Part shown: one piece after another, positions 1 to 64,000 of the stretch
Position numbering within the stretch: the stretch's first letter is position 1
How the letters are laid out: every line of letters begins with the position of its first letter
Source of the DNA: Marsupella aquatica
Lineage: Eukaryota > Plantae > Marchantiophyta
Length of the DNA stretch: 64,000 nucleotides
NCBI GenBank assembly: GCA_973895155.1
Contig: OZ316898.1
Coordinates: forward strand, 1-64,000
Reading direction: 5' to 3'
Position numbers and translations under genes: made by a program
Notes under the pieces: model-generated
Told to the model about the DNA's origin: nothing
Seen by the model: the letters and a program-made list of their open reading frames with translations, nothing else
The model's database searches: none

Positions 1-489
1 CAGAGCACACATGGAATCTGATGTCAGTAAGGCCCTTTTCTATTATAACTAACCTACCGCTAATTGGTCAAGTCTAAATTGTGCTAGAATGGAAGAAGAC
101 TGATCATAACGCTTGTGCTTTTCAGTGAGTATCGACCCAATTAAACAAGCATCTTTCAAGGAATGAACGAAATCTCTCAAATGAATCAGAGCAATGAGTG
201 AGTTGCTGCGATTCTTCTTCCTTCAAAGTCCCTACATATTGCTTTTTGATGTGAAGCTACCACTACCCGACATATGGACAGGGGCCCTAAGGCACTTTCT
301 GTCGGCCTCGTTTCCACCAGGCTGCTCCTACTTGGATGTCAATGTCTACCAAGGTGATTGCAGTGGTGATGCCATAGACCCTAATCTGTCACTCCGAATA
401 ATGTTGGACCCAGCAAAGCTGAGCTTAGAATAAACAATTGGGCAGCAACAGGCGTTTGATACCCAACGACGATTGGAATGGATTGAATG

Positions 490-531
490 CCTCTCTCCTC
501 TCCTCTCCTCTCCTCTCCTCTCCTCTCCTTG
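490..531. repeat. (CTCTC)n microsatellite
   Basis: cctctctcctctcctctcctctcctctcctctcctctcctt is visible directly. It explains the spurious GEERR repeats in overlapping ORFs. Confidence 0.9.
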
Positions 532-575
532 TCTCTGCTGCTGCCTTTTGAGCTGCAATCGGAAGCGCTTCATCT

Positions 576-750
576 TTCTTCGAGAACTCTGGCGATAGTT
601 CACATTTTGACCCGAAGCTGCCCTGACGAGATGTCAAGATCTCTCTGGTTTGAGAGTCGAATGACGGATTGTGAATGAGTGAGTTGACAAAGATCCACAA
701 ATGATTTTTGACCTGAAACGACTTCACCATCATGTGAGCCTTCCGAATCA
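576..750 (-). pseudogene. TOP2: Isolated fragment of DNA topoisomerase II (ATPase transducer region)
   Basis: Translation VKNHLWIFVNSLIHNPSFDSQTREILTSRQGSFGSKCELSPEFSKK matches the conserved eukaryotic TOP2 segment (NHLWVFVNxLIxNPxFDSQTKExLTxxxxxFGSKCEL). No flanking TOP2 sequence is seen. Confidence 0.8.
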
Positions 751-926
751 TAATGAAGTCCTTCCAAAACATCAAACACATTAGTCTTCAGGATGTCAAA
801 GTGTTCCCTGAAGAGCTTCTCGGTTTCCTCTTCAAATTTAGTTGCTGCAAACTTCCGAGCAAGTTTGAGCATCTGCCGTACATTATCTACTCCTAATCGT
901 TGGCAAAGCTCAGCCTCGCAAAACTC
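751..926 (-). pseudogene. Fragment resembling the C-terminal BTB/POZ-BACK helices
   Basis: EFCEAELCQRLGVDNVRQMLKLARKFAATKFEEETEKLFREHFDIL resembles the CExxLxxxLxVDNVxxxLxLA pattern of BTB-BACK proteins. It abuts the TOP2 fragment in another frame. Confidence 0.45.
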
Positions 927-2463
927 AGCGTCGATGATTAATTAGCATCTAGAACAAATTGGAAGGGATATCTAGTGAAGGCCGATCGCGATGTAGCAGT
1001 GATGACAAAACAACGTTGTAGGTCCTGTTTGGAGGCCAATTCAACGACAGTGGTTTGTATCAGCCCATCAAAAGCGGAATAATGATCAGCGGAGGTTAAC
1101 TATTTTTGTAAATTTGTAGCAGGTCCTAGTACAGAACCATAGTGCTGAAAGTTGCCCTTTCTTTCCCGGGGGGACATTTATGACAGGACGTGATTGTTTC
1201 TCTCACCTAGAGATAGCCGATGGCATCACAATCGCTCTGGTGCTCCAGCCAAGCACAGCTCCTTGTTCCCAGAGCTACTGTCCAGAGTGCAAACTTACGT
1301 CGTGGCAGTCCTAGTGTGAACCAACCTTGATCAGGCCCCAAGAAAGCTGACAGAGCGGCTACATACTGAGGCTTGATTCCAAGCTATGCAAATCTTGCAC
1401 TTATGTGAGCATGCTTTGTCCCAGATGGGAACTCTGCCCTCTGGGTCCGGCCCCGTAGCACCTGCTTGTCCCAGCTGTTTATCGAACTGTCCCCATTGCC
1501 CATTTGATCCGGCACTGTACAGCTGTAGCCCCTTTTCCTCCTTGCCCCCGCACTTTCAAATTGCAGCTCGAATGAATGTGCACCGACTGAGCAGCCAGGT
1601 GGATCAAATCAGCTTTAGTATTATGTCAGTCTTTGCCTGCTGTTGCTCCCTTTGGCTCAGCATCCAAAGCTGCTGACTACCTCGGGCTTGTTTGATAGTA
1701 GGTAGGCATGGGGTCACTGCGAGTTGTTGTACTGTCCTGTATACTTTAGTGGCGCACCTCCTACCGAAGTATCATGTCTTTCCCCTGCTCAAATCGGCTA
1801 AGGTTCTGTACCATAGCATCCGTCTATCATCGGTATCAAGTTCTAATCACATTGGCTTGCTACAACATTACTCCGACAAGTCTCAGTGACCCAACAGCAT
1901 CGCGATCCCTAACTACTCCGCCAAATTTTCCAAAGCTCAGCACAATATTGACTTTACACGTGACCTCTTAAGCAAACCATTCATTCCTGTAGACTCAAGC
2001 AACCGATGCTCAGAGTCTCATCGCCTTCGCAGATCATTGGGGGGCAACAAACCACCGGCAGCACTTGAGAGATAGAAGGGATGCATGCCGACGCGGGAGC
2101 TCAATCACCACTGAACAGCCCCGCCTGGCATCACCATTCTCTGGCTCGTGGGGTCCCGCCTTCATTTCTTCATCGTTTTGCTTCTCGTTGGACTATCGCA
2201 GCTTGAGTTTTTCAATTGGGCTTGTTACCAGTCTTGTCGTCTTGAGCTTCATCGAGGAGTCTCTAACATGTGTACTTGTCGCTCGTCTGGTTAGATCGAC
2301 TTTGTATCGACTGCTGCTGCCAACAGATCCTTGTGGTGAGTTCTCCCTTCTCTAGTTCGAATGTAATATCTTCCCTCCATTCTGTTGTGCCTCCCCCTAG
2401 AGTCCTGTGGGCAGGATAGAGATGGATCCTCCGAGCTTGTATAGGAGGAGAGATTGATGGACA

Positions 2464-2724
2464 ATGGTTCAATTAGCAAAGAGGCGATTTGATCGCATGC
2501 GTAAGTATGCAGAGAATGATGTCATTGTCCCGGCGAAGTTAAAAGAGTTTCTGAACGCAGAGCAAGGTGAAACCGAGGTTACATTGGGTGATGCCGAGAA
2601 GATCATCAATGAGCAGATGGCTCACGAGAATACGATATTGATGAAAGCGAAGCACTCCTTCACATTGGATGCATTCCTCCGGTACCTTCTCGACCCGGTT
2701 GTCAACATTGCTTACTTAAACAAG
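2464..2724 (+). pseudogene. Orphan exon of phosphoinositide-specific phospholipase C (N-terminal EF-hand-like domain)
   Basis: KYAENDVI...LKEFLNAEQGETEVTLGDAEKII...FTLDAFLRYLLDPVVN is typical of plant PI-PLC N-termini. It ends at donor AAG|gtgaga (2724/2725). I did not find the following X-domain exon (HDMxxPLSHY) in the window. Confidence 0.7.
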
Positions 2725-3730
2725 GTGAGACGAAACTAGACGCGTCAATTTTTCCGTTTCTCATGTCTCGAGTAAGGCACGAATTAGAGTGGAGCCAATC
2801 CAGTACTTCACGGTGAATTCTAGCACACTATTGTGGCTGCGGTAGTAGGCAGATCGGTGCAGATTGACTTGTGTGTTCCGACAATGAGTGATTCTATAAA
2901 GCTGTGAAGAGGGTCTATATATGGCGGATCTTTATAGGTACGGATGGCTCATAGGCAGTTTTGTTGACTTTCGTGGTCGGAAGCTGCCTTCAATCTGTCC
3001 CGAGATAAGGCTGAGAAATGCTTGCCATATTCAGGGGAAACTAGGTTCTCATTGTGTGTAAATTAAGGCTTCAAGAAAAAATGACTAGTCTTGAGGGCTA
3101 TAGTTCAATTTTTATTGATCATTGATCTGAGGTTTTGTCCTTCTTCTACATTGCAGGATGTTGTGCATCTATAGTGAGAAATAATTATATCTCGTCATTG
3201 AGTTTGATGACCTGGACTTCAAGAGGCATGGACTTCTCCCCACATTTTGAAATTACATTCTGGTGGGTGCAATAGGTCCAATTTATATGTGTGGTGCAAC
3301 GTTACATTGAAAAACCTCAATTGGTGCTTCTACTAGAGCAAGGTTGAGGTGAGCCGGGGAGTTGGAGTTTCTATCTAATCTTTGCAATTCATATTTCAAT
3401 GAGATCTGTGCAGACACATTGACCGTGTATTTTTCTACAAGTTTTATTCTTCAAAAATCCAAAAAATGACATTTCCACAACCCACTCAAGTAAGTAACAT
3501 AATATCTATTTTTTTCAATCATTTTTAAAAAAATTATTAATATAATAGACATTATGGATTTAAGTAACTAAAAAATATTATATTATTACAAGTTTATATT
3601 AATTTTTTAATCAAAATTCTGATTGGTAATAAATATTTACTATATTTAATAGTGTAACAGTTTTATTTAAAAAGTTTGGAAAACAATTTGATTAGTACTG
3701 ACACAAAAATGCAATTTGACAATTTTGCAG

Positions 3731-5107
3731 ATGCTCCATAAACGAAGGGAGAGGAGAAAAAATGAAAATAAATTTCATGAATATGGCGCCGAATTTTCTA
3801 TCATAACATTTTGTTCAATATGGGATTATCTAAGCAAATTATGTGAATCTAAACAACAATTTATTTTATATTGGATTTTAAAAAATGAAAATATTTTTGT
3901 ATATTTTGTTACACACATTTTACAAATAAATGTGTCCAATTTTTCAAGAGCTAAATTTTTGAATGGGTATAACAACTGCAGAAGTGCAATTTCACCAATT
4001 CTCCCTCTTCAAACACTTCAACAAACCGAGAAAATCTTTCATCATCATCAACAGAGACAAAAATTGCCTCCACTATTGAAAAAATTCATGGGAAAATTTC
4101 ACATCCTTAACCTATCCCAACTCCGTACCTTACAAGTAGAGAGGGTAGCTTCTTGTAAAGTTGACAATACATTCTCTTCAACACAAGTAGAAGTGCAACA
4201 AATATCAAAATCACAACTGAAAAAATTGACTGGAGTGATAATGGGAAATTGGAATGAAGACATGACTAAAACCAATCATAGTAATCTTACATTCACATTT
4301 GAGCGTTATCCATCAAATTTTCTAGTGATAGAGAAATCTGAAAATATTGTTTACTTTTACGACAAGTCAGGGAAAAAGCCTTGGCTTGTAGCAATGCTTA
4401 TGCACCAACAAATATTGGGAGTGACAACATTACAATTCATTCGAAAACTTTTGAGTGCATTGTTTGTTGCTCATTCTCCATTTCAAAGAGGCGAGGGGAA
4501 AAAAGCTTTTGACAGCTTCATGACAGGATATGGTCCTTGGAATAGCAGTTACATGGGTGGCCGTTTGACTTATTACACACACCAGAAGAAGATGAATACC
4601 ATTTTCGATGATTGCCTTGATGTCAAAGATTTTGAGAAGTGGATCGATAAATATTCACATATTGAACTTATGGATATTATATTGGGGCTTTATATGTGGT
4701 GGTGCCCAGAGATGATAGAGTGCTTTTTGGAATACTCTCATCCGTACTTACTATCATCTGATGGTGACAAATATCATGGAAGTGAAGAGCAGATAGGGGA
4801 GAATGTTAGACCTAGTACTTACCAATTATATATAAGTGAGGATTATTGTGTGCAAACACATGCTGATGATGATGCAACTGACTTCACCTTAGCGTATGCT
4901 AGTCATCCTGACCATTTCCTTTCAGCAATCGATTTTGTAATTCCAGAGTATGGAATTCGATTGCCAATTAGAGATGGAAATCTATTTGCATTTCGGAGCG
5001 ATGTTGTTCATGGTACAGGCTTTAGAATGAAAACATCGAATCCTGCATATGTTGGAGCTATTACCGTGAATAAAAACCTCAGCAGACTGATGCAAAAATT
5101 ACATTAA
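3731..5107 (+). CDS. TET/JBP-like Fe(II)-dependent dioxygenase (copy 1)
   Basis: Uninterrupted ORF (track 3716..5107). The ATG at 3731 follows acceptor ttttgcag|. Motifs: MTGYG, then YISEDYCVQTHADDD (HxD at about 4859), DFVIPEYGIRLPIRDGNLFAF and VVHGT (distal His at about 5009), i.e. the HxD...H triad in a TET/JBP-type DSBH context. Homologous over its full length to 16076..17518. Confidence 0.8.
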   Translation: MLHKRRERRKNENKFHEYGAEFSIITFCSIWDYLSKLCESKQQFILYWILKNENIFVYFVTHILQINVSNFSRAKFLNGYNNCRSAISPILPLQTLQQTEKIFHHHQQRQKLPPLLKKFMGKFHILNLSQLRTLQVERVASCKVDNTFSSTQVEVQQISKSQLKKLTGVIMGNWNEDMTKTNHSNLTFTFERYPSNFLVIEKSENIVYFYDKSGKKPWLVAMLMHQQILGVTTLQFIRKLLSALFVAHSPFQRGEGKKAFDSFMTGYGPWNSSYMGGRLTYYTHQKKMNTIFDDCLDVKDFEKWIDKYSHIELMDIILGLYMWWCPEMIECFLEYSHPYLLSSDGDKYHGSEEQIGENVRPSTYQLYISEDYCVQTHADDDATDFTLAYASHPDHFLSAIDFVIPEYGIRLPIRDGNLFAFRSDVVHGTGFRMKTSNPAYVGAITVNKNLSRLMQKLH

Positions 5108-5989
5108 AATTATTGTGTAGATGTGCTCTCCCGGGGCAAGCTGAGAGCGCTTGGAGGGGCTACTCAAAGTGGTGAGTGCTCGTAGGGTGGAGATGACACC
5201 ATGGTCATTTTGGATTTAGCCTGGTCATCATTATATTTGGTATTGAAATTCAGATTCTGACGTCATTTTAGCGATTCTTTCAAGAAGAGTAAGGGTTTGG
5301 CATAATCTCGTTGAAAAATGGAATGTTGTCATCATGACTTTGCAATATTGGGCATGTTGAGGTGTGAAAGGTAAGGCATGTTACTTGTTATGGGGGTGAT
5401 ATATTGAAATGGGGAGGTTTTGCAAGATAGAAGAACTCAAATAAATCAACTCAAAGGTGGAATTGACATGATCAGCACACGTACCCTTGAGAGTAACAAA
5501 CACTTTGATGATGAGGCACCAACCACAAGTTGCAAACCCCAAAGGACAAGGGTGGGTGTGGATGTCCGGAAAATGGTCTTATTCTTGTGGGGTTAGTGGT
5601 ATGCATTCATTGTATGACTTTGTAGAAGAAACATACAGGCAACTTCACCTTGTTTAGTAAATCACCCTTATTGGGCTTGTTACTTGCTTCCCATGGGCTG
5701 AAGATACAACTGTAGAGATTCTATATAGGTGGGCATCCAAACTCATCAAGGGCATAGTTACACTTGATTTGCGTGAACACCTCCAGTCATCAAATTATTG
5801 AATGTTGTCCAAACTAATCTTCTAAGCCATTTTGGTTTGCCATGACACAACCCATGCAGACCATTGAAATAAGCACATGTGAAACTGATTTTTTTGAATA
5901 CCCTGTCTGATTCTTGTAGGCCCGCTTGTAGGTCCATTACAAGGAGAGTGAATTGCAGAATTGGCCATTGTTTCTAACGGGTCTGGAAG

Positions 5990-6665
5990 GCTTGACAAGG
6001 TTAGTACATCTTAACACTTGCATTTTATGATTGACATGAGGGCATTCCAGCACTCATGTTGCAAGGCAGGGGGCTGTTTCACCTGGATTCAATTATGATA
6101 AGAATTACATATAAAAGTAGTTCTAAAGGAAGAATTAAATTCACATCCTTTATTGCCTCCTATTATTTTCACCTTCCCATGTACTTGTTTCGTCTTAGGG
6201 TATCACAATATTTCTGGGGGCGGTGGTGGTTGGAAAAGGTTGGCACATTTTGACACTTGCATTTAACAATTGAGATAAGGGCATTCCGGCACTCATGTTG
6301 CAAGGCAGGGGGCTGTTTGACCCGGAGTCAATCATACAAAAATTATATATAAAAGTAGAAAGAAAAAAAACCAAATTCACATCCTACATTTCCTCCTACT
6401 GTTTTCCCTCTCCTGCTTGTTTCTATTATGGTATCATATTATTTCTAAAGAAGGAGGGGGGCAGCTCAAAAAAGTTAATATATCTTGACACTTACATTTT
6501 AATGATTGAGATGAGGGCATTCCGGCACTCATGTTGCAAGGCAGGGGGCTGTTTGACCCGGACTCAATCATACAAGAATTACATATAAAAGTAGAAAAGA
6601 AAAACCAAATTCACATTCTACATTTCCTCCTACTATTTTCACTTTCTTACTTGTTTCTATTATAG
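5990..6665. repeat. Tandem repeat, about 238-bp unit, about 3 copies
   Basis: ggcattccrgcactcatgttgcaaggcagggggctgttt recurs at about 6040, 6279 and 6515. Confidence 0.85.
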
Positions 6666-9296
6666 TTGTAGTTTGCCAGAGAGAACCAAAAGCACACTTT
6701 TATGTCTCTAAACTTTTATGAACCCTAAAGTTCCACTGACCATTTGTCTTATGAATCTATACAACACAGCGGTGTTATATGAATTCACATGGTCCGAGAA
6801 TTCCCAAGATTACAGGGATTTATGAAAATATACATTTTGACTAGGATGACAAAGATTTAGAGTAAAGAATTCTTTATTTTCACACAAAGTGCATTTTGGA
6901 ATGACATGGGAGTTTAAAAGTTTACATGGATATCCTCTACGAATGCATGATTCTTTCAACATCCCATCCGAGCTTATGACTCTTTTTGGTCTTTCGCCGT
7001 GGTTTAAAAAGCAAAAGCCAACGCCCGCTGAATGACTCCCTTTTTGCTAAAAGACGTTAAAACAAAAGCTCAATTTAGTCAATTGACACATTAGCTGTCC
7101 GCTATAAAGTTGGATTGCACGACATCACGAGTGACGTGTTTACCATGTTTTGGGAGCTATTCCTTCACAGTAGCTGTAACCTTCTCCCAAGCCTGGTGGG
7201 TTGTGTTGTTGAGAGATCGCTACTACTACAGTACTCGTTCTGTTGACGGACGATCAGCTGGGCAGGAAAGCAAGGAGCGATACAAATCAGACTTTGAGAT
7301 TTGTAACTCGATTCTGACCTCTGTGTCAATTAGTAACATTTGGCAGTACTATCTGCGGGTTTCCTTCTCAAGCTATCACCAATGGAGAAATCGAGTCGTT
7401 GGTCAGTCTGTTTTACTGGACCATTGCACCTTCATTCGCCGGTGCCCCATGATCAGAAACCAGCGTCAATTGTATCAGAATTTGTGAAATCAAGATCTAA
7501 AGTGCCTTGGTCCTCTTAAAGCGACAGGTTGCCAACCAGCTTTCATAGCAGATCGGAAGGAAAAATTGAACTAAGTCTGCCTCACTGAAGGTGCATGTTT
7601 ACGGATTTTACACGTCTTGCCTCTACCACTTCTGTTGACATTTTGTCCTAGCTCAGTGACTGAGGTAGACTTGTGATGATATCCGAAACTCTATGTTAAG
7701 TGTATGCGGAAAAGAGATAGTCCTATGAATATCTTAAGAACGTCCTTGAACTAAAGGACATGAGGGGCATTTTGACTAAAGCTTTGTACAGATCATTTAG
7801 AGTAGGTCCATATCAATAGACATAAGTTTACGGCTGGAGTTAGTAGCCATTCGGATTAATACAACACGGCACCTTAGGCATACTCCAAATCCCACCTTGT
7901 AATTTTACTGGAGACCCCAGTTTTGATCAGGTTGATGGCACTTTGTCTAGCTACTCAATTGATTCAGAGCCCTACACCAGCTTGCCAATTTGTGATGGCA
8001 TAAATGAAGGAATTTTGCGTCCTCATCGGCCGCTGCAGTCTAGCTCGTCTACCAGCAAGACAAGCGCGAACCATACTTACACCAATAGGTTCAGATCCAT
8101 GATTTAGGAAAATAACCTTTTTTGGGAAGCGTTCGCGGCACCAGATGGGACCCGGCCCCATGCCTATCGATCTCATGAGTGCCTCTGTAATTATTTGCCT
8201 TGTTTTGAGCTGTCACTTACATAATCGTACTGTCTGGAGTCTCCAGACAAGAAGTTTTGTTTGATTTGCCTTGTTTTGAGCTGAGGCAAGAATCGTACCC
8301 ACATCTTAATTTCAATGAAGAGCAGATTGAGACTCTGCAATAATACTGCAAGAAGTCGCCCACGTACGAAAGGTTGTTCTGAAATTGGCTAGTGACCGAG
8401 TTCCAGTAATAATGATTCAACTTAGATTACAAACGTTATAGACGAGGAGAGAAGTAGTTTTCACCGCATTCTGCAGACCACGACCGACCTAATCTGAAAC
8501 GTCGAGGCTCTTATTCACAATGAGGAGTAATCCCCAAAATCAGGCAGCTTGAAATCTGAAACCTTGGATAATAAGTGGGCTGCTATGGCAGTATAGTGTT
8601 GACAACACCTCAGAAACACAGACCTCTAAATCTTGTGGAGATGAAAGCACCGACTGATTTCTCACATGGTAAGGGACTCCATTAATCTTAATAAACGATC
8701 ATGATATGGCCAGGAACTAAACTGTAGCAGAAGATAGTTTATTGCGTTGATCTTTATGCACCACCAAGCCAGTAGCATCTTCTAAACCAAGTCAACTGGA
8801 TAGAAAGTCGGAATTAGGTCCAGAACATTATTTTGTAGCTAAACAAAAACAATTACGACACAGGAGCACATATCCACCATCATTTCTTATGTTTTCCTAA
8901 ATTGCCATCTACAGAAAATATCGTAGATGTCCCTAGCCCTCATATGCAGAAGGCATTCACGAAATCACATTCCATTTCCAATGACAAGAGCATAGCTTAT
9001 AGGGAAGAGTACAACTGCAGCAGCTCGAAACAACCTAGACAGACATTGAAGGAGAAGTATTTCGCCCCGTACAGAGTGCGCATTTACACATTGGAGATTC
9101 GAGAAGAATTTTGATCTCGAAATACTTCACACTATTGTGTCATGTTGGTCATGCCAATTTGCACCTTGCTGCAAATGCATGGCTGGCTGCTGGCGCGGCC
9201 AAATAGAAAGGGGGAGTGTTGGGTAGACATTAGTCGTATGCGGGTGCTCATCTTGCTCTAAGATAGAGGCGATGGGGCAAGGGTAGGCGCTGAGGT

Positions 9297-9939
9297 ATGA
9301 TTAACAAAATATCGAAGCGCCTGCCGATTTGCAACAAAGGGAGTAATGGGCCGAATGACCCCAATGAACCAGGATCTGTAGGCGCCTCAACAACTGGAGG
9401 GGTTGGACCTGCAGCTCTGGCCCCAGCCCCGGCTGCTGCATATTTAGTTAATCTGCTGCGGGAGCTAGGGCTGCTGTAGGCCCCAGTAGCAGGAATAACG
9501 CTTTGATCAACGGCATCGGTACCCCAAGATTTGGACCAGGAAAGGAGAAGTTGTTACCAAACTTGACTCACAATGGTTGAGGTCCCTTTTTCTATCCTCT
9601 GCCTGCTTTCAAAGACCTTCCAAATTCTGACAGGCAGAACTTGTTCATTAACAGCTCCATCTTTGCTGTTACACTTTTGACTTCACTGACCCGACAAAGA
9701 ATGTCAATGACAAAGAGATTAAGAAGCAAACCTTAGTGGAGCTGATGGAAGATGCGACATCGGGAACAGGGAAGTTCACGGAGGCTGTGTTCGAAGATAT
9801 CACCAAAATGCATGTAACAAGCCTGTTTCGTACGCTACCCCCCTCCTCTCATGAAAATACCGGAGTTGATAACTTTGATCCCAAAGAGGAGGATCCAACC
9901 TTAGAACCGGCATGGCCCCATCTTCAAATACTGTACGAG
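9297..9939 (+). pseudogene. 5' fragment of a PP2A regulatory subunit B' (B56) gene, disrupted
   Basis: PAFKDLPNSDRQNLF, CCYTFDFTDPTKNVNDKEIKKQTLVEL and LFRTLPP...FDPKEEDPTLEPAWPHLQILYE are B56 hallmarks. It has stops and frameshifts upstream and ends after ILYE (gag|gtacgt). Confidence 0.85.
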
Positions 9940-12227
9940 GTACGTATTTGAAGTCAATTTACAGGATATCAATGAAGTCAAAAGCGGGCACTTCGGGTTT
10001 CAGCCCGGATCGCTCAGCTTGAGCATAGAATGCACTCAGTTACAGCAGTCAAATCTCTGTGGCTAGACGTACTACGAGTGCTGAATCTGCACTTCAATGT
10101 AGCCGCTTCGGTGAGCGTCCGAGGTCCACACTTTGAAGCATTCAGCTCCACTGGCGCACAATAAGAGGCACGACAAATCTAATTACTTTTGAACAATCTA
10201 ACTCTCTCAAAAGCGGGACTTCTAGGCAATGGATCATCAAGGTTTAATTCACTCTCCACAAGGTGCATGATCTTGCAACTTGGTCAGCACACTCTTCGGT
10301 TCAATCCCCCCAAGACTTTGGGTCTGCTTAGCTTGGTCGGGATGCCCGATCCTACATCCTATTGTTATATGTTGTTTCTTTGGCGTCTAGGTACCGTGGT
10401 TTCCCCATATGGATTGATCTGGGCCTTTCTCCCCTGACTCTCGGCCTTTGGCACTGAAGCAAAAGTTTTGGCCTTTTCTTGCCTCCTCAGCTCAACCTCC
10501 CCCTCTCACCCACCCCTTCCTGAAAGGAAAAAAAATTCACACATCAGGAGAGTCCGTAAAGCAGGTCAGTTGTAAGAAAGAGAAAAAGCTTAGCAAAAGT
10601 TTTGGCCTTTGATTGCCTCTCAACCTCCCCCTGCCACCCACCCTTCCCGAACGAAAGAAAAATTCACACATCAGGAGAGTCCGTAAAGCAGGTCAGCTTG
10701 TCAGCTGTAAGAGAGAGAAATATTGTTAGTATATAGGATTTATGTTGGCCCTATGAAGGTGGGTCAAAGGTGTGCATTGCGCCTAGCTAGGGTGCCTGTA
10801 AGACGCATGTGTAATGGTGGAATGCAATTCTATACATATTATTTTTGAGGCTAAGGGGGTGGGACAAGGTGGCTGCACAGAGCCTGTCATTATGTTATCA
10901 GTATGCTCATCATCTTTCCTCTCCAGCCTTCTGCTGCTATGCTTGGGAAGCCTGGGATTCCCTTTCGGGTTGTTATGTTGTTTTGGACTAAGATAATCCA
11001 ATGAAGGTAAACGACAGAACAAGAAGATGATATTTCTAGGAGAAGCTCCGTGCATGCACAATGGGTTAAAGAGTGGAGATTCGGACACAGGAGGCCGGGG
11101 AGAAGGACCCTGAAAATCGGGAATCGGCAAAGGAAATGTAAACACAAGCAGCGTTGTGCTAGAGCAGCGGCCAGATTTGCTTCTTTAAATAGAAGGCAGT
11201 AGAAAGGGAAGGGGGGGATGTAATCAAATTCGCGGCAGCTTCATTCGGTGGGCCACATTGGCTGACAATTGTTTTTTGAAACCGCGGACTTGAGATTTAG
11301 TTGGCTTCAATGTGCTGGGCACTTAAGATCGACCTTGGAGCTTCAAAAGTAGAAATTGGGATGTATGAGCTGCAATTGCCAAAATGCGTATGAGCTGCAA
11401 TTGCTAAACTGCGTCTTGTTGATTGATCACTCTACTATAGAGGCCGCCTTCAGTATATTGACCCCACGTCAGTACAGTGCTCGCTAAAATGATTAGAGAC
11501 TACAAACATATAAAGACAAATAATGCCACTCAATTGACGACAATCTTTATTTTTGGTTCTTTTGTTTGTACACCAACAACTGATTCATAGATCCACAATT
11601 TCATCATTATTGTAATGCAAGGTACACGGGCCGTACCAATCCGGCAGAAGTACATCTTGGTTCGTCTAAGCAACTATCCTTTCGTTCTCGGTTGACTAAC
11701 CCCTATCTGCATTTCAGCGCACTGAGACCATTCTTGGTCCGTCTAAGGAACTATCTTCTTGCTCTCGCTTGACTAGTCCTTATCAGTATGTGCATCCACT
11801 GAGACATTGCTTGTGGAGAGAGCATTTGCTTTGAACTAGATCAAACAGAGTACTAAAGCTCTATTATTGAACTTCAAGGAATTCTCGTGGTTCAAGCATC
11901 GTCAGAATGAGCTGAAAATTCAAATACAGCTCTGGAAATAAATGAGTAACAACATCAATTGACACAGCTGTGCATGTAACTCGGGCAACTGCAATGAACA
12001 TTACTGAGAGCTAATAAGTCTTCTGAAGGACTAGATTTCACTTTTGTCAGCTGCGGCTAGGATGTTGTACTTCTCCGCCCGGACCGCCCGGGTCTCCGCC
12101 TCTCTTGGGTGTGTTAGATATTTCTCTTCTTGTCGGTACTTGAGTCATTTGACCACCGGCATCAATGAAGGCAGCAACTGCAGCCATCGCTGCTCCGGCT
12201 CCCAGTCCCACAGGTATTCTGCCAGCT

Positions 12228-12485
12228 CTCAAGGCCTAGAATAGAACCAGCCAAAACAAACTTGAGAGGGGACAAAAACAGCAACCCTTAATCAGCGCTA
12301 ACCTCTGTTAGGGTATATGCTCAAGCCTAGAATAGAACCAGCCAAAACAAACTTGAGAGAGACAAAAACAGCAACCTCTGTTACGTATATGCTCAAGCCT
12401 AGAATAGAACCAGCCAAAACAAACTTGAGAGGGGACAAAAACAGCAACCCTTAATCAGCGCTAGCCTTTGTTAGGTATATGCTCC
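12228..12485. repeat. Three tandem copies of a 70-95-bp unit
   Basis: cctagaatagaaccagccaaaacaaacttgaga recurs three times. Confidence 0.8.
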
Positions 12486-12819
12486 CAGCAGGGACATTAC
12501 CTTGTTATTTTGGGGGGCGGTTTGTCTTTCTGGCTACTTTAATTAGCGGTGTTGTGCTGGGGATAACCGGGGACATAGATTGGTTAGGACAAGGCACTTG
12601 ATACTCACTAGCATAATCTTAATTAAACTAACAAAACTCCACGAGGCAAGCATGACCTTCTTTCTCAGATCAGGTTTAGGTAGCACGAAGTCACTACAAT
12701 TTCTGCATGTGTAGCACAAGATTAATCATATATATACTACTAGTTAGCGGGGATCAATTGTACAGGCTTCATTAGTATCTCACTTGGAATCAGACTTGGG
12801 TGGCATAATAGCGGTACAA

Positions 12820-13018
12820 TACTATGTGCTTCGGTAGCTTAATATGATCGATAGAGTTTGTACCATCGGCGAGAGGTGCTCGCCTACTATGTGCTTCTGT
12901 AGCTTATGATCGATAGAGTTTGTACCATCAGCAAGAGGTGCTCGCGGAGGTGCTCGCCTACTATGTGCTTCTGTAGCCTATGATCGATAGAGTTTGTACC
13001 ATCAGCAAGAGGTGCTCG
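12820..13018. repeat. Three tandem copies of a 63-75-bp unit
   Basis: actatgtgcttc...tatgatcgatagagtttgtaccatc...gaggtgctcg recurs three times. Confidence 0.8.
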
Positions 13019-13259
13019 TCGTCGTTGTAGTATGTTGGCAGGCATATATTTCTGTTGCTCTCGACATTTGCAGAATTTTAAGATACTCGTACCAGTTGAT
13101 AGTGGGAGTTGTAGACAACGTTCCTTTGGAACTCACAGGCACTTCTAGCTCGTTCATCAGCGGGCCAGCAAGCCAGCCAGCCACGCCGTCGTCAACTGAG
13201 AGAGGTAATTCAATTTCTCCGTGAACCTTGTGCATTGATAAAAATGACACTGCTATCTT

Positions 13260-15170
<1,911 letters not shown>

Positions 15171-15864
15171 TTACATGGTATGCTTCTTAGTTGGTATTTT
15201 TGAAATGTCTTTTAATTGGAAGTTCACACCCATTGATTCAGTCCTTAGATTGATTTTTGGTAGGGTGCAGCTCATATAGAATTAGTGATACAATGATTGT
15301 TTCTTTCACGTTCCTAACCTCACAGAGTTTACTTTAGTCTCTTTTGGATACCCTGTTACAATCTACAAAGTAGTTATTTGCTTTTAGGTAAACATTTGTC
15401 TTGCATGTCATTTGTACTTTGCTAGGTTGGAAGTCTAAATGCTAACACTTTGGCAACAATAGGTTCCAGTTTCCTATGTTAAATGTGTACAGTCAGAAGG
15501 GAGCCAGAGTATATTCTTAAGGGCTTTTGTTCTTCAAGGACTTACTGCAAGCAAGTGAAACTTGTTAGTTAAGTACAAGCTCATTTTGGCATTAATTTGA
15601 TGTTTGTTTGCAATCAGCTCAAGTTGCTACATGGAGCCCCAAATACTAACCTAGAAGTTGGGAAATCATACTTGAATTTCGTTTATTTTCTCTAAGGTGA
15701 GTTCCTACTATCATTTATTTGTTTTAAGTATAATTCATGAAGGACATGGAAAAATAAAATAAAGCAAAGAAAATATAAGTATTTTAAAACAAATATTGAG
15801 TATATTTTTCTACTTATTATCTTATGAATTTGCCTAACATATGTATTATAAAACTAAACAATTG

Positions 15865-16042
15865 ACTTTATTTTGAAATATATATCTGGCATGCTTTTCT
15901 GATTATTGTTATTTAATAGTTCCAGATAGTTTGGCCGGAGATATGTATTTTGAAATATGTATCTGGCATACTTTTCTGGTTATTGTTATTTAATAGTTCC
16001 AGATAGTTTGACTGGAGATATGTATTTTGAAATAAATATCTG
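15865..16042. repeat. About 73-bp tandem repeat (about 2.4 copies) in the AT-rich intron upstream of TET-like copy 2
   Basis: tattttgaaatat...tatctggcat...ttattgttatttaatagttccagatagtttg repeats. Donor aag|gtgagt at about 15696 and acceptor ttttcag| at 16075. Confidence 0.75.
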
Positions 16043-16075
16043 TATAAATTAAAGTATGTTTTTGGAATTTTTCAG

Positions 16076-17518
16076 ATGGCAAAACGAAAGTTTTGGAAAG
16101 TGAACAAACAAATGAAGGAAGATGGCAAATATGAGTATGAGAAAATGAAATTTGCAATGGACGTTTTCATTCAAATTTTTTCAGCGATCATGATATTGCA
16201 TCCACGTTCACAAAAGTTTGCCATGTTATTTCTTCTTCAAGAAGATAATATTTTTCAAGCATTTGTACAAAATGTATTGAATATTAAACATACTGTATCG
16301 AAAGCAATGATATATAATGCTTACTATAGATTTAAAGAAATTGGACCACCAAAAACCTTTACTTCTTGCGCATGGGAGAATATCTGTGATATTCTTGATC
16401 ATCATTATTCTTTAGATTCAGTACCCTATAGTATAAGAAAATACATCCATTTTCTTAGGTCATCTACCTATATTGAAGAGTGTGTAAAAAGAGAAAAAAA
16501 TATGCTAGAGAAAAAAGAAATGGTGTTTGAAAAAATTATTTCCCAATTTTGGTGGGGAAATGTGAATCCAATGGAATTAGTGCAAGGATTTTGGGGAAGA
16601 GTTGATGATGAAGGTGAATGTTTTTATCGCTTAGAATTAGAAAAAACATTACAAATACTTTCTAGAAGAAAAAACAAAGGGAAAGAAATTGAAATTGAAG
16701 AGGCACCTATATATAGGGAGCTTCCAATTTCTTACGTTGAAATCCAAAAAACAAAACAGGTTACGGAGATCTATGATAAAATCTCAAGTGAGCTAGTGGG
16801 TATCCATATTCGCCCTAAAGATGTTCATAAATCTTTTACTATATTGATGCGAACTTATCTTAAAGATCTTTTTTGTGCTCATCCAAGTTCAAAAAGATCT
16901 AAAACTAGAGCATCCTATATGAGTGAAATGGTGGGGTTCGGTCCATTTCACCATACATGGACACCTGGAAAAAATGTTACATCTTTCTACACTCATAGTA
17001 ATAAGTTAGTAAAAGCTTCAAAACCTTTAAAAGATTTTGGTAGATTTATTGATCGATTTGCACATGGGGCTGTGGTAGAAATTTTAATGTCTATGTGGTT
17101 TAGATATTATCCTACGTTATTACATACTTTTCTTAGATGTTGTAACCCTTACTTAGAAACTTCCCAATATATTAAGGAAGGTGTTGAGATACCATTTTTT
17201 GATAAGCACATGAAGAAGGGACCTCCTGCTTATCAACTATTCATTACTAGAGATTATTGTTCACGTTTTCATGTGGACAATGATAGGACAGAGTGGACAC
17301 TAGCATATACTAGTCACCCTGATGAACATATTTCACCAGTTGATTTTGTATTTGCCAAACATGGATTTATATTACCTTTGCATAATGGTGATTTATTTGC
17401 ATTCAAAGGCAAACATCTCCATGGTATGGCTTTTAGAAAACCAACAGAAAATCCTGCATATATTGCAGCTTTAGTTATGAATAGTGGCTTAGGACAATTA
17501 TTAAATAGAATAGAGTAA
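16076..17518 (+). CDS. TET/JBP-like Fe(II)-dependent dioxygenase (copy 2)
   Basis: Uninterrupted 480-aa ORF with the ATG right after acceptor ttttcag|. Motifs: MVGFG, FITRDYCSRFHVDND (HxD at about 17270), DFVFAKHGFILPLHNGDLFAF and HLHGM (His at about 17420). Clear paralog of 3731..5107. Confidence 0.8.
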   Translation: MAKRKFWKVNKQMKEDGKYEYEKMKFAMDVFIQIFSAIMILHPRSQKFAMLFLLQEDNIFQAFVQNVLNIKHTVSKAMIYNAYYRFKEIGPPKTFTSCAWENICDILDHHYSLDSVPYSIRKYIHFLRSSTYIEECVKREKNMLEKKEMVFEKIISQFWWGNVNPMELVQGFWGRVDDEGECFYRLELEKTLQILSRRKNKGKEIEIEEAPIYRELPISYVEIQKTKQVTEIYDKISSELVGIHIRPKDVHKSFTILMRTYLKDLFCAHPSSKRSKTRASYMSEMVGFGPFHHTWTPGKNVTSFYTHSNKLVKASKPLKDFGRFIDRFAHGAVVEILMSMWFRYYPTLLHTFLRCCNPYLETSQYIKEGVEIPFFDKHMKKGPPAYQLFITRDYCSRFHVDNDRTEWTLAYTSHPDEHISPVDFVFAKHGFILPLHNGDLFAFKGKHLHGMAFRKPTENPAYIAALVMNSGLGQLLNRIE

Positions 17519-19829
17519 ATTAGATATGTTTCAGGTATCATGAAACAAACTTTAATGTATCTTTTTAGAAACAATTATGAAATTTATTAAATATGTATTT
17601 AATATTTGGACCAATTTAGTTTAGGATTGTAATTGTAATATAAATACTTATGTTTGACAAAATCTTTATGTATATTGACTTACTTTAGAAAATAATTTAC
17701 AACTCTTATAGCTCTAGAAGTTAATAGGCCTAGGGTAGAGTAGGTAAAATCTATAAGGCAAAACTAACACACCCAAATAAATCAAAATTATCCCACCTTA
17801 TGTAGATAATTTGCGTAGCCAGAGGCCTTTATTGGGTCAGCCTACTCAGGCACCAACTATATATGCAGCCCAAATGCCAACTCTACAGTCCAAATAGGTT
17901 AATTGGCTAGTTAATGCTACAAACTTTCCATGACCTTGGGTGGAGGGTTTGAAGACCTTTGGTGGAGGGCTTGAAGGGGTTTAGGGAGATTTAAACCAAG
18001 GAGAAGTAGGGCAAGTTTCGGGATGTGTTTGTATTTCAGGTGTCTGATGCTCATAATTAGACCATCCTCAGTCCAAGCGGGGACATTAAAACTCTCCTTC
18101 TCAATTAAAAGCCTGTGATGCAGCAGGCTATGAATGGGCTATGACCATAGAAAACACATTAGAAATTGTCAGAATTGCAAATCAAAGACAATGTCCAACG
18201 TCATGGTTGTAAATCAACGTTGTTTTTAGGAACAAAATAAGCATCAACTCTGCGCTGCCCTATCCTGTGCTTTACTGCTCTCCATCCATGGCCGTTCTCA
18301 GTTGAAGAAGCATCGAGACGATCAACCCAGATGTTTAGAGAAAAAGGAGGCATACTCTGTACTATGATTACTGCTTCTTTATTACCGGTCGACTACTGTC
18401 AATCCATATTTGATGCTACATGTTTTGCAGCACAAGAGCTCTCCTTAGGGTCACTGTTTGTTAGTGTCATCCATGCCTCCCGGGTAGTAGATGTGCTGTG
18501 TGTTGATCTCCTGAACGGGGCGCACATTTGGCATAAGCCGCAGGAACATCACAAACCAAAAGTCCGTCATATCATTTCGATTGCACCAATTTCATTTGAT
18601 CAGGGTTAACTCTTCAATTTGATAACAGGCTCCATAACTACCAACCAGAAGCCAAGTGTCAATCTCTTCTTGTGAAAAACAAGTGAATGCTCACCTCAAG
18701 GGTCTTGCCGTCTCCACGACTGTAGCGTGGGCAGAGTGGTAGTAAATTTTGGCAGAGACATCCACGGTTCCTCGTCGATGTCTACGGAGCTCTGGTTGGC
18801 TCCCTCGCTGCATTTGTTCCATTCTCTAGACAACTCTCCCTAGTGAGCAGGCCCATTGGGCCCTTCACTATAATCTCATTCGATATCTGGACCGACACAA
18901 GACCCCCCAAAAATCAATGATGTGTGGAACCACTATGGCATTGAACTCGAACCGAGCTTTGATGGTGAATATGCTCTGCAAAGTCTGAAGAAAAGAAGTT
19001 TACTGTGAATGTACCTGATTTGGTCAGCACAGATTGTAAACCAGATGAAAATAGCCCCGAGAGGTTGGACTGTCGGACAGGGGCCGGGGGCTGTCGTCTC
19101 TTAATGCTCTCAAAATTGTTTCACTCTTTGGTGAATTATAGGTGAAGCAAGATACAACACAGAGTCCTCAAGAGTATTTTGAGCCTGGTCCAATGTGAGC
19201 TGGAAAATCGCTTGGTTCCGTGGGGGCAAAGTAGAGTAATGTTATTAGTTAATAGAGGATTTAGACGGTTATCATATGCTTCAATTGTTACGAGCTTATT
19301 TGCATTAGACAAGCACAAAGAGAGCGTTGCAAATGGTCTCTCGCTTAATTCTTTGACAAAAACAGAGTCAATTTTGACTATCATATATTTTATTCTGAGG
19401 TTTGGTTTTGTTCTCTCTCAATGCGTGATCATCAATGGTTTGATTCACCTTTGACGGTTGTTTCACGAAGACGATTGAAAGTTTATGTATTGAGGTGAAT
19501 GTGGCAACCCCAATTGCTCTACAGATCTGGTATTCTGCTGAAGAAACCATTCATGCCGTCAAAACCTGACAAGTCACAAGTTTAGGGTCATCATTTATTT
19601 TGGTACTGTTGTGAATGTCTGTTTCAAGGAGATTACAATTGAATTTGCTCTCCTGACACAGCAACTGAAGCGCAATATATATATTCCTAGATTAGTTGAT
19701 CTTGAACGCAAAAGTCTCCTTTTTGGATAGCCTACATGTTCAAATGAAACAGAAACAAAGGGTACGTAGTTTGAGACTCTAGATCATAGACCCTTGCTCT
19801 GGGCACTGCGGCTGAGACAAAGCAGGCTT

Positions 19830-21126
19830 AAGGATGAAGTCGGTGATGATCTCCAGAATGAAGGATTGCCTGTCTTTACCAGCGGGTAGAATGGCCCCGA
19901 GATGCCCATGATCCCTGAAGATAGCCTGAGACAATACCCAGCACAGATTCCAACCGCTATTTGACCGCCAATGTAGAATGGCACCTGTGGTGTACAGCAT
20001 TGCAATTGACCCCTGGGTTTAGTGCAATCCATCATCTGTTGTTGATTTGACTTGATCTCGATCCTCTACGACCCCGTACCCAACTTCCACTAAAGAATAT
20101 GCTTGATGGAAAGATTGCTTATCTAGGCAAGCATTCTGGCAAAAGCACTCACATCTTTCCAGGGAAAATGCCGCACAGTTGCAAAGGCAACGGTGACCGA
20201 AGGATTCAAGTGTGCACCTGAAATGTGACCCACTGCATATATCATGTTCATGACAACAATCCCAAAAGATAAAGACATGCCCACATGCGTCACGGCTCCA
20301 TTGATCGAGCTTCGCATCCACTACCGCAGATCCACAATCAGTGAACACCAGGATGAAAGTAGCAATGATTTCTGCTCCAACCTGCTTCAATACAAGGATT
20401 TCTCCTGGTTAGCTGGTGAGATTGGCCGTTGGCATTGTTCTCCTCAAGGGATGTGGTCTTCACTCACTTATTGCATTGACCCCATTGAGGATGTCTACGT
20501 TCAGATTCATTTCGTTCGTATAAGCTTCAAAGGAATGTTATTTAGCTTCCCAACAGCAATACTGCGGACAGTATCACAAGCTCCCAAGTATTAATCGGGA
20601 TTAATTACAAGGACTTATGTGAGGACTGGGTAGAGGGGTCCATGACATTCATTTGAAACTTTTAAAAAAGCCTGTAGTAGTCCTCACCGAGAAGTTCGGA
20701 GCGAGTGCTTTCAATGCAGCATGCAAGCCAAAAAAGATTAATGTGCGAGGAAGAGGTTCCAAGATGTGGTAATTGCCAAAAAGATGAGAGATCTTGAGAA
20801 ACTATGCTACTACAAAAACAAGCTAGCATAGTACAGAGATGAAATTTATCAGTGTGCAACCGGTAGTAGGAACTTACCTTTCGCATAAGACATGTATATG
20901 GCAATTTCAAGGATCCCAAATATCCACACCCTGGTTGTTCGTCTGCGAGAGGCATATCGACGGTCTGGTCAAGGGGAGAATTCTCAAATCGCTGGCTCAA
21001 TGACGGATGTTTTGCTGCAGCAGGAGGAACGTCAGTTGGAACACGGGTATCGTTCCCCAACACATAATGGTCCTTGGCTTGCAGTTTTGCTCTTCCTGCC
21101 ATCTGGTCGTTCGAATGATCTGCCAT
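19830..21126 (-). pseudogene. NIP (NOD26-like) aquaporin pseudogene, first three exons only
   Basis: Exon 1 is 21126-20878 (AAG|gtaag). Exon 2 is 20381-20153 (VGAEIIATFILVF...MIYAVGHISGAHLNPSVTVAFATVRHFPWK, with a frameshift). Exon 3 starts at 19984 (VPFYIGGQ...QSFILEIITDFIL, with a frameshift). The second NPA half is missing. Confidence 0.85.
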
Positions 21127-21935
21127 TTTTCTGGCTGCAAACAGATTGTCGTCTGCTTACAAGTAGTTCTGGCACCTGCAGCACGTACGTACCGGCACCT
21201 AACGATGATCCTCTACCGTTACATACATTGACATCCTTAATTGGAAGGAGCCAGACAGTGCAGCAACCCCACTACTGTGAACTCGTTAACCCGTGAAGAA
21301 GTAATTCTGGCTCGTTCAACTTGGGATGTCAGAACAGGACTGCAATATAGGTCATGCACATGCGTGCACAATTGTAAGAGAGCAACGATGAAGAAAGCTG
21401 AAGCTTCATTGATTGCGGAATCCCACAAATCGATCACCACACAAACCTATTCTCTAATGAGACAACCAGTCATTCTCAATCCTGATATCTCTCACACTAG
21501 CACACTTCGCCCCTTGTAACATTCGATTGTGCTGACAGGTCTAGCTAGGCAGCAAGTATCACAATCACCACTTCCACATTTGTGACTTCTAGTCGGTCCC
21601 TCCCTCTGTCTGAGACCATAAAACTTAGCATGTAGACCCCAGTTGCCACCATGATTTCACAACCCTTCTATATTCCCAACCTCTGTCAGCCCTTGCACTC
21701 TCTAGCTCCATTTGGGACCCTTTTTGAAAAGTGGGAACAAAGATTGAAGACTACTTCTGCCCCCCTTGGGGCCTCTCTCCTCGACCAGTGAGAAGAAGGA
21801 CAAGACAAAGTTTAGGGTGGAGAATGAATACTGCACATCAAAGCACCGAGAGGGGGGGGGGGGGGGAACGGAGCAGAGAAATAAACTCAGTGATTTAGTT
21901 TTCACAGGCCTGCCAAGGCAAGATGCATGAAACAA

Positions 21936-22300
21936 GCTCTCTAATACCATGATGAATTTTGAATACTTTACTCAACTTGATCATCCCACGTAAAGTTAAC
22001 AAGAAATAGCTTTGCCCCAAACTGACTCCTAAGTCACAAAATAGGAGTAGGAAATAATCTGGGTCTAACAAAGCATATCCTATTTAAACTTCAAACAGCT
22101 AGAGAGAGCTGACCTGCATGCCAATGTGATCTACATTAAGAAACCGAAGCTAAAGTATGGATCTCTCCCCTGAAACTTTCCCACCGAACACCATACTTCC
22201 ATCTAAGTAGTCTGATATTCATTTCACCCTTCATCTCCTGAACTTCACTTTTGAAATCTTCCAAGTAATTTACCACACTGTCCGGCCTCTATAAGAATTC
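21936..22300 (-). mobile_element. Possible LTR remnant with degenerate tRNA-Met PBS
   Basis: The minus strand reads ...ttcatCA|TGGTATTAGAGAGC at 21950/21949, resembling an LTR end plus PBS (TGGTATCAGAGC). The other boundary was not identified. Confidence 0.3.
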
Positions 22301-22319
22301 TTCTCAATTCTCTGATTGA

Positions 22320-25300
22320 TCACCGAAATTCAGGATACTTGATCCTCACAATGGTTGCTACAAGACGCATAAAATTGTTGCCCAGAGCCTCAGGACTTGT
22401 AGACACAACCCATTCACACAGCTCCTGGTCACTTTTCCCTTTGATTTCAGGAATTGCTCGGAATAAATCGCTCTGTATGTTATCAAATCGCCATGCCTTC
22501 CACACAAAAAGCCGCAATCTCTCTCCTGATTCATCTTCACACTGATCTCCATACAGCCCTTCATGAAATCTCATCCCACTAGGCTGGTGTGGGAAGTGAC
22601 ACTTGAAACAAGTGTCTGGTCGAGAAGGAAACTTGTTATCGCAATTTGCACGGTTGTGTGTTCCTAGACACTTCACACATCGTCCCCGTACATAAGGACA
22701 TTGCAAAATACCATGAGGAACACTCTTTGAGAGGGGACTCCAACACATCAAGCACTTTTTCCTATCCCCAGCAAATTTACGGATGATACAAATCTTATTC
22801 ATGGCTTCGTCAATTCTTTGTTTGATGAGTGTTGGTCGAGCTCTTGCCACAACCGTGGTTGTGGTTCCTTTGCCTTGGGATGATCCGAGTGATGATGCTG
22901 GTGTTGTTCTTTCACCTGGTGCTGTAACCCTAACACTCTGTCCTCCTTGTATGTTTTGGGAGATGCTCCCCTGAGATACAATTTCAACCACTTCTGACCT
23001 AGCTTGTGATAATTCTTCGGCCTCATATTCCATTGGTAGTTCCTGATTGTCTGCTGCTTGGGAGCATATGTCACAAGGAATTGCATCCGGGATGAGGTAA
23101 CACATCTGTGGCTTACCATCAACGCTAGCATGTAGTGCAAAGCGACGACACATTTTTGTCTCCTCAATCCATTTGTTTGGAATCTTGAAGTTGGAGTCCA
23201 TCCTCAAGGCCTCATTGCGGTAGCTGGAGTTAGAAACAATAGTGCTTATTGCTAATAAACCATCACGCCCAGCTCGGCCAGATTCCTGATGAAATTGCTC
23301 AAAGGACCTGAAATTACCTCTGTGAATTACAAGTCTGATTGACTTGTAATTATAGCCAGAACCAATGACCCCAGTTGCCACCATGATTTCACAACCCTTC
23401 GACTCCCACTTCTTCAAGGTTTTCACGGTGTCTGCTGTGCTACATCCTGCATGCAAAAATGTACAGCACAAGTTCCTGGCTTCGAGTAGCTTTGCCATCT
23501 CTTGGACTTCATCTCTTGTTAGGCAATAGACAATGGCCCGGTCATGAACCAGGCTAGATCTCTTCCAATCTTGAAGCTGTCTAACTATTTCTCCATCCAT
23601 GTCAGGCACTTCCACAACCATGTATCGGATGTTTGGCCTAACAGTAGAAGAACGAACCCAATGTAATCTTGAACCCAAAGTCAGTTCGATATCAGATTGT
23701 TGTGTGGGTGGTAATGTCGCTGTTAATCCTATAATTTGACAAGGAACTTTCATTAGAGAAATCAGATTTCTCATTTTTGGACGGAAATGACACTGTAGTG
23801 TATGAATCTCATCAAAAACAATCGAATGCAATCTTTGTGTAGCTTGCAAGTGGTTTGCAAAGACACCAAATGTATCTGAATCAGCTGCAGTCTCGATAGA
23901 TACAAAAACAATTGCAGGTGTTACTCCTATCCCGAGTGCAAATCCACTTGTGAACACAGTGTGACCAATTCCTGCTTTTCTGCATTCAGATAAGTGACCC
24001 GATATGAGAGATTTGAATGGGACTACCACAATCACTGTTTTGTCCATCAATGTGGAAGGGGCCATGAAAATCAATGACTTTCCTGTTCCAGTGGGAAGTA
24101 CAGTTACAAAATCCACAGTGTTTTCAATAGCCAAAGCAACAGAGATTGCTTGTTCAGTTGACCTCCACCTTTTGTGACCCAACTTGTGTAGAGCTATGGA
24201 AGCTCTTATACTTGTGTCGTGACAGATGTGCAGTGCCGAATCAACATCTCCCACAACTGATGTTGATGGTTCTCCATAGGCAGGGCAATAAACAACCCTT
24301 GTCTTGCTTGGAACATGATCAATTTCAAGCTCAATGTCATGACGTGGACGTAGAACAGTAGTGGTTCTTGGAAAAGGATCTAGTGTGACTTCCCTGCAAC
24401 CTGTTGTTGAGCTATCCAGATGAATCAATCTTGGGGACTTATCCGAAAGATTAAGCAATGCATGCCACTTATCTGTAAATATTCGGAATGCTCTCAAGAG
24501 ATGTCCATCAATAGCTCTTAAATCTTTTACACTTTGAGCATAATGATGTCCCATTGTAGCTGTTGTATGTCCACCTGCCACATCTACAATATCATCAAGA
24601 TCTTGAGTGCGTTGGTCTCGAATCTTTTCTGAAAAAAATGCTGCTAGGTGTCGGTATTCTGAAAGCCCGAATGTGACTCCACAACGCTTAAAGAAATTGT
24701 TGTGTATGCTCTTGGAAAGATCATGTGCATCTTGCTTTTTATCCATATCAACGAACCAACAATCATCATAATTACGGGCAACCTCCTTTCCCCATATTTT
24801 CTGTGCAACATAAGATTGTGTAGGCCTCACCAAACAAAAGTATACCAGAAACAGAGTTCTTAAAGAACTTGGAAGAAACCGTATAAGTGGTTTCATTGGA
24901 GCACCTGTATTTGCACCTTTATGATAGGTTTGAAAGAGCGCTATTGTATGATGCTCTAACAATTTTGTTGTTGGATCATCATCTGGGCCTGCTGTTGCCC
25001 AATAAAATGACCTCTCGCTTGTGGCTGTGTTGCGAATCAAGAAACTGTTGTACTCTTCGCCCCTTGCTGGTAGACCGGCAGTGAAATGTATAAGCAGATT
25101 CAATTTTTCTTGTAAATCAGAGCAAGCAGTCATCCACTTATAAAGTGTGATATCATTCCAAATGACATCATTTCGATCTGTCCGCCCGAGAATAAAGTGT
25201 CCTCTAATCTTAGGATCAACAAACAAGTGTGTTAGTAGATCGAGGCCATGTTGCTGAAGAATCCGGTTGCGAGGATCTATGACAAAGTTGTACCCAACTT

Positions 25301-27281
25301 CTGTGTTGTTGACATCGTCGTAAATAGCACGACTCTCCTTAAGTAATTTGTCAACCCAATCTGTTCGGAGACCAAGAAGCACATCACAATTTAAAATTGA
25401 GTGGGCTTCTTGAATAATAGCATGCACCATATCTCGAAAATTGTCGATTGTAATAGATTCACCATCAACTAGACATGCTGTATTATTGGCATTCAATGGT
25501 ACTAGTCTTGGCCATACTGGAGTCCCTGCAGTAATCCTATTTGCCAAGCGCAGAGATTGCGATACAATAGTAAATGGAGTAGGTAGTGCTATGTCACTTA
25601 AATATTGAAGAAGTCGATCAGCTTCTTCATTAAGAATGGTGCTTGGGTTTTTATGCCAAAAACATTGTGCAAGGTGCATCAAAATGGTCACCCTAGCCCA
25701 ATATTTGAGTATCGCCATTGGTTGTGTAAGATGACGAACATGCCGAAATGAATACTCTTCTGCTTCTGGACTGTGGCCAACTTTTATGAGTGAATGTAAA
25801 ATAAGAAACCGAGTGAAAATACAGTTCGCTGCTCTTCCTGCTTCAAGTGTTGCAGGCATCTTTGGAGTCCAAAGATGAATCAACACATTATGTAGAACAG
25901 CTAAATCAACATTGTCAATAGAATTGTCATCTAATTCATTGAGTTGACTCATGAATTTTTGAAGAGCAATTTCCATTTCTTCTCTGTTTGTTTGAAAAAC
26001 ATGAATGTCCGAACTAAGCTCATTAGAAGATGATCGAAGCAAGCAGAGAATGAATTCTGTGATTATATCACAGTACCTACTCCTTGATGATTTTGAGTTC
26101 AATTGATTGAATCCCACTGCAACATCATCATTGATATTTGTCTTCTCCACTAGTCTTCTCAATCTGTAATCCACCTCTTTAAGAACCAAATCTTGTACAT
26201 TGTTCATGTAGATAGTCACCACTTGACTGACATATGAGAGTGGAGATTTGCCCTGCTTTGGTGGTGGGAGCATCTGTGCTTTCACCTGCAAAAATGGTAC
26301 CCCTTTTGGCATGAATTGGGCCGCAAGCTCATGCCATTTAGACTGTGCTAGCCATGGAGTTAGCTCAGCAATTGGAGGTAGAAGTTCTAACCGCAAAGAC
26401 TGAAAATGGTCATCAAACTCCTTTGTGATTATAGCCCTCAAACTTTTAGATTGCAAGTGACAGTCATCCCCATCGAGATTGAGATTGTGATGTTGAACAC
26501 TGAAGTATTTGAGGCCTATAACACGATCTGAGAGGATTTGAACTTGGCATTCACTCTTCACATTGACATAGGACAACTCAGGATGTTTTCTCAAACGATG
26601 ATTGGACATTGACCTTTTCTCCCCACAATAGTAGATGCATTGTTTGCAAGAAAAGCCGTGTCGAATGACAACACCTGGTACTGGAGAAAGCAATGCAGCT
26701 GGTGGATCTCTTGTATATGGTAATATGGATGTATCATCCATGCTTGTAAAAGAGAACTGTTGTAAGCTCCTCAATAGTTGATGACTGTCGTAGTCTGATG
26801 CTATTCGATGACACCTTGATTTCTCCCGTTGATGCTTTTGAACATGATGAATGATATTGATATTTTCATTGTATATGAGTACCGAATGACACTCTATACA
26901 TACAAGGAAAACCAATTCCTCATGACGAACAACGCAGAGATTAACACTTCTCAAGATCTCTGGTGTACCAGAATGATCTGGTGTAATGCACAATCCTTCA
27001 TTAACCGCCAAGTCGTGTGGATCAACAAATCTTTCGACTTGATTAACATGGATTGTGTCATAGTGTCGGCGAAGACTATCGCCGGGTGTGTAATACTGAG
27101 AACACATATTATCGGGGCATGCGAACATCCCATTTTCAGACTTGTGGAGGATCTCCACAGTGCCATCGCAATGCTTGAATTTGAACGTCATCCTGTGCTC
27201 AAAACGTTTGTGAGCATCTCTTGCTCTTGCTGATTGAAAAATCTGCTCACACGCACTACATGGAAAAATGGTTGTCTCCAT
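22320..27281 (-). CDS. Zn-finger + tyrosine-recombinase-like + RecQ-family helicase fusion protein (resembles fungal telomere-linked helicases)
   Basis: Intronless 1653-aa ORF. N-terminal C2H2 fingers (CSAC..HKRFEH; CPDNMC..HYDTIH; CIEC..HHVQKH; CKQC..HRLRKH). YR-like series AGLPARGEE / YHKG / EYRHLAA / GGH..HHY. RecQ/SF2 motifs LPTGTGKS, DEIH, LTAT, HAG, VAT and QESGRAGRDG, the RecQ Zn module CRR..C..CDIC, and C-terminal Cys/His knuckles. Confidence 0.9.
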   Translation of the reverse strand: METTIFPCSACEQIFQSARARDAHKRFEHRMTFKFKHCDGTVEILHKSENGMFACPDNMCSQYYTPGDSLRRHYDTIHVNQVERFVDPHDLAVNEGLCITPDHSGTPEILRSVNLCVVRHEELVFLVCIECHSVLIYNENINIIHHVQKHQREKSRCHRIASDYDSHQLLRSLQQFSFTSMDDTSILPYTRDPPAALLSPVPGVVIRHGFSCKQCIYYCGEKRSMSNHRLRKHPELSYVNVKSECQVQILSDRVIGLKYFSVQHHNLNLDGDDCHLQSKSLRAIITKEFDDHFQSLRLELLPPIAELTPWLAQSKWHELAAQFMPKGVPFLQVKAQMLPPPKQGKSPLSYVSQVVTIYMNNVQDLVLKEVDYRLRRLVEKTNINDDVAVGFNQLNSKSSRSRYCDIITEFILCLLRSSSNELSSDIHVFQTNREEMEIALQKFMSQLNELDDNSIDNVDLAVLHNVLIHLWTPKMPATLEAGRAANCIFTRFLILHSLIKVGHSPEAEEYSFRHVRHLTQPMAILKYWARVTILMHLAQCFWHKNPSTILNEEADRLLQYLSDIALPTPFTIVSQSLRLANRITAGTPVWPRLVPLNANNTACLVDGESITIDNFRDMVHAIIQEAHSILNCDVLLGLRTDWVDKLLKESRAIYDDVNNTEVGYNFVIDPRNRILQQHGLDLLTHLFVDPKIRGHFILGRTDRNDVIWNDITLYKWMTACSDLQEKLNLLIHFTAGLPARGEEYNSFLIRNTATSERSFYWATAGPDDDPTTKLLEHHTIALFQTYHKGANTGAPMKPLIRFLPSSLRTLFLVYFCLVRPTQSYVAQKIWGKEVARNYDDCWFVDMDKKQDAHDLSKSIHNNFFKRCGVTFGLSEYRHLAAFFSEKIRDQRTQDLDDIVDVAGGHTTATMGHHYAQSVKDLRAIDGHLLRAFRIFTDKWHALLNLSDKSPRLIHLDSSTTGCREVTLDPFPRTTTVLRPRHDIELEIDHVPSKTRVVYCPAYGEPSTSVVGDVDSALHICHDTSIRASIALHKLGHKRWRSTEQAISVALAIENTVDFVTVLPTGTGKSLIFMAPSTLMDKTVIVVVPFKSLISGHLSECRKAGIGHTVFTSGFALGIGVTPAIVFVSIETAADSDTFGVFANHLQATQRLHSIVFDEIHTLQCHFRPKMRNLISLMKVPCQIIGLTATLPPTQQSDIELTLGSRLHWVRSSTVRPNIRYMVVEVPDMDGEIVRQLQDWKRSSLVHDRAIVYCLTRDEVQEMAKLLEARNLCCTFLHAGCSTADTVKTLKKWESKGCEIMVATGVIGSGYNYKSIRLVIHRGNFRSFEQFHQESGRAGRDGLLAISTIVSNSSYRNEALRMDSNFKIPNKWIEETKMCRRFALHASVDGKPQMCYLIPDAIPCDICSQAADNQELPMEYEAEELSQARSEVVEIVSQGSISQNIQGGQSVRVTAPGERTTPASSLGSSQGKGTTTTVVARARPTLIKQRIDEAMNKICIIRKFAGDRKKCLMCWSPLSKSVPHGILQCPYVRGRCVKCLGTHNRANCDNKFPSRPDTCFKCHFPHQPSGMRFHEGLYGDQCEDESGERLRLFVWKAWRFDNIQSDLFRAIPEIKGKSDQELCEWVVSTSPEALGNNFMRLVATIVRIKYPEFR

Positions 27282-27999
27282 CGATCCTACACATCAATGT
27301 CACAAGCTCGTGCCATAAATTGCCATGTACTATCGGGAATAGATTACAAGAAGCGCAGGAATAGATTACAGGAAGCTCATGCAAGTGTTCTTTGTCTCTA
27401 GTATCTACCAAGCTACTGAACTCTCAAGCATAGTTATAATTGAGCTTGCGCTTGAGTTCTGATCATGATGTTACAAGGTAGTCTATTGGAGTTCAGTTCT
27501 CTGTAAAAAATTCAGAGCAATGTAATAAACTAAAACCGTAAAGATTTGGAGTCTGAAGACATCAATGTAAAGCTAATAAATGTGTGCACAAAAATAGATA
27601 ATCATTGCATGGCCAGCTATGCAGTCAACCCCCAGAGCACAACTGACAGCTACATGCCCAATGCATTTTGCATACATATATAGATTCAAAATCATAATCC
27701 CATGCATATATTCGCATTTGTTAAGAGAATTTAAGGAATTATGTCCTTCATGAATTAAAGCTTGTCCCAATAGATTACTTTTATTTAATTTACCTGACAA
27801 AATATTATGGGGCTTGGAAGCTTGTAGAATGATTCTGTTCAATTCCCAAAGGTAGATTATCGCAGTTCAACTTGCCGCCGACATTTGCAAAGTGACTAGC
27901 TGCAACCACTGTGTAATGCGATACATGTGGGCAACCACTGTATAATGTGATGTGGCAACTCTACCATCTAATGAAGACAAAATGCTTGAACTAAGGACA

Positions 28000-29460
28000 T
28001 CAATGTTTGGTTGTAGATTGGGTTAGGAAATGTGGGTTGTGGCATGGGTTTAGGGTCTTATGTTGGGAGTTGAGAAAGACTGGAGTTACAAAATTTGGTG
28101 TGGTGTTGGGGCTGAGGGGGTTGGGAGTTGTGTGTTGGGGATTGAGGGGTTGTGGGTTCAAGGGGAAGTTGTGTCTTGGGTTGGGTAGGTTGAGAGTTGT
28201 ATGTTGGGGAGCTTGGTTGCAGATTGGGTTAGGAAATTTGGGTTGTGGCATGGGTTGGGGGAGATGTGTTGGGGGTTGAGAAAGTCTGGAGTTAGGGAGT
28301 TAATTTGTTGTAGAGTTGGGTGTTGGGGGTTAAGGGATTCATTTGGGGAGTTGTGTCTTGGGTTGGGTAGGTTGAGAATTCTGTGTTGGGAGTTGAGTAA
28401 GTTGGGGAGTTTGGTTGTAGGTTAGGTTAGGAAATGTGGGTTGTGGCATGGGTTGGGGGAGATGTGTTGGGGGTTGAGAAAGTTTGGAGTTAGGGAGTTA
28501 ATTTGTTGTAGAGTTGGGTGTTGGGGGTTGAGGGATTCATTTGGGGAGTTGTGTCTTGGGTTGGGTAGGTTGAGAGATTTGTGTTGGGAGTTAACACAGT
28601 TTGGAGTTACAAAATTTGGTGTTGTGTTGGGGTGTGAGGGGGTTGGGAGTTGTGTGTTGGGGATTGAGGGGTGTTGGGGATTGTTGGGTGTTGGGGGTTG
28701 AGGGATTGGAAGTTGTGTCTTGGGTTGGGTAGATAGATAGTTGTATGTTGGGGGTTAAGGGAGTTGGGGAGTTATGTGTTTACCGGTTGAAGGAGTTTGG
28801 AGTTTGGTTGTGGGTGGGGGTTGACATTGTGGGTTGGGGGAGTCGTGGGTTGGGGATTGAGGGGTTGTGGGTTCAAGGGGAAGTTGTGTCTTGGGTTGGG
28901 TAGGTTGAGAGTTGTGTGTTGGGAGTTGAGTGAGTTGGGGAGTTTGGTTGTGGGTTGTGGCATGGGTTGGGGGAGATGTGTTGGGGGTTGAGAAAGTCTG
29001 GAGTTAGGGATTTAATTTGTTGTAGAGTTGGGTGTTGGGGGTTGAGGGATTCATTTGGGGAGTTGTGTCTTGGGTTGGGTAGGTTGAGAGATTTATGTTG
29101 GGAGTTGAGAAAGTTTGGAGTTACAAAATTTGGTGTAGTGTTGGGGGGCTGAGGGGGTTGGGAGTTGTGTGTTGGGGATTAAGGGGTTGTGGGTTCAAGG
29201 GGAAGTTGTGTCTTGGGTTGGGTAGGTTGAGAGTTGTGTGTTGGGGGTTGAGTGAGTTGGGGATTTAATTTGTTGTAGAGTTGGGTGTTGGGGGTTCAGG
29301 GATTGGAAGTTGTGTCTTGGGTTGGGTAGGTAGACAGTTGTATGTTGGGGGTTGAGGGAGTTGGGGAGTTATGTGTTGGAGGTTGAAGGAGTTTGGAGTT
29401 TGGTTGTGGGTGGGGGTTGACATTGTGGGTTGGGGGAGTTGTGGGTTGGGAGTTGCCGGG
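28000..29460 (+). repeat. G/T-rich, strand-asymmetric degenerate tandem array (GGGTT/GGGGTT/GGGAGTT motifs)
   Basis: The + strand is almost C-free. Blocks such as agttgtgtcttgggttgggtaggttgaga and ggcatgggttgggggagatgtgttgggggttgagaaag recur many times. Confidence 0.9.
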
Positions 29461-29844
29461 GAAGTTGTTTGTTGGGATAGAGACAACCATGTTGTAAAAG
29501 ATGGACAAGAAAGATGATAAAGAAAATCCAACACAAAAGGGAAAATCAACACTAAACCTTTGAACCTTTGATCCCTGAGTATAGACAGCCACAACAAGGG
29601 CAGACTGACACATTGGGCAGTCAGTTGTAAAAGATGGACAAGGAAGATGATAAAGAAAAGCCAACACTTAGTCTAGAAAGAGGGGAAATTCAGAGAAAAT
29701 CTGGACTGTCAATAAGAAGAGATAGATGGGCAAGATCATGTGCAAGGACTTCAATTCAATCCAATCTTCAATGGAAAATCCCAGTTCTTACAATATACGG
29801 TTAACATAATTATGTATACAAATCATCATTCCTGCTTATATGTC

Positions 29845-30055
29845 ACAAGTATCTCCTCGACAAGACAAGTCAACAATAAATATCAACCTGCTTATCCGCC
29901 ACAAGTATCTCCTCGATAGGACAAGCCAACAATAAATATCAACCGTGAAAAGTCAAAAATAAATGTTAGCCGTGGAAAGTACCTCCTTGACACGACAAGT
30001 CAACAATAAATATCAGCCATCGTAACAATAAATATTAGCATGGAAAGTCAACAAT
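29845..30055. repeat. Short repeated motifs near the putative element end
   Basis: gacaag(t/c)caacaataaatatca recurs at about 29864, 29920 and 29994, with partial copies nearby. Confidence 0.7.
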
Positions 30056-30208
30056 GAATGTTGGCCGTGGATTTTAAATGAACGGGCCAGATGCTTGTAT
30101 ACACACGACCACACCATCTTCTTCACGACCGCCACTACACTTGTTACAGGCCTCCAAAACAGCCACACAGCCGCTGCACTACGGCCGTAATGCGCCGATA
30201 ATATATAT

Positions 30209-31171
30209 AGGCTGTGGAGGAAGCGTTGGGGGCGTCCATTGAAGACCAGACACCGCTGCCATGACGGTGGTGGAGGGCCGCTCCTTTTAAGGAGGGCGAT
30301 CGTGGAGGGTGGAGGCGTGAGTGGGCAGGGCGGGCTCAGATCTCCAAGTTTAGAATTAGGATCAGGACCAGGAGGCGGCCCTGACACTTAGCTTAGTGGG
30401 ATTGCGGATCCACTGGTAAAAGCAACACTTGTACTCCTGCCTCGCTGTACATAGGTAGATTATAGTTAGGTAGATTAGGCTTACGCTGCAAGGAATTAGG
30501 CGGATGCACTACCAGGATAAGTACCTGGGCAGCGGAGAGCTCAGGGCCTTCTTCCTTAGCAAGTTTTTAGTGCACCAGTAGGGCTGGGATCAAGTAGTTA
30601 AAGAAGCTCTTGGTTAGTTATACGGTGACCCTTGTGTATATTCATGTTTCCTCATGCCTAAGAGATGAATAGAGTTGGCCTCACAACTTAGTTCGCAGAT
30701 CTTGTGTATGAGAAGTACTGTTTGTATGACAAGTGCATGGTATAACTCAGTCAGAATGAATCATTTTACTATTTGTGTGTTGCATTAACTTGTTTGAAGA
30801 TTGCCCACATCAACCAAGAAGGGAGTAAGCAAGGTAATAAGAGTTGGATGTGTCGAGCTGAGAGAGGTCTTAGCGGCTTACCCAAGCCAGTTGGGGATCA
30901 TTCCGGCGGCGGAATCCAAATATACCTAAAGAAAGAAACCAAGAGAGGAGGACAAGGGAAGGGTTAGAATAGGCCGGCTACGTATCTCATGACCCGATGA
31001 AGGATCTGTCCAGTATATGTGAGTAAAATGTTAATAGTAATAGTAGTAAAGGAATTTAGCAGCGTCCCATGCCACTAAGCCGCGGAACCGGCCTCATCGA
31101 GCGCGAAACCTGCGGGAATCGGCTTGTGCAGGGGGGTTTCTTGGGTTTAGGGAGCCATGGATCGCACCACA
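30209..31171 (+). mobile_element. Truncated copy of the TG...CA element family seen at 55052-59269 (3' part only)
   Basis: Homologous to the reverse complement of about 55052-55562, including the terminus ...gggagccatggatcgcaccaca (31171). Homology stops abruptly at about 30209. Confidence 0.85.
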
Positions 31172-31527
31172 GGAATCCACACTCAAGATTTTCCCAAGCA
31201 ATGAAAGGAAAAATCCGGCTTAGAGACTCCGAGGTGTCTACTATCCTCTTCGACTACGTGGGCAGGAATCTGCGGTGTTGTTTTTGCTTCTCCTACAGGC
31301 ACTTACCGGCTGCCTGTTCTGCATCATGGCCCCATTATTTTGACAACCTGGTAACACAATTCAACATTCGTGAAGCAGGAACTCGGCATCCCACACATCG
31401 AAAGGAATGGCCGGATCGCGAGGTCCTAGAAGTGTGCCAAGGGGTGGAGTATAAGGCAAGGCAGGAGGCAACTTTTTGGCAGGCGTAGGCTGAGGAGCAA
31501 CAACAACGGGAGGAAGCTGAATTACAA
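31172..31527 (+). pseudogene. LINE ORF1-like zinc-knuckle remnant, split by the 31528-41491 insertion
   Basis: FDYVGRNLRCCFCFSYRHLPAAC (CxxC..H..C). The reading frame EEQQQREEAELQ|HLALRAQEFEADRA rejoins across the insertion at 41497. Confidence 0.45.
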
Positions 31528-32986
31528 TGTAGTATCACACTAGGGACATAAATAAAAATTTAGGACCCAAAACTCGGTATTCGTTCCCATGGAAGAACAT
31601 GTGAGGAATGATTTTCTATGATTTAGCACTTTTGAATGACTTAAGTAACAAAACACAAAGGTGAGCCTTTTACTATGGTTGCTCAGCAAGGCATAGTTTT
31701 GAATGTTTGCTTAACATTGTAAATAAAATAACAAAATGGAAACAATTAACAAAACACAATAAAATCTTGAGGTATGGTGAGGGAGTCTGGAAAATACCAA
31801 GGTAACTTCTCAACATAACTTAATTTGAGATGATTTAAGGTGAGGAATCTGCAAGGACATTTTTGGAATGGAATGCTTTACTAGGGTGGTTTATTAAAGT
31901 GCCGTCAACACATCTCAACCTTTCCTTCCAAGGTACTAAGTTAGGATTAACAACCAATCACTTCAGTATCTAATCGGTACTTTGAGTCACGAATATCAAG
32001 CACCATCATCAACAATTTAAAGTCACAGGTAATTGGGTGATAACATTCTTTGCACCTCGTGCACAAGCAATGTTATGCCAATAACATATGCATCAAGAAC
32101 TCAAGAATGTATAGCTTTCACCAACTAAGGAATCTATCTCCACACATTCAAAAGATTCATCAATCATAAAGTTTTACTTCTCTGGTCTGAAATCTCAACA
32201 TTCAAACACAAGGAAGGGGAAGAAATCCTTTGTATTAAGTACTCATCAACAACATAGAGTGCTTGTTACAAATGGAGGTAACAAAGTTGCAGACTTGCAA
32301 CTAAGCGCTCATGAAATTTCTTCACACAAGAAATGACATGAGAACTACTATTTATATGCTAGGAGGAACCAAAAGAGATAATGAAAGGACATGCCCTTTC
32401 TTATCTCAAGGGTCACAGGTAAAAGTAAAAGTAACAAAAGTGTACTACAGGAGTACCTAAGGTTCAGTGGAATGTTCCTGGAATGAAAAGCTAACCAAAA
32501 GGTATTTCAAGGGTTAACTATTGTAAAAGGGAATTTGTGATAAAACTAATGAATAGGGGTTTTATCCAAATTTTAATTTCTAAACTAAAAGTCATAAAAA
32601 GGTGAGACTTTGCTGAAGTGGTCTCTGATGTATATTCTTCATGATGGATAAATATGAGACTTTTCTAAGATACCTAAGTGCCTCAATAAAATAGGCAAAA
32701 GTGTTAAAAATGTTAAAAAAAACGAAAACCGGAAATTTTTCTAAGTGTTGGGCGCATGCGCGCATAAAAGCATGGGCGCATAAGCGCATTAGCGTTTTCG
32801 CGTCTAAGCAAAAAATAGTAAAATTAAAATATTTTTAACTTTCAAACCACAGGTCGGTTTGAGTTGAGATTTTCAGGGTAGGTTCTACTACGTAAGGGCT
32901 ATCTACTGGAAAAGTATCAGTCTTTTCTGACTACTTTAAATATTTAACTAAATTGCGTAGATCTATATAACTTAACTATGGTAGAG

Positions 32987-35452
32987 CTAATATTGTTGGA
33001 GTAGTGCCGTCGGATCTGGTTGCTGAGCTCTGGTGTAGGTGTTGGTCTGCATAGCTTCTCGAATTGCATCCATATCTTGAGTGTGATGCCGGTAGAAAGG
33101 TAGAGACTTCCGCTGTCGTTCAAGATCAAGTACAGGAAGTAGCCTCCGGTGTAGCATGGTATTTACCTTGCTAGCTTGCATGTAAATACCAATGAAGTCG
33201 TAAGTGCAGCAAGTAGCATGGTAGTTTTGAGAAAACTTGGCCATGAATACCTCGGAGTCTCTGGCAAATGGTAGAAATGAAGTAACTCTAGGTAGGAGTT
33301 CACGCCACTTCAGAGTATACTCTATTAATCATTGAGAAGTAATGTTATTCCAGATCCTCTGCTTCTCAGAGACTGGAATAACAAATCGTTGGAGGACAAC
33401 AGGCTGGACTGGAGAAGCTTCATGATTCATCTGAAATCTCCTCTTGGTTTGTCTTAAGAAGACAATGATGAACTCCAGGACATAAGCAGGTAGATTCCCA
33501 AAATAAGCTAGAGCCAGATCTCCATTCTCCAATACAAGGTGTCCAACGAGGATCATGACAGCGAGAACAGGGCAAAAATACTCAGCTTCTGTCCAGATCT
33601 CATCCATCTCTGCTATCTCCAAGCGAGTGACCTCTAGCAAATAAAGTTTCAAAATATAAAAGCATTCAACTCTCTTCTTATGGTAATATTTCCAAAACTC
33701 TAAAATAGGAGGGGATCTAAGGTATGAGACTCTAACAAACTCAGCGAACTGTTTAATACTTTCCTGAGGGGTTTTTGGATCGATATGCAGGGTAGGGATA
33801 AAATTGACTTGGCATGATTTGTCTTGACTAGGTGGAAGAGTGTCAGGGAAAGAAATGGCAAGATGTGCACCTGCAGGAGTGATCTCAGGTTCTGGAAAAC
33901 TAGGAAAAAGTTGGTTTGGTTGGTTTGAAGGACTATAAGGAGAAGTAGGTGAATGGCTAGAAGGGGAACTAGAATAAGAAATGGGAGAGCCTGATGCTGA
34001 GGTATGATAGCGAACTGCAGAGTAAACTTGCTTGGTGTTGCAGCCGAACATCTGAGTGAATCTATGGACGAGATCTTCACAGTATTCCAAGTGCTGGTCG
34101 TGGCTTGAAATACGTGATAATCTATACATAACCTCATCTAATACTTCGATCAAATGATCAGGATCACACTCCAACATCTTGCAAATTTCACCTACAAGAT
34201 TAAAGTAGTACTCAGCTGAATGTCGGGGTGAAGTATTCACAATTTGTTGAAGATCCGTTCCCAGCGGTGGTAATCTCTCATCTATTGGGGATCCCATGAT
34301 AGTGTCGGGATTCTCGATGTCTGTCAAAGAAAGATGATGTGTAGTTCCAGGGGCTTCTGATTGTCCTTCAATGAACGGATGTTTTGATTGGATAGGACTC
34401 TGGGTGGGTGAATAAATGGAAGTGGGACTGTATGGAGTAATACAATTATAGGCTGGCAAGGGTTGAGTAACAGAAGCAGTTCTTAATCTATCTACAATAG
34501 GGAGGATTTCTTCTGGATCACAGGTCAGCATTCTAGACAAACTATCTACTATATTCTGATTAAAAATAGCCTTCCCATCATCAATCAATTTCTCTGGATG
34601 ATTATGTTCACTGTCAGGAATAACAGGGAGAGGAGTGTGGTCGGTCGGACTACTATTAGTATGGTAAGGTGTAATCTCAAAGTGAGGATTAATATCCTCA
34701 TTCATAAGTTCCAGAGTAGGTGGCATAATTTCTTGGTGACTAGCTTCTGATGTTTCCTCCATTCTCAGATCATTGAGTCTCGAATCAGTCTCCGAATGTT
34801 CCACATCTAATTCCTCCAATAGTGAAATCTTTTCGAGCTTTTCCTGTGGGAGTAGACAGTCTCCATACCAGTAGAGTTGACTGAGGTAAGCTGGGAGGTA
34901 TGTAGGCTTTCCATTCTGTACAGCATTGATTTGACTGAGGATGGTGTGTCTCAATAACAATCCCCAATTAACTTCAGCAAGTCCTTTCCATGAAGTAACA
35001 AATGTGTTTGCTAAAGATATAGGTACCATATATGGTCGAGTGGGATGAAAAATTGGTACCAGAAACTCAAGGATGATCTGGAAGGTATACTCAATACATT
35101 GATTAAGCTTCCATCCAGCTTTTGTATTTCTTGTCCCAGCGAACATTGGATCAGATAAAGTACTCTTTCCAGATTATAAACCACAGCCTTCTGATGAACA
35201 ACTAAAAGCGTCGGCCACGAACTCTAAGTCCCACTTCTCGGGATCTGCTCGAATAGTCTCCTGAAACGCTTCTGGAATTTGTGACCAATTAGCGAACTCG
35301 CGCAAGTAGGTAGGACACACAGAAGACCACGGAATGGATAGAAGTTTTCCCAGGTGCATAACTTCTAGAGCATCGGTCAATAACATCAAATCCCTCTCGA
35401 GTGCGGGATACTTCACCGATATAGCTCTAGGAATAGGTGTGGACCGGCTCAA
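32987..35452 (-). pseudogene. Retrotransposon accessory ORF (plant-mobile-domain/Transposase_28-like N-terminus), about 820 codons with two in-frame stops
   Basis: ORFs 35174..35452, 33329..35146 and 32987..33244 share one frame, separated by a single TAA and a single TGA. Motifs LLSIPW..LREF..IRADPEKW..GWKLNQC..LEFLVPIFHPTRP..VNWG..YLSQLY resemble bryophyte retroelement accessory proteins. Confidence 0.65.
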
Positions 35453-37510
35453 TATAGGGTATGTAAGGAACTTGTCAATTTTTTTGTTGTTTGTACAAGG
35501 AATAGTAAGAAAGTTGTTGTAGTGTTAGCAAAGTACTTAGGGTTTGCAACCCTAAGTCACTAGGGAAGGCTAGTAGGAAATCATGGAAGGGAGAAAATGT
35601 GTTGTTCTAAGCAAATGTAAAGGGATAAGTAATGTGATTTTGGTAGGCAACAAATGTTCCACCCTTACTTAGGATACGCGACTAATTCAGGACCGGAAAA
35701 TGACCCGACACCTGACATCTTATTTTTGGCTGATATTTCTCCCATGGGTGCTGGGAGGTCACTAGGGAACCCTGAAAAAGTATGAAGTCAAGTGGGGTCT
35801 CAACCTAGGAGTTGTGAGTATTTTGACAGAAATTAAAATAACCAACTAGCGGCCCCGGAGAAAATAGCCAAGGGGTAAATTTTGTGGGTTCGAGGTTAGA
35901 ATTGAGTTTAGTATAGACCATAATATCCCTGGATTGTCTCAGAAATAATTTGTCACCTTTTGTTACTTTTTGGGAACACCTCAAAGATTGGGAATAGTAA
36001 TGCACTTTAATAGATATGGTCAAACTTATGTATTTTTAGAAAAGTCGCTATGGAGTGTTTAGAGAGTTTGATAAATTTAGGAGTGAGTCCTATGTCCAAG
36101 GATTCCAGAAATGTGCTCAGAAGTACGTTTGGACATTTGAGTGAATTATGGCATGGCCTTCAAGAGGGGCCAGTATAACTGTTTCTCCCGAGAGTAAAAC
36201 GAAAATTTTCTAAGTGTCAAAACGCGTCGACGTGACTGCGACCAGACTAGCACGAGGTCAGGCAAGCACGACATGGGCAGGAATGCACGAGGTGGGCTAA
36301 TTGAAAGGCTGGCCGATGCTCATCAAAATAGGCCACTCTTGATCTGAATAGGCAGGTGCGGGATTGAATTGAGCTAGCTACTGCTGAGAAGGACTTGACC
36401 CAGCTGCTACTGTGAAATTGAATTGTGAGCTATGGCTGCTAATTGGAATACGGAGGCTGGCTTTGAATTGGGAAGGTTGCTTGCTGCTATGGCAGCGGCA
36501 CAATAGATTAGAGGTGCTGCTATTAATCAGGCATGAGATACTCACGAGAATTGGCTGGCTATTGCCTTGATGCTGTTGAATTGATGGATGTTGCTGCTAG
36601 CTATGAAATTGCAGAGGTGGGCAGCTACGAAATTGAGAAGAGAGACCTGCTTGGCTAAGTGATTGGAATAGAGCTAGTTGTTGAGAAGGAATCAAGCTAT
36701 GGCTGCTGCTGTTGTAATTCAAGCTGCTATGCTTCGAATCTGCTGCTGTGCTGTTGTGCTGCAAAGCTGCGAATTGGTGGGCTATGGCTGCTGCAAAATT
36801 CTGCTGCGATTTTGAATCACTTGCAAGGCTGGATGACTATGGAGGTGGATTGAGAAGGGTGCTGTAGACCTGGCTGAGCTATCAATTGACCTGCTGTCAT
36901 TCAATCCAATAGAGAATTCTGCCATTTCAGATTGAATTCAAGAGAGAGGAAAATGCTGCAAAAATTGGTGTCCTTATCAATCTTCTTCATAAGAAACATG
37001 AGTATAATGAGAGTACTCTCCCCTCATGACACATGGAATCCCCATAAGGGGCGTGTAAGGTTCAAGTGTAATCGGGTCGCCGCTTACACCCGCTTTACAC
37101 CAAAAACAGGCCTTGGGAGAATGGGCATAACTTTGGCTAGGGGTATCCGTTGGGGCCCAAATTTTTTTGTGCTGAGTTAGGGGAAGGTAAGGCACCCCTT
37201 GGTGAAGGTGGAAACCCAGAAAAATAATCACTCAAATATGTTTTTAGCGGAGGCCACGAGGGGGTCCCCATAGCTTGCAAACGGGAGTCGGCATGGGGGA
37301 AGTAAGACCAGGTTTTTAGGCCGACACTTCTTGCACCCATGTCACCCAAGTTAGGATACATGGAGAAGAGAGTAACTCAGGGTAAAGGTGCAAGGCCGTT
37401 AGGGTAAGGAAAGTAAGTTGATAGGTCGGGGTAGTAAGTAAGAACTAGTACATAAGGAGCCAACTTTGACATGACACAACTTGAGACTCCCTCACTCTTT
37501 TTGCGAGCTT

Positions 37511-39859
37511 TGTCACGCGATTGACATGGGTCTTAACACCAAAAACGTCACTATGGGTGCCAAAACCATCTCCTTGTACCTGAGGATCACGAAGGGATGT
37601 TGTGAATGCCGGTAAACACCAGTTTATGCCCTTAACACCAGACTATCATAGCAAGACTCTATCACACATCACCCAAGCTCAATCCCAAGGAACCAAGGTT
37701 GGGGATCAGATCTGCGCTCATGATAGTTCTGGTGAGAAGGGGTCTTCATATCGGGCCCGTACACACAGGGCCTAGCGCTACGGTGCGCATAGGTCTATAC
37801 ATATGCTTACTGTCATAGGTATGTTTCTATTCCGCCGCCGGAATGTACCCATAAACCAGTGACTCCTGACTGATTCCCGGCTTAGGGACTTCTAAGCCAT
37901 TGCCCCACCACTCTGCCATTCCACTCTCAACAATCAGAGCTATGACAGTCCTCACCCAGCCCGCTTCAATGCACCCGGTACACCTCTCAGTGGCGCTGCT
38001 AGTTCCATCATACACTCAGATTGCCTCACACACACACACATCCATGAGAGAAATGAGGCCTGAGAGGAAAACTCAATTAGATTCAAAGATGTGCACAATA
38101 GTTCACTGAGAACACTTGATCCGAACACTAGGGCCGAAGGCTGTCTCCTCCAGATTGTGATGTGCTTGCCCTGCAAGCCCCGTGCTTGCCATGCAAGCTC
38201 AATCCTGAACTCAACCTCCTTCACTACACTTCATTCTTGGGGGCACATACAGATCTCACACCTCCAATTTAGAACGTCAAGTTACGCATGCATAGTTGAC
38301 TCGACTTCAAAGCTGGTACCAGGCCTAACGACGATCTATCCCAGACTGCAATGAGGCCCGGCCTCACGCTTGCCCTGCAAGCTCAGCTCTGGCCATAGAT
38401 CCCTTAGTGCTCTCCACCAGACAAAGGCCGGGACTCCCCATGGATCACGTAGCCTTGCCAGACTGAACTGTAAATGCTCCTCCTGCTGCCCCTTAATCAG
38501 TACCTCAGCCTCCCTAATGTGCCCACCGCAAATCGAATTGAAATCCTCCCCACAGTTTACAATCACCAATACATCACCTATCACCAAGGCTCTGTATCGG
38601 GGGAAAAGAACCCAGTTGTGCTGCCCACTAGAAAGAGCCACAATCCAGCTCGCAAACCTAGCAACCCGTTGCTGTGAAGCTTGGCTGATTACTCCCTGAG
38701 TAATAGCACAACCAAGCTCTCCCCAACACGCAGCGTCCAAGTCCAGCCTTGCTTGCACAGAGCTCCTCCCCGCTACTCAGTCTAAGTGAGATCACACAAC
38801 TGAAGTCCCCCCCTGCCTCTACCGGAGGGATGCTCTATATACTCTCTCATACTGAGCCCAAATGGGTGGATACTATGCTGCTGGAGCCCCATCCCAGCCC
38901 TAACAGAGCCGCCACTATCTCTAACTATTGAACCCTAACTCACAACTTTATTTCTATCTCGAATTGGCTATGTACTTCGGATTCGGCCCTCCTCCATGGT
39001 TTTTGCGAGCTTGCACCTCCTCTCCCGATTTCTCTATTTAACCATTTTCTGCGTGGATAGCAGCGTTGGAAGCGGCTTGAGCTCCTCTTTCCAACGAGGT
39101 CAATTATAGCCGATTTGATCAAATACACAGAGAGTTATGCCCCCGCAACCGAGAGGGGGTACTCACTGCTGCGCTAACCCGAGTTTGGCTAACCTAGCTA
39201 TCCTATCTAACCCGAGTAGAGCTAACCCGTGGTCTCGGGTTAGGCCGCTACCCGCTATCCGCTAACCTAGCCTAAGCTGAGCCCGAATCCGAGCTTACCT
39301 ATGCTAACCTGAGGCCGCGCTGACCTGAGCTAAGCTGAAGCCGTGTTGACCTGAGCTAAGCTGAAGCCGTGCTGACCTGAGCTAAGCTGAAGCCGTTCTT
39401 ACCTGAGATAAGCTGAAGCCGTGCTTACCTAAGCTAAGCTGAAGCCGTGCTGACCTGAGCTAAGCTGAAGCCGTGCTCACATAAGCTAAGCCGTGGTCGA
39501 ACTTGGGTTAACCCGAAACTGAAGCCGAATCCGCTAATTCCGGCCACAAGTTAACCCGTCACACTAATCAGGCCGTATCTTTCTTAATACACCTCCGTTT
39601 CCCGAGTGTTTTATATCGATTTTACTCGCCTTGACCAGATCTTTCCAATGCTCTTTACAGATCCGGATTTGGTGACATATTGAAAGAGATATGGTCACCG
39701 ACCACCTGCGACATAACTTTTATTTCCCTACTCTTAACGCCATGATTGCCCTTATTCTTGCCATCTTGCTAATTGTTATGCAATATTAATAGCTACTCCT
39801 TGCATACAGCAACCTACTTAATCAGATTACAAAATAAGGACCATGTCATTGGCGTCACA
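37511..39859. mobile_element. Solo LTR (about 2.35 kb), copy A
   Basis: Termini TGTCACGC...GCGTCACA with perfect TSD AGCTT (37506-37510 and 39860-39864). It has an internal 26-bp tandem repeat at about 39310-39495 and is highly similar to the copy starting at 42458. Confidence 0.85.
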
Positions 39860-42037
39860 AGCTTTCAAGTGGGCTGGGAAGCTGGTGAGGAGGACCATAA
39901 GTGAGAGCAGTTTTGGAGGTCAAGGCATGCAACTCATGTGTGGCATATTCCAGGGCTTGGAAGGAGTCAAGCAATAGGTTGTAGAGTGAGCTACAAACTT
40001 TAGAGTTGGACTTTGTGTGTTAGGAGGACTTGGGGGAGGAGTAGTTGGACCCCAGGTCAAGCTTGGTGTGGTGTGGAAGGAGAATAGTATATAAGGAGAA
40101 AGTTTTCCTTTGTTAGGGACCGAGAGTCTCATCTCTTAAGTGGAATCTCTACCTTGCCAAGGTAGGGCTAAGCTTGAGAAGGGAAAGGTGGTCCATGCTT
40201 AATGTGGAGAATGTGTAGTGAACTTTTGTTGTAAAGGTGATGCAATAAAAGGAGACTTGCCAATCTTCATTGTGACCATTAAGTGTGAGTGCATTTGAAG
40301 TATATGAAGAGCAAGAGAAGAGATGCTATGATGTAATCTTGGTCTAAGCTCAAAGGGGATGTGCTAGTACAAAACCAAGGCCAAGAGGCAAGGTTAAGGT
40401 AGAGCACTACTTTGAGACTTAGAGAGGATTATAGCTTGAGGGTGGAAAGTATTTTGCTTGGTGTGTGGTGTTAACAAGAAGTAAGAACAAGAGGAAGAGT
40501 CCTTAGATAGAGGAGCCCTCTCTAGAGCTCAAAGGGGATGTGTGGACCCAAACCAAGGCCAGGGGGCAAGGTTAAGGGGTAACACTACTTTGAGGGTCTT
40601 GAGGAGACTTAAGCTTGAAGAGGAAAGTACTTTGGTTCTTGGGTGTTTGTGTGAGAATCTACTCTAAGGTGACAGCTTGGAGCGGAGATCCCCTTTGCTG
40701 ATCCTTGGAGTAGAGGAGAGGGGAAGGGTGCGAGTACAAAAGTAGTCAAGGGGACTACCTCTCTAGAAGTGGAGAGTTGAAACTACTTATGTGTGGAGTG
40801 ATTAGACATTGTAGGCACATTTCAGAAGTTTTGTCAATCCTTTGTGACCCTGGTATGATATGGAACAGGTATTAGGTAGTCTTTTGGGGAGAAAAGCCGC
40901 TTAAGTTCCTTGACAAGTGTTTGACAACAGGGAAGTCGCAACTCATCTCATCCACGCCCGCCATGGCAAGTTGTAGCTACGGTTCTTGAAGTTGAGTCAC
41001 TATTGCTACAAAAATCTAAGTCGCAAAAAGTCGGGGCGTATTGGCGTGATCGCGCATGAGCGTATAAATACCACGGCGCTCAAGCGTCTCTACGTATGGG
41101 CATGAACGTCGAGGCCTTTGGTAGCAAACAGGGAAGTGGAAATATTCGTCGAGAGCAGATGGTCCAGTAAGTCACTTTGTCACTCCCTCCTCATCGTCAA
41201 TGGCTACTTTTGGTTACCGGTAGGGTGGGCTGCGTATAAGCGTCTGGGTGCATCAGCGCATAAGCCTCTATGCGTCTGAGCGCATTAGCGCATAAGCATC
41301 TATGCGACTCCCGATTTGACATGGCCTTAAAAGTAACTAGTTTTAGTAGACTACAGGGATGTACTTGAAGAGGGCGTAACTACTCTAATGCTCCTAATTA
41401 ATATAGATAACCTGAGTTGAATCACTACTTATCTCAAAAAGTTGAAAATTTTAAAGTTTTCACAGAAATTCTGAATAACTGCTATATCACATACAACACT
41501 TGGCATTACGGGCCCAAGAGTTTGAGGCGGATCGGGCATAGACCCGGGTGTGGATTAGCATTGAGTCTAGAGAGTAAATAATATATCATAACTGTACAGA
41601 GTGAATTAGTTCTAATCAGGAAGCCTGGTCTTCTTTAATAATTTGTGTCTCATTTCCCACGTCCAAAATTGAATGGTGACACATTTGATGCTAACGGAGT
41701 TTAAAGGTTCAACATGAAAGCTATGGGAGTCTACGGTTTAACCGAAAATGTTATGGGAGCCTACACTTTAACCGAAAATGTTGTGGGAGTCCATATGCTG
41801 AAACTTGGAGACATACCATGCATCGCATGTGAGACACAGCCTTTACATAAGAGTCTTGTATGGTGGGTTGGATAGTGAAGGCGATTTGGGTCCTAAGAGT
41901 GTCTGAATGGAGTTGCAATGGAGCTGCAACACAGATGGAGGTGAGTAGCAAGGCATGAATACAGCAACCATGGATGTTGTACAAAAGAGAAGCTCCATCA
42001 CTGCAAGCTCCATCACTGCAAACTTGGCCTGAAACCA

Positions 42038-42326
42038 CGCCACTGCCAGCAGTAAGCATAAAAAATGCAACCATTTGGAAACGCCTTCGCTCAAAGACTA
42101 CATCCGACAATGACTCAAATCCATCACTTGCTGCAATTATTGACGATGTCAGTACGCCATCCAAGCGACGCAAGATTCAGGACGCACTGCCACCAAAAAG
42201 CATAAAAAATGTAACCATTCGGAAATGCCTTTGCTCAAAGACTGCATCCGACAACGACTCTAATCCATCACTTGCTGCAATTATTGACGACGTCAGTACG
42301 CCATCCAAGCGACGCAAGATTCAAGA
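42038..42326. repeat. Two tandem copies of an approximately 141-bp unit
   Basis: aagcataaaaaatg...catccgacaa...cttgctgcaattattgacga...gacgcaagattca is duplicated. Confidence 0.8.
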
Positions 42327-44835
42327 TGCAAAAGGGAATTTGGAGGTGGCGAGCACAGTAAAGGACCAGATTGAAGGCCAGCGACAGGAATTTTTGAAGG
42401 CCAATGCTTCCCGACCAAAATACTGACCCAACAATAATGCAGAAGGGAATTTGAAGGTGTCACGCGATTGACATGGGTCTTAACACCAAAAACGTCACTA
42501 TGGGTGCCAAAACCATCTCCTTGTACCTGAGGATGATGAAGGGATGTTGTGAAGGCCGGTAAACACCAATTTATGCCCTTAACACCAGATTATCATAGCA
42601 AGACTCTATCACACATCACCCAAGCTCAATCCCAAGGAACCAAGGTTGGGGATCAGGTCTGCGCTCATGATAGTTCTGGTGAGAAGGGGTCTTCATATCG
42701 GGCCCGTACACACAGGGCCTAGCGCTACGGTGCGCATAGGTCTATACGTATGCTTACTGTCATAGGTATGTTTCTATTCCGCCGTCGGAATGTACCCATA
42801 AACCAGTGACTCCTGACTGATTCCCGGCTTAGGGACTTCTAAGCCATTGCCCCACCATTCTGCCATTCCACTCTCAGCAATCAGAGCTATGATAGTCCTC
42901 ACCCAGCCCGCTTCAATGCACCCTGTACACCTCTCAGTGGCGCTGCTAGTCCCATCATACACTCAGATTGCCTCACACACACACACACATCCATGAGAGA
43001 AATGAGGCCTGAGAGGAAAACTCAATTAGATTCAAAGATGTGCACAATAGTTCACTAAGAACACTTGATCCGAACACTAGGGCCGAAGGTTGTCTCCTCT
43101 AGATTGTGGCGTGCTTGCCCCGCAAGCCCCATGCTTGCCATGCAAGCTCAATCCTGAACCTGAGCCCGGCTCACTCCAAATTGCGATGGCAGATTGGACT
43201 CAAACCAATCACGTACTTGCCTTGCAAACTCAATCCTGAACTCAACCTCTTTCACTGCACTTCATTCTTGGGGGCACATACAGATCTCACACCTCCAATT
43301 CAGAACGTCAAGTTACGCATACATAGTTGACTCAACTTCAAAGCTGGTACCAGGCCTAACGGCAATCTACCCCAGACTACAATGAGGCCCGGCCTCATGC
43401 TTGCCCTGCAAGCTCCGCTCTGGCCATAGATCCCTTAGTGTTCTCCACCAGACAAAGGCCGGGACTCCCCATGGATCACGTGGCCTTGCCAGACTGAACT
43501 GTAAATGCTCCTCCTGCTGCCCCTCAATCAGTGTCTCAGCCTCCCTAATGTGCTCACCACAAATCAAATTGACATCCTCCCCACAGTTTACAATCACCAA
43601 TACATCACCTATCACCAAGGCTCTGTATCGGGGGAAAAGAACCCAGTTGTGCTACCCACTAGAAAGAGCCACAATCCAGCTCGCAAACCTAGCAACCCGT
43701 TGCTGTGAAGCTTGGCTGATTACTCCCTGAGTAATAGCACAACCAAGCTCTCCCCAATACGCAGTGTCCAAGTCCAGCCTTGCTTGCACAGAGCTCCTCC
43801 CTGCTGCTCAGTCTAAGTGAGATCACACAACTGAAGTCCCCCCCCCCCTTGCCTCTACCGGGGGGCTGCTCTATATACTCTCATACTGAGCCCAAATGGG
43901 TGGATACTACGCTGTTGGAGCCCCATCCCAGCCCTAACAGAGCCGCCACTATCTCTAACTACTGAACCCTAACTCGCAACTTTATTTCTATCTCGAATTG
44001 GCTATGTACTTCGGATTTGGCCCTCCTCCATGGTTTTTGCGAGCTTGCGCATCCTCTCCTGATTTCTCTATTCAACCATTTGCTGCATGGATAGCAGCGT
44101 TGGAAGCGGCTTGAGCTCCTCTTTCCAACGAGGTCAATTATAGCCGATTTGGTCAAATACACAGAGAGTTATGCCCCCGCAACCGAGAGGGGGTACTCAC
44201 TGCTGCGCTAACCCGAGTTACATAGCTAACCCGAGTTCGGCTAACCTAGCTATCCTATCTAACCCGAGTAGAGCTAACCCGTGGTCTCGGGTTAGGCCGC
44301 TACCCGCTATCCGCTATCCACTAACCGCTAACCTAAGCTGAGCCCGAACCCGAGCTTACCTATGCTAACCTGAGCCCGAGTTTAGGCTAACCCGAGTTAA
44401 CTCTAACCCGGGATCAATCTAATCCGAACCCGGGTTAAGCCTAAGCTGAAGCTGTGCTTACCTGAGATAAGCTGAAGCCGTGCTTACCTAAGCTAAGCCG
44501 TGGCCGAGCTTGGGTTAACTCGAAACTAAAGCCGAATCCGCTAATTCCGGCCACAAGTTAACCCGTCACACTAATCAGGCCGTATCTTCCTTAATACACT
44601 TCCGTTTCCTGAGTGTTTTATATCGATTTTACTCGCCTTGACCAGATCTTTCCAATGCTCTTTACAGATCCGGATTTGGTGACATATTGAACAAGATATG
44701 GTCGCCGACCACCCGCGACATAGCCTTTAATTTCCCTAACATTCTAAGACTAGACTATGAACCACTAACCTAACTAACAAAATGAAGCTACACACCCAAG
44801 ACATTCAAATTTTATCATGAGAACAATCACCATAC

Positions 44836-44999
44836 TGTTGTAACCATTTACTCTAGACCATGGTTAACCCCTAACCCTATCCTGAAGGGGTAACATGGGT
44901 TAACACCAACCCCAACATGTAACCCTATGGTGACTATATAAGTCACACCCATAATGGAACACAACAGCGAGTTGCAAGTCTCTCCATTGTCACACAACA
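44836..44999 (+). repeat. 5' LTR of the Copia element
   Basis: Direct repeat of 50457-50620, with TG...CA ends and a TATATAA box. Confidence 0.95.
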
Positions 45000-45454
45000 C
45001 GTTATCAGCGCGATAGCATCTAATTTTTTTTTTCAGTTTGGAGTTAAGGTAGGATAATTGGAGTACGGCTTTCAGACAAAGAAATTGACTTCCAATGTTG
45101 CGTTTTTAGCCCCACCCCACATCAGTAACTGCCACCGATTCAAATCACACCATAATTTAAACTTCGGATCCTCTGAATAGTCCACGAATCCTTACGGAAA
45201 ACACACAATCCGTATATAATTGATTAGTGACACTATCGGAGAGGCATGAATCACTTTGAAATAGTGTTTTCCCGTTCAAATTCGACTCAATTTTTTTTAT
45301 ATCTTATTGTTCCGCCACGGAAATCCTGAGTTTCTTTTATCGCCAAGGAAAATCCCGTGGATAAAAAGGCACGAGTGATTGAAGTAATTGAGAACGACAT
45401 AGATTTGATATTAATCAGAACGCGGACAGTGATTTGTTACAGATTTGAGATACT

Positions 45455-48295
45455 ATGGCCACTCTGGAGAAATTACACTTTCCAGCCCTATTGGCAGATG
45501 GCAATAGTTACTTAACCTGGTCAATAGATGTAGAGACCTACTTCGCATCAATACAACTAGAGGATACATTAATTACTGATGACAATTTAACATTGCAACA
45601 GAAGGCCAAAGCTGTATTTCTACTTAGACAGCATTTGACACCATCACTGAAGACACAATATATGAGTGATCTTAATCCCCGTCTATTATGGGACAAATTA
45701 AAAGCTCGATTTGACCATATGCGAGAGGTCTGGCTCCCAGAAGCCCGCAGGGATTGGTTTAATCTACGTGTCATGGATCATACTTCTATAGCAAATTATA
45801 ATAGTTCTCTATTTCGTATTACATCTCAATTGGAGATGTGTGGCCACCCAGTTGCAGACTTAGACAAAATCGATAAAACGTTGAGTACTTTCCCAGAGGC
45901 CAACATCGCCTTGGGAACTCAATACAGGAATATGCAATTCACAACTTATTCTAACTTAATTGCACATCTCCTAGTAGAGGAGAAACAACAAATTGTCTCT
46001 CTACAGAATGCAAGGAAACGACCACCAGGCACTGCACCAATACCACAGAAACCAGAAATTAATTACAATGCCCCAGAAGACCAACAACGAAATATAAAAG
46101 GCCGGGGTACACAAAGAGGTGGATATAGAGGACGAGGTCGCAACTCAAATTATAGTGGAAGGGGAAATCAGTATGAAAATACCAGAGGTCGAGGCAGCAG
46201 AAGCCGTGGCCGGGGTAGAGGAAGAGGACGTGGCAGAGGTCACGCCCAATCATCTGACAACACACGAGAAGACCGAATGTGTTATAGATGTGGAAAAATT
46301 GGCCACCTAAAGAAAGACTGCTGGGCTTCTGACCAAGCGGCTAAGAGGCACTCAGAAGCAAGAGCTAAGTTAAAGCAAAATCCAGATGGCAACTATATGG
46401 AATTGGAAGAGGAGCTACCATCTTATCGAGAAGAAACTGATATGATAGACCAATCCAACGCTGAAGCTCATCTGGTGACAGCAGAGCCACCATATCCCTC
46501 CTCCAACGATCCCAATTTAGGTATCATTGATAGTGGGACATCCCACACTATCCTAAAAGATAGGAGTTATTTCCAAGACATCACTCCATCTGCCAGGGTA
46601 ATGACAACCATATCAGGTACGAATAAGATTGAGGAAGGAACAGGAAAGGCTACTGTCAAATTTCCCCAAGGAACAGTCATTAACATCGAAGCAGCTATCT
46701 TTGCACCAAAAGCTACTCGAAATTTGATTAGCTTCAAAGACGTTGTTGCTAATAATTATCAACTCCGCACAGCAATGCTCCAGCAGAAACCTACTTTGCA
46801 AATAGTAGCCATGACCACAGATGGAATTCAAATCAAAGAGATACTACCTCTAATACCCCCGGGTTTATATGCAGCCCCAATAACAGCGAACTATGCCACA
46901 GCAGAATCAAATAATCTTACATACCTCTGGCACTGTCGACTGGGGCACCCGGGAATAAATATGTACCGTCGCATCATCAATGACTCACGAGGAATCCCTA
47001 AAGGAGTGCGTCCATCTATAAATCATAAGCAATGTCTGGCATGTTCTCAGGGGAAGCTGAGTACACGCCCAGCTACACAAAAGACCATCTATACTATCCC
47101 TAAATTCCTGGAACGTCTAAATGCTGATGTCTGCGGGCCAATACACCCTCCAAGTGGGCCTTTCAGATATTTTTTAGCCATTGTAGACTCTTCAACTAAA
47201 TGGCTCCAAGTTTCATTAATTTCTACTCGTAACCTGGTCTTTGCCAGAATCTTAGCCAACTTATTAAAACTTCGAGTACAATTCCCAGATTGTCCAATTA
47301 AGAAATTGCGAGTGGACGGGGCAGGGGAATTTACCTCCAGAGCATTTGACGACTTCTGTATGACAGCGGGGATCGACATTGAATACTCAGTTCCTTACGT
47401 CCATTTCCAGAACGGCATAGCAGAGTCAGTCATAAAAAGGATTCAAATGATAACAAGGCCACTTCTATTGAACTCTAAACTACCACCTTCAGCATGGGGA
47501 CACGCTGTCCTCCATGCAACAACTTTGCTTAAGTATCGGCCGTCAGCATTTAATACTAAAACCCCTCATCAACTTGCATTCGGTTTACCCCCTGATCTTT
47601 CACACATTAGAGTATTCGGATGTAAAGTGATGGTACCCATCCTTGGGCCACATCGATCCAAACTTGGCCCACAGAGGAGAGAAGGTATTTATATTGGCCA
47701 TGACTCCTCGTCTATTATCCGCTATCTGGAACCTAGCACAGCTGATGTATTTAAAGCAAGACACGCTGACTGCCATTTCTATGAGGAAATTTTCCCCTCA
47801 TTACTTAAGGCGCCAACTACATCACACGACATAACACCAGTACAGCTCAATTGGAATAGCAGAAATCTACTCAATCAAGATCCAAGAACTCAAAGTGCAG
47901 ACGAGGAGGTAAGGCGCTTATTACATCTCCACGAAATGTTGGAAAAGATTCCTGACGCTTTCAATGACGCAGCAAATGTGACCAGATCACATGTTGAAGC
48001 AGTCAATACCCCAGCTCGGATTCAGCTGCTGCCAACTCAAGCAAAGGAAACCTTACCTAAGGCGAAGAGAGGACGCCCACTAGGATCCACTGATTCTCGC
48101 CCTCGCCAGAGACGTGCACAAACGGTAAATACTGAAACCACATTTAATCTGGTCAGTATCGAACCAGAGAAAAAGAGGGCACCAGATAATGAAGAAATGT
48201 CTATTCAATACACACACAGGACACATTTATGCTCGATCAAACACAATAATAGACGAGCAGTTTGCTTATCATATAGCCCAATCCATCTCAAATGA
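45455..48295 (+). CDS. gag-pol: Copia Gag-protease-integrase portion of the polyprotein
   Basis: Bianca-like Gag (NSYLTWSIDVE...KAKAVFLLRQHL), CCHC knuckle CYRCGKIGHLKKDC, protease IIDSGTSHT, WHCRLGHPG..CLAC, and integrase DVCGP/RVDGAGEF/QNGIAES. Confidence 0.9.
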   Translation: MATLEKLHFPALLADGNSYLTWSIDVETYFASIQLEDTLITDDNLTLQQKAKAVFLLRQHLTPSLKTQYMSDLNPRLLWDKLKARFDHMREVWLPEARRDWFNLRVMDHTSIANYNSSLFRITSQLEMCGHPVADLDKIDKTLSTFPEANIALGTQYRNMQFTTYSNLIAHLLVEEKQQIVSLQNARKRPPGTAPIPQKPEINYNAPEDQQRNIKGRGTQRGGYRGRGRNSNYSGRGNQYENTRGRGSRSRGRGRGRGRGRGHAQSSDNTREDRMCYRCGKIGHLKKDCWASDQAAKRHSEARAKLKQNPDGNYMELEEELPSYREETDMIDQSNAEAHLVTAEPPYPSSNDPNLGIIDSGTSHTILKDRSYFQDITPSARVMTTISGTNKIEEGTGKATVKFPQGTVINIEAAIFAPKATRNLISFKDVVANNYQLRTAMLQQKPTLQIVAMTTDGIQIKEILPLIPPGLYAAPITANYATAESNNLTYLWHCRLGHPGINMYRRIINDSRGIPKGVRPSINHKQCLACSQGKLSTRPATQKTIYTIPKFLERLNADVCGPIHPPSGPFRYFLAIVDSSTKWLQVSLISTRNLVFARILANLLKLRVQFPDCPIKKLRVDGAGEFTSRAFDDFCMTAGIDIEYSVPYVHFQNGIAESVIKRIQMITRPLLLNSKLPPSAWGHAVLHATTLLKYRPSAFNTKTPHQLAFGLPPDLSHIRVFGCKVMVPILGPHRSKLGPQRREGIYIGHDSSSIIRYLEPSTADVFKARHADCHFYEEIFPSLLKAPTTSHDITPVQLNWNSRNLLNQDPRTQSADEEVRRLLHLHEMLEKIPDAFNDAANVTRSHVEAVNTPARIQLLPTQAKETLPKAKRGRPLGSTDSRPRQRRAQTVNTETTFNLVSIEPEKKRAPDNEEMSIQYTHRTHLCSIKHNNRRAVCLSYSPIHLK

Positions 48296-50093
48296 TACAC
48301 CTGATCCCTATACAATCAAAGAAGCACAGAAAAGGCCCGATTGGCCACAGTGGAGAGAGGCTATCAATACAGAAATGGACGCATTAATCAAAAGACAAGT
48401 ATTCGGCCCAGTTAAGGTTGTACAACCAAAGAATGACTATACAGATAGTCGTTTTATATTCGTTAGAAAACGCAATGCCCAAGGAGATGTCATAAGATAT
48501 CGAGCAAGGCTTGTAGCGAAAGGCTACACCCAAATCCCTGGAAGGGATTACGATTTAACCTATTCGCCAGTTATGGATGTAACTACCTTTAGGTACTTAA
48601 TATCTTTTTCAAGAAAGCATAAACTCAAAAACATACTCATGGACGTGGTAACTGCGTACCTATATGGAGTCTTAGACTCCGAAATATATATGAAAGCTCC
48701 AAAGGAATTGCTCGAAAGAGTGGTAGAGCACATCCAGGGGAAGAATATACATACCCTAAGTCAGGACATGAAGTCGGGACTTCGACAGATTGTCCCTGAT
48801 GATGACATTAAAGGCCTAGTGTTGAGCAGTGGCAACACACTCAAAGAACCACTCCAGTACCCAGGTAAATATGGGACTGGACAGCAGGCATTTGCTGTGC
48901 AAGTCCTTAAATCAATAAACGGACTGAAACAGAGCGGACGCATCTGGTATCAGACATTCAAAACTAAGATGCAGACTCTTGGCTTTATAAATGACGACCT
49001 CGCCCCTTGCATTTTTATAAAACACCTAGCACCTGAGTTCGTGATATTAGCACTATATGTTGATGACGTCAATCTGTTCGGCACCCCCAAGCTATTAAAG
49101 CAGACTATTAATACAATGAAGGGCATCTTCGAAATGAAAGAACTGGGAGAACCGACGTATTGCCTCGGTCTACAGTTCGACCACCTGCCACAAGGTATGT
49201 TTATTAGTCAATCAACTTACACAAAGAAAATTCTTCGACAGTTTAACATGCAGAATGCTTACTCAGTCTCGACTCCCATGGAGATGCGATCCCTGGACAC
49301 CACTAAAGATATGTTTAGAAGGAGACAAGAAAATGAACCACTTCTTGATGCAGACAAGCCTTATTTATCTGCAATCGGAGCTCTCCTCTATCTGGCGAAC
49401 AACACCCGTCCCGACATTTCATTTGCAGTGAGTCTCTTGGCACGACATAGCGCCCAACCTACTATTCGCCACTGGAACGGCATCAAACGACTATTTCGTT
49501 ATCTTCAAGGCTCCATGGATATGGGCCTGTATTTCGCCAATGATAACCCGGATGAACTGCAAGGATACGCGGACGCTGGATATCTATCCGATCCGCATGA
49601 CTCGAAATCTCAGACTGGTTATGTCTTCTTGCAAGGCAACACAGCAATATCATGGCGCAGTACAAAACAAACCTTGACTACCACATCGTCCAATCATTCA
49701 GAAGTAATAGCTCTTTACGAAGCAACAAGAGAAGCGCTATGGCTTCGAAACATCATAAACCACATCCACAAGAATACTGGTAAGCCACTACTCACCAAAC
49801 CGACGATTATCCATGAAGATAACAAAGCTTGCGTGGACCAAATCAATGCAGGATATATGAAGACAGACCGCACGAAGCATATCGACCCAAAATTTTTCTT
49901 TACCCATGAACAGATAGGGCAGCACATCAATGTGCACTGGAAGAGCTCCCAGGAGAACTGTGCTGATCTATTCACGAAGCCATTACCCGCCAGCCTCCAT
50001 CGAAAGCACGTAGCAGCGATCGGCATGACAAGATTGTCGACATTGCGCCCGCCCGTCGACACACAAACGAGAGAAACTCCACAATTTGAATGA
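48189..50093 (+). CDS. pol: Copia reverse transcriptase-RNase H portion (frameshifted from the upstream ORF at about 48215)
   Basis: YRARLVAKGYTQ, MDVVTAYLYG, GLKQSGR, LYVDD, GYADAGY, EDNKAC, RTKHID and ADLFTK. Confidence 0.9.
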   Translation: MKKCLFNTHTGHIYARSNTIIDEQFAYHIAQSISNDTPDPYTIKEAQKRPDWPQWREAINTEMDALIKRQVFGPVKVVQPKNDYTDSRFIFVRKRNAQGDVIRYRARLVAKGYTQIPGRDYDLTYSPVMDVTTFRYLISFSRKHKLKNILMDVVTAYLYGVLDSEIYMKAPKELLERVVEHIQGKNIHTLSQDMKSGLRQIVPDDDIKGLVLSSGNTLKEPLQYPGKYGTGQQAFAVQVLKSINGLKQSGRIWYQTFKTKMQTLGFINDDLAPCIFIKHLAPEFVILALYVDDVNLFGTPKLLKQTINTMKGIFEMKELGEPTYCLGLQFDHLPQGMFISQSTYTKKILRQFNMQNAYSVSTPMEMRSLDTTKDMFRRRQENEPLLDADKPYLSAIGALLYLANNTRPDISFAVSLLARHSAQPTIRHWNGIKRLFRYLQGSMDMGLYFANDNPDELQGYADAGYLSDPHDSKSQTGYVFLQGNTAISWRSTKQTLTTTSSNHSEVIALYEATREALWLRNIINHIHKNTGKPLLTKPTIIHEDNKACVDQINAGYMKTDRTKHIDPKFFFTHEQIGQHINVHWKSSQENCADLFTKPLPASLHRKHVAAIGMTRLSTLRPPVDTQTRETPQFE

Positions 50094-50456
50094 GCAGCTT
50101 GAGCCGACAGACGACAGCCGACTCGACGACGATGCAACCTAAAACTTTCATTCCTGTATACATAGACAGAATATGATTTCTCATACCAATACAAGATAGA
50201 ATAATTATTATCGTAAACACCCCATTTAAACTAAGGGGAAGTAGTTTTAGTAATAGGGGACCCAAATTAAACTTTACATTTGGACAAATTATAAGGTAGA
50301 CTCACCTTAGTGCAAATTTAAGAAAATCCTACTAATGGTGGCTAGAACCCTTTTTCCTTATGAAGAAAGCAGAAGGTTTTAATGGGGCAGCACCAAAAAA
50401 TAAACATAGGGTTAGTAGTGTGGTGATTTTATACCCCTAAACTCTCCAAGGGGAAG

Positions 50457-50620
50457 TGTTGTAACCATTTACTCTAGACCATGGTTAACCCCTAACCCTA
50501 TCCTGAAGGGGTAACATGGGTTAACACCAACCCCAACATGTAACCCTATGGTGACTATATAAGTCACACCCATAATGGAACACAACAGCGAGTTGCAAGT
50601 CTCTCCATTGTCACACAACA
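50457..50620 (+). repeat. 3' LTR of the Copia element
   Basis: Preceded by the PPT and followed by TSD CATAC. Confidence 0.95.
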
Positions 50621-50919
50621 CATACCACACAACTTCATATTCAGTTATGGAGACTCGCTTCCTCCTCTCTTCCCCAGCTTCTCCTTTGTGACCTTGACAG
50701 TGACTACCTCAACTGTGTCTGCCTTGGTTGTGCAGTCTTCAAGCTGAAATACCTTTATCCCTACTCTTAACACCATGATTGCCCTTATTCTTGCCAACTT
50801 GCTAATTGTTATGCGGTATCAATAGCTACTCCTTGCATACAGCAACCTAGTTACTCAGATTATAGAATAAGGACCATGTCATCGGCGTCACAAAAGGTGA
50901 CGAGCTCATTAAGGAATTC

Positions 50920-52830
50920 TAGAAGCATTGACCAAGCTTTGTTTCCTTTGTATTTCTCACGAACCTAATTGAATGGTGACACTTTTGATGCTAACCGAGT
51001 CCAATGGTTTCAACATGAATGTTATAGCTGCAAAAGACTTTAATTGGAAATGTTATGGGAGTGCGGGATTACAAGTGAGTCACCATGAATGCTAGTGGTG
51101 TATGAATACTTAAAAAATCATGTTATGGGAGCCTTCGGCCCGCCTTCGGTAACCACCCGTAAGTCACCCTAATCAATACTAGCGGACTTTAAAGGTTTTA
51201 ATAATAATGTTGTGGGAGTCCAAATGTTGAAACGTCGAGACCGTGCACCGCATGTAGGAGACCATGCACCGCGCTCCCTAAAAACCCTAAAATGGCCTGA
51301 AGACCAGCCTCATTGCAAGCGCAGTGAGGAGAAGATATATATAGGTAACCACCTGTAAATCACCCTAATCAATACTAGCAGACTTTAAAGGTTTTAATAA
51401 TAATGTTGTGGGAGTCCAAATGTTGAAACGTCAAGACTGTGCACCGCATGTAGGAGACCATGCACCGCGCTCCCTAAAAACTCTAAAATGGCCTGAAGAC
51501 CGGCCTCATTGCACGCGCAGTGAGGAGAAGATATATACAGGGGTTGTGATCATGAGTTGACATTTTGAGAATGGCAGGATTGGAGTTATCCCTTTGTGTG
51601 TGCAAGGCTGGGGCAGGGAGCCACGACAAAGAAGGTAAGGGTTTAGGGTAAACCCCTAAACACGTAAACACAAAACCCTAACCGTCGGGAGGGAAGGCTG
51701 AGGGGTGCCCTGGTTTTCTGCCATGAATGGAGTTTGAGGTAATTCCAGGTTTGGGCAACCCTAATAAACCCTAAACTTTGGGCGGGTGTGCGCTGGCCAG
51801 CCGCACAGGGAGAGGCTCTATGCGATAGTCGCGCAGAGGGGAGTGGAAGAAGGCAAGGGTTTAGGGAAAACCCCTAAACCTGTAAACACAAAACCCTAAC
51901 TGCCAGGAGGGAAGGCTGAGTGGTGCCCTGGTTTGATACCATCGGGGCTCATGATGAGATTGCTGCACTATGCGGGGTTGTGATCATGAGTTGACATTTC
52001 AAGAATGGCAGGATTGGAGTTATCCCTTTGTGTGTGCAAGGCCGGGGCAGGGAGCCACGACGAAGAAGGTAAGGGTTTAGGGAAAACCCTAAACACGTAA
52101 ACACAAAACCCTAACCGCTGGGAGGGAAGGCTGAGGGGTGCCCTGGTTTTCTGCCATGAATGGAGTTTGAGGTAATTCCAGGTTTGGGCAACCCTAATAA
52201 ACCCTAAACTTTGGGCGGGTGTGAGCTGGCCAGCCGCACATGGAGAGGCTCTACACGATAGTCGTGCAACCGGGGGGGGTGAAAGAAGGCAAAGGTGGGA
52301 CTAGTACAGTAGTGGTGCTAGTATAGTTTTGTGGAGGGCGTTCGTGTTCTCTAAGGCAAGTGATGTGCCCATGGAGTGAACATGGGTTGAGGGTGGGTCA
52401 CGCGTCCTGGTTGCTATAAAGCCAGGAATCGGGTGTCGCAAAATTAGATGGCGGGGAAATGAGTGAGTGTTACGGAATTGGCCAGAAAGAGGACGGTGAA
52501 TCCCATGAGTGAAGTTCCAGGAGAGGCAGAGGTGAGGTAGTCCACAGTGGCTGCAGCGTATGGAGAGGCTCTACGCGATAGATGGCAGGGTGGGCAGAGT
52601 TGGTGCGTGGGGAGTATGGAAAGACGGCCTCAGTGCTATCCGGGCTCCCGAAGGAGTGACGTTTGAAGAATGGTGCAGGGATTGATTTACTTTGTATTTT
52701 CATGGCACGACTGTCTTTTTTGGGTGTTCGTGGCAAGAAGAACACGAAACTAGGGTAAACCCTGAACCGTAAACGGTAAACCCCGAACCATAAATGTGAG
52801 TTGACATTTGGAGGATGGCAGGATTGTAGT
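50920..52830. repeat. Complex repeat with about 195-bp and about 435-bp duplications and TTTAGGG/CCCTAAA motifs
   Basis: About 51148-51342 duplicates about 51344-51540, and about 51540-51830 duplicates about 51975-52265. The segment aattgaatggtgacac...gatgctaac also occurs at about 41667 and 54411. Confidence 0.75.
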
Positions 52831-53157
52831 TGATCCCTTGGTGTATTGGGGGCCGTGGGAGGGAGCCACGAGGAACAACGCAAGGGTAAGGAAACCCTAT
52901 AATAAACCCTATATGTCGGGGAGGGAGGGTGGACAGAGTTGATGCGAGGGGAGTATGGGAAGAAGGCCGCAGTGCTATCCGGGCTCCCAAAGTAGTGACT
53001 TTTGAAGAATGGCACGGGGATCGACTTGCTTTGTAATGTTGGTTCCTTGTATGTTCATGGCGGGACGGTCTTTTTCGGGCACTCATGGCAAAAAGACCAC
53101 GAAAAAGACCGCAAAGACCGGGCATTGCGATCGCTGGGCTGCACAAAAATGTATATA

Positions 53158-54372
53158 CCAGCCCAACCATGGCGCAGAAGGGAAATTGAAGGCGATAAGC
53201 ACATTAAGGAACCAGATTGAAGGCGGGCGGCAGGAATTCTAGAAGGCCAATGCTTCCCAACCAAAATACCAGCCCAACCATGGCGCAGAAGAGAAATTGA
53301 AGGCGATGAGCACATTAAGGAACCAGATTGAAGGTGGGCGGCAGGAATTCTAGAAGGCCAATGCTGCCCGTCCAAAATACCAGCCCAACCATGGCGCAGA
53401 AGGGAAATTGAAGGCGACGAGCACATTAAGGAACCAGATTGAAGGCGGGCGGCAGGAATTCTAGAAGGCCAATGCTTCCCGACCAAAATACCAGCCCAAC
53501 CATGGCGCAGAAGAGAAATTGAAGGCGATGAGCACATTAAGGAACCAGATTGAAGGTGGGCGGCAGGAATTCTAGAAGGCCAATGCTGCCCGTCCAAAAT
53601 ACCAGCCCAACCATGGCGCAGAAGGGAAATTGAAGGCGACGAGCACATTAAGGAACCAGATTGAAGGCGGGCGGCAGGAATTGTAGAAGGCCAATGCTTC
53701 CCGACCAAAATACCAGCCCAACCATGGCGCAGAAGAGAAATTGAAGGCGATGAGCACATTAAGGAACCAGATTGAAGGTGGGCGGCAGAAATTCTAGAAG
53801 GCCAATGCTGCCCGTCCAAAATACCAGCCCAACCATGGCACAGAAGGGAAATTGAAGGCGACGAGCACATTAAGGAACCAGATTGAAGGCGGGCAACAGG
53901 AATTCTAGAAGGCCAATGCTTCCCGACCAAAATACCAGCCCAACCATGGCGCAAAAGAGAAATTGAAGGCGATGAGCACATTAAGGAACCAGATTGAAGG
54001 TGGGCGGCAGGAATTCTAGAAGGCCAATGCTGCCCGTCCAAAATACCAGCCCAACCATGGCGCATAAGGGAAATTGAAGGCGACGAGCACATTAAGGAAC
54101 CAGATTGAAGGCGGGCAACAGGAATTCTAGAAGGCCAATGCTTCCCGACCAAAATACCAGCCCAACCATGGCGCAAAAGAGAAATTGAAGGCGATGAGCA
54201 CATTAAGGAACCAGATTGAAGGTGGGCGGCAGGAATTCTAGAAGGCCAATGCTGCCCGTCCAAAATACCAGCCCAACCATGGCGCAGAAGGGAAATTGAA
54301 GGCGACGAGCACATTAAGGAACCAGATTGAAGGCGGGCAACAGGAATTCTAGAAGACCAATGCTTCCCGACC
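53158..54372. repeat. 111-bp tandem array, about 11 copies, with alternating A/B variants
   Basis: ccagcccaaccatggcgcagaag...accaaaata recurs every 111 bp, giving a 37-aa periodicity in the 449-aa minus-strand ORF. Confidence 0.95.
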
Positions 54373-54775
54373 AAGCTTTGTTTCCTTTGTATGTCATTTC
54401 CCACGTACCTAATTGAATGGTGACACTTTTGATGCTAACGGAGTCCGAAGGTTTTGACATGAATGCTATAGCTGCAAAAGAGTTTAGCTGGAAATGTTAT
54501 GGGAGTGCAAGATTGCAAGTCAGTCACCATCAATGCTAGTGGTGTATGAATATTTAAAAAATAATGTTATGGGAGTCTATGGTAACCACCCGTAAGTCAC
54601 CCTACTCAATACTAGCGGAGTTTAAAGGTTTAAACAATAATGTTGTGGGAGTCCAAATGCTGAAATGAAGAGACCGTGCACCGCATGTAGGAGACCGTGC
54701 ACTAGGCTCCCTAAATACCCTGAAATGGCCTAAAGACCGCCCTCATTGCACGCGCTATGCGGAGAAGATATGTAC

Positions 54776-55051
54776 AGCTACAGTAGGGTTGCACACGCCC
54801 CCTAGTACTCGCACCCTCAAAACTGGGGGCGACCCTCACCCTCAACCATCATGGAACCGCTCCCCCACCCTCACCCCCAACTCGTTACACCCCCAGCTCG
54901 TTACACCCCCAAATTCTATAGTAGGGTTGCACACGCCCCCTAGTACTCGCACCCTCAAAACTGGGGGCACCCTCACCCTCAACCCCCATGGAACCCCTCC
55001 CCCACCGTCACCCCCAGCTTGTTACGCCCCCAAATGCTACAATAGGGTTGC
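54776..55051 (+). repeat. C-rich minisatellite (about 120-140-bp unit), left part
   Basis: gggttgcacacgccccctagtactcgcaccctcaaaactggggg units. The array continues at 59270 after the insertion. Confidence 0.9.
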
Positions 55052-58000
55052 TGTGGTGCGTCCCATGGCTCCCTAAACCCAAGAAACCCCCCAGCTCAAG
55101 CCGATTCCCGCAGGTTTCGCGCTTGGCAAGGCCGTTTCCGCGGCTTAGCGGCATGGGACGCTGCTAACCTTCTACTACTACTATTAACATTTTACACACA
55201 TATACTGGACAGATCCTTCATCGGGTCATGAGATACGTAGCCGGCCTAATCTAGGCCTTCCCTCATCTTCCCCTCCGTCTTGTTAAGTATGTTTGGATTC
55301 CGCCGCCGGAATGATCCCCAATAGGCTTGGTTAAGCCGCTAAGACCTCTCTCAGCTCGACACATCCAACTCTCACTCCCCTGCTTACTTTCCTTCCTTCT
55401 AGTTGATGTGGGCACTCTTCACACAAGTTAAACCCTAAACGCCCTGCCCACTCACGCCTCCTCCCTCCACGTCCGCCCTTCCTAAAAGGAACGGCGCCCT
55501 TGCACCGTCACGACACCGGTGGTGGATCCTTAATGGACGCCCCCAACGCTTCCTCCTCAGCCACTGCCGTAGGTTCATTCTCTGACAGATTACCTGCCCT
55601 TGACTGAGTCAACTCTCCATCGGCCTGACTGGGTCCACCATCGGCATCGGCTCGGGAATCGGTTACGGCCTCAGCCTCGGTTACGGCCTCAGCCTCGGCT
55701 ACGGTCTCCCGGCCTGCTCAAGAGGCGGATCTGGGATACTGGCCTCATTATTGAGTAGTTCGGCTTGGGCCGCACCATCCCCACCCTTGATGATAGCGGA
55801 ATCTATTGCCGTATTCATGTCGGAGGTTGGTGCTGGGTCTACCTCCTTGGTCACCACGGCCTGTGGAGTCGGATTACTCCTTGACCCTGAAGGTTTCCGC
55901 TTCTTCTTCTTTTCTGGTTCGGCAGCTGGTCCCTTCCCCTTCCCACTTACTTCCGGCACTGGTGCAGGTGGCGCGGCTTTTTCTTCGGCCAGTACCACTC
56001 CTGGTAACTTGGTTGCCCCAATTGGAGTTGGGCCTGATGAAGACAAGCACTTAAATACTACGGCTTGTTTCTTCAGCCGCTCTGTTTGGTTGTCGGCCCG
56101 CCGCTGGAGGTTCTCCATCTTCCTCGTGATTTCCTCCAACTCCTCCTGGGTCTCATCCAGGTCCTTGCGCGCCTCCTCTAGTTCCTTCTGGGCTTCCTCC
56201 CATTCTTTTTTCAAGGTAGTCCTCTCCTCCCGGGTTGCTCTTAGCTCCTTGTCGAGCTCTGCAATGATGACAGACTCCATCTGGTTCATCTTGGCGTAAG
56301 TCTGATCGAGCATCTCGTCCTTCTCCCTTAGGTTGGCCTTGAAGCTGGCCGTCAGGGACGCAAGCTCCTGCTGCAGCGCCATAATCCCTTGATAGGATTT
56401 TCCTAACTCGGCCTCCTTCTGCTCAAGGGCTCCGCGGATTTTCTCGAGCTCCCCCTTCAACGCCCATTCCTTTCTTTGGGTCTCCGCCATGGCCCGGCTA
56501 TTGGCTGTTATGTGGGCCTCCTCTGCATTCCTTAGCTCTCGCTTCCACTTCTCCCTCTCTTTGATCGTATCGGCCAACTCTCCCTGCGTCTGAGTCAGTT
56601 TATCCTTGATATTCTGATTATCAGCCTGCGCGGTGTCCAACTGCCCCTGCATGATGTTCAGCTCATGCCGTTTAATCCGCAGTTCATCTTGGGCTTTCTT
56701 GGCCGCCCTTAGATCTTCAATCTCGGCTTCCATCCTCCTAAGCCGCTGAATGACCTCGTCCTTCTTGCTTCTCTCTAAAGCCACCGCTTCTTCTAATTGG
56801 TGCTTCTCCAACTGCTCCCTATGGAAAAAGGGTCCTACCTCCAACTCCTCTCCAAAGATGCCGAGCGCAAGTTCCCCACACATCTCACCATACTCCATGG
56901 CTCTATTCTTAGCGTAGGTGGAGTAAGTAGAAGTGATCGGCATCGCCCATCGCGGCCTTTGCTCCCAAGCCGTCTTGTGGATCTCTTCAATCGTGGCTAG
57001 AGGTTTGCTTCCTTTTTTGGCTAGCCGCCTGATGTCCTCCGGCCAATCTCCTCCTGGTAAATCCTTTTCCCTAGCCAGGGCTGCCTCCTCTTCCTGCCTG
57101 ATTCGCTCCTGAAATTCCTGTGCCGTCTGTTTTATGCCGTCAAAGCTCGGGGCAGCAACATCTGGTGGGGGAGACTCAGGGCTACTCTACTGGTTGGGGT
57201 CCCCTCGTACTACCCTTGGAAGTGTGGGGACAAACCGGCCACAGGTCCTTACTCCTGGAACGTGATGGTCCGACCCATAGCCGGAGTTATCATGGCTGCA
57301 GTCCTCCATTGCCTCCTCTACTTCTTGGACGTCCGGCTTCTCCCTCTCCTCTTCGTCGGTAGGAGCTTCAGGCAATTCTGCCTCAGATTCAGGGCTTGAG
57401 ACTCCCACATACATTCGAACACCTGGCTTGGATTCCGGCCTGATTCTCTCCTTGTCTCCAGCAAAGGGGTTTTCTCTTGTGAGCCGGTGTAGGCCTACCT
57501 CTGGAGTAGTGTCCTGCATTGTTGCCGTTGCCGTTGTCGTTGCCGATGCCGATCTCTTTTCTTTCTCCAGTAGTTTCAGCAGACTCTGCATGCCTGGTTG
57601 CTGCATCGGCAAGTCCTCCGTCCTTGGCCTAAACACCTGCTCGATCATAGGGCTAACAGGTGGTTGAGGCTTCTCTGCTAACGGCCTCGGCGTTGGAGCT
57701 TCCTCGGGTGCCCTTACCTGCAGGGGAAGTACTGGGGCAAAAGTCTGACCTCTGGCATACCGGCACAACAGCGGCATGTGATAGCCAAGCCGCGACACGC
57801 TCCCCATGCCGATTACCTGCTGCTCCTCCTTTAAGATCTTCTTCAATTGGTTGAGGAGGTACCCGTTGTAGTCCCGACTTGGGTCTGGCCTCTCTGCCAG
57901 ATAGACCTATGCCTTGCCGATCTCTGCCCTTGGCAAGTTACAATGCATGGTCACCCGCAAGAAGTCGATCATCTCTCCTATGTGCGGGTTGGTGCAGGTG

Positions 58001-59269
58001 TTCCGGAAGAAGCCATTCTTCGTTGATGGCCCGGGGAACGACCGGAACTCCTTGTCAGGCAAGGTCTTCCTGGTATCAACTTTGGTCTTATTGCCTATCG
58101 GCAAGCCAAACACTTCGGCAATCACTTTGGGAGTAAGATAGAAATCCTTCCCATATATCCTCGTGCAATTGGTCTCGGGTTCCCATGACCCCACGAATTC
58201 TAATAGGTCTGACTCCGGTACCTCCGGCTTCAGCCATGGTAATCTTACAAAGGCCTCTAAGCCGGATCCGGCCATGAAGCCTTGATACTTCTTGGTCTGC
58301 ATGGCCGTAAAGCATGCATCCTCCTCCCGTGCAAAATGTAGTTGCACCTCCACCGATAGGGTTGCCGCCCAGCCCTTCCAGGTGTCATCCCTGGTTGGAA
58401 TGGCCTTGATGGGATCGACCTCCTCTTCTTTGGCTTCTCCCTGCCTCCTGCTTTGCTGCTCGATTGGCTTCTTTGGTGCCGCCGACCTCATTCTTTTTGC
58501 CGGGGTGGCTTCATCGTTGACGGCTCCCTTCCTCTTCATCTCTGCTGCCGTGGAGGTTTCTCCTAGCACCGTTGCCTGGGTCCACCTTTCCGTGCTACCC
58601 TTTAATTCCCAGTGTATGTCGTTGCAATTCTTGATGGCCTCTCGGATGCCAACGACGCTGTCTTTGCAAAACAGAAGATCGTCGAGTTAATTGGAAGTAG
58701 GAGTCCACAAGAACTCGTCCTTGATGAGTTCGCCTCCTAAGAAAGCCGTCTTCTGCAGCTCCCACAATCGAGCGAGCTCCTGCCGTTCTCGAGCTGCCCT
58801 TTCTGATTCCTCGTCCTCGTAAGTCTTGATGTACTCAGTTGCCCGTTCGAACAGGCATCCCCAGAAATGTGCCACTTGATTGACGTTGCTCATACCCTCC
58901 TTAGGTTGATCGTCGGTATCTACTCTCTCCCCGAGTGCTTGCCTAAGCAGCTGACAGTAGTTGGCCTCCCGTAGTCGTCTGCCTAGTTCGTGCTCACAAC
59001 TGAGCCACCATCTCCTGCAAGCGCTCCTTACCCCTCTCCTCTTCAGGTCCTTCCTCCCGTTGATCCTTCCTAGCCGCCGACGCTTAACGCGCCCTAACCC
59101 TAATTGAGTTTTCACCCCCAGCGTCCTTACCTCCGGCCTCGGCCCAGGTTCCATGGTCGCCCCTAATTGTTTATATTTTCCTTGTTTTGTCCCTATACTA
59201 AGGTGTTTCTAGGGTGCCTTCCTGCTTTACCCACTTAACTGGCCGAGTGATTCCTGTCTAGACATCACA
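55052..59269 (-). mobile_element. 4218-bp TG...CA element with 5-bp TSD, no terminal direct repeats, almost entirely coding
   Basis: TSD GTTGC at 55047-55051 and 59270-59274. Termini are TGTGGTG...CATCACA. It splits a minisatellite unit precisely. Confidence 0.9.
55699..59154 (-). pseudogene. About 1150-codon accessory ORF (plant-mobile-domain-like region + long coiled coil) with three in-frame stops
   Basis: ORFs 58687..59154, 57907..58569, 57187..57846 and 55699..56943 are all in one frame and the intervening segments are open. Motifs GLEAFVRLPW..LLEFV..LTPKVIAEVFGLP..KNGF..C..DFL..DYNGYLL resemble the 32987-35452 ORF. The C-terminus is a heptad-rich coiled coil. Confidence 0.7.
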
Positions 59270-60205
59270 GTTGCACACGCCCCCTAGTACTCGCACCCTC
59301 AAAACTGGGGGGTACCCTCACCCTCAACCCCCCTAGAACCCCTCCCCCACCGTCACCCCCAGCTTGTTACGCCCCCAAATGCTACAATAGGGTTGCACAC
59401 GCCCCCTAGTACTCGCACCCTCAAAACTGGGGGGTACCCTCACCCTCAACCCCCATGGAACCCCTCCCCCACCCTCACCCCCAGCTCATTACACCCCCAA
59501 ATGCTACAGTAGGGTTGGACACGCCCCCTAGTACTCGCACCCTCAAAACTGGGGGGCACCCTCACCCTCAACCCCCATGGAACCGCTCCCCCACCCTCAC
59601 CCCCAGCTCGTTACACCCCCAGCTCGTTACACCCCCAAATGCTACAGTAGGCTTGCACACGCCCCCTAGTACTCGCACCCTCAAAACTGGGGGGCACTCT
59701 CACCCTCAACCCCCATGGAACCCCTCCCCCACCCTCACCCCTAGCTTGTTACTCCCCCAAAAGCTACAGTCTGGTGGCACTCGCCCCCTAGTACTCGCAC
59801 CCTCAAAACTGGGGGCCACCCTCACCCTCAACTCCCATGGAACCACTCCCCCATCCTCACCCCCAGCTCATTACACCCCCAAATGCTACAGTAGGGTTGC
59901 ACACGCCCCCTAGTACTCACACCCTCAAAACTGGGGGGCACCCTCAGCCTCAACCCCCATGGAATTGAACCGCTCCCCCACCCCCAGCTCGTTACACCCC
60001 CAAAAGCTATAGTAGGGTTGCACACGCCCCCTAGTACTCGCACCCTCAAAACTAGGGGGCACCCTCACCCTCAACCCCCATGGAACCCCACCCCCACCGT
60101 CACCCCCAGCTTGTTACACCCCCAAAAGCTACAGTAGGGTGGCACTCGCCCCCTAGTACGCGCACCCCAAAAATTGGGGGGTACCCCCACCCCTAACCCC
60201 TCCAA
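59270..60205 (+). repeat. C-rich minisatellite, right part (about 8 units), followed by CCCTAAA motifs at about 60288-60302
   Basis: Same unit as 54776-55051. Confidence 0.9.
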
Positions 60206-63200
60206 AATGCACACACAACAAACTAGGGGTGAAACTCACCCCCAATATTCCCAAATCTCACTAGTACTTAAAAAACTGGGGATGACACCCTAAACCCTAA
60301 ACTTAAATTTTTGGGTTTTGTGTTAAACGGTTGCTGTTTGACAAAGCACTACTCTCCATAACTGATGGTGTACAATTGCTTTTTGGATATACATGCGATG
60401 AAAGAAACCAGTGTAATCATTCATAGTTTTACTAGCAATGTCGCTAGCAAGAATAGTACACATTGTAACATTGCAATAGGACAAACTGTTCAAACATTTA
60501 TTCCAAATTCAACCCAACCGTTTTGAGATATAACTTTGTTACACACCAAACGTCCGAGAACTCTTGGAACTTCGAGGTCAAGGGTCCGGACTCAGGAGAA
60601 CTAGATTGTTACAAAATGTCTATGCCCTAGAAGCTGGACTACTGATCATGGACTTCTGATCAAGGACTTGCTGCCTTGTATGCATCGGAATCGGAGTCAG
60701 AAATCGTATCATAGTCGGATGAAGCGAGTACATTTTCCGTCCAATAGTTGTGAATCTCCAGGTCCCTCCAGTATGACTCCTCTCTCTTCTGCTTCTCTGA
60801 TACCCCCTTAGTGAGGGGAACATTTGAGCGAGAAGACAAGGGAGTTTGGGAGACCGACTTGGAAGATGTCTCCTTAGAAGGTGTCATTACCTGTGATTCC
60901 TTGCAGACAAAGGGAAAGACTCAAGTGGAAGAAGATGTACTACTCTTCATTGCATGGTTATACTACTCTGCTTTGGTTGAGGTTAGCTTGGCGGGGAGTC
61001 TAGTGGACCGTTTGTTTTGGCGTTATATCGGAGGACTTTGAGAATCCATTTTGGAGGAGCTTTACCCTGTTCCGTGCTATTTCTCTTTGTAACTGAAACC
61101 AATGCGATTCAGATTATTTATAATCTTATGCAAGATCTACTTATGTCGACAAACCAGAAAGCAGATGACATTCAATACCTCAAAGATGACCAAATAGCAG
61201 GGAGAAAAGTGACAGAGAACGTAGATACCTCAATCCGGAACCGACTTACAAATCCCTGGTGCGTATGATTGCCGAGGAACTCTTTGCAATGCTGCAATGA
61301 CAGTAGAACATGACAGGCCTTCGAGTCCCGCAAAGAGAAGAAGAGAAGCGCGTTTGGAGTCTCGCGGTGAAGAGAAGGAGAGCGCAAAACAATGACCGAA
61401 ATGGAAGGAATGGAAATGGTTCGGAAGGTCCGAGTGAGATATAGGGGATGGTGGAAAGCGGGAGATCCTACACAACGGTTTCAGGATCCGGTCTGTTAGG
61501 GGGTACGATGAGTGTCACGCTTGATAGCGTATGGAGCTTTGGATTCTGTCCGGGGATGCGCTCCCAACATTGCTTTAGTCAAAGACCGTTATTCCCAGTC
61601 CGTTCTCATGATGCATTTTTCACGTTGTTAAAGACCGCACACCAAAGTTCGTGGGAGAATTATGGGCTGCACGATGGCTAGCGATTTTGCTGGCCTGATG
61701 TACTTTCAAATAGTAGGGTCAATTCTGGTTGGTTTGAGTGGCCGGTTGTGCGAGAAATACATGATATGTACAAATATACTGCCGACGATAGGTTTCGTAA
61801 TGTAATAATGAAGTTTATGTTGTAAAACAAATTACTTTTAGGCTAGCGAGTGTCAATTCATGCTACAGAGGTAATTTCCATGCCAGATTTTGCATATGGC
61901 AAGGAGAAAATGTTCCAGGAGGAATTTTTTTACTGTTTACTCGCACGTTACAATGACCCGCTGAAACTGGCATCCTTACAGGTCATCAAAGCTTAGACCC
62001 GGTCGAGCTAGCGGAGCAGGCGATAGGGAACTTTAGGAAGATGGACGAACAAGCCAAGGCACTAGCATGGAGACACAGAGCAAAAAGAACTAGAGAGCAC
62101 AACGAGGCCTGCTTAAGAGAAGCAGCTACTGCTCAAATTAGATTAGGAGAATTTGGTGAGGCTCCTAGTGGGGCTTTTGGTGAAAGGGGGCAATGTTGAC
62201 TCTCGTACAGAAAAGCCAAGAGGTGGGCTGACTGCTCTCTTGCGAAAGAAACCAACGGTGAAGGATAGGCTGGCTCGCAGGCTACTGAATGGGCGTGTCA
62301 CGGATGCAACTGTTAGTCAGCTAGCCAGGGATCAAGATGCAGCTTACCGTGAATCATTTCGCAATCAGTGGACAATGAAGTAGTTGTCTTCATGAGTCCT
62401 TCAAAAGGTTCCAGATTATGTGTGTAGTCAACTGGACCATAGAAACTGATCGAGGCGAACGTCCTGGTACAGTTTTTAAAGTTCCATCTTGAGATTGGTA
62501 AGCTGCGAAAGGGGAAACAGTGAGCTAATATGGAAGTTGTCAAGCTTATTCTAAGACTTCCGCAGGTTTCTGAAAGGAAGACTGGGAGTAAACTAAAGAG
62601 AGATATGGAAGACTTTACCTGGTGAGTTAAGGCAACTCATAGAAGAAGTTTTCTTTATGGCATCTGAATTTCAGGACTTGTGAGTCTCAAAATTTATCAG
62701 TCCGGCCGCGGTGTTAATGGCAAAGGACCGTCCTGAGATTTGCGTTGGTTGCCGAATACTATCCATCGTTTGAAAGTTTGGCAGTTGAATGAGAGGGGGC
62801 TTCTTTTTTGCGTCATATGAACTACGTTGTAAAGGGCAGAATGTACAGAAGAATTGCATTTAGTGTAGTTCTGTATTTGTTTTGACAGCTCGGTCTGATT
62901 ATTTCATAGTGGATTGCTGTCAGGTTTTGGAAAGGAAGAAGTGAAGGCTCACGCAACCATGCCTCTCAGATCAATCTCTTGGAAGACCATTATTGGGATT
63001 AAATTGTCAGATTTCGTACATGATCTCACGACTTGCAGAGTGAGCAAGGCAGATATGTCAAAGATAGTTCAAAAGGATCTCACAATGAAAAAGAGTATCT
63101 AATTGGCAGCCGATGTAGGTATGCAGTAGTTCCTATTTGGGGGAAACTCTAGCAGCTGTAGCTTATTCTGCTAACTTCCCACTCAGTTTCCGATGCAAAG

Positions 63201-64000
63201 GGAGAATCTCCTGTTCATTGACGATTGGGCTCAAACCCATTGATATTTTAAACTCTCCTGTGCCCTTCTTGGTCCCGTGTGTCCTCATTCTTGATTGGGT
63301 CATTATTTGGCATCTTGTACTCTGTCCTTTCCGTTCCCAAGTGGGGGATTTTAGACTTGAAAATCAATCTATTCGACAAAAATCAACGGAGGATTCATCA
63401 TCCCAAACTACTGAATGTCTTTGGACCTCGTTGCTACTGTAAGTGCAGAGAAGTACATTAAAGTATGCTTACATGTGGAGCATCACTCAATTTGTGCCTC
63501 TAGTTGCTACTTCCTATCCTGTTCCATCAAAACTAATGGTATGATCGAAGGCAAAGTTCTGGCAAGGCAGAGTGAAAAAGGGGGCAACGTGGCTCTCGTC
63601 TGCCATCTTCGTGCAAATTTTGCATACCAACAATGCTATGCAAATTGTGTATACTAACTGCATTAGACCCAATTTTGGACAGTCAAGTCCATGTCATATG
63701 GTGACAACTGATTCACCCATAGTTTCTCTGGCTTCTCCTATATGGGGACACCTGATCCTATGGTTTCTCTGACTTCTCCAATTACAATTGGGTTTTGTTA
63801 TTGCATCTGTCAGTCAATGAAGATTTGGAGAAGAAAAAACATAGGGCAGTCTCCTCCAAGGAGAGACAGTTGATGCCAATCAACAGCAATCGACTTGACA
63901 GAACTCAACAAATATGGAAGATAGAAATGTATCAGTTATACTTGCGTGTCAAGAAGTAAAATTTAATACAAAAATGTTAAATGTTCTCTTAGGGTGTCAT

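Follow-up and report, generated by a model that had tools for sequence, protein, structure and literature searches.

The question raised by this locus is whether the first 30 kb of the window, that is, of the whole analysed stretch of 64,000 nucleotides of Marsupella aquatica DNA, constitute a single mobile element. In the initial annotation, a cargo transposon of more than 30 kb was proposed there, with a YR-RecQ gene at one end and TET-like genes as cargo protecting it from methylation. The features described in support of that proposal are all present in 1-30,209: short repeats inward of the cut, a G/C-skewed array, a recombinase-RecQ open reading frame as the first gene inward, a mosaic of gene fragments with two intact TET-like genes, and no continuation of the interrupted host element. 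The interpretation built on them is partly supported. A single transposon is not demonstrated, and two separate things are present. There is about an even chance that the locus represents a displaced repeat block of the telomere-linked helicase (TLH) type adjoining resident TET-like genes. The first part is a TLH unit of about 8 kb. It comprises the intact TLH gene and, upstream of it, a spacer of 0.7 kb, a G/T-rich minisatellite of 1.5 kb and short repeats over a further 0.75 kb, which end at a discrete point, 30,209-30,211. The second, a patchwork on the 3' side of the TLH gene, combines small tandem repeats and pieces of three housekeeping genes with two TET/JBP-like genes that are ancient and AT-rich. 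The features are located as follows.

425-781, minus strand: topoisomerase II/DNA gyrase B-type gene fragment, one exon-sized piece (Pfam DNA_gyraseB, E 1.8e-8, profile positions 84-166 of 173)
2,464-2,739, plus strand: phosphoinositide phospholipase C (PLC) fragment, EF-hand-like part only (Pfam EF-hand_like, E 3.1e-7)
3,716-5,107, plus strand: intact TET/JBP-like dioxygenase gene 1, 463 aa, GC 0.35 (from homology to gene 2)
5,994-6,666: tandem array of 2.8 copies of a 236-bp unit, located between the two TET-like genes (TRF and self-BLAST)
9,736-9,951, plus strand: PP2A regulatory B56 subunit fragment (Pfam B56, E 3.4e-13, profile positions 58-116 of 413 only)
15,869-16,042: tandem array of 2.3 copies of a 77-bp unit, immediately 5' of TET-like gene 2 (TRF and repeat search)
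16,076-17,518, plus strand: intact TET/JBP-like dioxygenase gene 2, 480 aa, GC 0.32 (from fold search)
22,320-27,281, minus strand: intact TLH-type gene, 1,653 aa (open reading frame without intron or stop)
22,881-24,188, minus strand: RecQ helicase core, residues 1032-1467 (NCBIfam recQ_fam, E 5.3e-47; Pfam DEAD, 1e-16; Helicase_C, 2e-15)
24,492-25,184, minus strand: family-specific middle ("TLH") domain with the tyrosine-recombinase-like motif set R740, K788, R877-H878, H905, Y914 (conserved motifs)
26,583-26,924, minus strand: C2H2/OrsD zinc-finger region, residues 120-233 (Pfam OrsD, E 3e-7)
about 28,000-29,470, plus strand: minisatellite rich in G and T and almost free of C, organized in higher-order units of roughly 200 and 400 bp (TRF rows 28,116-29,455)
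29,476-30,209, plus strand: subterminal compound repeats ending in the discrete end of the block (sequence inspection, TRF and motif count)
30,197-30,211, plus strand: terminus of the block, consisting of a TA-rich stretch and then GG (15-mer unique in the window)
30,210-31,178, minus strand: old truncated LTR-family piece, the first roughly 520 bp of a 4.2-kb family (83-87% identity to 55,045-55,562)
55,045-59,269 (putative extent), plus strand: reference copy of the LTR family, showing the truncation (self-comparison)

The large gene belongs, by its sequence, to the fungal-type TLH family, characterized in the literature by a TLH domain, C2H2 and RecQ; the hosts listed in the papers retrieved are only fungi and one choanoflagellate. 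The protein is 58% identical to P0001 of Calypogeia fissa and, across 64% of its length, 24% identical to P0002 of Steccherinum, which has the same arrangement of OrsD, DEAD and Helicase_C. The RecQ core, the OrsD/C2H2 region and the middle domain all have counterparts in both proteins. Homology between C. fissa and window DNA ends exactly at the ends of the TLH open reading frame. The gene is the first inside the 30,209 boundary, with transcription directed away from that boundary and no real open reading frame between it and the cut. Regarding its designation as "YR-RecQ", the RecQ half stands (recQ_fam E 5e-47, with DEAD and Helicase_C), and the tyrosine recombinase half holds at the level of motifs only. 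In the middle domain, all 14 sequences compared carry R740 and K788, and the later motifs are retained in the consensus. Such R...K...R-H...H...Y spacings are typical of tyrosine recombinases (Cre, XerD, lambda Int), and since the motifs are kept from liverwort to fungi, the protein may be an active enzyme able to move DNA itself, which counts against a subtelomere-type reading. No recombinase family was recovered for this domain by Pfam, by PDB sequence search or by hhalign against Cre, lambda Int and P2 Int; a fold prediction (pLDDT 32) gave nothing, and the Pfam search contained no DUF3435 "captain" signature. An ESM-Atlas feature search with a fungal TLH homologue returned recombinase-fold families only (Phage_integrase, NDC10_II and DUF3435, at 0.83-0.86), which serves as a lead only.

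The minisatellite begins 0.7 kb upstream of the TLH start codon. It contains 683 G, 518 T, 228 A and 42 C (46% G, 35% T, 3% C), including TTGGGG 33 times, with a GC skew of up to 0.69. Beyond it, a roughly 133-bp-spaced repeat pair lies near 29,492 and 29,625, followed by a 56-bp unit present twice (29,831-29,944), a 27-bp unit in 2.1 copies (29,923-29,980) and a 17-nt motif that occurs four times in 29,869-30,015 and nowhere else in the window, where 0.33 occurrences are expected. An 828-nt public contig from run X1 reproduces 29,410-30,211 without difference and then continues for 26 nt that are unlike the window at that point and absent from all of it. In this single short contig, the shared 0.8 kb stops at the same base (±2) before another flank, so that the array-side end is apparently discrete and shared, an outcome in favour of the initial annotation. 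The GG that forms the first LTR bases in the window is common to both known flanks. A search of 1-30 kb recovered no further terminus, no inverted or direct terminal repeat, and no other occurrence of the subterminal motif cluster or of the terminal sequence.

The TLH unit is repeated in multiple copies that are almost identical. Public contigs of two organism labels, in records of 3.7 and 4.6 kb, differ from the TLH gene of the window at 1-3 positions over the 1.9-2.8 kb compared, and at position 26,501 the letter of the window accounts for 200 of a word depth of 872 in run X3. Length variants of the G/T-rich array occur among the public contigs, as do variants in the unit number of the subterminal repeats (a 164-nt skip at 29,831-29,996). 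In each of the four runs, contigs covering the terminal 0.8 kb reach a word depth 1.3-4 times that of the TLH contigs, and this unequal abundance counts against one unit.

At the joint, the TA run stops at 30,209 and LTR-family homology begins at 30,210. Here, 30,210-30,332 is an 83% match to the reverse complement of 55,562-55,440 and 30,785-31,178 an 87% match to 55,431-55,045, with an insertion of roughly 450 bp at 30,333-30,784 between them. Because the 55-kb copy continues past 55,562, the cut is real, as the initial annotation had claimed; its position is 30,209/30,210, one base to the right of the 30208/30209 given there and in agreement with the junction string quoted there. Among the contigs listed, uninterrupted LTR continuation just before 30,210 is present in 8, 12 and 19 records of runs X1, X2 and X4, respectively, and self-comparison revealed no such continuation within 1-30,209. 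Word depth is 3e4-5e5 in the LTR piece to the right of the joint versus 1e2-1e3 to its left. Transposable elements cut in this manner, with the other half missing, are common at transposon-rich chromosome ends and are usually attributed to ectopic recombination (PMC1635262). To the right of the TLH block, at least 34 kb of nested retrotransposons extend within the window, and no telomere repeats were found in 1-30 kb. This copy is therefore not visibly at a chromosome end, which counts against a subtelomere-type reading.

The discrete end and the near-identical copies would also fit a compact, Crypton-like TLH unit of gene and arrays, about 8-10 kb long, whose own recombinase-like domain would move it via a circular intermediate. 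Such a unit would have entered the LTR and later lost its other junction by deletion or ectopic exchange, with the TET-like genes as unrelated neighbours. The conserved motif set with its recombinase-type spacings and the Atlas lead point in this direction; the 2-bp GG at both known joints could be a crossover core, and solo ends or non-autonomous copies could account for the higher word depth of the terminal 0.8 kb. However, the 22 kb downstream of the TLH gene contain no second end, the profile, PDB and hhalign searches and the fold model yielded no recombinase family, and a 2-bp overlap arises by chance about once in 16. The same anatomy is also present in fungal TLH blocks, for which transposition is not demonstrated. 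This explanation is considered unlikely.

The TET-like genes lie 4.8 and 17 kb downstream of the TLH gene and share about 25% identity over their full length (E 2e-55). Gene 1 is 34% identical to P0121, falls in a family of 60 representatives and has no Pfam match. For gene 2, an AlphaFold model from a 16-sequence alignment (pLDDT 73) gave as its top Foldseek matches fungal CcTet (7vpn/8jkk, E 6e-6), CMD1 (7cy4), human TET2 (7ne6) and Naegleria NgTet (4lt5), and H399-x-D401 and H449 are nearly invariant. With GC contents of 0.348 and 0.322 versus 0.418 for the TLH gene, and with such low mutual identity, the two look like old separate residents. Distant relatives of the family sit amid ordinary host genes, and neither gene is flanked by a detectable transposase or inverted repeats. 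The proposed linkage of TET genes to the recombinase-RecQ gene finds no support elsewhere: no TET relative was found near the C. fissa TLH gene, to a distance of about 9 kb, or in 16 metagenomic TLH loci. Nor did the idea that TET cargo shields the element from methylation find support, since the CpG observed/expected ratio of the block (0.54) does not exceed that of the adjacent retrotransposons (0.58; GpC control near 1.0) and thus carries no sequence trace of protection. The open reading frames neighbouring the topoisomerase II fragment have no profile match, and no PLC X/Y catalytic domains occur between the PLC fragment and the next gene.

These results bear directly on the original proposal of one giant element of more than 30 kb, with its right end at 30,209 and its left end beyond the window start, mobilized by a Starship-captain-like recombinase domain in the TLH protein and carrying the TET-like genes as cargo. 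It accommodates a discrete end apparently common to another flank, the TLH gene as first gene reading inward, subterminal motif repeats that resemble protein-binding sites, and a cut LTR without continuation in 30 kb. Against it, one end is known, without terminal inverted repeat, direct terminal repeat or second motif cluster, and neither a target-site duplication nor an empty site is demonstrated. Furthermore, its parts differ in word depth, the TET-like genes are compositionally foreign to the TLH gene and anciently diverged, the TLH relatives found elsewhere lack a TET neighbour, the interior is pieced together from gene fragments lying on either strand, CpG decay is as in any methylated repeat, and the captain signature is absent from the Pfam results. 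The proposal is accordingly judged very unlikely. Slightly more improbable still is an assembly misjoin at the TA run between the TLH block and the LTR, leaving no biological junction to explain: among the contigs listed none bridges the joint with at least 31 nt on each side, the right side is repeated thousands of times, and passage of the X1 contig into the other flank suggests that the joint is absent or rare in that run, but the listing leaves aside more than 10,000 short pieces, a joint-specific contig would measure at most 60 nt and be easily lost to filtering, LTR homology starts cleanly at one base, and run X1 may be another accession.

With the displaced TLH-type block as the preferred reading, such blocks would spread and stay alike via recombination among chromosome ends and other heterochromatin, through break-induced copying or ectopic exchange, possibly assisted by their own recombinase-like/RecQ protein. 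One copy would have become joined to a broken old LTR, and the TET-like genes would be long-term residents of the same transposon-rich compartment, not cargo.

Among known systems, the fungal DNA transposons that encode TET/JBP (KDZ, Plavaka, hAT7 and IS3EU; PMC12730594) likewise place TET/JBP-type genes in transposon-rich DNA near a putative mobility gene. In those, however, the TET gene is carried within a compact element that encodes a DDE transposase and has terminal inverted repeats (PMC12730594). Around the TET-like genes of the window both are lacking, and the closest mobility-type gene lies at a distance of 4.8 kb and belongs to a different kind. Starships of Pezizomycotina (PMC10104507) share a recombinase-like gene placed first beside one end and reading inward, a proposed size of tens of kb and unrelated genes behind. 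By comparison, no DUF3435 captain domain was detected in the TLH protein and its recombinase-like part is fused to RecQ, and the window offers one known end without demonstrated terminal repeats, target site, empty site or travelling cargo. Cryptons resemble the TLH unit in the tyrosine-recombinase-like motif set, the absence of terminal inverted repeats and a possible short core (GG) at the joints; unlike it, they measure a few kb and encode no RecQ helicase, and recombinase-family membership of the TLH protein is not supported by profile searches.

The closest systems are the TLH regions I/II of Magnaporthe oryzae, grouped with the TLH ends of Fusarium, Ustilago and S. pombe and with yeast Y' elements. 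In the subtelomeres of M. oryzae, the helicase is flanked by "helicase-associated" tandem repeats (HAR) with a sharp and shared outer edge (Rehmeyer et al. 2006, PMC1635262). The HAR units are G/T-rich and telomere-like, the "far boundary" lies at least 17 kb from the telomere, and the 3' end of the gene points toward the telomere (PMC1635262), as it does in metagenomic TLH locus L016. Fungal subtelomeric TLH genes with tandem arrays and discrete shared boundaries are thus known, with transposition not demonstrated for them (PMC1635262). The window differs in that its host is a land plant (a liverwort), no telomere is visible over 30 kb, a cut LTR and not unique DNA adjoins the boundary, and TET/JBP-like genes follow downstream. 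Since the joint abuts a cut transposable element and has no telomere-like motif, the parallel is anatomical only. Within that anatomy, the two agree in the combination of C2H2/OrsD, family-specific middle domain and RecQ, in multiple nearly identical copies, in a compound G/T-rich array upstream of the start codon, in a discrete outer edge of the repeats, in the window apparently common to copies with different flanks, and in the truncated nested transposons that surround them.

The reading preferred here, put forward with confidence and doubt in equal measure, is that the block to the left of 30,209/30,210 would be a displaced copy of a telomere-linked helicase (TLH) repeat block of subtelomere type, joined to a broken LTR, and that the TET-like genes beside it would be old residents of the same compartment. 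The features concerned are as follows.

3,716-5,107, plus strand: TET-like gene 1, 463 aa
16,076-17,518, plus strand: TET-like gene 2, 480 aa
Left of the TLH gene, both strands: single-exon-sized gene fragments of topoisomerase II/gyrase B, phospholipase C and PP2A-B56
Left of the TLH gene: several small tandem repeats
22,320-27,281, minus strand: TLH gene
Between the array and the open reading frame (ORF) for TLH: spacer of 0.7 kb
Beyond the spacer: G/T-rich array of 1.5 kb (46% G, 35% T, 3% C)
Inward of the cut: short repeats with 56-bp and 27-bp units, from tandem-repeat detection
30,209/30,210: block end
30,210-31,178, minus strand: cut LTR, a truncated family copy (reference copy 55,045-59,269, plus strand)

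The TLH ORF at 22,320-27,281 (minus strand) is intact, with 1,653 codons. Its RecQ-type core (recQ_fam, E 5.3e-47, residues 1032-1425; DEAD and Helicase_C also match, NCBIfam and Pfam) is accompanied by an OrsD/C2H2 zinc-finger region (Pfam OrsD, E 3e-7), and the layout described for telomere-linked helicases in the literature consists of a TLH domain together with C2H2 and RecQ motifs. In the liverwort Calypogeia fissa, an unnamed product of 1,097 aa is the closest protein (58% identity), followed by P0002 of the fungus Steccherinum (1,813 aa), which has the same Pfam layout and aligns over 64% of the length (E 1.9e-46); moreover, for the middle domain 16 relatives turned up in metagenomes. 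Judged by its sequence, the gene is a member of the TLH family, with a RecQ core, a C2H2 region and a family-specific middle domain shared with fungal members. In the literature searched, TLH genes are reported only from fungi and one choanoflagellate, and no recombinase is mentioned in them. It can be observed that the C. fissa locus (L001; CBCUJL010000074.1, 8,679-13,633) holds a full-length TLH homologue, of which the public annotation covers only the last 1,097 aa, with a frame change or interruption in the match near codon 105. At a metagenomic locus, L016, a TLH fragment (59-481) lies approximately 0.8 kb from a TTAGGG array (1,300-1,359) at the contig end, and the gene reads toward the telomere.

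For the middle domain, the window sequence was aligned with that of C. fissa and with 12 relatives from metagenomes (14 sequences). R740 and K788 are invariant, and the motifs around R877-H878, H905 and Y914 are retained in the consensus; the order and spacings of these residues are those of tyrosine recombinases (Cre, XerD and lambda Int). A language-model feature search with the domain of the fungal homologue returned only recombinase-fold families (Phage_integrase, NDC10_II, Integrase_2 and DUF3435) at 0.83-0.86, which is a lead only. Neither DUF3435 nor Phage_integrase gave a Pfam match in the TLH protein, even at E 10. No recombinase relatives were retrieved from the PDB by phmmer or by hmmsearch with the 14-sequence profile, nor did hhalign give a match to a few aligned recombinases (Cre, lambda Int and P2 Int). 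The AlphaFold model of the domain, built from 3 sequences only, has a pLDDT of 32. On its motifs the domain is termed recombinase-like. The “YR” part of the name YR-RecQ used in the initial annotation is seen at motif level, as a conserved set of tyrosine-recombinase type; Pfam, the PDB sequence searches and hhalign gave no match. A compact TLH element driven by such a recombinase, for which the motif set would speak and against which these searches stand, is regarded as unlikely.

In the stretch from the TLH gene to the joint, flanking tandem-repeat arrays occupy 28,000-30,060, with a discrete boundary at 30,209-30,211. It is a trait of the TLH family that helicase-associated tandem repeats flank the gene and stop at a discrete boundary common to different copies, the sharing here being seen in one contig of run X1. 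The start codon lies 2.9 kb from the block end with only low-complexity ORFs between, so that the helicase is indeed the first gene inside the end, reading inward, as first described. A 17-nt subterminal motif is present in 4 copies, compared with 0.33 expected. The family trait of a position next to a telomere is not seen in this block, as there is no telomere repeat in 1-30 kb. The sole telomere repeat in the window is a 2-unit CCCTAAA match at 60,288-60,301, just past the second of two tandem arrays that flank the 4.2-kb LTR copy (53,155-54,374, 111 bp x11; 59,270-60,200, 122 bp x7.5, C-rich). Derivation of the G/T-rich array from a telomere was also considered and was rejected as unproven, since just one TTTAGGG and four TTAGGG occur in its 1.5 kb.

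Logan contigs from four public runs (X1 to X4, with two organism labels and from two studies) were compared with window positions 25,201-31,200. An 828-nt X1 contig is equal to 29,410-30,211 with zero differences and then continues with 26 nt unlike the window, a flank that is absent from the whole window. In this single contig the terminal 0.8 kb thus halts at the same base (±2 nt, GG being common to both joints) beside different sequence. The block end at 30,209-30,211 is discrete and, on this comparison, apparently common to one further context, in which the proposal that other copies share a terminus at 30,208 holds. It should be noted that two contexts are too few to tell whether this is the end of a transposon or the place where a rearranged copy joins its source. 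As an exact pattern, the terminus had no match in JGI metagenome contigs. Contigs of the TLH stretch from both organism labels show 1-3 differences to the window over the 1.9-2.8 kb compared (records of 3.7 and 4.6 kb), and at position 26,501 the window's letter accounts for 200 of a word depth of 872 in X3, which together imply several nearly identical TLH copies. In all four runs, contigs of the terminal 0.8 kb are 1.3-4 times as deep as those of TLH; word depth gives a coarse estimate, which, read literally, makes the parts of the block unequally abundant. Inside the TLH ORF, long X1 and X2 contigs with different organism labels begin at the same position, ~23,371; some TLH copies may branch off there, through truncation or divergence. 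Within 23,371-27,977, in the part compared, the window and the runs labelled as two different organisms are separated by only 1-3 differences; either the two labels stand for a single species or for closely related ones, or the gene varies unusually little from one to the other.

Both TET-like ORFs (463 and 480 aa) are intact and are ~25% identical to each other. They are located in AT-rich islands, with GC of 0.348 and 0.322 versus 0.418 for the TLH gene. A model of TET-like gene 2 from a 16-sequence alignment (pLDDT 73) gave as best Foldseek matches Coprinopsis CcTet, Chlamydomonas CMD1, human TET2 and Naegleria NgTet, with E values of 6e-6 to 4e-4 and TM scores of only 0.3-0.48; H399 and D401 (HxD) and the distal H449 are conserved. 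By this predicted fold and the putative HxD...H iron site, TET-like gene 2 is classed as a predicted TET/JBP dioxygenase. A word-index protein search gave no match to it. A HMMER scan yielded 60 relatives of the TET family, nearly all on 1-4 kb contigs without usable context, and the few on long contigs (amoebozoan, chytrid) are found among ordinary genes. In the searches made, no literature naming TET/JBP together with bryophytes was found. The mosaic of gene fragments with two intact TET-like genes, reported in the initial annotation, is confirmed, the fragments being those of three housekeeping genes. Across 1-22 kb, no transposase domain was detected in the ORFs of at least 65-90 aa, and no convincing inverted repeats surround either gene; without flanking inverted repeats or transposase, a reading of the TET-like genes as compact transposons was rejected. 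Right behind TET-like gene 2, 19 nt at 17,869-17,887 are the inverse complement of a unit of the G/T-rich array, a likeness that may be chance, and are followed by a 22-bp G-rich tandem repeat at 17,932-17,976.

That the 30 kb forms a single element could not be demonstrated. No second terminus and no second copy of the terminus was found in the window, and 1-31 kb contains neither an inverted or direct terminal repeat nor a second cluster of the subterminal motif. DNA similarity between C. fissa and the window starts and stops at the TLH ORF, with no flank conservation outside, and within ~9 kb of the C. fissa homologue there is neither a TET relative nor a skewed array. Likewise, the 16 metagenomic TLH loci (contigs up to 16 kb) contain no members of the window's TET family. 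The block has a CpG observed/expected ratio of 0.54 and the three genes have 0.41-0.48, compared with 0.58 in the retrotransposon-rich right half and a GpC control near 1; the depletion in the block is the usual mark of long-term cytosine methylation. The initial annotation had proposed a candidate element of more than 30 kb, in which TET-like cargo linked to the YR-RecQ gene may protect from methylation. What remains of this proposal is an end that is discrete and apparently shared, with the recombinase-like helicase as its first gene. Support is lacking for the size, in view of the single end, the missing terminal repeats and an interior heterogeneous in GC, for the linkage, in view of the C. 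fissa and metagenomic loci, and for the protection, in view of the CpG ratios of block and retrotransposon side. In a wider form of the idea, the TLH protein would be a functional recombinase-helicase by which a large block is moved or copied from chromosome ends to internal heterochromatin or the reverse, with the block end at the TA-rich tip at 30,209-30,211 and the TET-like genes regularly taken along; this is considered quite improbable, and a giant cargo element as such very improbable. If the TLH protein did move a large TET-carrying block, it would represent a plant counterpart of giant cargo elements and a mechanism for the spread of fungal TLH subtelomeres.

At the joint, gataatatatata (30,197-30,209) is followed by ggctgtggag, starting at 30,210. 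In a sensitive self-comparison of the window, 30,210-30,332 is an 83% match to the reverse complement of 55,562-55,440, and 30,785-31,178 an 87% match to that of 55,431-55,045. Because the copy at 55 kb extends past 55,562, the copy at the joint is interrupted at 30,209/30,210. The clean truncation originally described is therefore real, one base beyond the figure given for it and identical to the spot marked by the string quoted with it; the same self-comparison agrees that the continuation of the host element is missing in 1-30,209, and the other half of the cut LTR was not found in 1-31 kb. In public contigs of the four runs, word depth to the right of 30,210 rises ~100-fold or more and uninterrupted LTR sequence ahead of 30,210 is present in many contigs, indicating that the LTR family is very abundant and that the window copy is truncated. 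No tRNA or other RNA genes were found in the window as possible integration targets. An assembly misjoin at 30,209/30,210 retains a slight probability, because X1, whose contig runs on rather than halting at the branch, seems to contain the window's joint rarely or not at all; none of the public contigs listed bridges the joint.

Other elements are located to the right of the joint. A young Ty1/copia element occupies 44,836-50,621, its gag-integrase ORF (45,455-48,295) and RT ORF (48,189-50,093) lying between 100%-identical 165-bp stretches (44,836-45,000 and 50,457-50,621). Two direct copies of ~2.2 kb (37,511-39,730 and 42,458-44,738), 97% and 89% identical in two segments and each with a 26-bp tandem array, could represent the two LTRs of a further element. 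In the same retrotransposon-rich half, 33,329-35,146 (minus strand) holds an intact 605-aa ORF with no Pfam match.

The significance of the block lies in a land plant with an intact multi-copy TLH gene and fungal-type repeat arrays, whose block has a sharp edge that is apparently shared, beside TET/JBP-like genes. The window contributes this edge and its sharing, together with the anatomy of the arrays and the linkage tests. If the recombinase-like motifs were active, end-to-end copying of helicase-bearing subtelomere blocks would become a testable question, and if the TLH-TET linkage were collinear in several copies, plants would for the first time show a hint of a large element of cargo type.

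One or two features of the block recur in each of the Starships, the Cryptons and the TET-bearing DNA transposons of fungi, but defining ones do not fit. The TLH gene is placed like a Starship captain, which is the first gene at one end and reads inward. However, the captain is of DUF3435 type, whereas here there is no such Pfam match and DUF3435 appears only as a feature-space lead (0.83) for the fungal homologue; Starships also have two ends, terminal repeats and a target-site duplication, compared with one end and no terminal repeats in the window. In KDZ, Plavaka, hAT7 and IS3EU, the TET gene is surrounded by terminal inverted repeats and the gene of a DDE transposase, neither of which was found here. 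By anatomy, the TLH subtelomere of Magnaporthe oryzae is the best match. There, blocks of “helicase-associated” tandem repeats lie on the flanks of the TLH gene, with some units G/T-rich and telomere-like, and the compound array stops 181 bp from the start codon (PMC1635262). The array end is a distinct “near boundary”, where unique sequence takes over at seven chromosome ends, and a second discrete “far boundary” lies at least 17 kb from the telomere (PMC1635262). The 3' end of fungal TLH genes faces the telomere (PMC1635262), and the metagenomic locus L016 is TTAGGG-capped in the same orientation. Many transposons near chromosome ends there are without their other half, which is attributed to ectopic recombination (PMC1635262). 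For a displaced TLH block copy joined to a broken LTR, Magnaporthe anatomy combined with ectopic recombination would account for every feature that had been read as transposon evidence, without transposition.

Follow-up and report, generated by a model that had tools for sequence, protein, structure and literature searches.

The 5-methylcytosine-modifying enzyme 1 of the green alga Chlamydomonas reinhardtii (CMD1) uses ascorbate as its co-substrate. In the canonical 5-methylcytosine (5mC) oxidases, human TET2 and Naegleria NgTET1, the C5-carboxylate of 2-oxoglutarate (2OG) is bound by an arginine (R1896 in TET2, R289 in NgTET1), and CMD1, an accepted TET homologue, has no functional Arg at the 2OG position; an Asp or Asn at His+5 contacts N4 of the flipped 5mC in the TET family, and an aromatic residue stacks on the base (PMC7854593). 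A further group, the fungal TET/JBP proteins (for example CcTet of Coprinopsis, Pfam PF20515), is often found on DNA transposons. Plants are described as TET-less and as removing 5mC only via glycosylases; oxidised methylcytosines have been detected in them repeatedly, and their writer is not known (PMC13638503). Our literature search returned no report of a land-plant TET in searchable papers.

We analysed a 64,000-nt stretch of Marsupella aquatica DNA (Marchantiophyta; contig OZ316898.1, positions 1 to 64,000; hereafter the window), in which the original prediction had placed two intact TET/JBP-like genes at 3731-5107 and 16076-17518, each with its ATG directly behind a splice acceptor. Both open reading frames, ORF1 and ORF2, were recovered at these coordinates, and both start codons follow a pyrimidine-rich tract and CAG (ttttgcag at 3723-3730 and tttttcag at 16068-16075). 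The upstream introns and mini-exon listed here were recognised by sequence pattern only.

3466-3489, plus strand: possible 24-nt mini-exon upstream of ORF1, with an ATG start and an in-frame join
3490-3730, plus strand: putative ORF1 leader intron, from a GTAAGT donor at 3490 to an AG at 3729-3730
3731-5107, plus strand: ORF1, intact coding sequence (stop included) for a 458-aa TET-like protein, assigned by homology to ORF2 (E 2e-55)
15697-16075, plus strand: putative ORF2 leader intron, from a GTGAGT donor at 15697 to an AG at 16074-16075
16076-17518, plus strand: ORF2, intact coding sequence (stop included) for a 480-aa TET-like protein
16076-16546, plus strand: ORF2 N-terminal helical domain, residues 1-157
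16547-16729, plus strand: ORF2 charged linker of low model confidence (pLDDT 32-49), residues ~158-218
16730-17515, plus strand: ORF2 predicted catalytic double-stranded beta-helix domain, residues ~219-480, aligning to TET2, CMD1 and NgTET1

The ORF1 frame is already open from 3716, and its 458 residues are counted from the ATG; the protein begins with a basic cluster (KRRERRK, residues 4-10) followed by the helical N-domain, with the catalytic domain starting at about residue 195. A 77-nt tandem repeat (2.3 copies, 15869-16042) lies inside the putative ORF2 leader intron. Given local composition, the probability of frames this long remaining open is ~1e-16 for ORF1 and ~1e-18 for ORF2, and 500 shuffles gave open stretches of at most 128 codons.

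Both genes belong to a small, unannotated family, in which they are old paralogues. Their products align end to end (BLASTP E 2e-55) with 25% identity overall, at a divergence of about one change per site. The paralogy predicted originally is thus borne out, although the estimate of roughly half identity in the core was slightly too high (43% over the last 105 codons); the N-terminal motif quoted as common to both falls inside the full-length alignment. The NG86 dN/dS between the paralogues is ~0.3-0.4, a value that is unreliable because dS is saturated. Selection had been proposed from frames staying open while neighbouring host genes decayed. Long-term constraint is upheld by the open frames and by consensus residues that are lost in a truncated relic (L004) and still present in ORF1; the decay of neighbours was covered in part, with one DNA gyrase B fragment (425-781, minus strand).

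Taken singly, ORF1 and ORF2 matched no Pfam family and no PDB sequence, and word-indexed protein searches with ORF2, the family profile and the relative P0025 returned nothing outside the family. Signal came from relatives: of 36 family members, 7 match PF20515 (2OG-FeII_Oxy_6; five members) or PF12851 without reaching the gathering threshold (34.9 bits; the best match scores 20.6), with best E values of 2.9e-4 and 1.4e-3, respectively, and alignment at the right profile positions. These two Tet-like families are the only Pfam families with recurrent sub-threshold matches, all others being hit by no more than one member. Searched against all PDB sequences, the catalytic-core profile (A4) had CMD1 as its only significant match (E 0.0098; the alignment runs from HxD to HGT), which suggests that, among proteins of solved structure, the green-algal enzyme is the nearest in sequence. 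The full-length profile (A1) retrieved no TET from the PDB; its sole match, USP16, was dismissed as spurious, and one putative family member (P0023) was dropped as a repeat-protein false positive. The suggested comparison with TET_JBP and Tet-like profiles came out negative for the window proteins themselves and gave a weak signal through the sub-threshold relatives and the core profile.

An AF2 model of ORF2 (pLDDT 78.9, pTM 0.77) contains a double-stranded beta-helix nearest to solved TET-family structures: CcTet occupies Foldseek ranks 1-7 (E 5e-6) and CMD1 comes next. All TET2, CMD1 and NgTET1 entries outrank every non-TET entry, with 20-60% more aligned residues. The N-terminal helical domain, common to full-length family members, had no significant structural relative. 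The structural check proposed at the outset thus led to known TETs and not to 2OG oxygenases acting on other substrates, and the TET/JBP reading is supported by the modelled fold and weakly by sequence. Both proteins are probably very divergent TET/JBP-superfamily Fe(II) nucleic-acid base dioxygenases, encoded by single-copy host genes that sit in repeat-rich DNA and in no recognisable transposon.

Another class of 2OG/Fe(II) oxygenase, either an AlkB-like N-demethylase or repair enzyme or a prolyl/lysyl hydroxylase, would owe its likeness to TETs to the common double-stranded beta-helix. With VIA-align, CcTet indeed scored no better than AlkB (11.7-12.8). We nonetheless regard this explanation as unlikely: it is opposed by the Foldseek order, with CcTet and CMD1 on top, by the placing of all TET2, CMD1 and NgTET1 entries above every non-TET entry, and by CMD1 being the one significant PDB match. 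The Pfam families of AlkB and P4H also draw no sub-threshold match from any family member, whereas seven members match the Tet-like ones.

The HxD...H triad reported in the original prediction is present in both proteins, within the following stretches.

4859-5050, plus strand: ORF1 active-site stretch, with H377 (4859-4861), D379, D381, H427 (5009-5011), R432 and A439-Y440 (5048-5050)
17270-17461, plus strand: ORF2 active-site stretch, with H399 (17270-17272), D401, D403, H449 (17420-17422), R454 and A461-Y462 (17459-17461)

Across the family, the triad residues are retained in every member covering them except one decayed member; in the core alignment neither His varies and the Asp hardly does, and the His-His spacing of 50 equals that of NgTET1. 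The conserved Asp of ORF1 and ORF2 lies at His+4, one residue off the TET position, which CMD1 fills with its base-contacting D350 and which is also the Asp position in three members (P0014, P0028 and P0033). The canonical 2OG-binding Arg on the last core strand is missing from both window proteins, which have Ala-Tyr where TET2 and NgTET1 have R1896 and R289, with no Lys or Arg in the strand; within the family, an Arg there is confined to the outgroup members P0025 and P0030. Given this replacement, the enzymes may use a different co-substrate, as CMD1 does.

The window proteins also differ from the described enzymes in architecture. Relative to TET2 and NgTET1, they have neither a Cys-rich domain nor a CXXC domain, identity is 8-11%, and no match was found at the sequence level. 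Identity to CMD1 (PDB 7cy4-7cy8) is ~12%. That enzyme is the larger protein and carries additional domains, the alignment shows no Trp opposite its 2OG-blocking W358, and the N-terminal helical domain is specific to the ORF1/ORF2 family. Similarity to the fungal TET/JBP proteins extends beyond the Foldseek ranks and PF20515 matches, since each group forms a multigene family in DNA rich in repeats.

A working scheme may be drawn from these features. Each protein has a basic, NLS-like N-terminus, then the helical domain peculiar to the family, a linker that is disordered, and the C-terminal double-stranded beta-helix, in which H377/D379/H427 (ORF1) or H399/D401/H449 (ORF2) would hold Fe(II). A 5-methylpyrimidine, most likely 5mC, would be flipped from the DNA into the pocket, where its methyl group would be oxidised or otherwise modified. 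Either 2OG could be held differently, with the conserved Arg at distal His+5 and the Tyr as candidates, or another co-substrate could be used, as ascorbate is in CMD1.

The setting raises the question of whether these genes are mobile-element cargo countering methylation-based silencing, possibly with a neighbouring telomere-linked recombinase-helicase gene. The region is transposon-rich, with copia ORFs, a 1,653-aa OrsD and RecQ-like ORF lies 4.8 kb from ORF2, and fungal TET/JBP genes on KDZ, hAT and other DNA transposons offer a precedent (PMC12730594). Identical proteins are on record neither for this ORF nor for ORF1 and ORF2, and an Rfam scan of positions 1-30000 was blank. However, neither gene is bracketed by terminal repeats, inverted or direct, at least 60 nt long, the flanks are unrelated, and only a 170-nt coding core can be aligned between the loci (66%). 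The ORF2 stretch assembles as a single contig at flank depth, only two copies occur in the window, and at about one change per site the paralogues give no sign of recent transposition. The anti-silencing role inferred originally thus finds no backing in terminal repeats, common flanks or copy number, and we consider cargo status quite improbable.

Contamination is unlikely, because ORF2 is spanned by one 2,172-nt contig (15981-18152; 0 or 1 differences) whose depth matches the main contigs of the flanks (120.8 versus 122.7 and 196.7 versus 190.2), in runs of two studies that carry two organism labels; the sole ORF2 difference between labels is synonymous. A foreign source, named beforehand as a possible refutation, was thus looked for and not borne out. 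GC3 is very low (0.23-0.30), which could be a sign of low expression or foreign origin. Least probable, with only a slim chance, is that the genes are catalytically dead, as relics or pseudo-enzymes, or that they were brought in by a contaminant or a recent horizontal transfer and have no role in the host: the missing 2OG-binding Arg, the low GC3, the lack of an RNA run among those holding the locus and decayed copies elsewhere (L004, L005) would fit, but they are set against the conservation of the iron triad and its neighbouring motifs in a family whose members have diverged to ~25% identity, frames intact against odds of ~1e-16, flank-like depth in both studies, canonical AT-rich putative leader introns, acceptor-like sites that also closely precede the ATG in the contigs of two relatives, and metagenome- and viral-contig scans that were blank for a donor. 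A giant-virus origin was considered in view of the low GC3, but the blank viral scans lend it no support.

An intact, constrained, multigene TET/CMD1-like family in an early-diverging land plant would be a testable candidate for the question of plant methylcytosine oxidation, and its coding regions are short and intronless, so direct expression and assay are possible. The family could connect algal CMD1 to land plants, and with Tyr replacing Arg it provides a naturally altered co-substrate pocket. Tentatively, and with more doubt than confidence, we propose that bryophytes retain green-lineage, CMD1-related DNA-base-modifying dioxygenases that write oxidised or adducted 5mC through a co-substrate site in which Tyr departs from the canonical Arg, and whose genes recur, in repeat-rich or subtelomeric chromatin, next to those for telomere-linked recombinase-helicases. 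If this is true, some land plants would possess an enzymatic 5mC-oxidation or 5mC-adduct pathway besides the DME/ROS1 glycosylases.

Scanning 3000-18500 revealed exactly two mutually related long ORFs, for which the following features were located:

3731-5107, ORF1, 458 aa from its ATG
16076-17518, ORF2, 480 aa
3490, GTAAGT, canonical splice donor upstream of ORF1
15697, GTGAGT, canonical splice donor upstream of ORF2

BLASTP aligned the two proteins over their whole length (E 2e-55; identity 25%, rising to 43% over the last 105 codons), bearing out the paralogous pair of the original prediction, and the N-terminal motif quoted there as common to both lies inside this alignment. Under local base composition (GC 0.32-0.35), such frames would remain open with probabilities of about 1e-16 and 1e-18, and the longest open stretch in 500 shuffles was 128 codons. 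When ORF1, ORF2 and every family member were used as tblastn queries, the 64 kb yielded no other copy or fragment. As had also been predicted, a splice-acceptor-like site, consisting of a pyrimidine tract and CAG, directly precedes the ATG of each ORF. Together with the upstream donors and the AT-rich interval from donor to acceptor, this arrangement fits a putative leader intron in both genes. In contigs L001 and L002, which carry relatives from other samples, a similar acceptor-like site precedes the ATG by 14-15 nt, so the leader intron may be long established in the family. Because the relatives begin within about 40 residues of the same ATGs, ORF1 and ORF2 look like complete coding sequences rather than the last exons of larger genes. 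The putative ORF2 leader intron also contains a 77-nt tandem repeat (15869-16042, 2.3 copies, 92-94% alike), at which the Logan contigs of all runs end.

Assignment to the TET/JBP dioxygenases is well supported at the level of predicted fold. An AlphaFold2 model of ORF2, built from a 36-row family alignment, reached a pLDDT of 78.9 and a pTM of 0.77, with residues 219-480 mostly at pLDDT 75-96. Foldseek comparison of this model with the PDB placed CcTet of Coprinopsis at ranks 1-7 (E 5e-6), followed by CMD1 and then TET2, with plant and other 2OG oxygenases ranked lower. Structure comparison gave TET entries a modest margin over non-TET entries, about 1.5-2 Z, with a fully consistent TET-first ranking and longer TET alignments. 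At the sequence level, the same assignment is weakly indicated. Neither ORF individually matched Pfam or any PDB sequence; across every family member, sub-threshold matches were obtained to PF20515 (Tet-like 2OG-Fe(II) oxygenase; five members, best E 1.4e-3) and PF12851 (Tet_JBP; two members, best E 2.9e-4), and no other Pfam family was matched by more than one member. The matched profile stretches are the HxD and distal-His parts. A4, a 14-row profile of the catalytic core alone, was searched against all 177,635 distinct PDB sequences and found CMD1 as its best match (E 0.0098, the alignment starting at the HxD motif and ending at the distal H-G-T), the only other match having an E of 1.3. 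This green-algal TET homologue is thus, by sequence, the closest characterized relative.

The predicted iron triad was found in both proteins, as H377/D379/H427 in ORF1 and H399/D401/H449 in ORF2, and is kept by every member covering the site except the decayed P0013. The His-to-His spacing of 50 residues is the same in NgTET1. Residue roles in TET2, NgTET1 and CMD1 were taken from PMC7854593. An extra Asp after HxD is nearly universal in the family: it falls at His+4 in most members, including ORF1 and ORF2, and at His+5 in P0014, P0028 and P0033, where it matches the 5mC-N4 contact position of TETs. A separate note on this window had proposed Tyr in place of Arg at the co-substrate site, and this is partly supported: the Arg for the 2-oxoglutarate C5-carboxylate is absent from both ORFs, which have Ala-Tyr instead. 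The corresponding strand has no basic residue in either protein, and the Tyr, at distal His+13, has the offset of R410 in CMD1. Only the outgroup pair P0025 and P0030 keeps the 2OG-binding Arg. Another Arg is conserved at distal His+5 (R432 in ORF1, R454 in ORF2), and R454 and Y462 might line the co-substrate pocket of ORF2.

A word-indexed protein search gave no matches, and phmmer, run exhaustively against 1.84 billion cluster representatives, gave 33, one of which, a repeat protein, was a false positive. The relatives are all unnamed proteins encoded on short contigs from Logan, ENA or JGI. Intact, full-length proteins include P0001, P0004, P0014 and P0036, and others are fragments or decayed, such as the truncated tail on L004 and the frameshifted copy on L005. 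In a tree with P0025 and P0030 as outgroup, ORF1 grouped weakly with P0003 and P0013, the placement of ORF2 was not resolved, and branches were about 1 change per site. The flanks of the two loci are unrelated, with only 170 nt of coding core alignable (66%). Given these long branches and unrelated flanks, ORF1 and ORF2 are, on such comparisons, old paralogues and not recent copies.

Residence in the sequenced organism was evaluated from sequencing runs, all of them in the form of contigs, which showed no spliced joints. At the ORF2 locus, 93-96% of sampled words were present in runs with two organism labels from two studies. Four runs were compared over 13001-19000, and a single 2,172-nt contig spans 15981-18152 with no differences in run X1 and one in run X3, the synonymous 17275 G>A (V400). 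Contig depth was 120.8 and 196.7, and the contig next to it had depths of 122.7 and 190.2; ORF2 is therefore single-copy DNA of the sequenced organism. In X3, two label-B contigs match ORF2 to its stop (17519) and continue into unrelated A-rich sequence, and may represent a further or processed copy elsewhere in that genome. The Ty1/copia ORFs and TTTAGGG dimer in the window are compatible with a plant host. NG86 dN/dS between ORF1 and ORF2 was 0.39 over the whole length and 0.43 in the core, only a rough upper bound because dS is saturated. Better evidence of selection comes from the intact frames, from catalytic residues kept at about 25% identity and from the comparison of ORF1 with L004: at conserved family positions the ORF1 tail keeps the consensus, which is altered in the truncated relic (for example, H-G-T to H-C-R).

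Nothing at either locus marks transposon cargo. The transposon anti-silencing role raised in the original prediction is unsupported, as no direct or inverted repeats of at least 60 nt bracket ORF1 or ORF2 and the neighboring ORFs are anonymous except for a gyrase B fragment. The latter is a short ORF that matches the DNA gyrase B domain with an E of 1.8e-8 and is probably part of a host gene, either an exon or a fragment. Other features of the window are as follows:

425-781 (-), the gyrase B ORF
22320-27281 (-), intact RecQ-like ORF of 1,653 aa (domains OrsD, DEAD and Helicase_C), lying tail to tail with ORF2 on the opposite strand, 4.8 kb past it
28000-29460, G-rich satellite just past the OrsD/RecQ-like ORF, periods about 198 and 104 nt, units holding GGGTT and GGGTTTAGGG-like strings; GC skew 0.69 over 28-30 kb
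45455-50093 (+), Ty1/copia element whose long ORFs, one for gag-integrase (946 aa) and one for reverse transcriptase (634 aa), lie in overlapping frames
53055-54404 (-), 449-aa ORF, composed almost entirely of a tandem array (11 copies of 111 nt, 93% matches) and hence a repeat product; its weak TIG-domain match is doubtful
59270-60301, C-rich 122-nt satellite, 7.5 copies, then a TTTAGGGTTTAGGG dimer at 60288-60301 (-)

TET-bearing transposons of fungi are well described (PMC12730594), and CMD1-like proteins are apparently limited in distribution (2024 review, PMC11066809). No report of a land-plant TET/JBP homologue was found in the literature searched, whose reach did not extend to Iyer et al. 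2014. To the TET-like family, this window contributes two intact paralogues.

Follow-up and report, generated by a model that had tools for sequence, protein, structure and literature searches.

A telomere-linked helicase family member with a predicted tyrosine-recombinase-fold domain in the liverwort Marsupella aquatica

Telomere-linked helicase (TLH) genes have been known from fungal chromosome ends for more than 25 years. Members of the family are defined by C2H2 zinc fingers, stated to occur as N-terminal pairs, by a TLH domain, some 250 aa long and located just upstream of the helicase, and by a RecQ-type helicase, and they have been described as subtelomeric gene arrays, tied to chromosome ends (bioRxiv 10.1101/2024.02.27.582403). 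The same 2024 preprint called both the function of TLH genes and that of the TLH-specific domain undetermined (bioRxiv 10.1101/2024.02.27.582403). In the literature that we searched, the only reported hosts of TLH genes were fungi and a single choanoflagellate, and no paper was found that links these genes to tyrosine recombinases (YRs) or to bryophytes; a prior description, most subscription journals being outside the search, is possible. Here, we describe an open reading frame (ORF) in a 64-kb stretch of DNA from the liverwort Marsupella aquatica (the window), which is a member of the TLH family in an unexpected host. A first-pass annotation had already judged such a gene to be surprising in a plant, and the literature bears this out.

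The first-pass annotation placed an intronless ORF at positions 22320-27281. These coordinates proved exact: the minus strand encodes a protein of 1653 aa in a single exon, with no internal stop and no intron. No other TLH-like match was present within the 64 kb, and the alignment with a relative of nearly the same length (P0002, 1654 aa) runs from aa 13 to 1673, covering the whole ORF. The features of the gene and the codons of the putative active site are collected in Table 1.

Table 1. Coordinates of the TLH family ORF, its domains and its candidate catalytic codons in the window
Feature	Positions	Strand	Basis
Intact single-exon ORF, 1653 aa, TLH family protein	22320..27281	-	ORF call
C2H2 zinc finger 1, aa 8-29, C-x2-C-x12-H-x4-H	27195..27260	-	motif scan
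C2H2 zinc finger 2, aa 55-78	27048..27119	-	motif scan
OrsD (formerly DUF3505), aa 120-233, two further C2H2-like motifs inside	26583..26924	-	Pfam PF12013
Family-specific middle domain ("TLH domain"), aa 579-946, no Pfam family	24444..25547	-	HMM envelope
Catalytic core, predicted tyrosine-recombinase/topoisomerase-IB fold, aa 705-950	24432..25169	-	predicted fold and conserved residues
Codon of R740	25062-25064	-	
Codon of E743	25053-25055	-	
Codon of K788	24918-24920	-	
Codon of R877	24651-24653	-	
Codon of H905	24567-24569	-	
Codon of Y914	24540-24542	-	
SF2 helicase core, RecQ type	23259..24152	-	Pfam, NCBIfam and PDB matches
Four-Cys cluster C1378, C1394, C1403, C1406, at the position of the RecQ zinc-binding subdomain	23064..23150	-	read from sequence
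CCHC-type zinc knuckle, aa 1535-1547, in the Cys/His-rich C-terminal tail	22641..22679	-	motif scan

A Pfam scan of the protein matched the three domains that the first-pass annotation had named for checking, DUF3505 (now OrsD), DEAD and Helicase_C. At the N-terminus, where TLH proteins have at least two C2H2 fingers, four such motifs were found (aa 8-29, 55-78, 128-150 and 212-233), and OrsD was matched with an E-value of 3e-07 when the whole protein was used (6e-08 with the N-terminal piece). The helicase core comprises DEAD (aa 1044-1194) and Helicase_C (aa 1246-1341), with the motifs GTGKS (1065-1069), DEIH (1157-1160) and QESGRAGR (1332-1339). Its RecQ type is indicated by the NCBIfam model recQ_fam TIGR00614 (E 5e-47, aa 1032-1425), with a score of 160.7 that is below the curated cut-off of 219.8, and by BLM and RecQ as the top solved-structure matches by sequence in the PDB (E 5e-28); the four-Cys cluster at aa 1378-1406 falls inside the TIGR00614 match. 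Neither RQC nor HRDC gave a Pfam match in the protein, in agreement with the earlier report that no HRDC was seen, and the Cys/His-rich C-terminal tail had no significant Pfam match. The proposal that the ORF is a RecQ-type helicase fusion and not a housekeeping RecQ is supported.

Directly upstream of the helicase, the middle domain (aa 579-946) is homologous to the fungal domain at the same position, in a comparison where a Schizosaccharomyces japonicus protein, together with basidiomycete and chytrid homologues, stood in for the canonical TLH sequences of M. oryzae and S. pombe. The S. japonicus protein SJAG_05173 matched the middle domain with an E-value of 1.9e-17, and a phmmer search with the domain returned 1146 proteins at E<=1e-3. 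The layout of OrsD, middle domain and DEAD/Helicase_C recurs in relatives of 1400-1900 aa, the named ones being from Ceratobasidium, Leucocoprinus, Marasmiellus, S. japonicus and Cladochytrium, and OrsD is also present in full-length relatives. Word-indexed protein searches gave no more than the Calypogeia protein, a single Logan fragment or the query, which reflects a limit of the method and not rarity of the family.

The first-pass annotation recognized in this middle domain five YR-type residues (Arg I, Lys, Arg II, His and Tyr) and called the catalytic set complete. All five were found in the stated order, inside 24540-25064, as AGLPA-R740-GEE, YH-K788-G, EY-R877-H, GG-H905 and HH-Y914. 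Across 38 aligned homologues R740, E743 and K788 are invariant (38/38), and R877 is kept in all except one (37/38). H905 and Y914 are each present in 35 of the 38, the remaining sequences having gaps (three at H905, two at Y914) or, in a single case at the tyrosine position, a Trp. The average column identity of this alignment is 16%, and the conservation of the R/E/K/R/H/Y set is more than expected by chance. The spacing of nine residues from H905 to Y914 matches that of Cre, XerD and lambda Int. The set was not complete in the canonical sense, however, since the HxxR His is absent: its position is occupied by Ser874 and, across the family, by A, S, R, N, Q or K. This catalytic mapping relies on the motifs around the residues, their place in the secondary structure and their spacing rather than on a residue-level structural superposition. 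One might suppose that the YR-like domain binds DNA but is catalytically dead, as in Ndc10 or QRICH1, and that the protein is no more than a DNA-targeted helicase. We consider this very unlikely, as a dead site would not be expected to retain its residues (R, E and K invariant; R, H and Y in at least 92% of the sequences) at so low an average identity.

An AlphaFold2 model of the middle domain (pLDDT 81.6, pTM 0.80) was compared with known structures. Structural alignment by VIA-align gave the fold of a tyrosine recombinase; Foldseek also ranked YRs at the top, yet with E-values that are not significant (0.03 for the whole domain, 0.28 for the core alone), so that the fold call rests on VIA-align. 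The first-pass annotation had made its reading depend on a YR fold in this segment, and such a fold was predicted. At the sequence level the YR link gave no signal: a profile search of the middle domain against PDB sequences found no YR, Pfam had no match at E<=10 for the 38 domain homologues (PF00589, DUF3435 and Crypton-associated domains included), and hhalign found no link to an alignment of Cre, XerD and lambda Int in either local or global mode. For the S. japonicus homologue, the ESM Atlas yielded only sub-threshold YR and NDC10_II leads. Taken together, predicted fold and conserved residues show the "TLH domain" to be, at the level of a structural model, a catalytic domain of the tyrosine-recombinase/type-IB-topoisomerase fold with a family-wide R-(E)-K-R-H-Y set, and the proposed fusion of a YR-like domain to a RecQ helicase stands. 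Y914, which sits in a low-confidence loop in both structure models, is presumed to be the nucleophile.

The closest relatives of the ORF are two divergent copies in another liverwort, Calypogeia fissa, one on a 285-kb and the other on a 46.8-Mb scaffold; identity between the window and the two Calypogeia lineages is 58-64% and 33-39%. Both copies are pseudogenes. One (L001) contains five in-frame stops and one frameshift, and the other (L021), at 8.5 Mb of the 46.8-Mb scaffold, carries stops and frameshifts and has lost its DEAD domain by deletion. In the phylogeny with fungal homologues, which the first-pass annotation had proposed as a check, the three liverwort sequences fall in a clade of their own (support 99%) that has no other labelled member, and the labelled fungi all lie outside it at path distances of at least 3.0. 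Because the liverworts are the only labelled members of this well-supported clade and the labelled fungi fall outside, the tree does not support a recent fungus-to-plant transfer, and the earlier suggestion of horizontal acquisition fails as far as a recent event is concerned. All named non-liverwort relatives are fungal and most close relatives come from unlabelled metagenomes, as might be expected if the ORF were fungal contamination of the assembly or had been transferred very recently from a fungus. This explanation is extremely unlikely, given the large Calypogeia scaffolds that carry the nearest relatives, the tree, a GC content of the ORF similar to its surroundings, and the contiguity of the ORF with flanks of equal depth in runs that come from two studies and bear two organism labels. 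The intact and decayed liverwort members extend the TLH family to land plants.

We also analyzed the genomic setting of the gene. In the window the ORF is flanked by 22 kb of sequence on one side and 37 kb on the other, and within these 64 kb no telomere repeat array was found, no telomere relics near the ORF, and no (TTTAGGG)3; the sole (TTTAGGG)2 is at 60288, 33 kb from the ORF. Telomere repeats, which adjoin TLH genes, are thus not next to the window copy, but they are next to a relative of its own clade: in the environmental contig L019, a (TTAGGG)n contig end is found 1 kb away from P0154. The unit in contig L018, 99.8% identical to that in L019, diverges exactly at the telomere point and continues into a second TLH-like ORF. 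This boundary, the one that could be defined, marks telomere addition or a tandem copy and is no target-site junction. No flanks are shared between the window and either Calypogeia locus, and the synteny across related species that the first-pass annotation named as evidence against a mobile element was not found for these two loci. Two TET-like genes adjoin the ORF in the window. A G/T-rich minisatellite upstream of the ORF was considered as part of the unit and rejected, being absent near L002 and the Calypogeia copies.

The association with chromosome ends could suggest that the gene encodes a host-retained chromosome-end maintenance factor, in which the helicase and a topoisomerase- or resolvase-like domain process recombination intermediates at telomeres or subtelomeres, perhaps as a fallback on telomerase failure, and that it multiplies only passively by subtelomeric segmental duplication. 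A long ORF that has stayed intact, the true telomere 1 kb from a relative, the published link of TLH genes to chromosome ends (bioRxiv 10.1101/2024.02.27.582403) and a topoisomerase-IB-like pentad without the recombinase-typical HxxR His would all fit such a role. We nevertheless regard it as unlikely: both Calypogeia copies found are pseudogenes, which indicates that the gene is dispensable there, the window copy and L021 are away from telomeres, synteny is lacking, and among the public runs no RNA run holds the gene.

The first-pass annotation proposed instead that the ORF is the transposase of a YR DNA transposon with a built-in helicase. In its strict form, this would be a compact autonomous Crypton-like element, excising and integrating site-specifically at short targets. 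The YR fold with its conserved catalytic set and the single intron-free ORF agree with it. So do the decayed Calypogeia copies, the internal, non-telomeric and non-syntenic sites in the window and in Calypogeia, and the fact that the ORF is the only unit common to the window and the contigs of eight relatives. High-identity multi-contig clusters in environmental data (P0142 with 22 members, on 23 contigs; P0011 with 16 members) also point to multiplication of this kind; a 1159-aa ORF and an N6_N4 methyltransferase gene beside P0142, considered as conserved accessory genes, have no counterpart in the window. However, between 17.5 and 33.5 kb the ORF is not bracketed by terminal repeats, whether direct or inverted, no target-site signature or element boundary was seen around it, and no match to GCR1_C, DUF3504, PF00589 or DUF3435 was obtained. 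The first-pass annotation had further called for a count of genomic copies: this copy is unique at k=31 and its depth in the assembled contigs of public runs is no higher than that of its flanks, a count that covers this copy at the 31-mer level and leaves diverged paralogues outside the reach of the method. With a unique 31-mer content and flank-like depth, nothing in the window shows movement. The L018/L019 junction and the placement of the family in subtelomeric arrays (bioRxiv 10.1101/2024.02.27.582403) also speak against a Crypton-like transposon, and we hold this explanation to be improbable.

In summary, the reading that we prefer, with a probability of roughly 0.55, is that the ORF is an intact TLH member, composed of C2H2/OrsD fingers, a YR-fold TLH domain, a RecQ helicase and a Cys/His-rich tail, and that it belongs to a selfish birth-and-death family with a DNA cutting and rejoining activity. 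The protein would cleave and reseal DNA by way of a 3'-phosphotyrosyl link; opening or branch migration of the substrate would fall to its own helicase, and choice of the site to the zinc fingers. Recombination would let the gene spread copies of itself among chromosome ends and internal sites, at times together with adjacent DNA, and the gene would not behave like a compact cut-and-paste transposon with fixed ends; the decay of both C. fissa copies and their lack of synteny with the window are consistent with such selfish behaviour. The conserved active site of the TLH domain suggests a testable mechanism, in which cleavage and rejoining by Y914 would be coupled to unwinding, and this mechanism could explain the multiplication of these genes at telomeres or the maintenance of telomeres. 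More tentatively, and with less confidence than in the reading above, the TLH genes of fungi, a choanoflagellate and bryophytes alike might form an unrecognized class of autonomous recombinase-helicase mobile elements, which would employ an active domain of the tyrosine-recombinase/topoisomerase-IB type, jointly with the RecQ helicase, for copying to chromosome ends and internal sites. If so, members of this class may at times take adjacent genes with them, the TET-like pair being an example, and its existence would explain both the telomere linkage and the patchy distribution across kingdoms.

Among enzymes of the same predicted fold, Xer, Cre, lambda Int and Flp have no profile similarity to the window domain, which lacks the HxxR His and in which a long insertion separates Arg I from Lys. 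Type IB topoisomerases (poxvirus, bacterial and nuclear) scored lower than the Xer-type recombinases and are housekeeping or viral enzymes without a multi-copy gene family, whereas the family of the window gene is multi-copy. None of the YR or topoisomerase IB chains matched has a helicase fusion, in contrast to the window domain. Crypton and Starship elements (the latter with the DUF3435 "captain") are eukaryotic, are found in fungi, spread within genomes and have a YR-fold protein as their sole enzyme; the window has neither their domains (DUF3435, DUF3504, GCR1_C and PF00589 all unmatched) nor any termini that we could find, and to our knowledge these elements encode no RecQ helicase. The yeast Y' element (Y'-Help1) is a helicase unit at chromosome ends, telomere-capped and tandem, like the relative in L018/L019. 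The Y' helicase is not known to be of RecQ type or to have a YR-like domain. A parallel between TLH genes and Y' elements has been drawn before (bioRxiv 10.1101/2024.02.27.582403). From the described TLH genes (Magnaporthe TLH1, S. pombe Tlh1/2, Ustilago UTASa, and those of Metarhizium, Fusarium and Monosiga) the window copy differs in its host, a liverwort, and in having no telomere repeat array in 64 kb. It shares with them the same order of N-terminal C2H2 fingers and a family-specific domain directly upstream of a RecQ-type helicase, in intron-free, multi-copy and decay-prone genes, and a clade relative of the window ORF abuts a real telomere.

The first-pass annotation had described an intronless ORF with zinc fingers, a RecQ-type helicase and no HRDC domain, and these features were borne out by the ORF scan of the window, Pfam and NCBIfam, the Pfam scan of the protein also returning no HRDC domain. 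At about 41% GC, 1653 open codons are beyond chance, and the ORF is therefore a genuine and at present intact coding sequence. Residues 1032-1425 match an NCBIfam RecQ-family model with an E-value of 5e-47, yet fall under the curated cut-off of the model, and the closest solved structures by sequence are BLM, RecQ, RECQ1 and WRN (E 5e-28 and weaker).

Coordinates of the features discussed in the text
Feature	Location	Source or remark
Single uninterrupted ORF, 1653 aa	window 22320-27281 (-)	ORF scan
Four C2H2-type fingers	aa 8-29, 55-78, 128-150, 212-233	motif scan
OrsD (formerly DUF3505) zinc-finger domain	aa 120-233	Pfam
DEAD	aa 1044-1194	Pfam
Helicase_C	aa 1246-1341	Pfam
Helicase motifs GTGKS, DEIH, QESGRAGR	ORF protein	motif scan
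Four-Cys cluster	aa 1378-1406	motif scan
CCHC knuckle	aa 1535-1547	motif scan
Second Calypogeia fissa copy	L021 8109-12776; scaffold CBCUJL010000002.1 (46.8 Mb), about 8.5 Mb	chromosome-internal
Exact 34-nt direct repeat	window 21635-21668 and 23367-23400	one copy within the helicase coding region, the other 650 nt beyond the stop codon
Homopolymer	window 21851-21865	C on the minus strand
Degenerate minisatellite, 1.5 kb	window 28000-29460	G/T-rich, nearly C-free; GC skew 0.69
Short tandem array	window 29831-30066	56-nt and 22-27-nt repeats
Two intact ORFs, 463 and 480 aa	window 3716-5107 and 16076-17518	called TET/JBP-like in the first-pass annotation
Copia-type LTR retrotransposon interior	window 45455-50093	gag, zinc knuckle, integrase, RVT_2

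The stretch that separates the zinc fingers from the helicase matched no Pfam family. We ran HMMER in full, with aa 400-1000 as the query, against 1.84 billion representative proteins; 1146 of them matched at E<=1e-3, and 316 still did so at E<=1e-10. The succession of OrsD, middle domain, DEAD and Helicase_C is common to many relatives of 1400-1900 aa, the named ones coming from Ceratobasidium, Leucocoprinus, Marasmiellus, Schizosaccharomyces japonicus and the chytrid Cladochytrium. This architecture is that published for telomere-linked helicases (TLH), in which C2H2 fingers are followed by a TLH-specific domain of some 250 residues, lying immediately before a helicase with RecQ motifs; the function of these proteins is given as undetermined (bioRxiv 10.1101/2024.02.27.582403). 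The window gene is thus a new member of the TLH family in an unexpected host.

An AlphaFold2 model of aa 540-990, built from an alignment of 38 domain homologues, was confident (pLDDT 81.6, pTM 0.80), with a pLDDT of 84.9 when the core, aa 705-950, was modeled. Compared exhaustively by structure with 48,161 PDB representatives, the domain had Xer-type recombinases as its top matches; Foldseek, proposed in the first-pass annotation for the segment read as a tyrosine recombinase (YR), ranked the same families first, but its matches were without significance, and none of the sequence-profile methods connected the middle domain to YRs. Mean column identity in the 38-homologue alignment is only 16%; P738, R740, E743 and K788 are invariant in it, R877 is present in 37 homologues, and H905 and Y914 are each present in 35 (the remaining three being gaps in the case of H905). 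In the model, R740 and R877 each start a helix, K788 lies directly past the first beta-hairpin strand and H905 in the loop after the R877 helix, places that we take to be those of the equivalent residues in tyrosine recombinases, while Y914 falls in a loop of low confidence. A fold of the YR/type IB topoisomerase (topo IB) kind, with a probably functional phosphoryl-transfer site mapped by motif context, secondary-structure position and spacing, is well supported; through it the enzyme may recombine, relax or resolve DNA.

The ORF had been interpreted as the transposase of a YR transposon with a built-in helicase. The protein is indeed a TLH-family fusion of a recombinase-like domain with a RecQ-type helicase, not a housekeeping helicase; its role as a transposase is unproven, since no direct or inverted repeats bracket the ORF within 17.5-33.5 kb and the copy pattern falls short of demonstrating a discrete transposon with fixed ends. 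Comparison of the window with eight contigs carrying relatives revealed the ORF as the only common part. More than 90% of the sampled words of the ORF were held by four public runs (two organism labels, two studies) and one fifth by a fifth run with a third organism label; no RNA run was found to contain it. In the public runs, most of the ORF lies on a single 4.6-kb contig that shows 5 differences from it and has a depth (182) similar to that of the downstream flank (164). It follows that, at the 31-mer level, the window copy is unique and any paralogues are necessarily diverged.

The closest relative, a Calypogeia fissa copy with 58% identity to the window protein over 1580 residues, is decayed by five in-frame stops and one frameshift. 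A second TLH lineage of C. fissa is far more divergent (33% identity), its copy carrying stops and frameshifts and having lost the DEAD domain. No common flanks were found in any pairing of the window and the two C. fissa loci.

No telomere repeats were found near the window gene. Real telomere linkage was observed for P0154, a homologous protein of the same clade, whose unit is 99.8% identical between two metagenome contigs, L018 and L019. In L019 the contig finishes in (TTAGGG)n, which the unit reaches 1 kb past its stop codon; L018 diverges at exactly that point, immediately after CAGTTAACC (about 6809 in L018, about 6822 in L019), and leads on to another TLH-like ORF. The resulting tandem order recalls that of yeast Y' elements. 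Another homologue, the 1653-aa TLH-like P0142, occurs in eight samples or more (L007-L014, JGI metagenome contigs with the names BBAY, LBB and BIB) with constant neighbors, a 1159-aa ORF without Pfam match and an opposite-strand 968-aa N6_N4 DNA methyltransferase, and several of these contigs begin at one identical point 2.7 kb upstream. Some copies are intact and others decayed, their sites are non-syntenic, and telomeric as well as internal locations occur; this pattern fits a selfish birth-and-death family.

When 139 domain sequences were placed in a maximum-likelihood tree, the window sequence paired with Calypogeia P0001 (support 99), and both lie inside a clade of 21 sequences (support 99) whose only labeled members are three liverwort sequences. 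The others come from unlabeled metagenomes and sequencing runs, and one of them carries a TTAGGG-type telomere; TTAGGG is not the plant telomere repeat. All labeled fungi fall outside this clade, at path distances of 3.0-4.1, whereas the liverwort copies lie at 0.56 and 1.76. The suggestion of horizontal acquisition is unproven; the data argue against contamination as the source of the window gene and against a recent transfer from Dikarya. They are compatible with long residence and diversification in bryophytes, and give neither direction nor date for an older transfer. The closest homologues point to a liverwort as the probable host.

Several other features were observed in the window. The 34-mer forms a separate contig in the public runs at depth 365, twice the 182 of its neighbors, and the homopolymer varies in length among these runs, X1 lacking 2 nt and X2 having 1 nt extra. 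The minisatellite, with units such as GTGTTGGGGATTGAGGG and periods of 17 to 198 nt, begins 0.7 kb upstream of the ORF; shortly past it lies the short array, whose units end in ...CAACAATAAATATCAA. An array rich in G or C also lies near the relative in L008 (661-849, GGGGATTA-like), and L019 has (CCAACC)n about 0.5 kb ahead of the telomere. No such arrays were found near the Calypogeia copies or L002, and the minisatellite is therefore no conserved part of the TLH unit. The two TET-like ORFs, without Pfam match, are old paralogues (25% identity, E 2e-55), both on one side of the TLH gene in a window that holds no telomere. The copia interior occupies two ORFs that overlap, an arrangement implying a frameshift.

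A conserved YR/topo IB active site in the TLH domain, of which we found no earlier account in the searchable literature, would be a mechanistic insight valid for the whole family. We fetched the sequences of Cre, XerD and lambda Int, in all of which the textbook catalytic residues were found. The spacing from His/Trp to Tyr is 9 in these three and in the window protein, whereas that from Arg II to His is 28 in the window protein and 22-23 in the recombinases; like XerD, the window protein has R-x-x-E following Arg I and carries R-H at Arg II. The first-pass annotation had called the catalytic set complete, and the residues that it named are conserved across the 38 homologues; the His of HxxR is not, being Ser874 in the window protein and A, S, R, N, Q or K in other homologues. 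The conserved residues accordingly make up the R-K-R-H-Y pentad characteristic of type IB topoisomerases, in contrast to the full catalytic hexad of recombinases.
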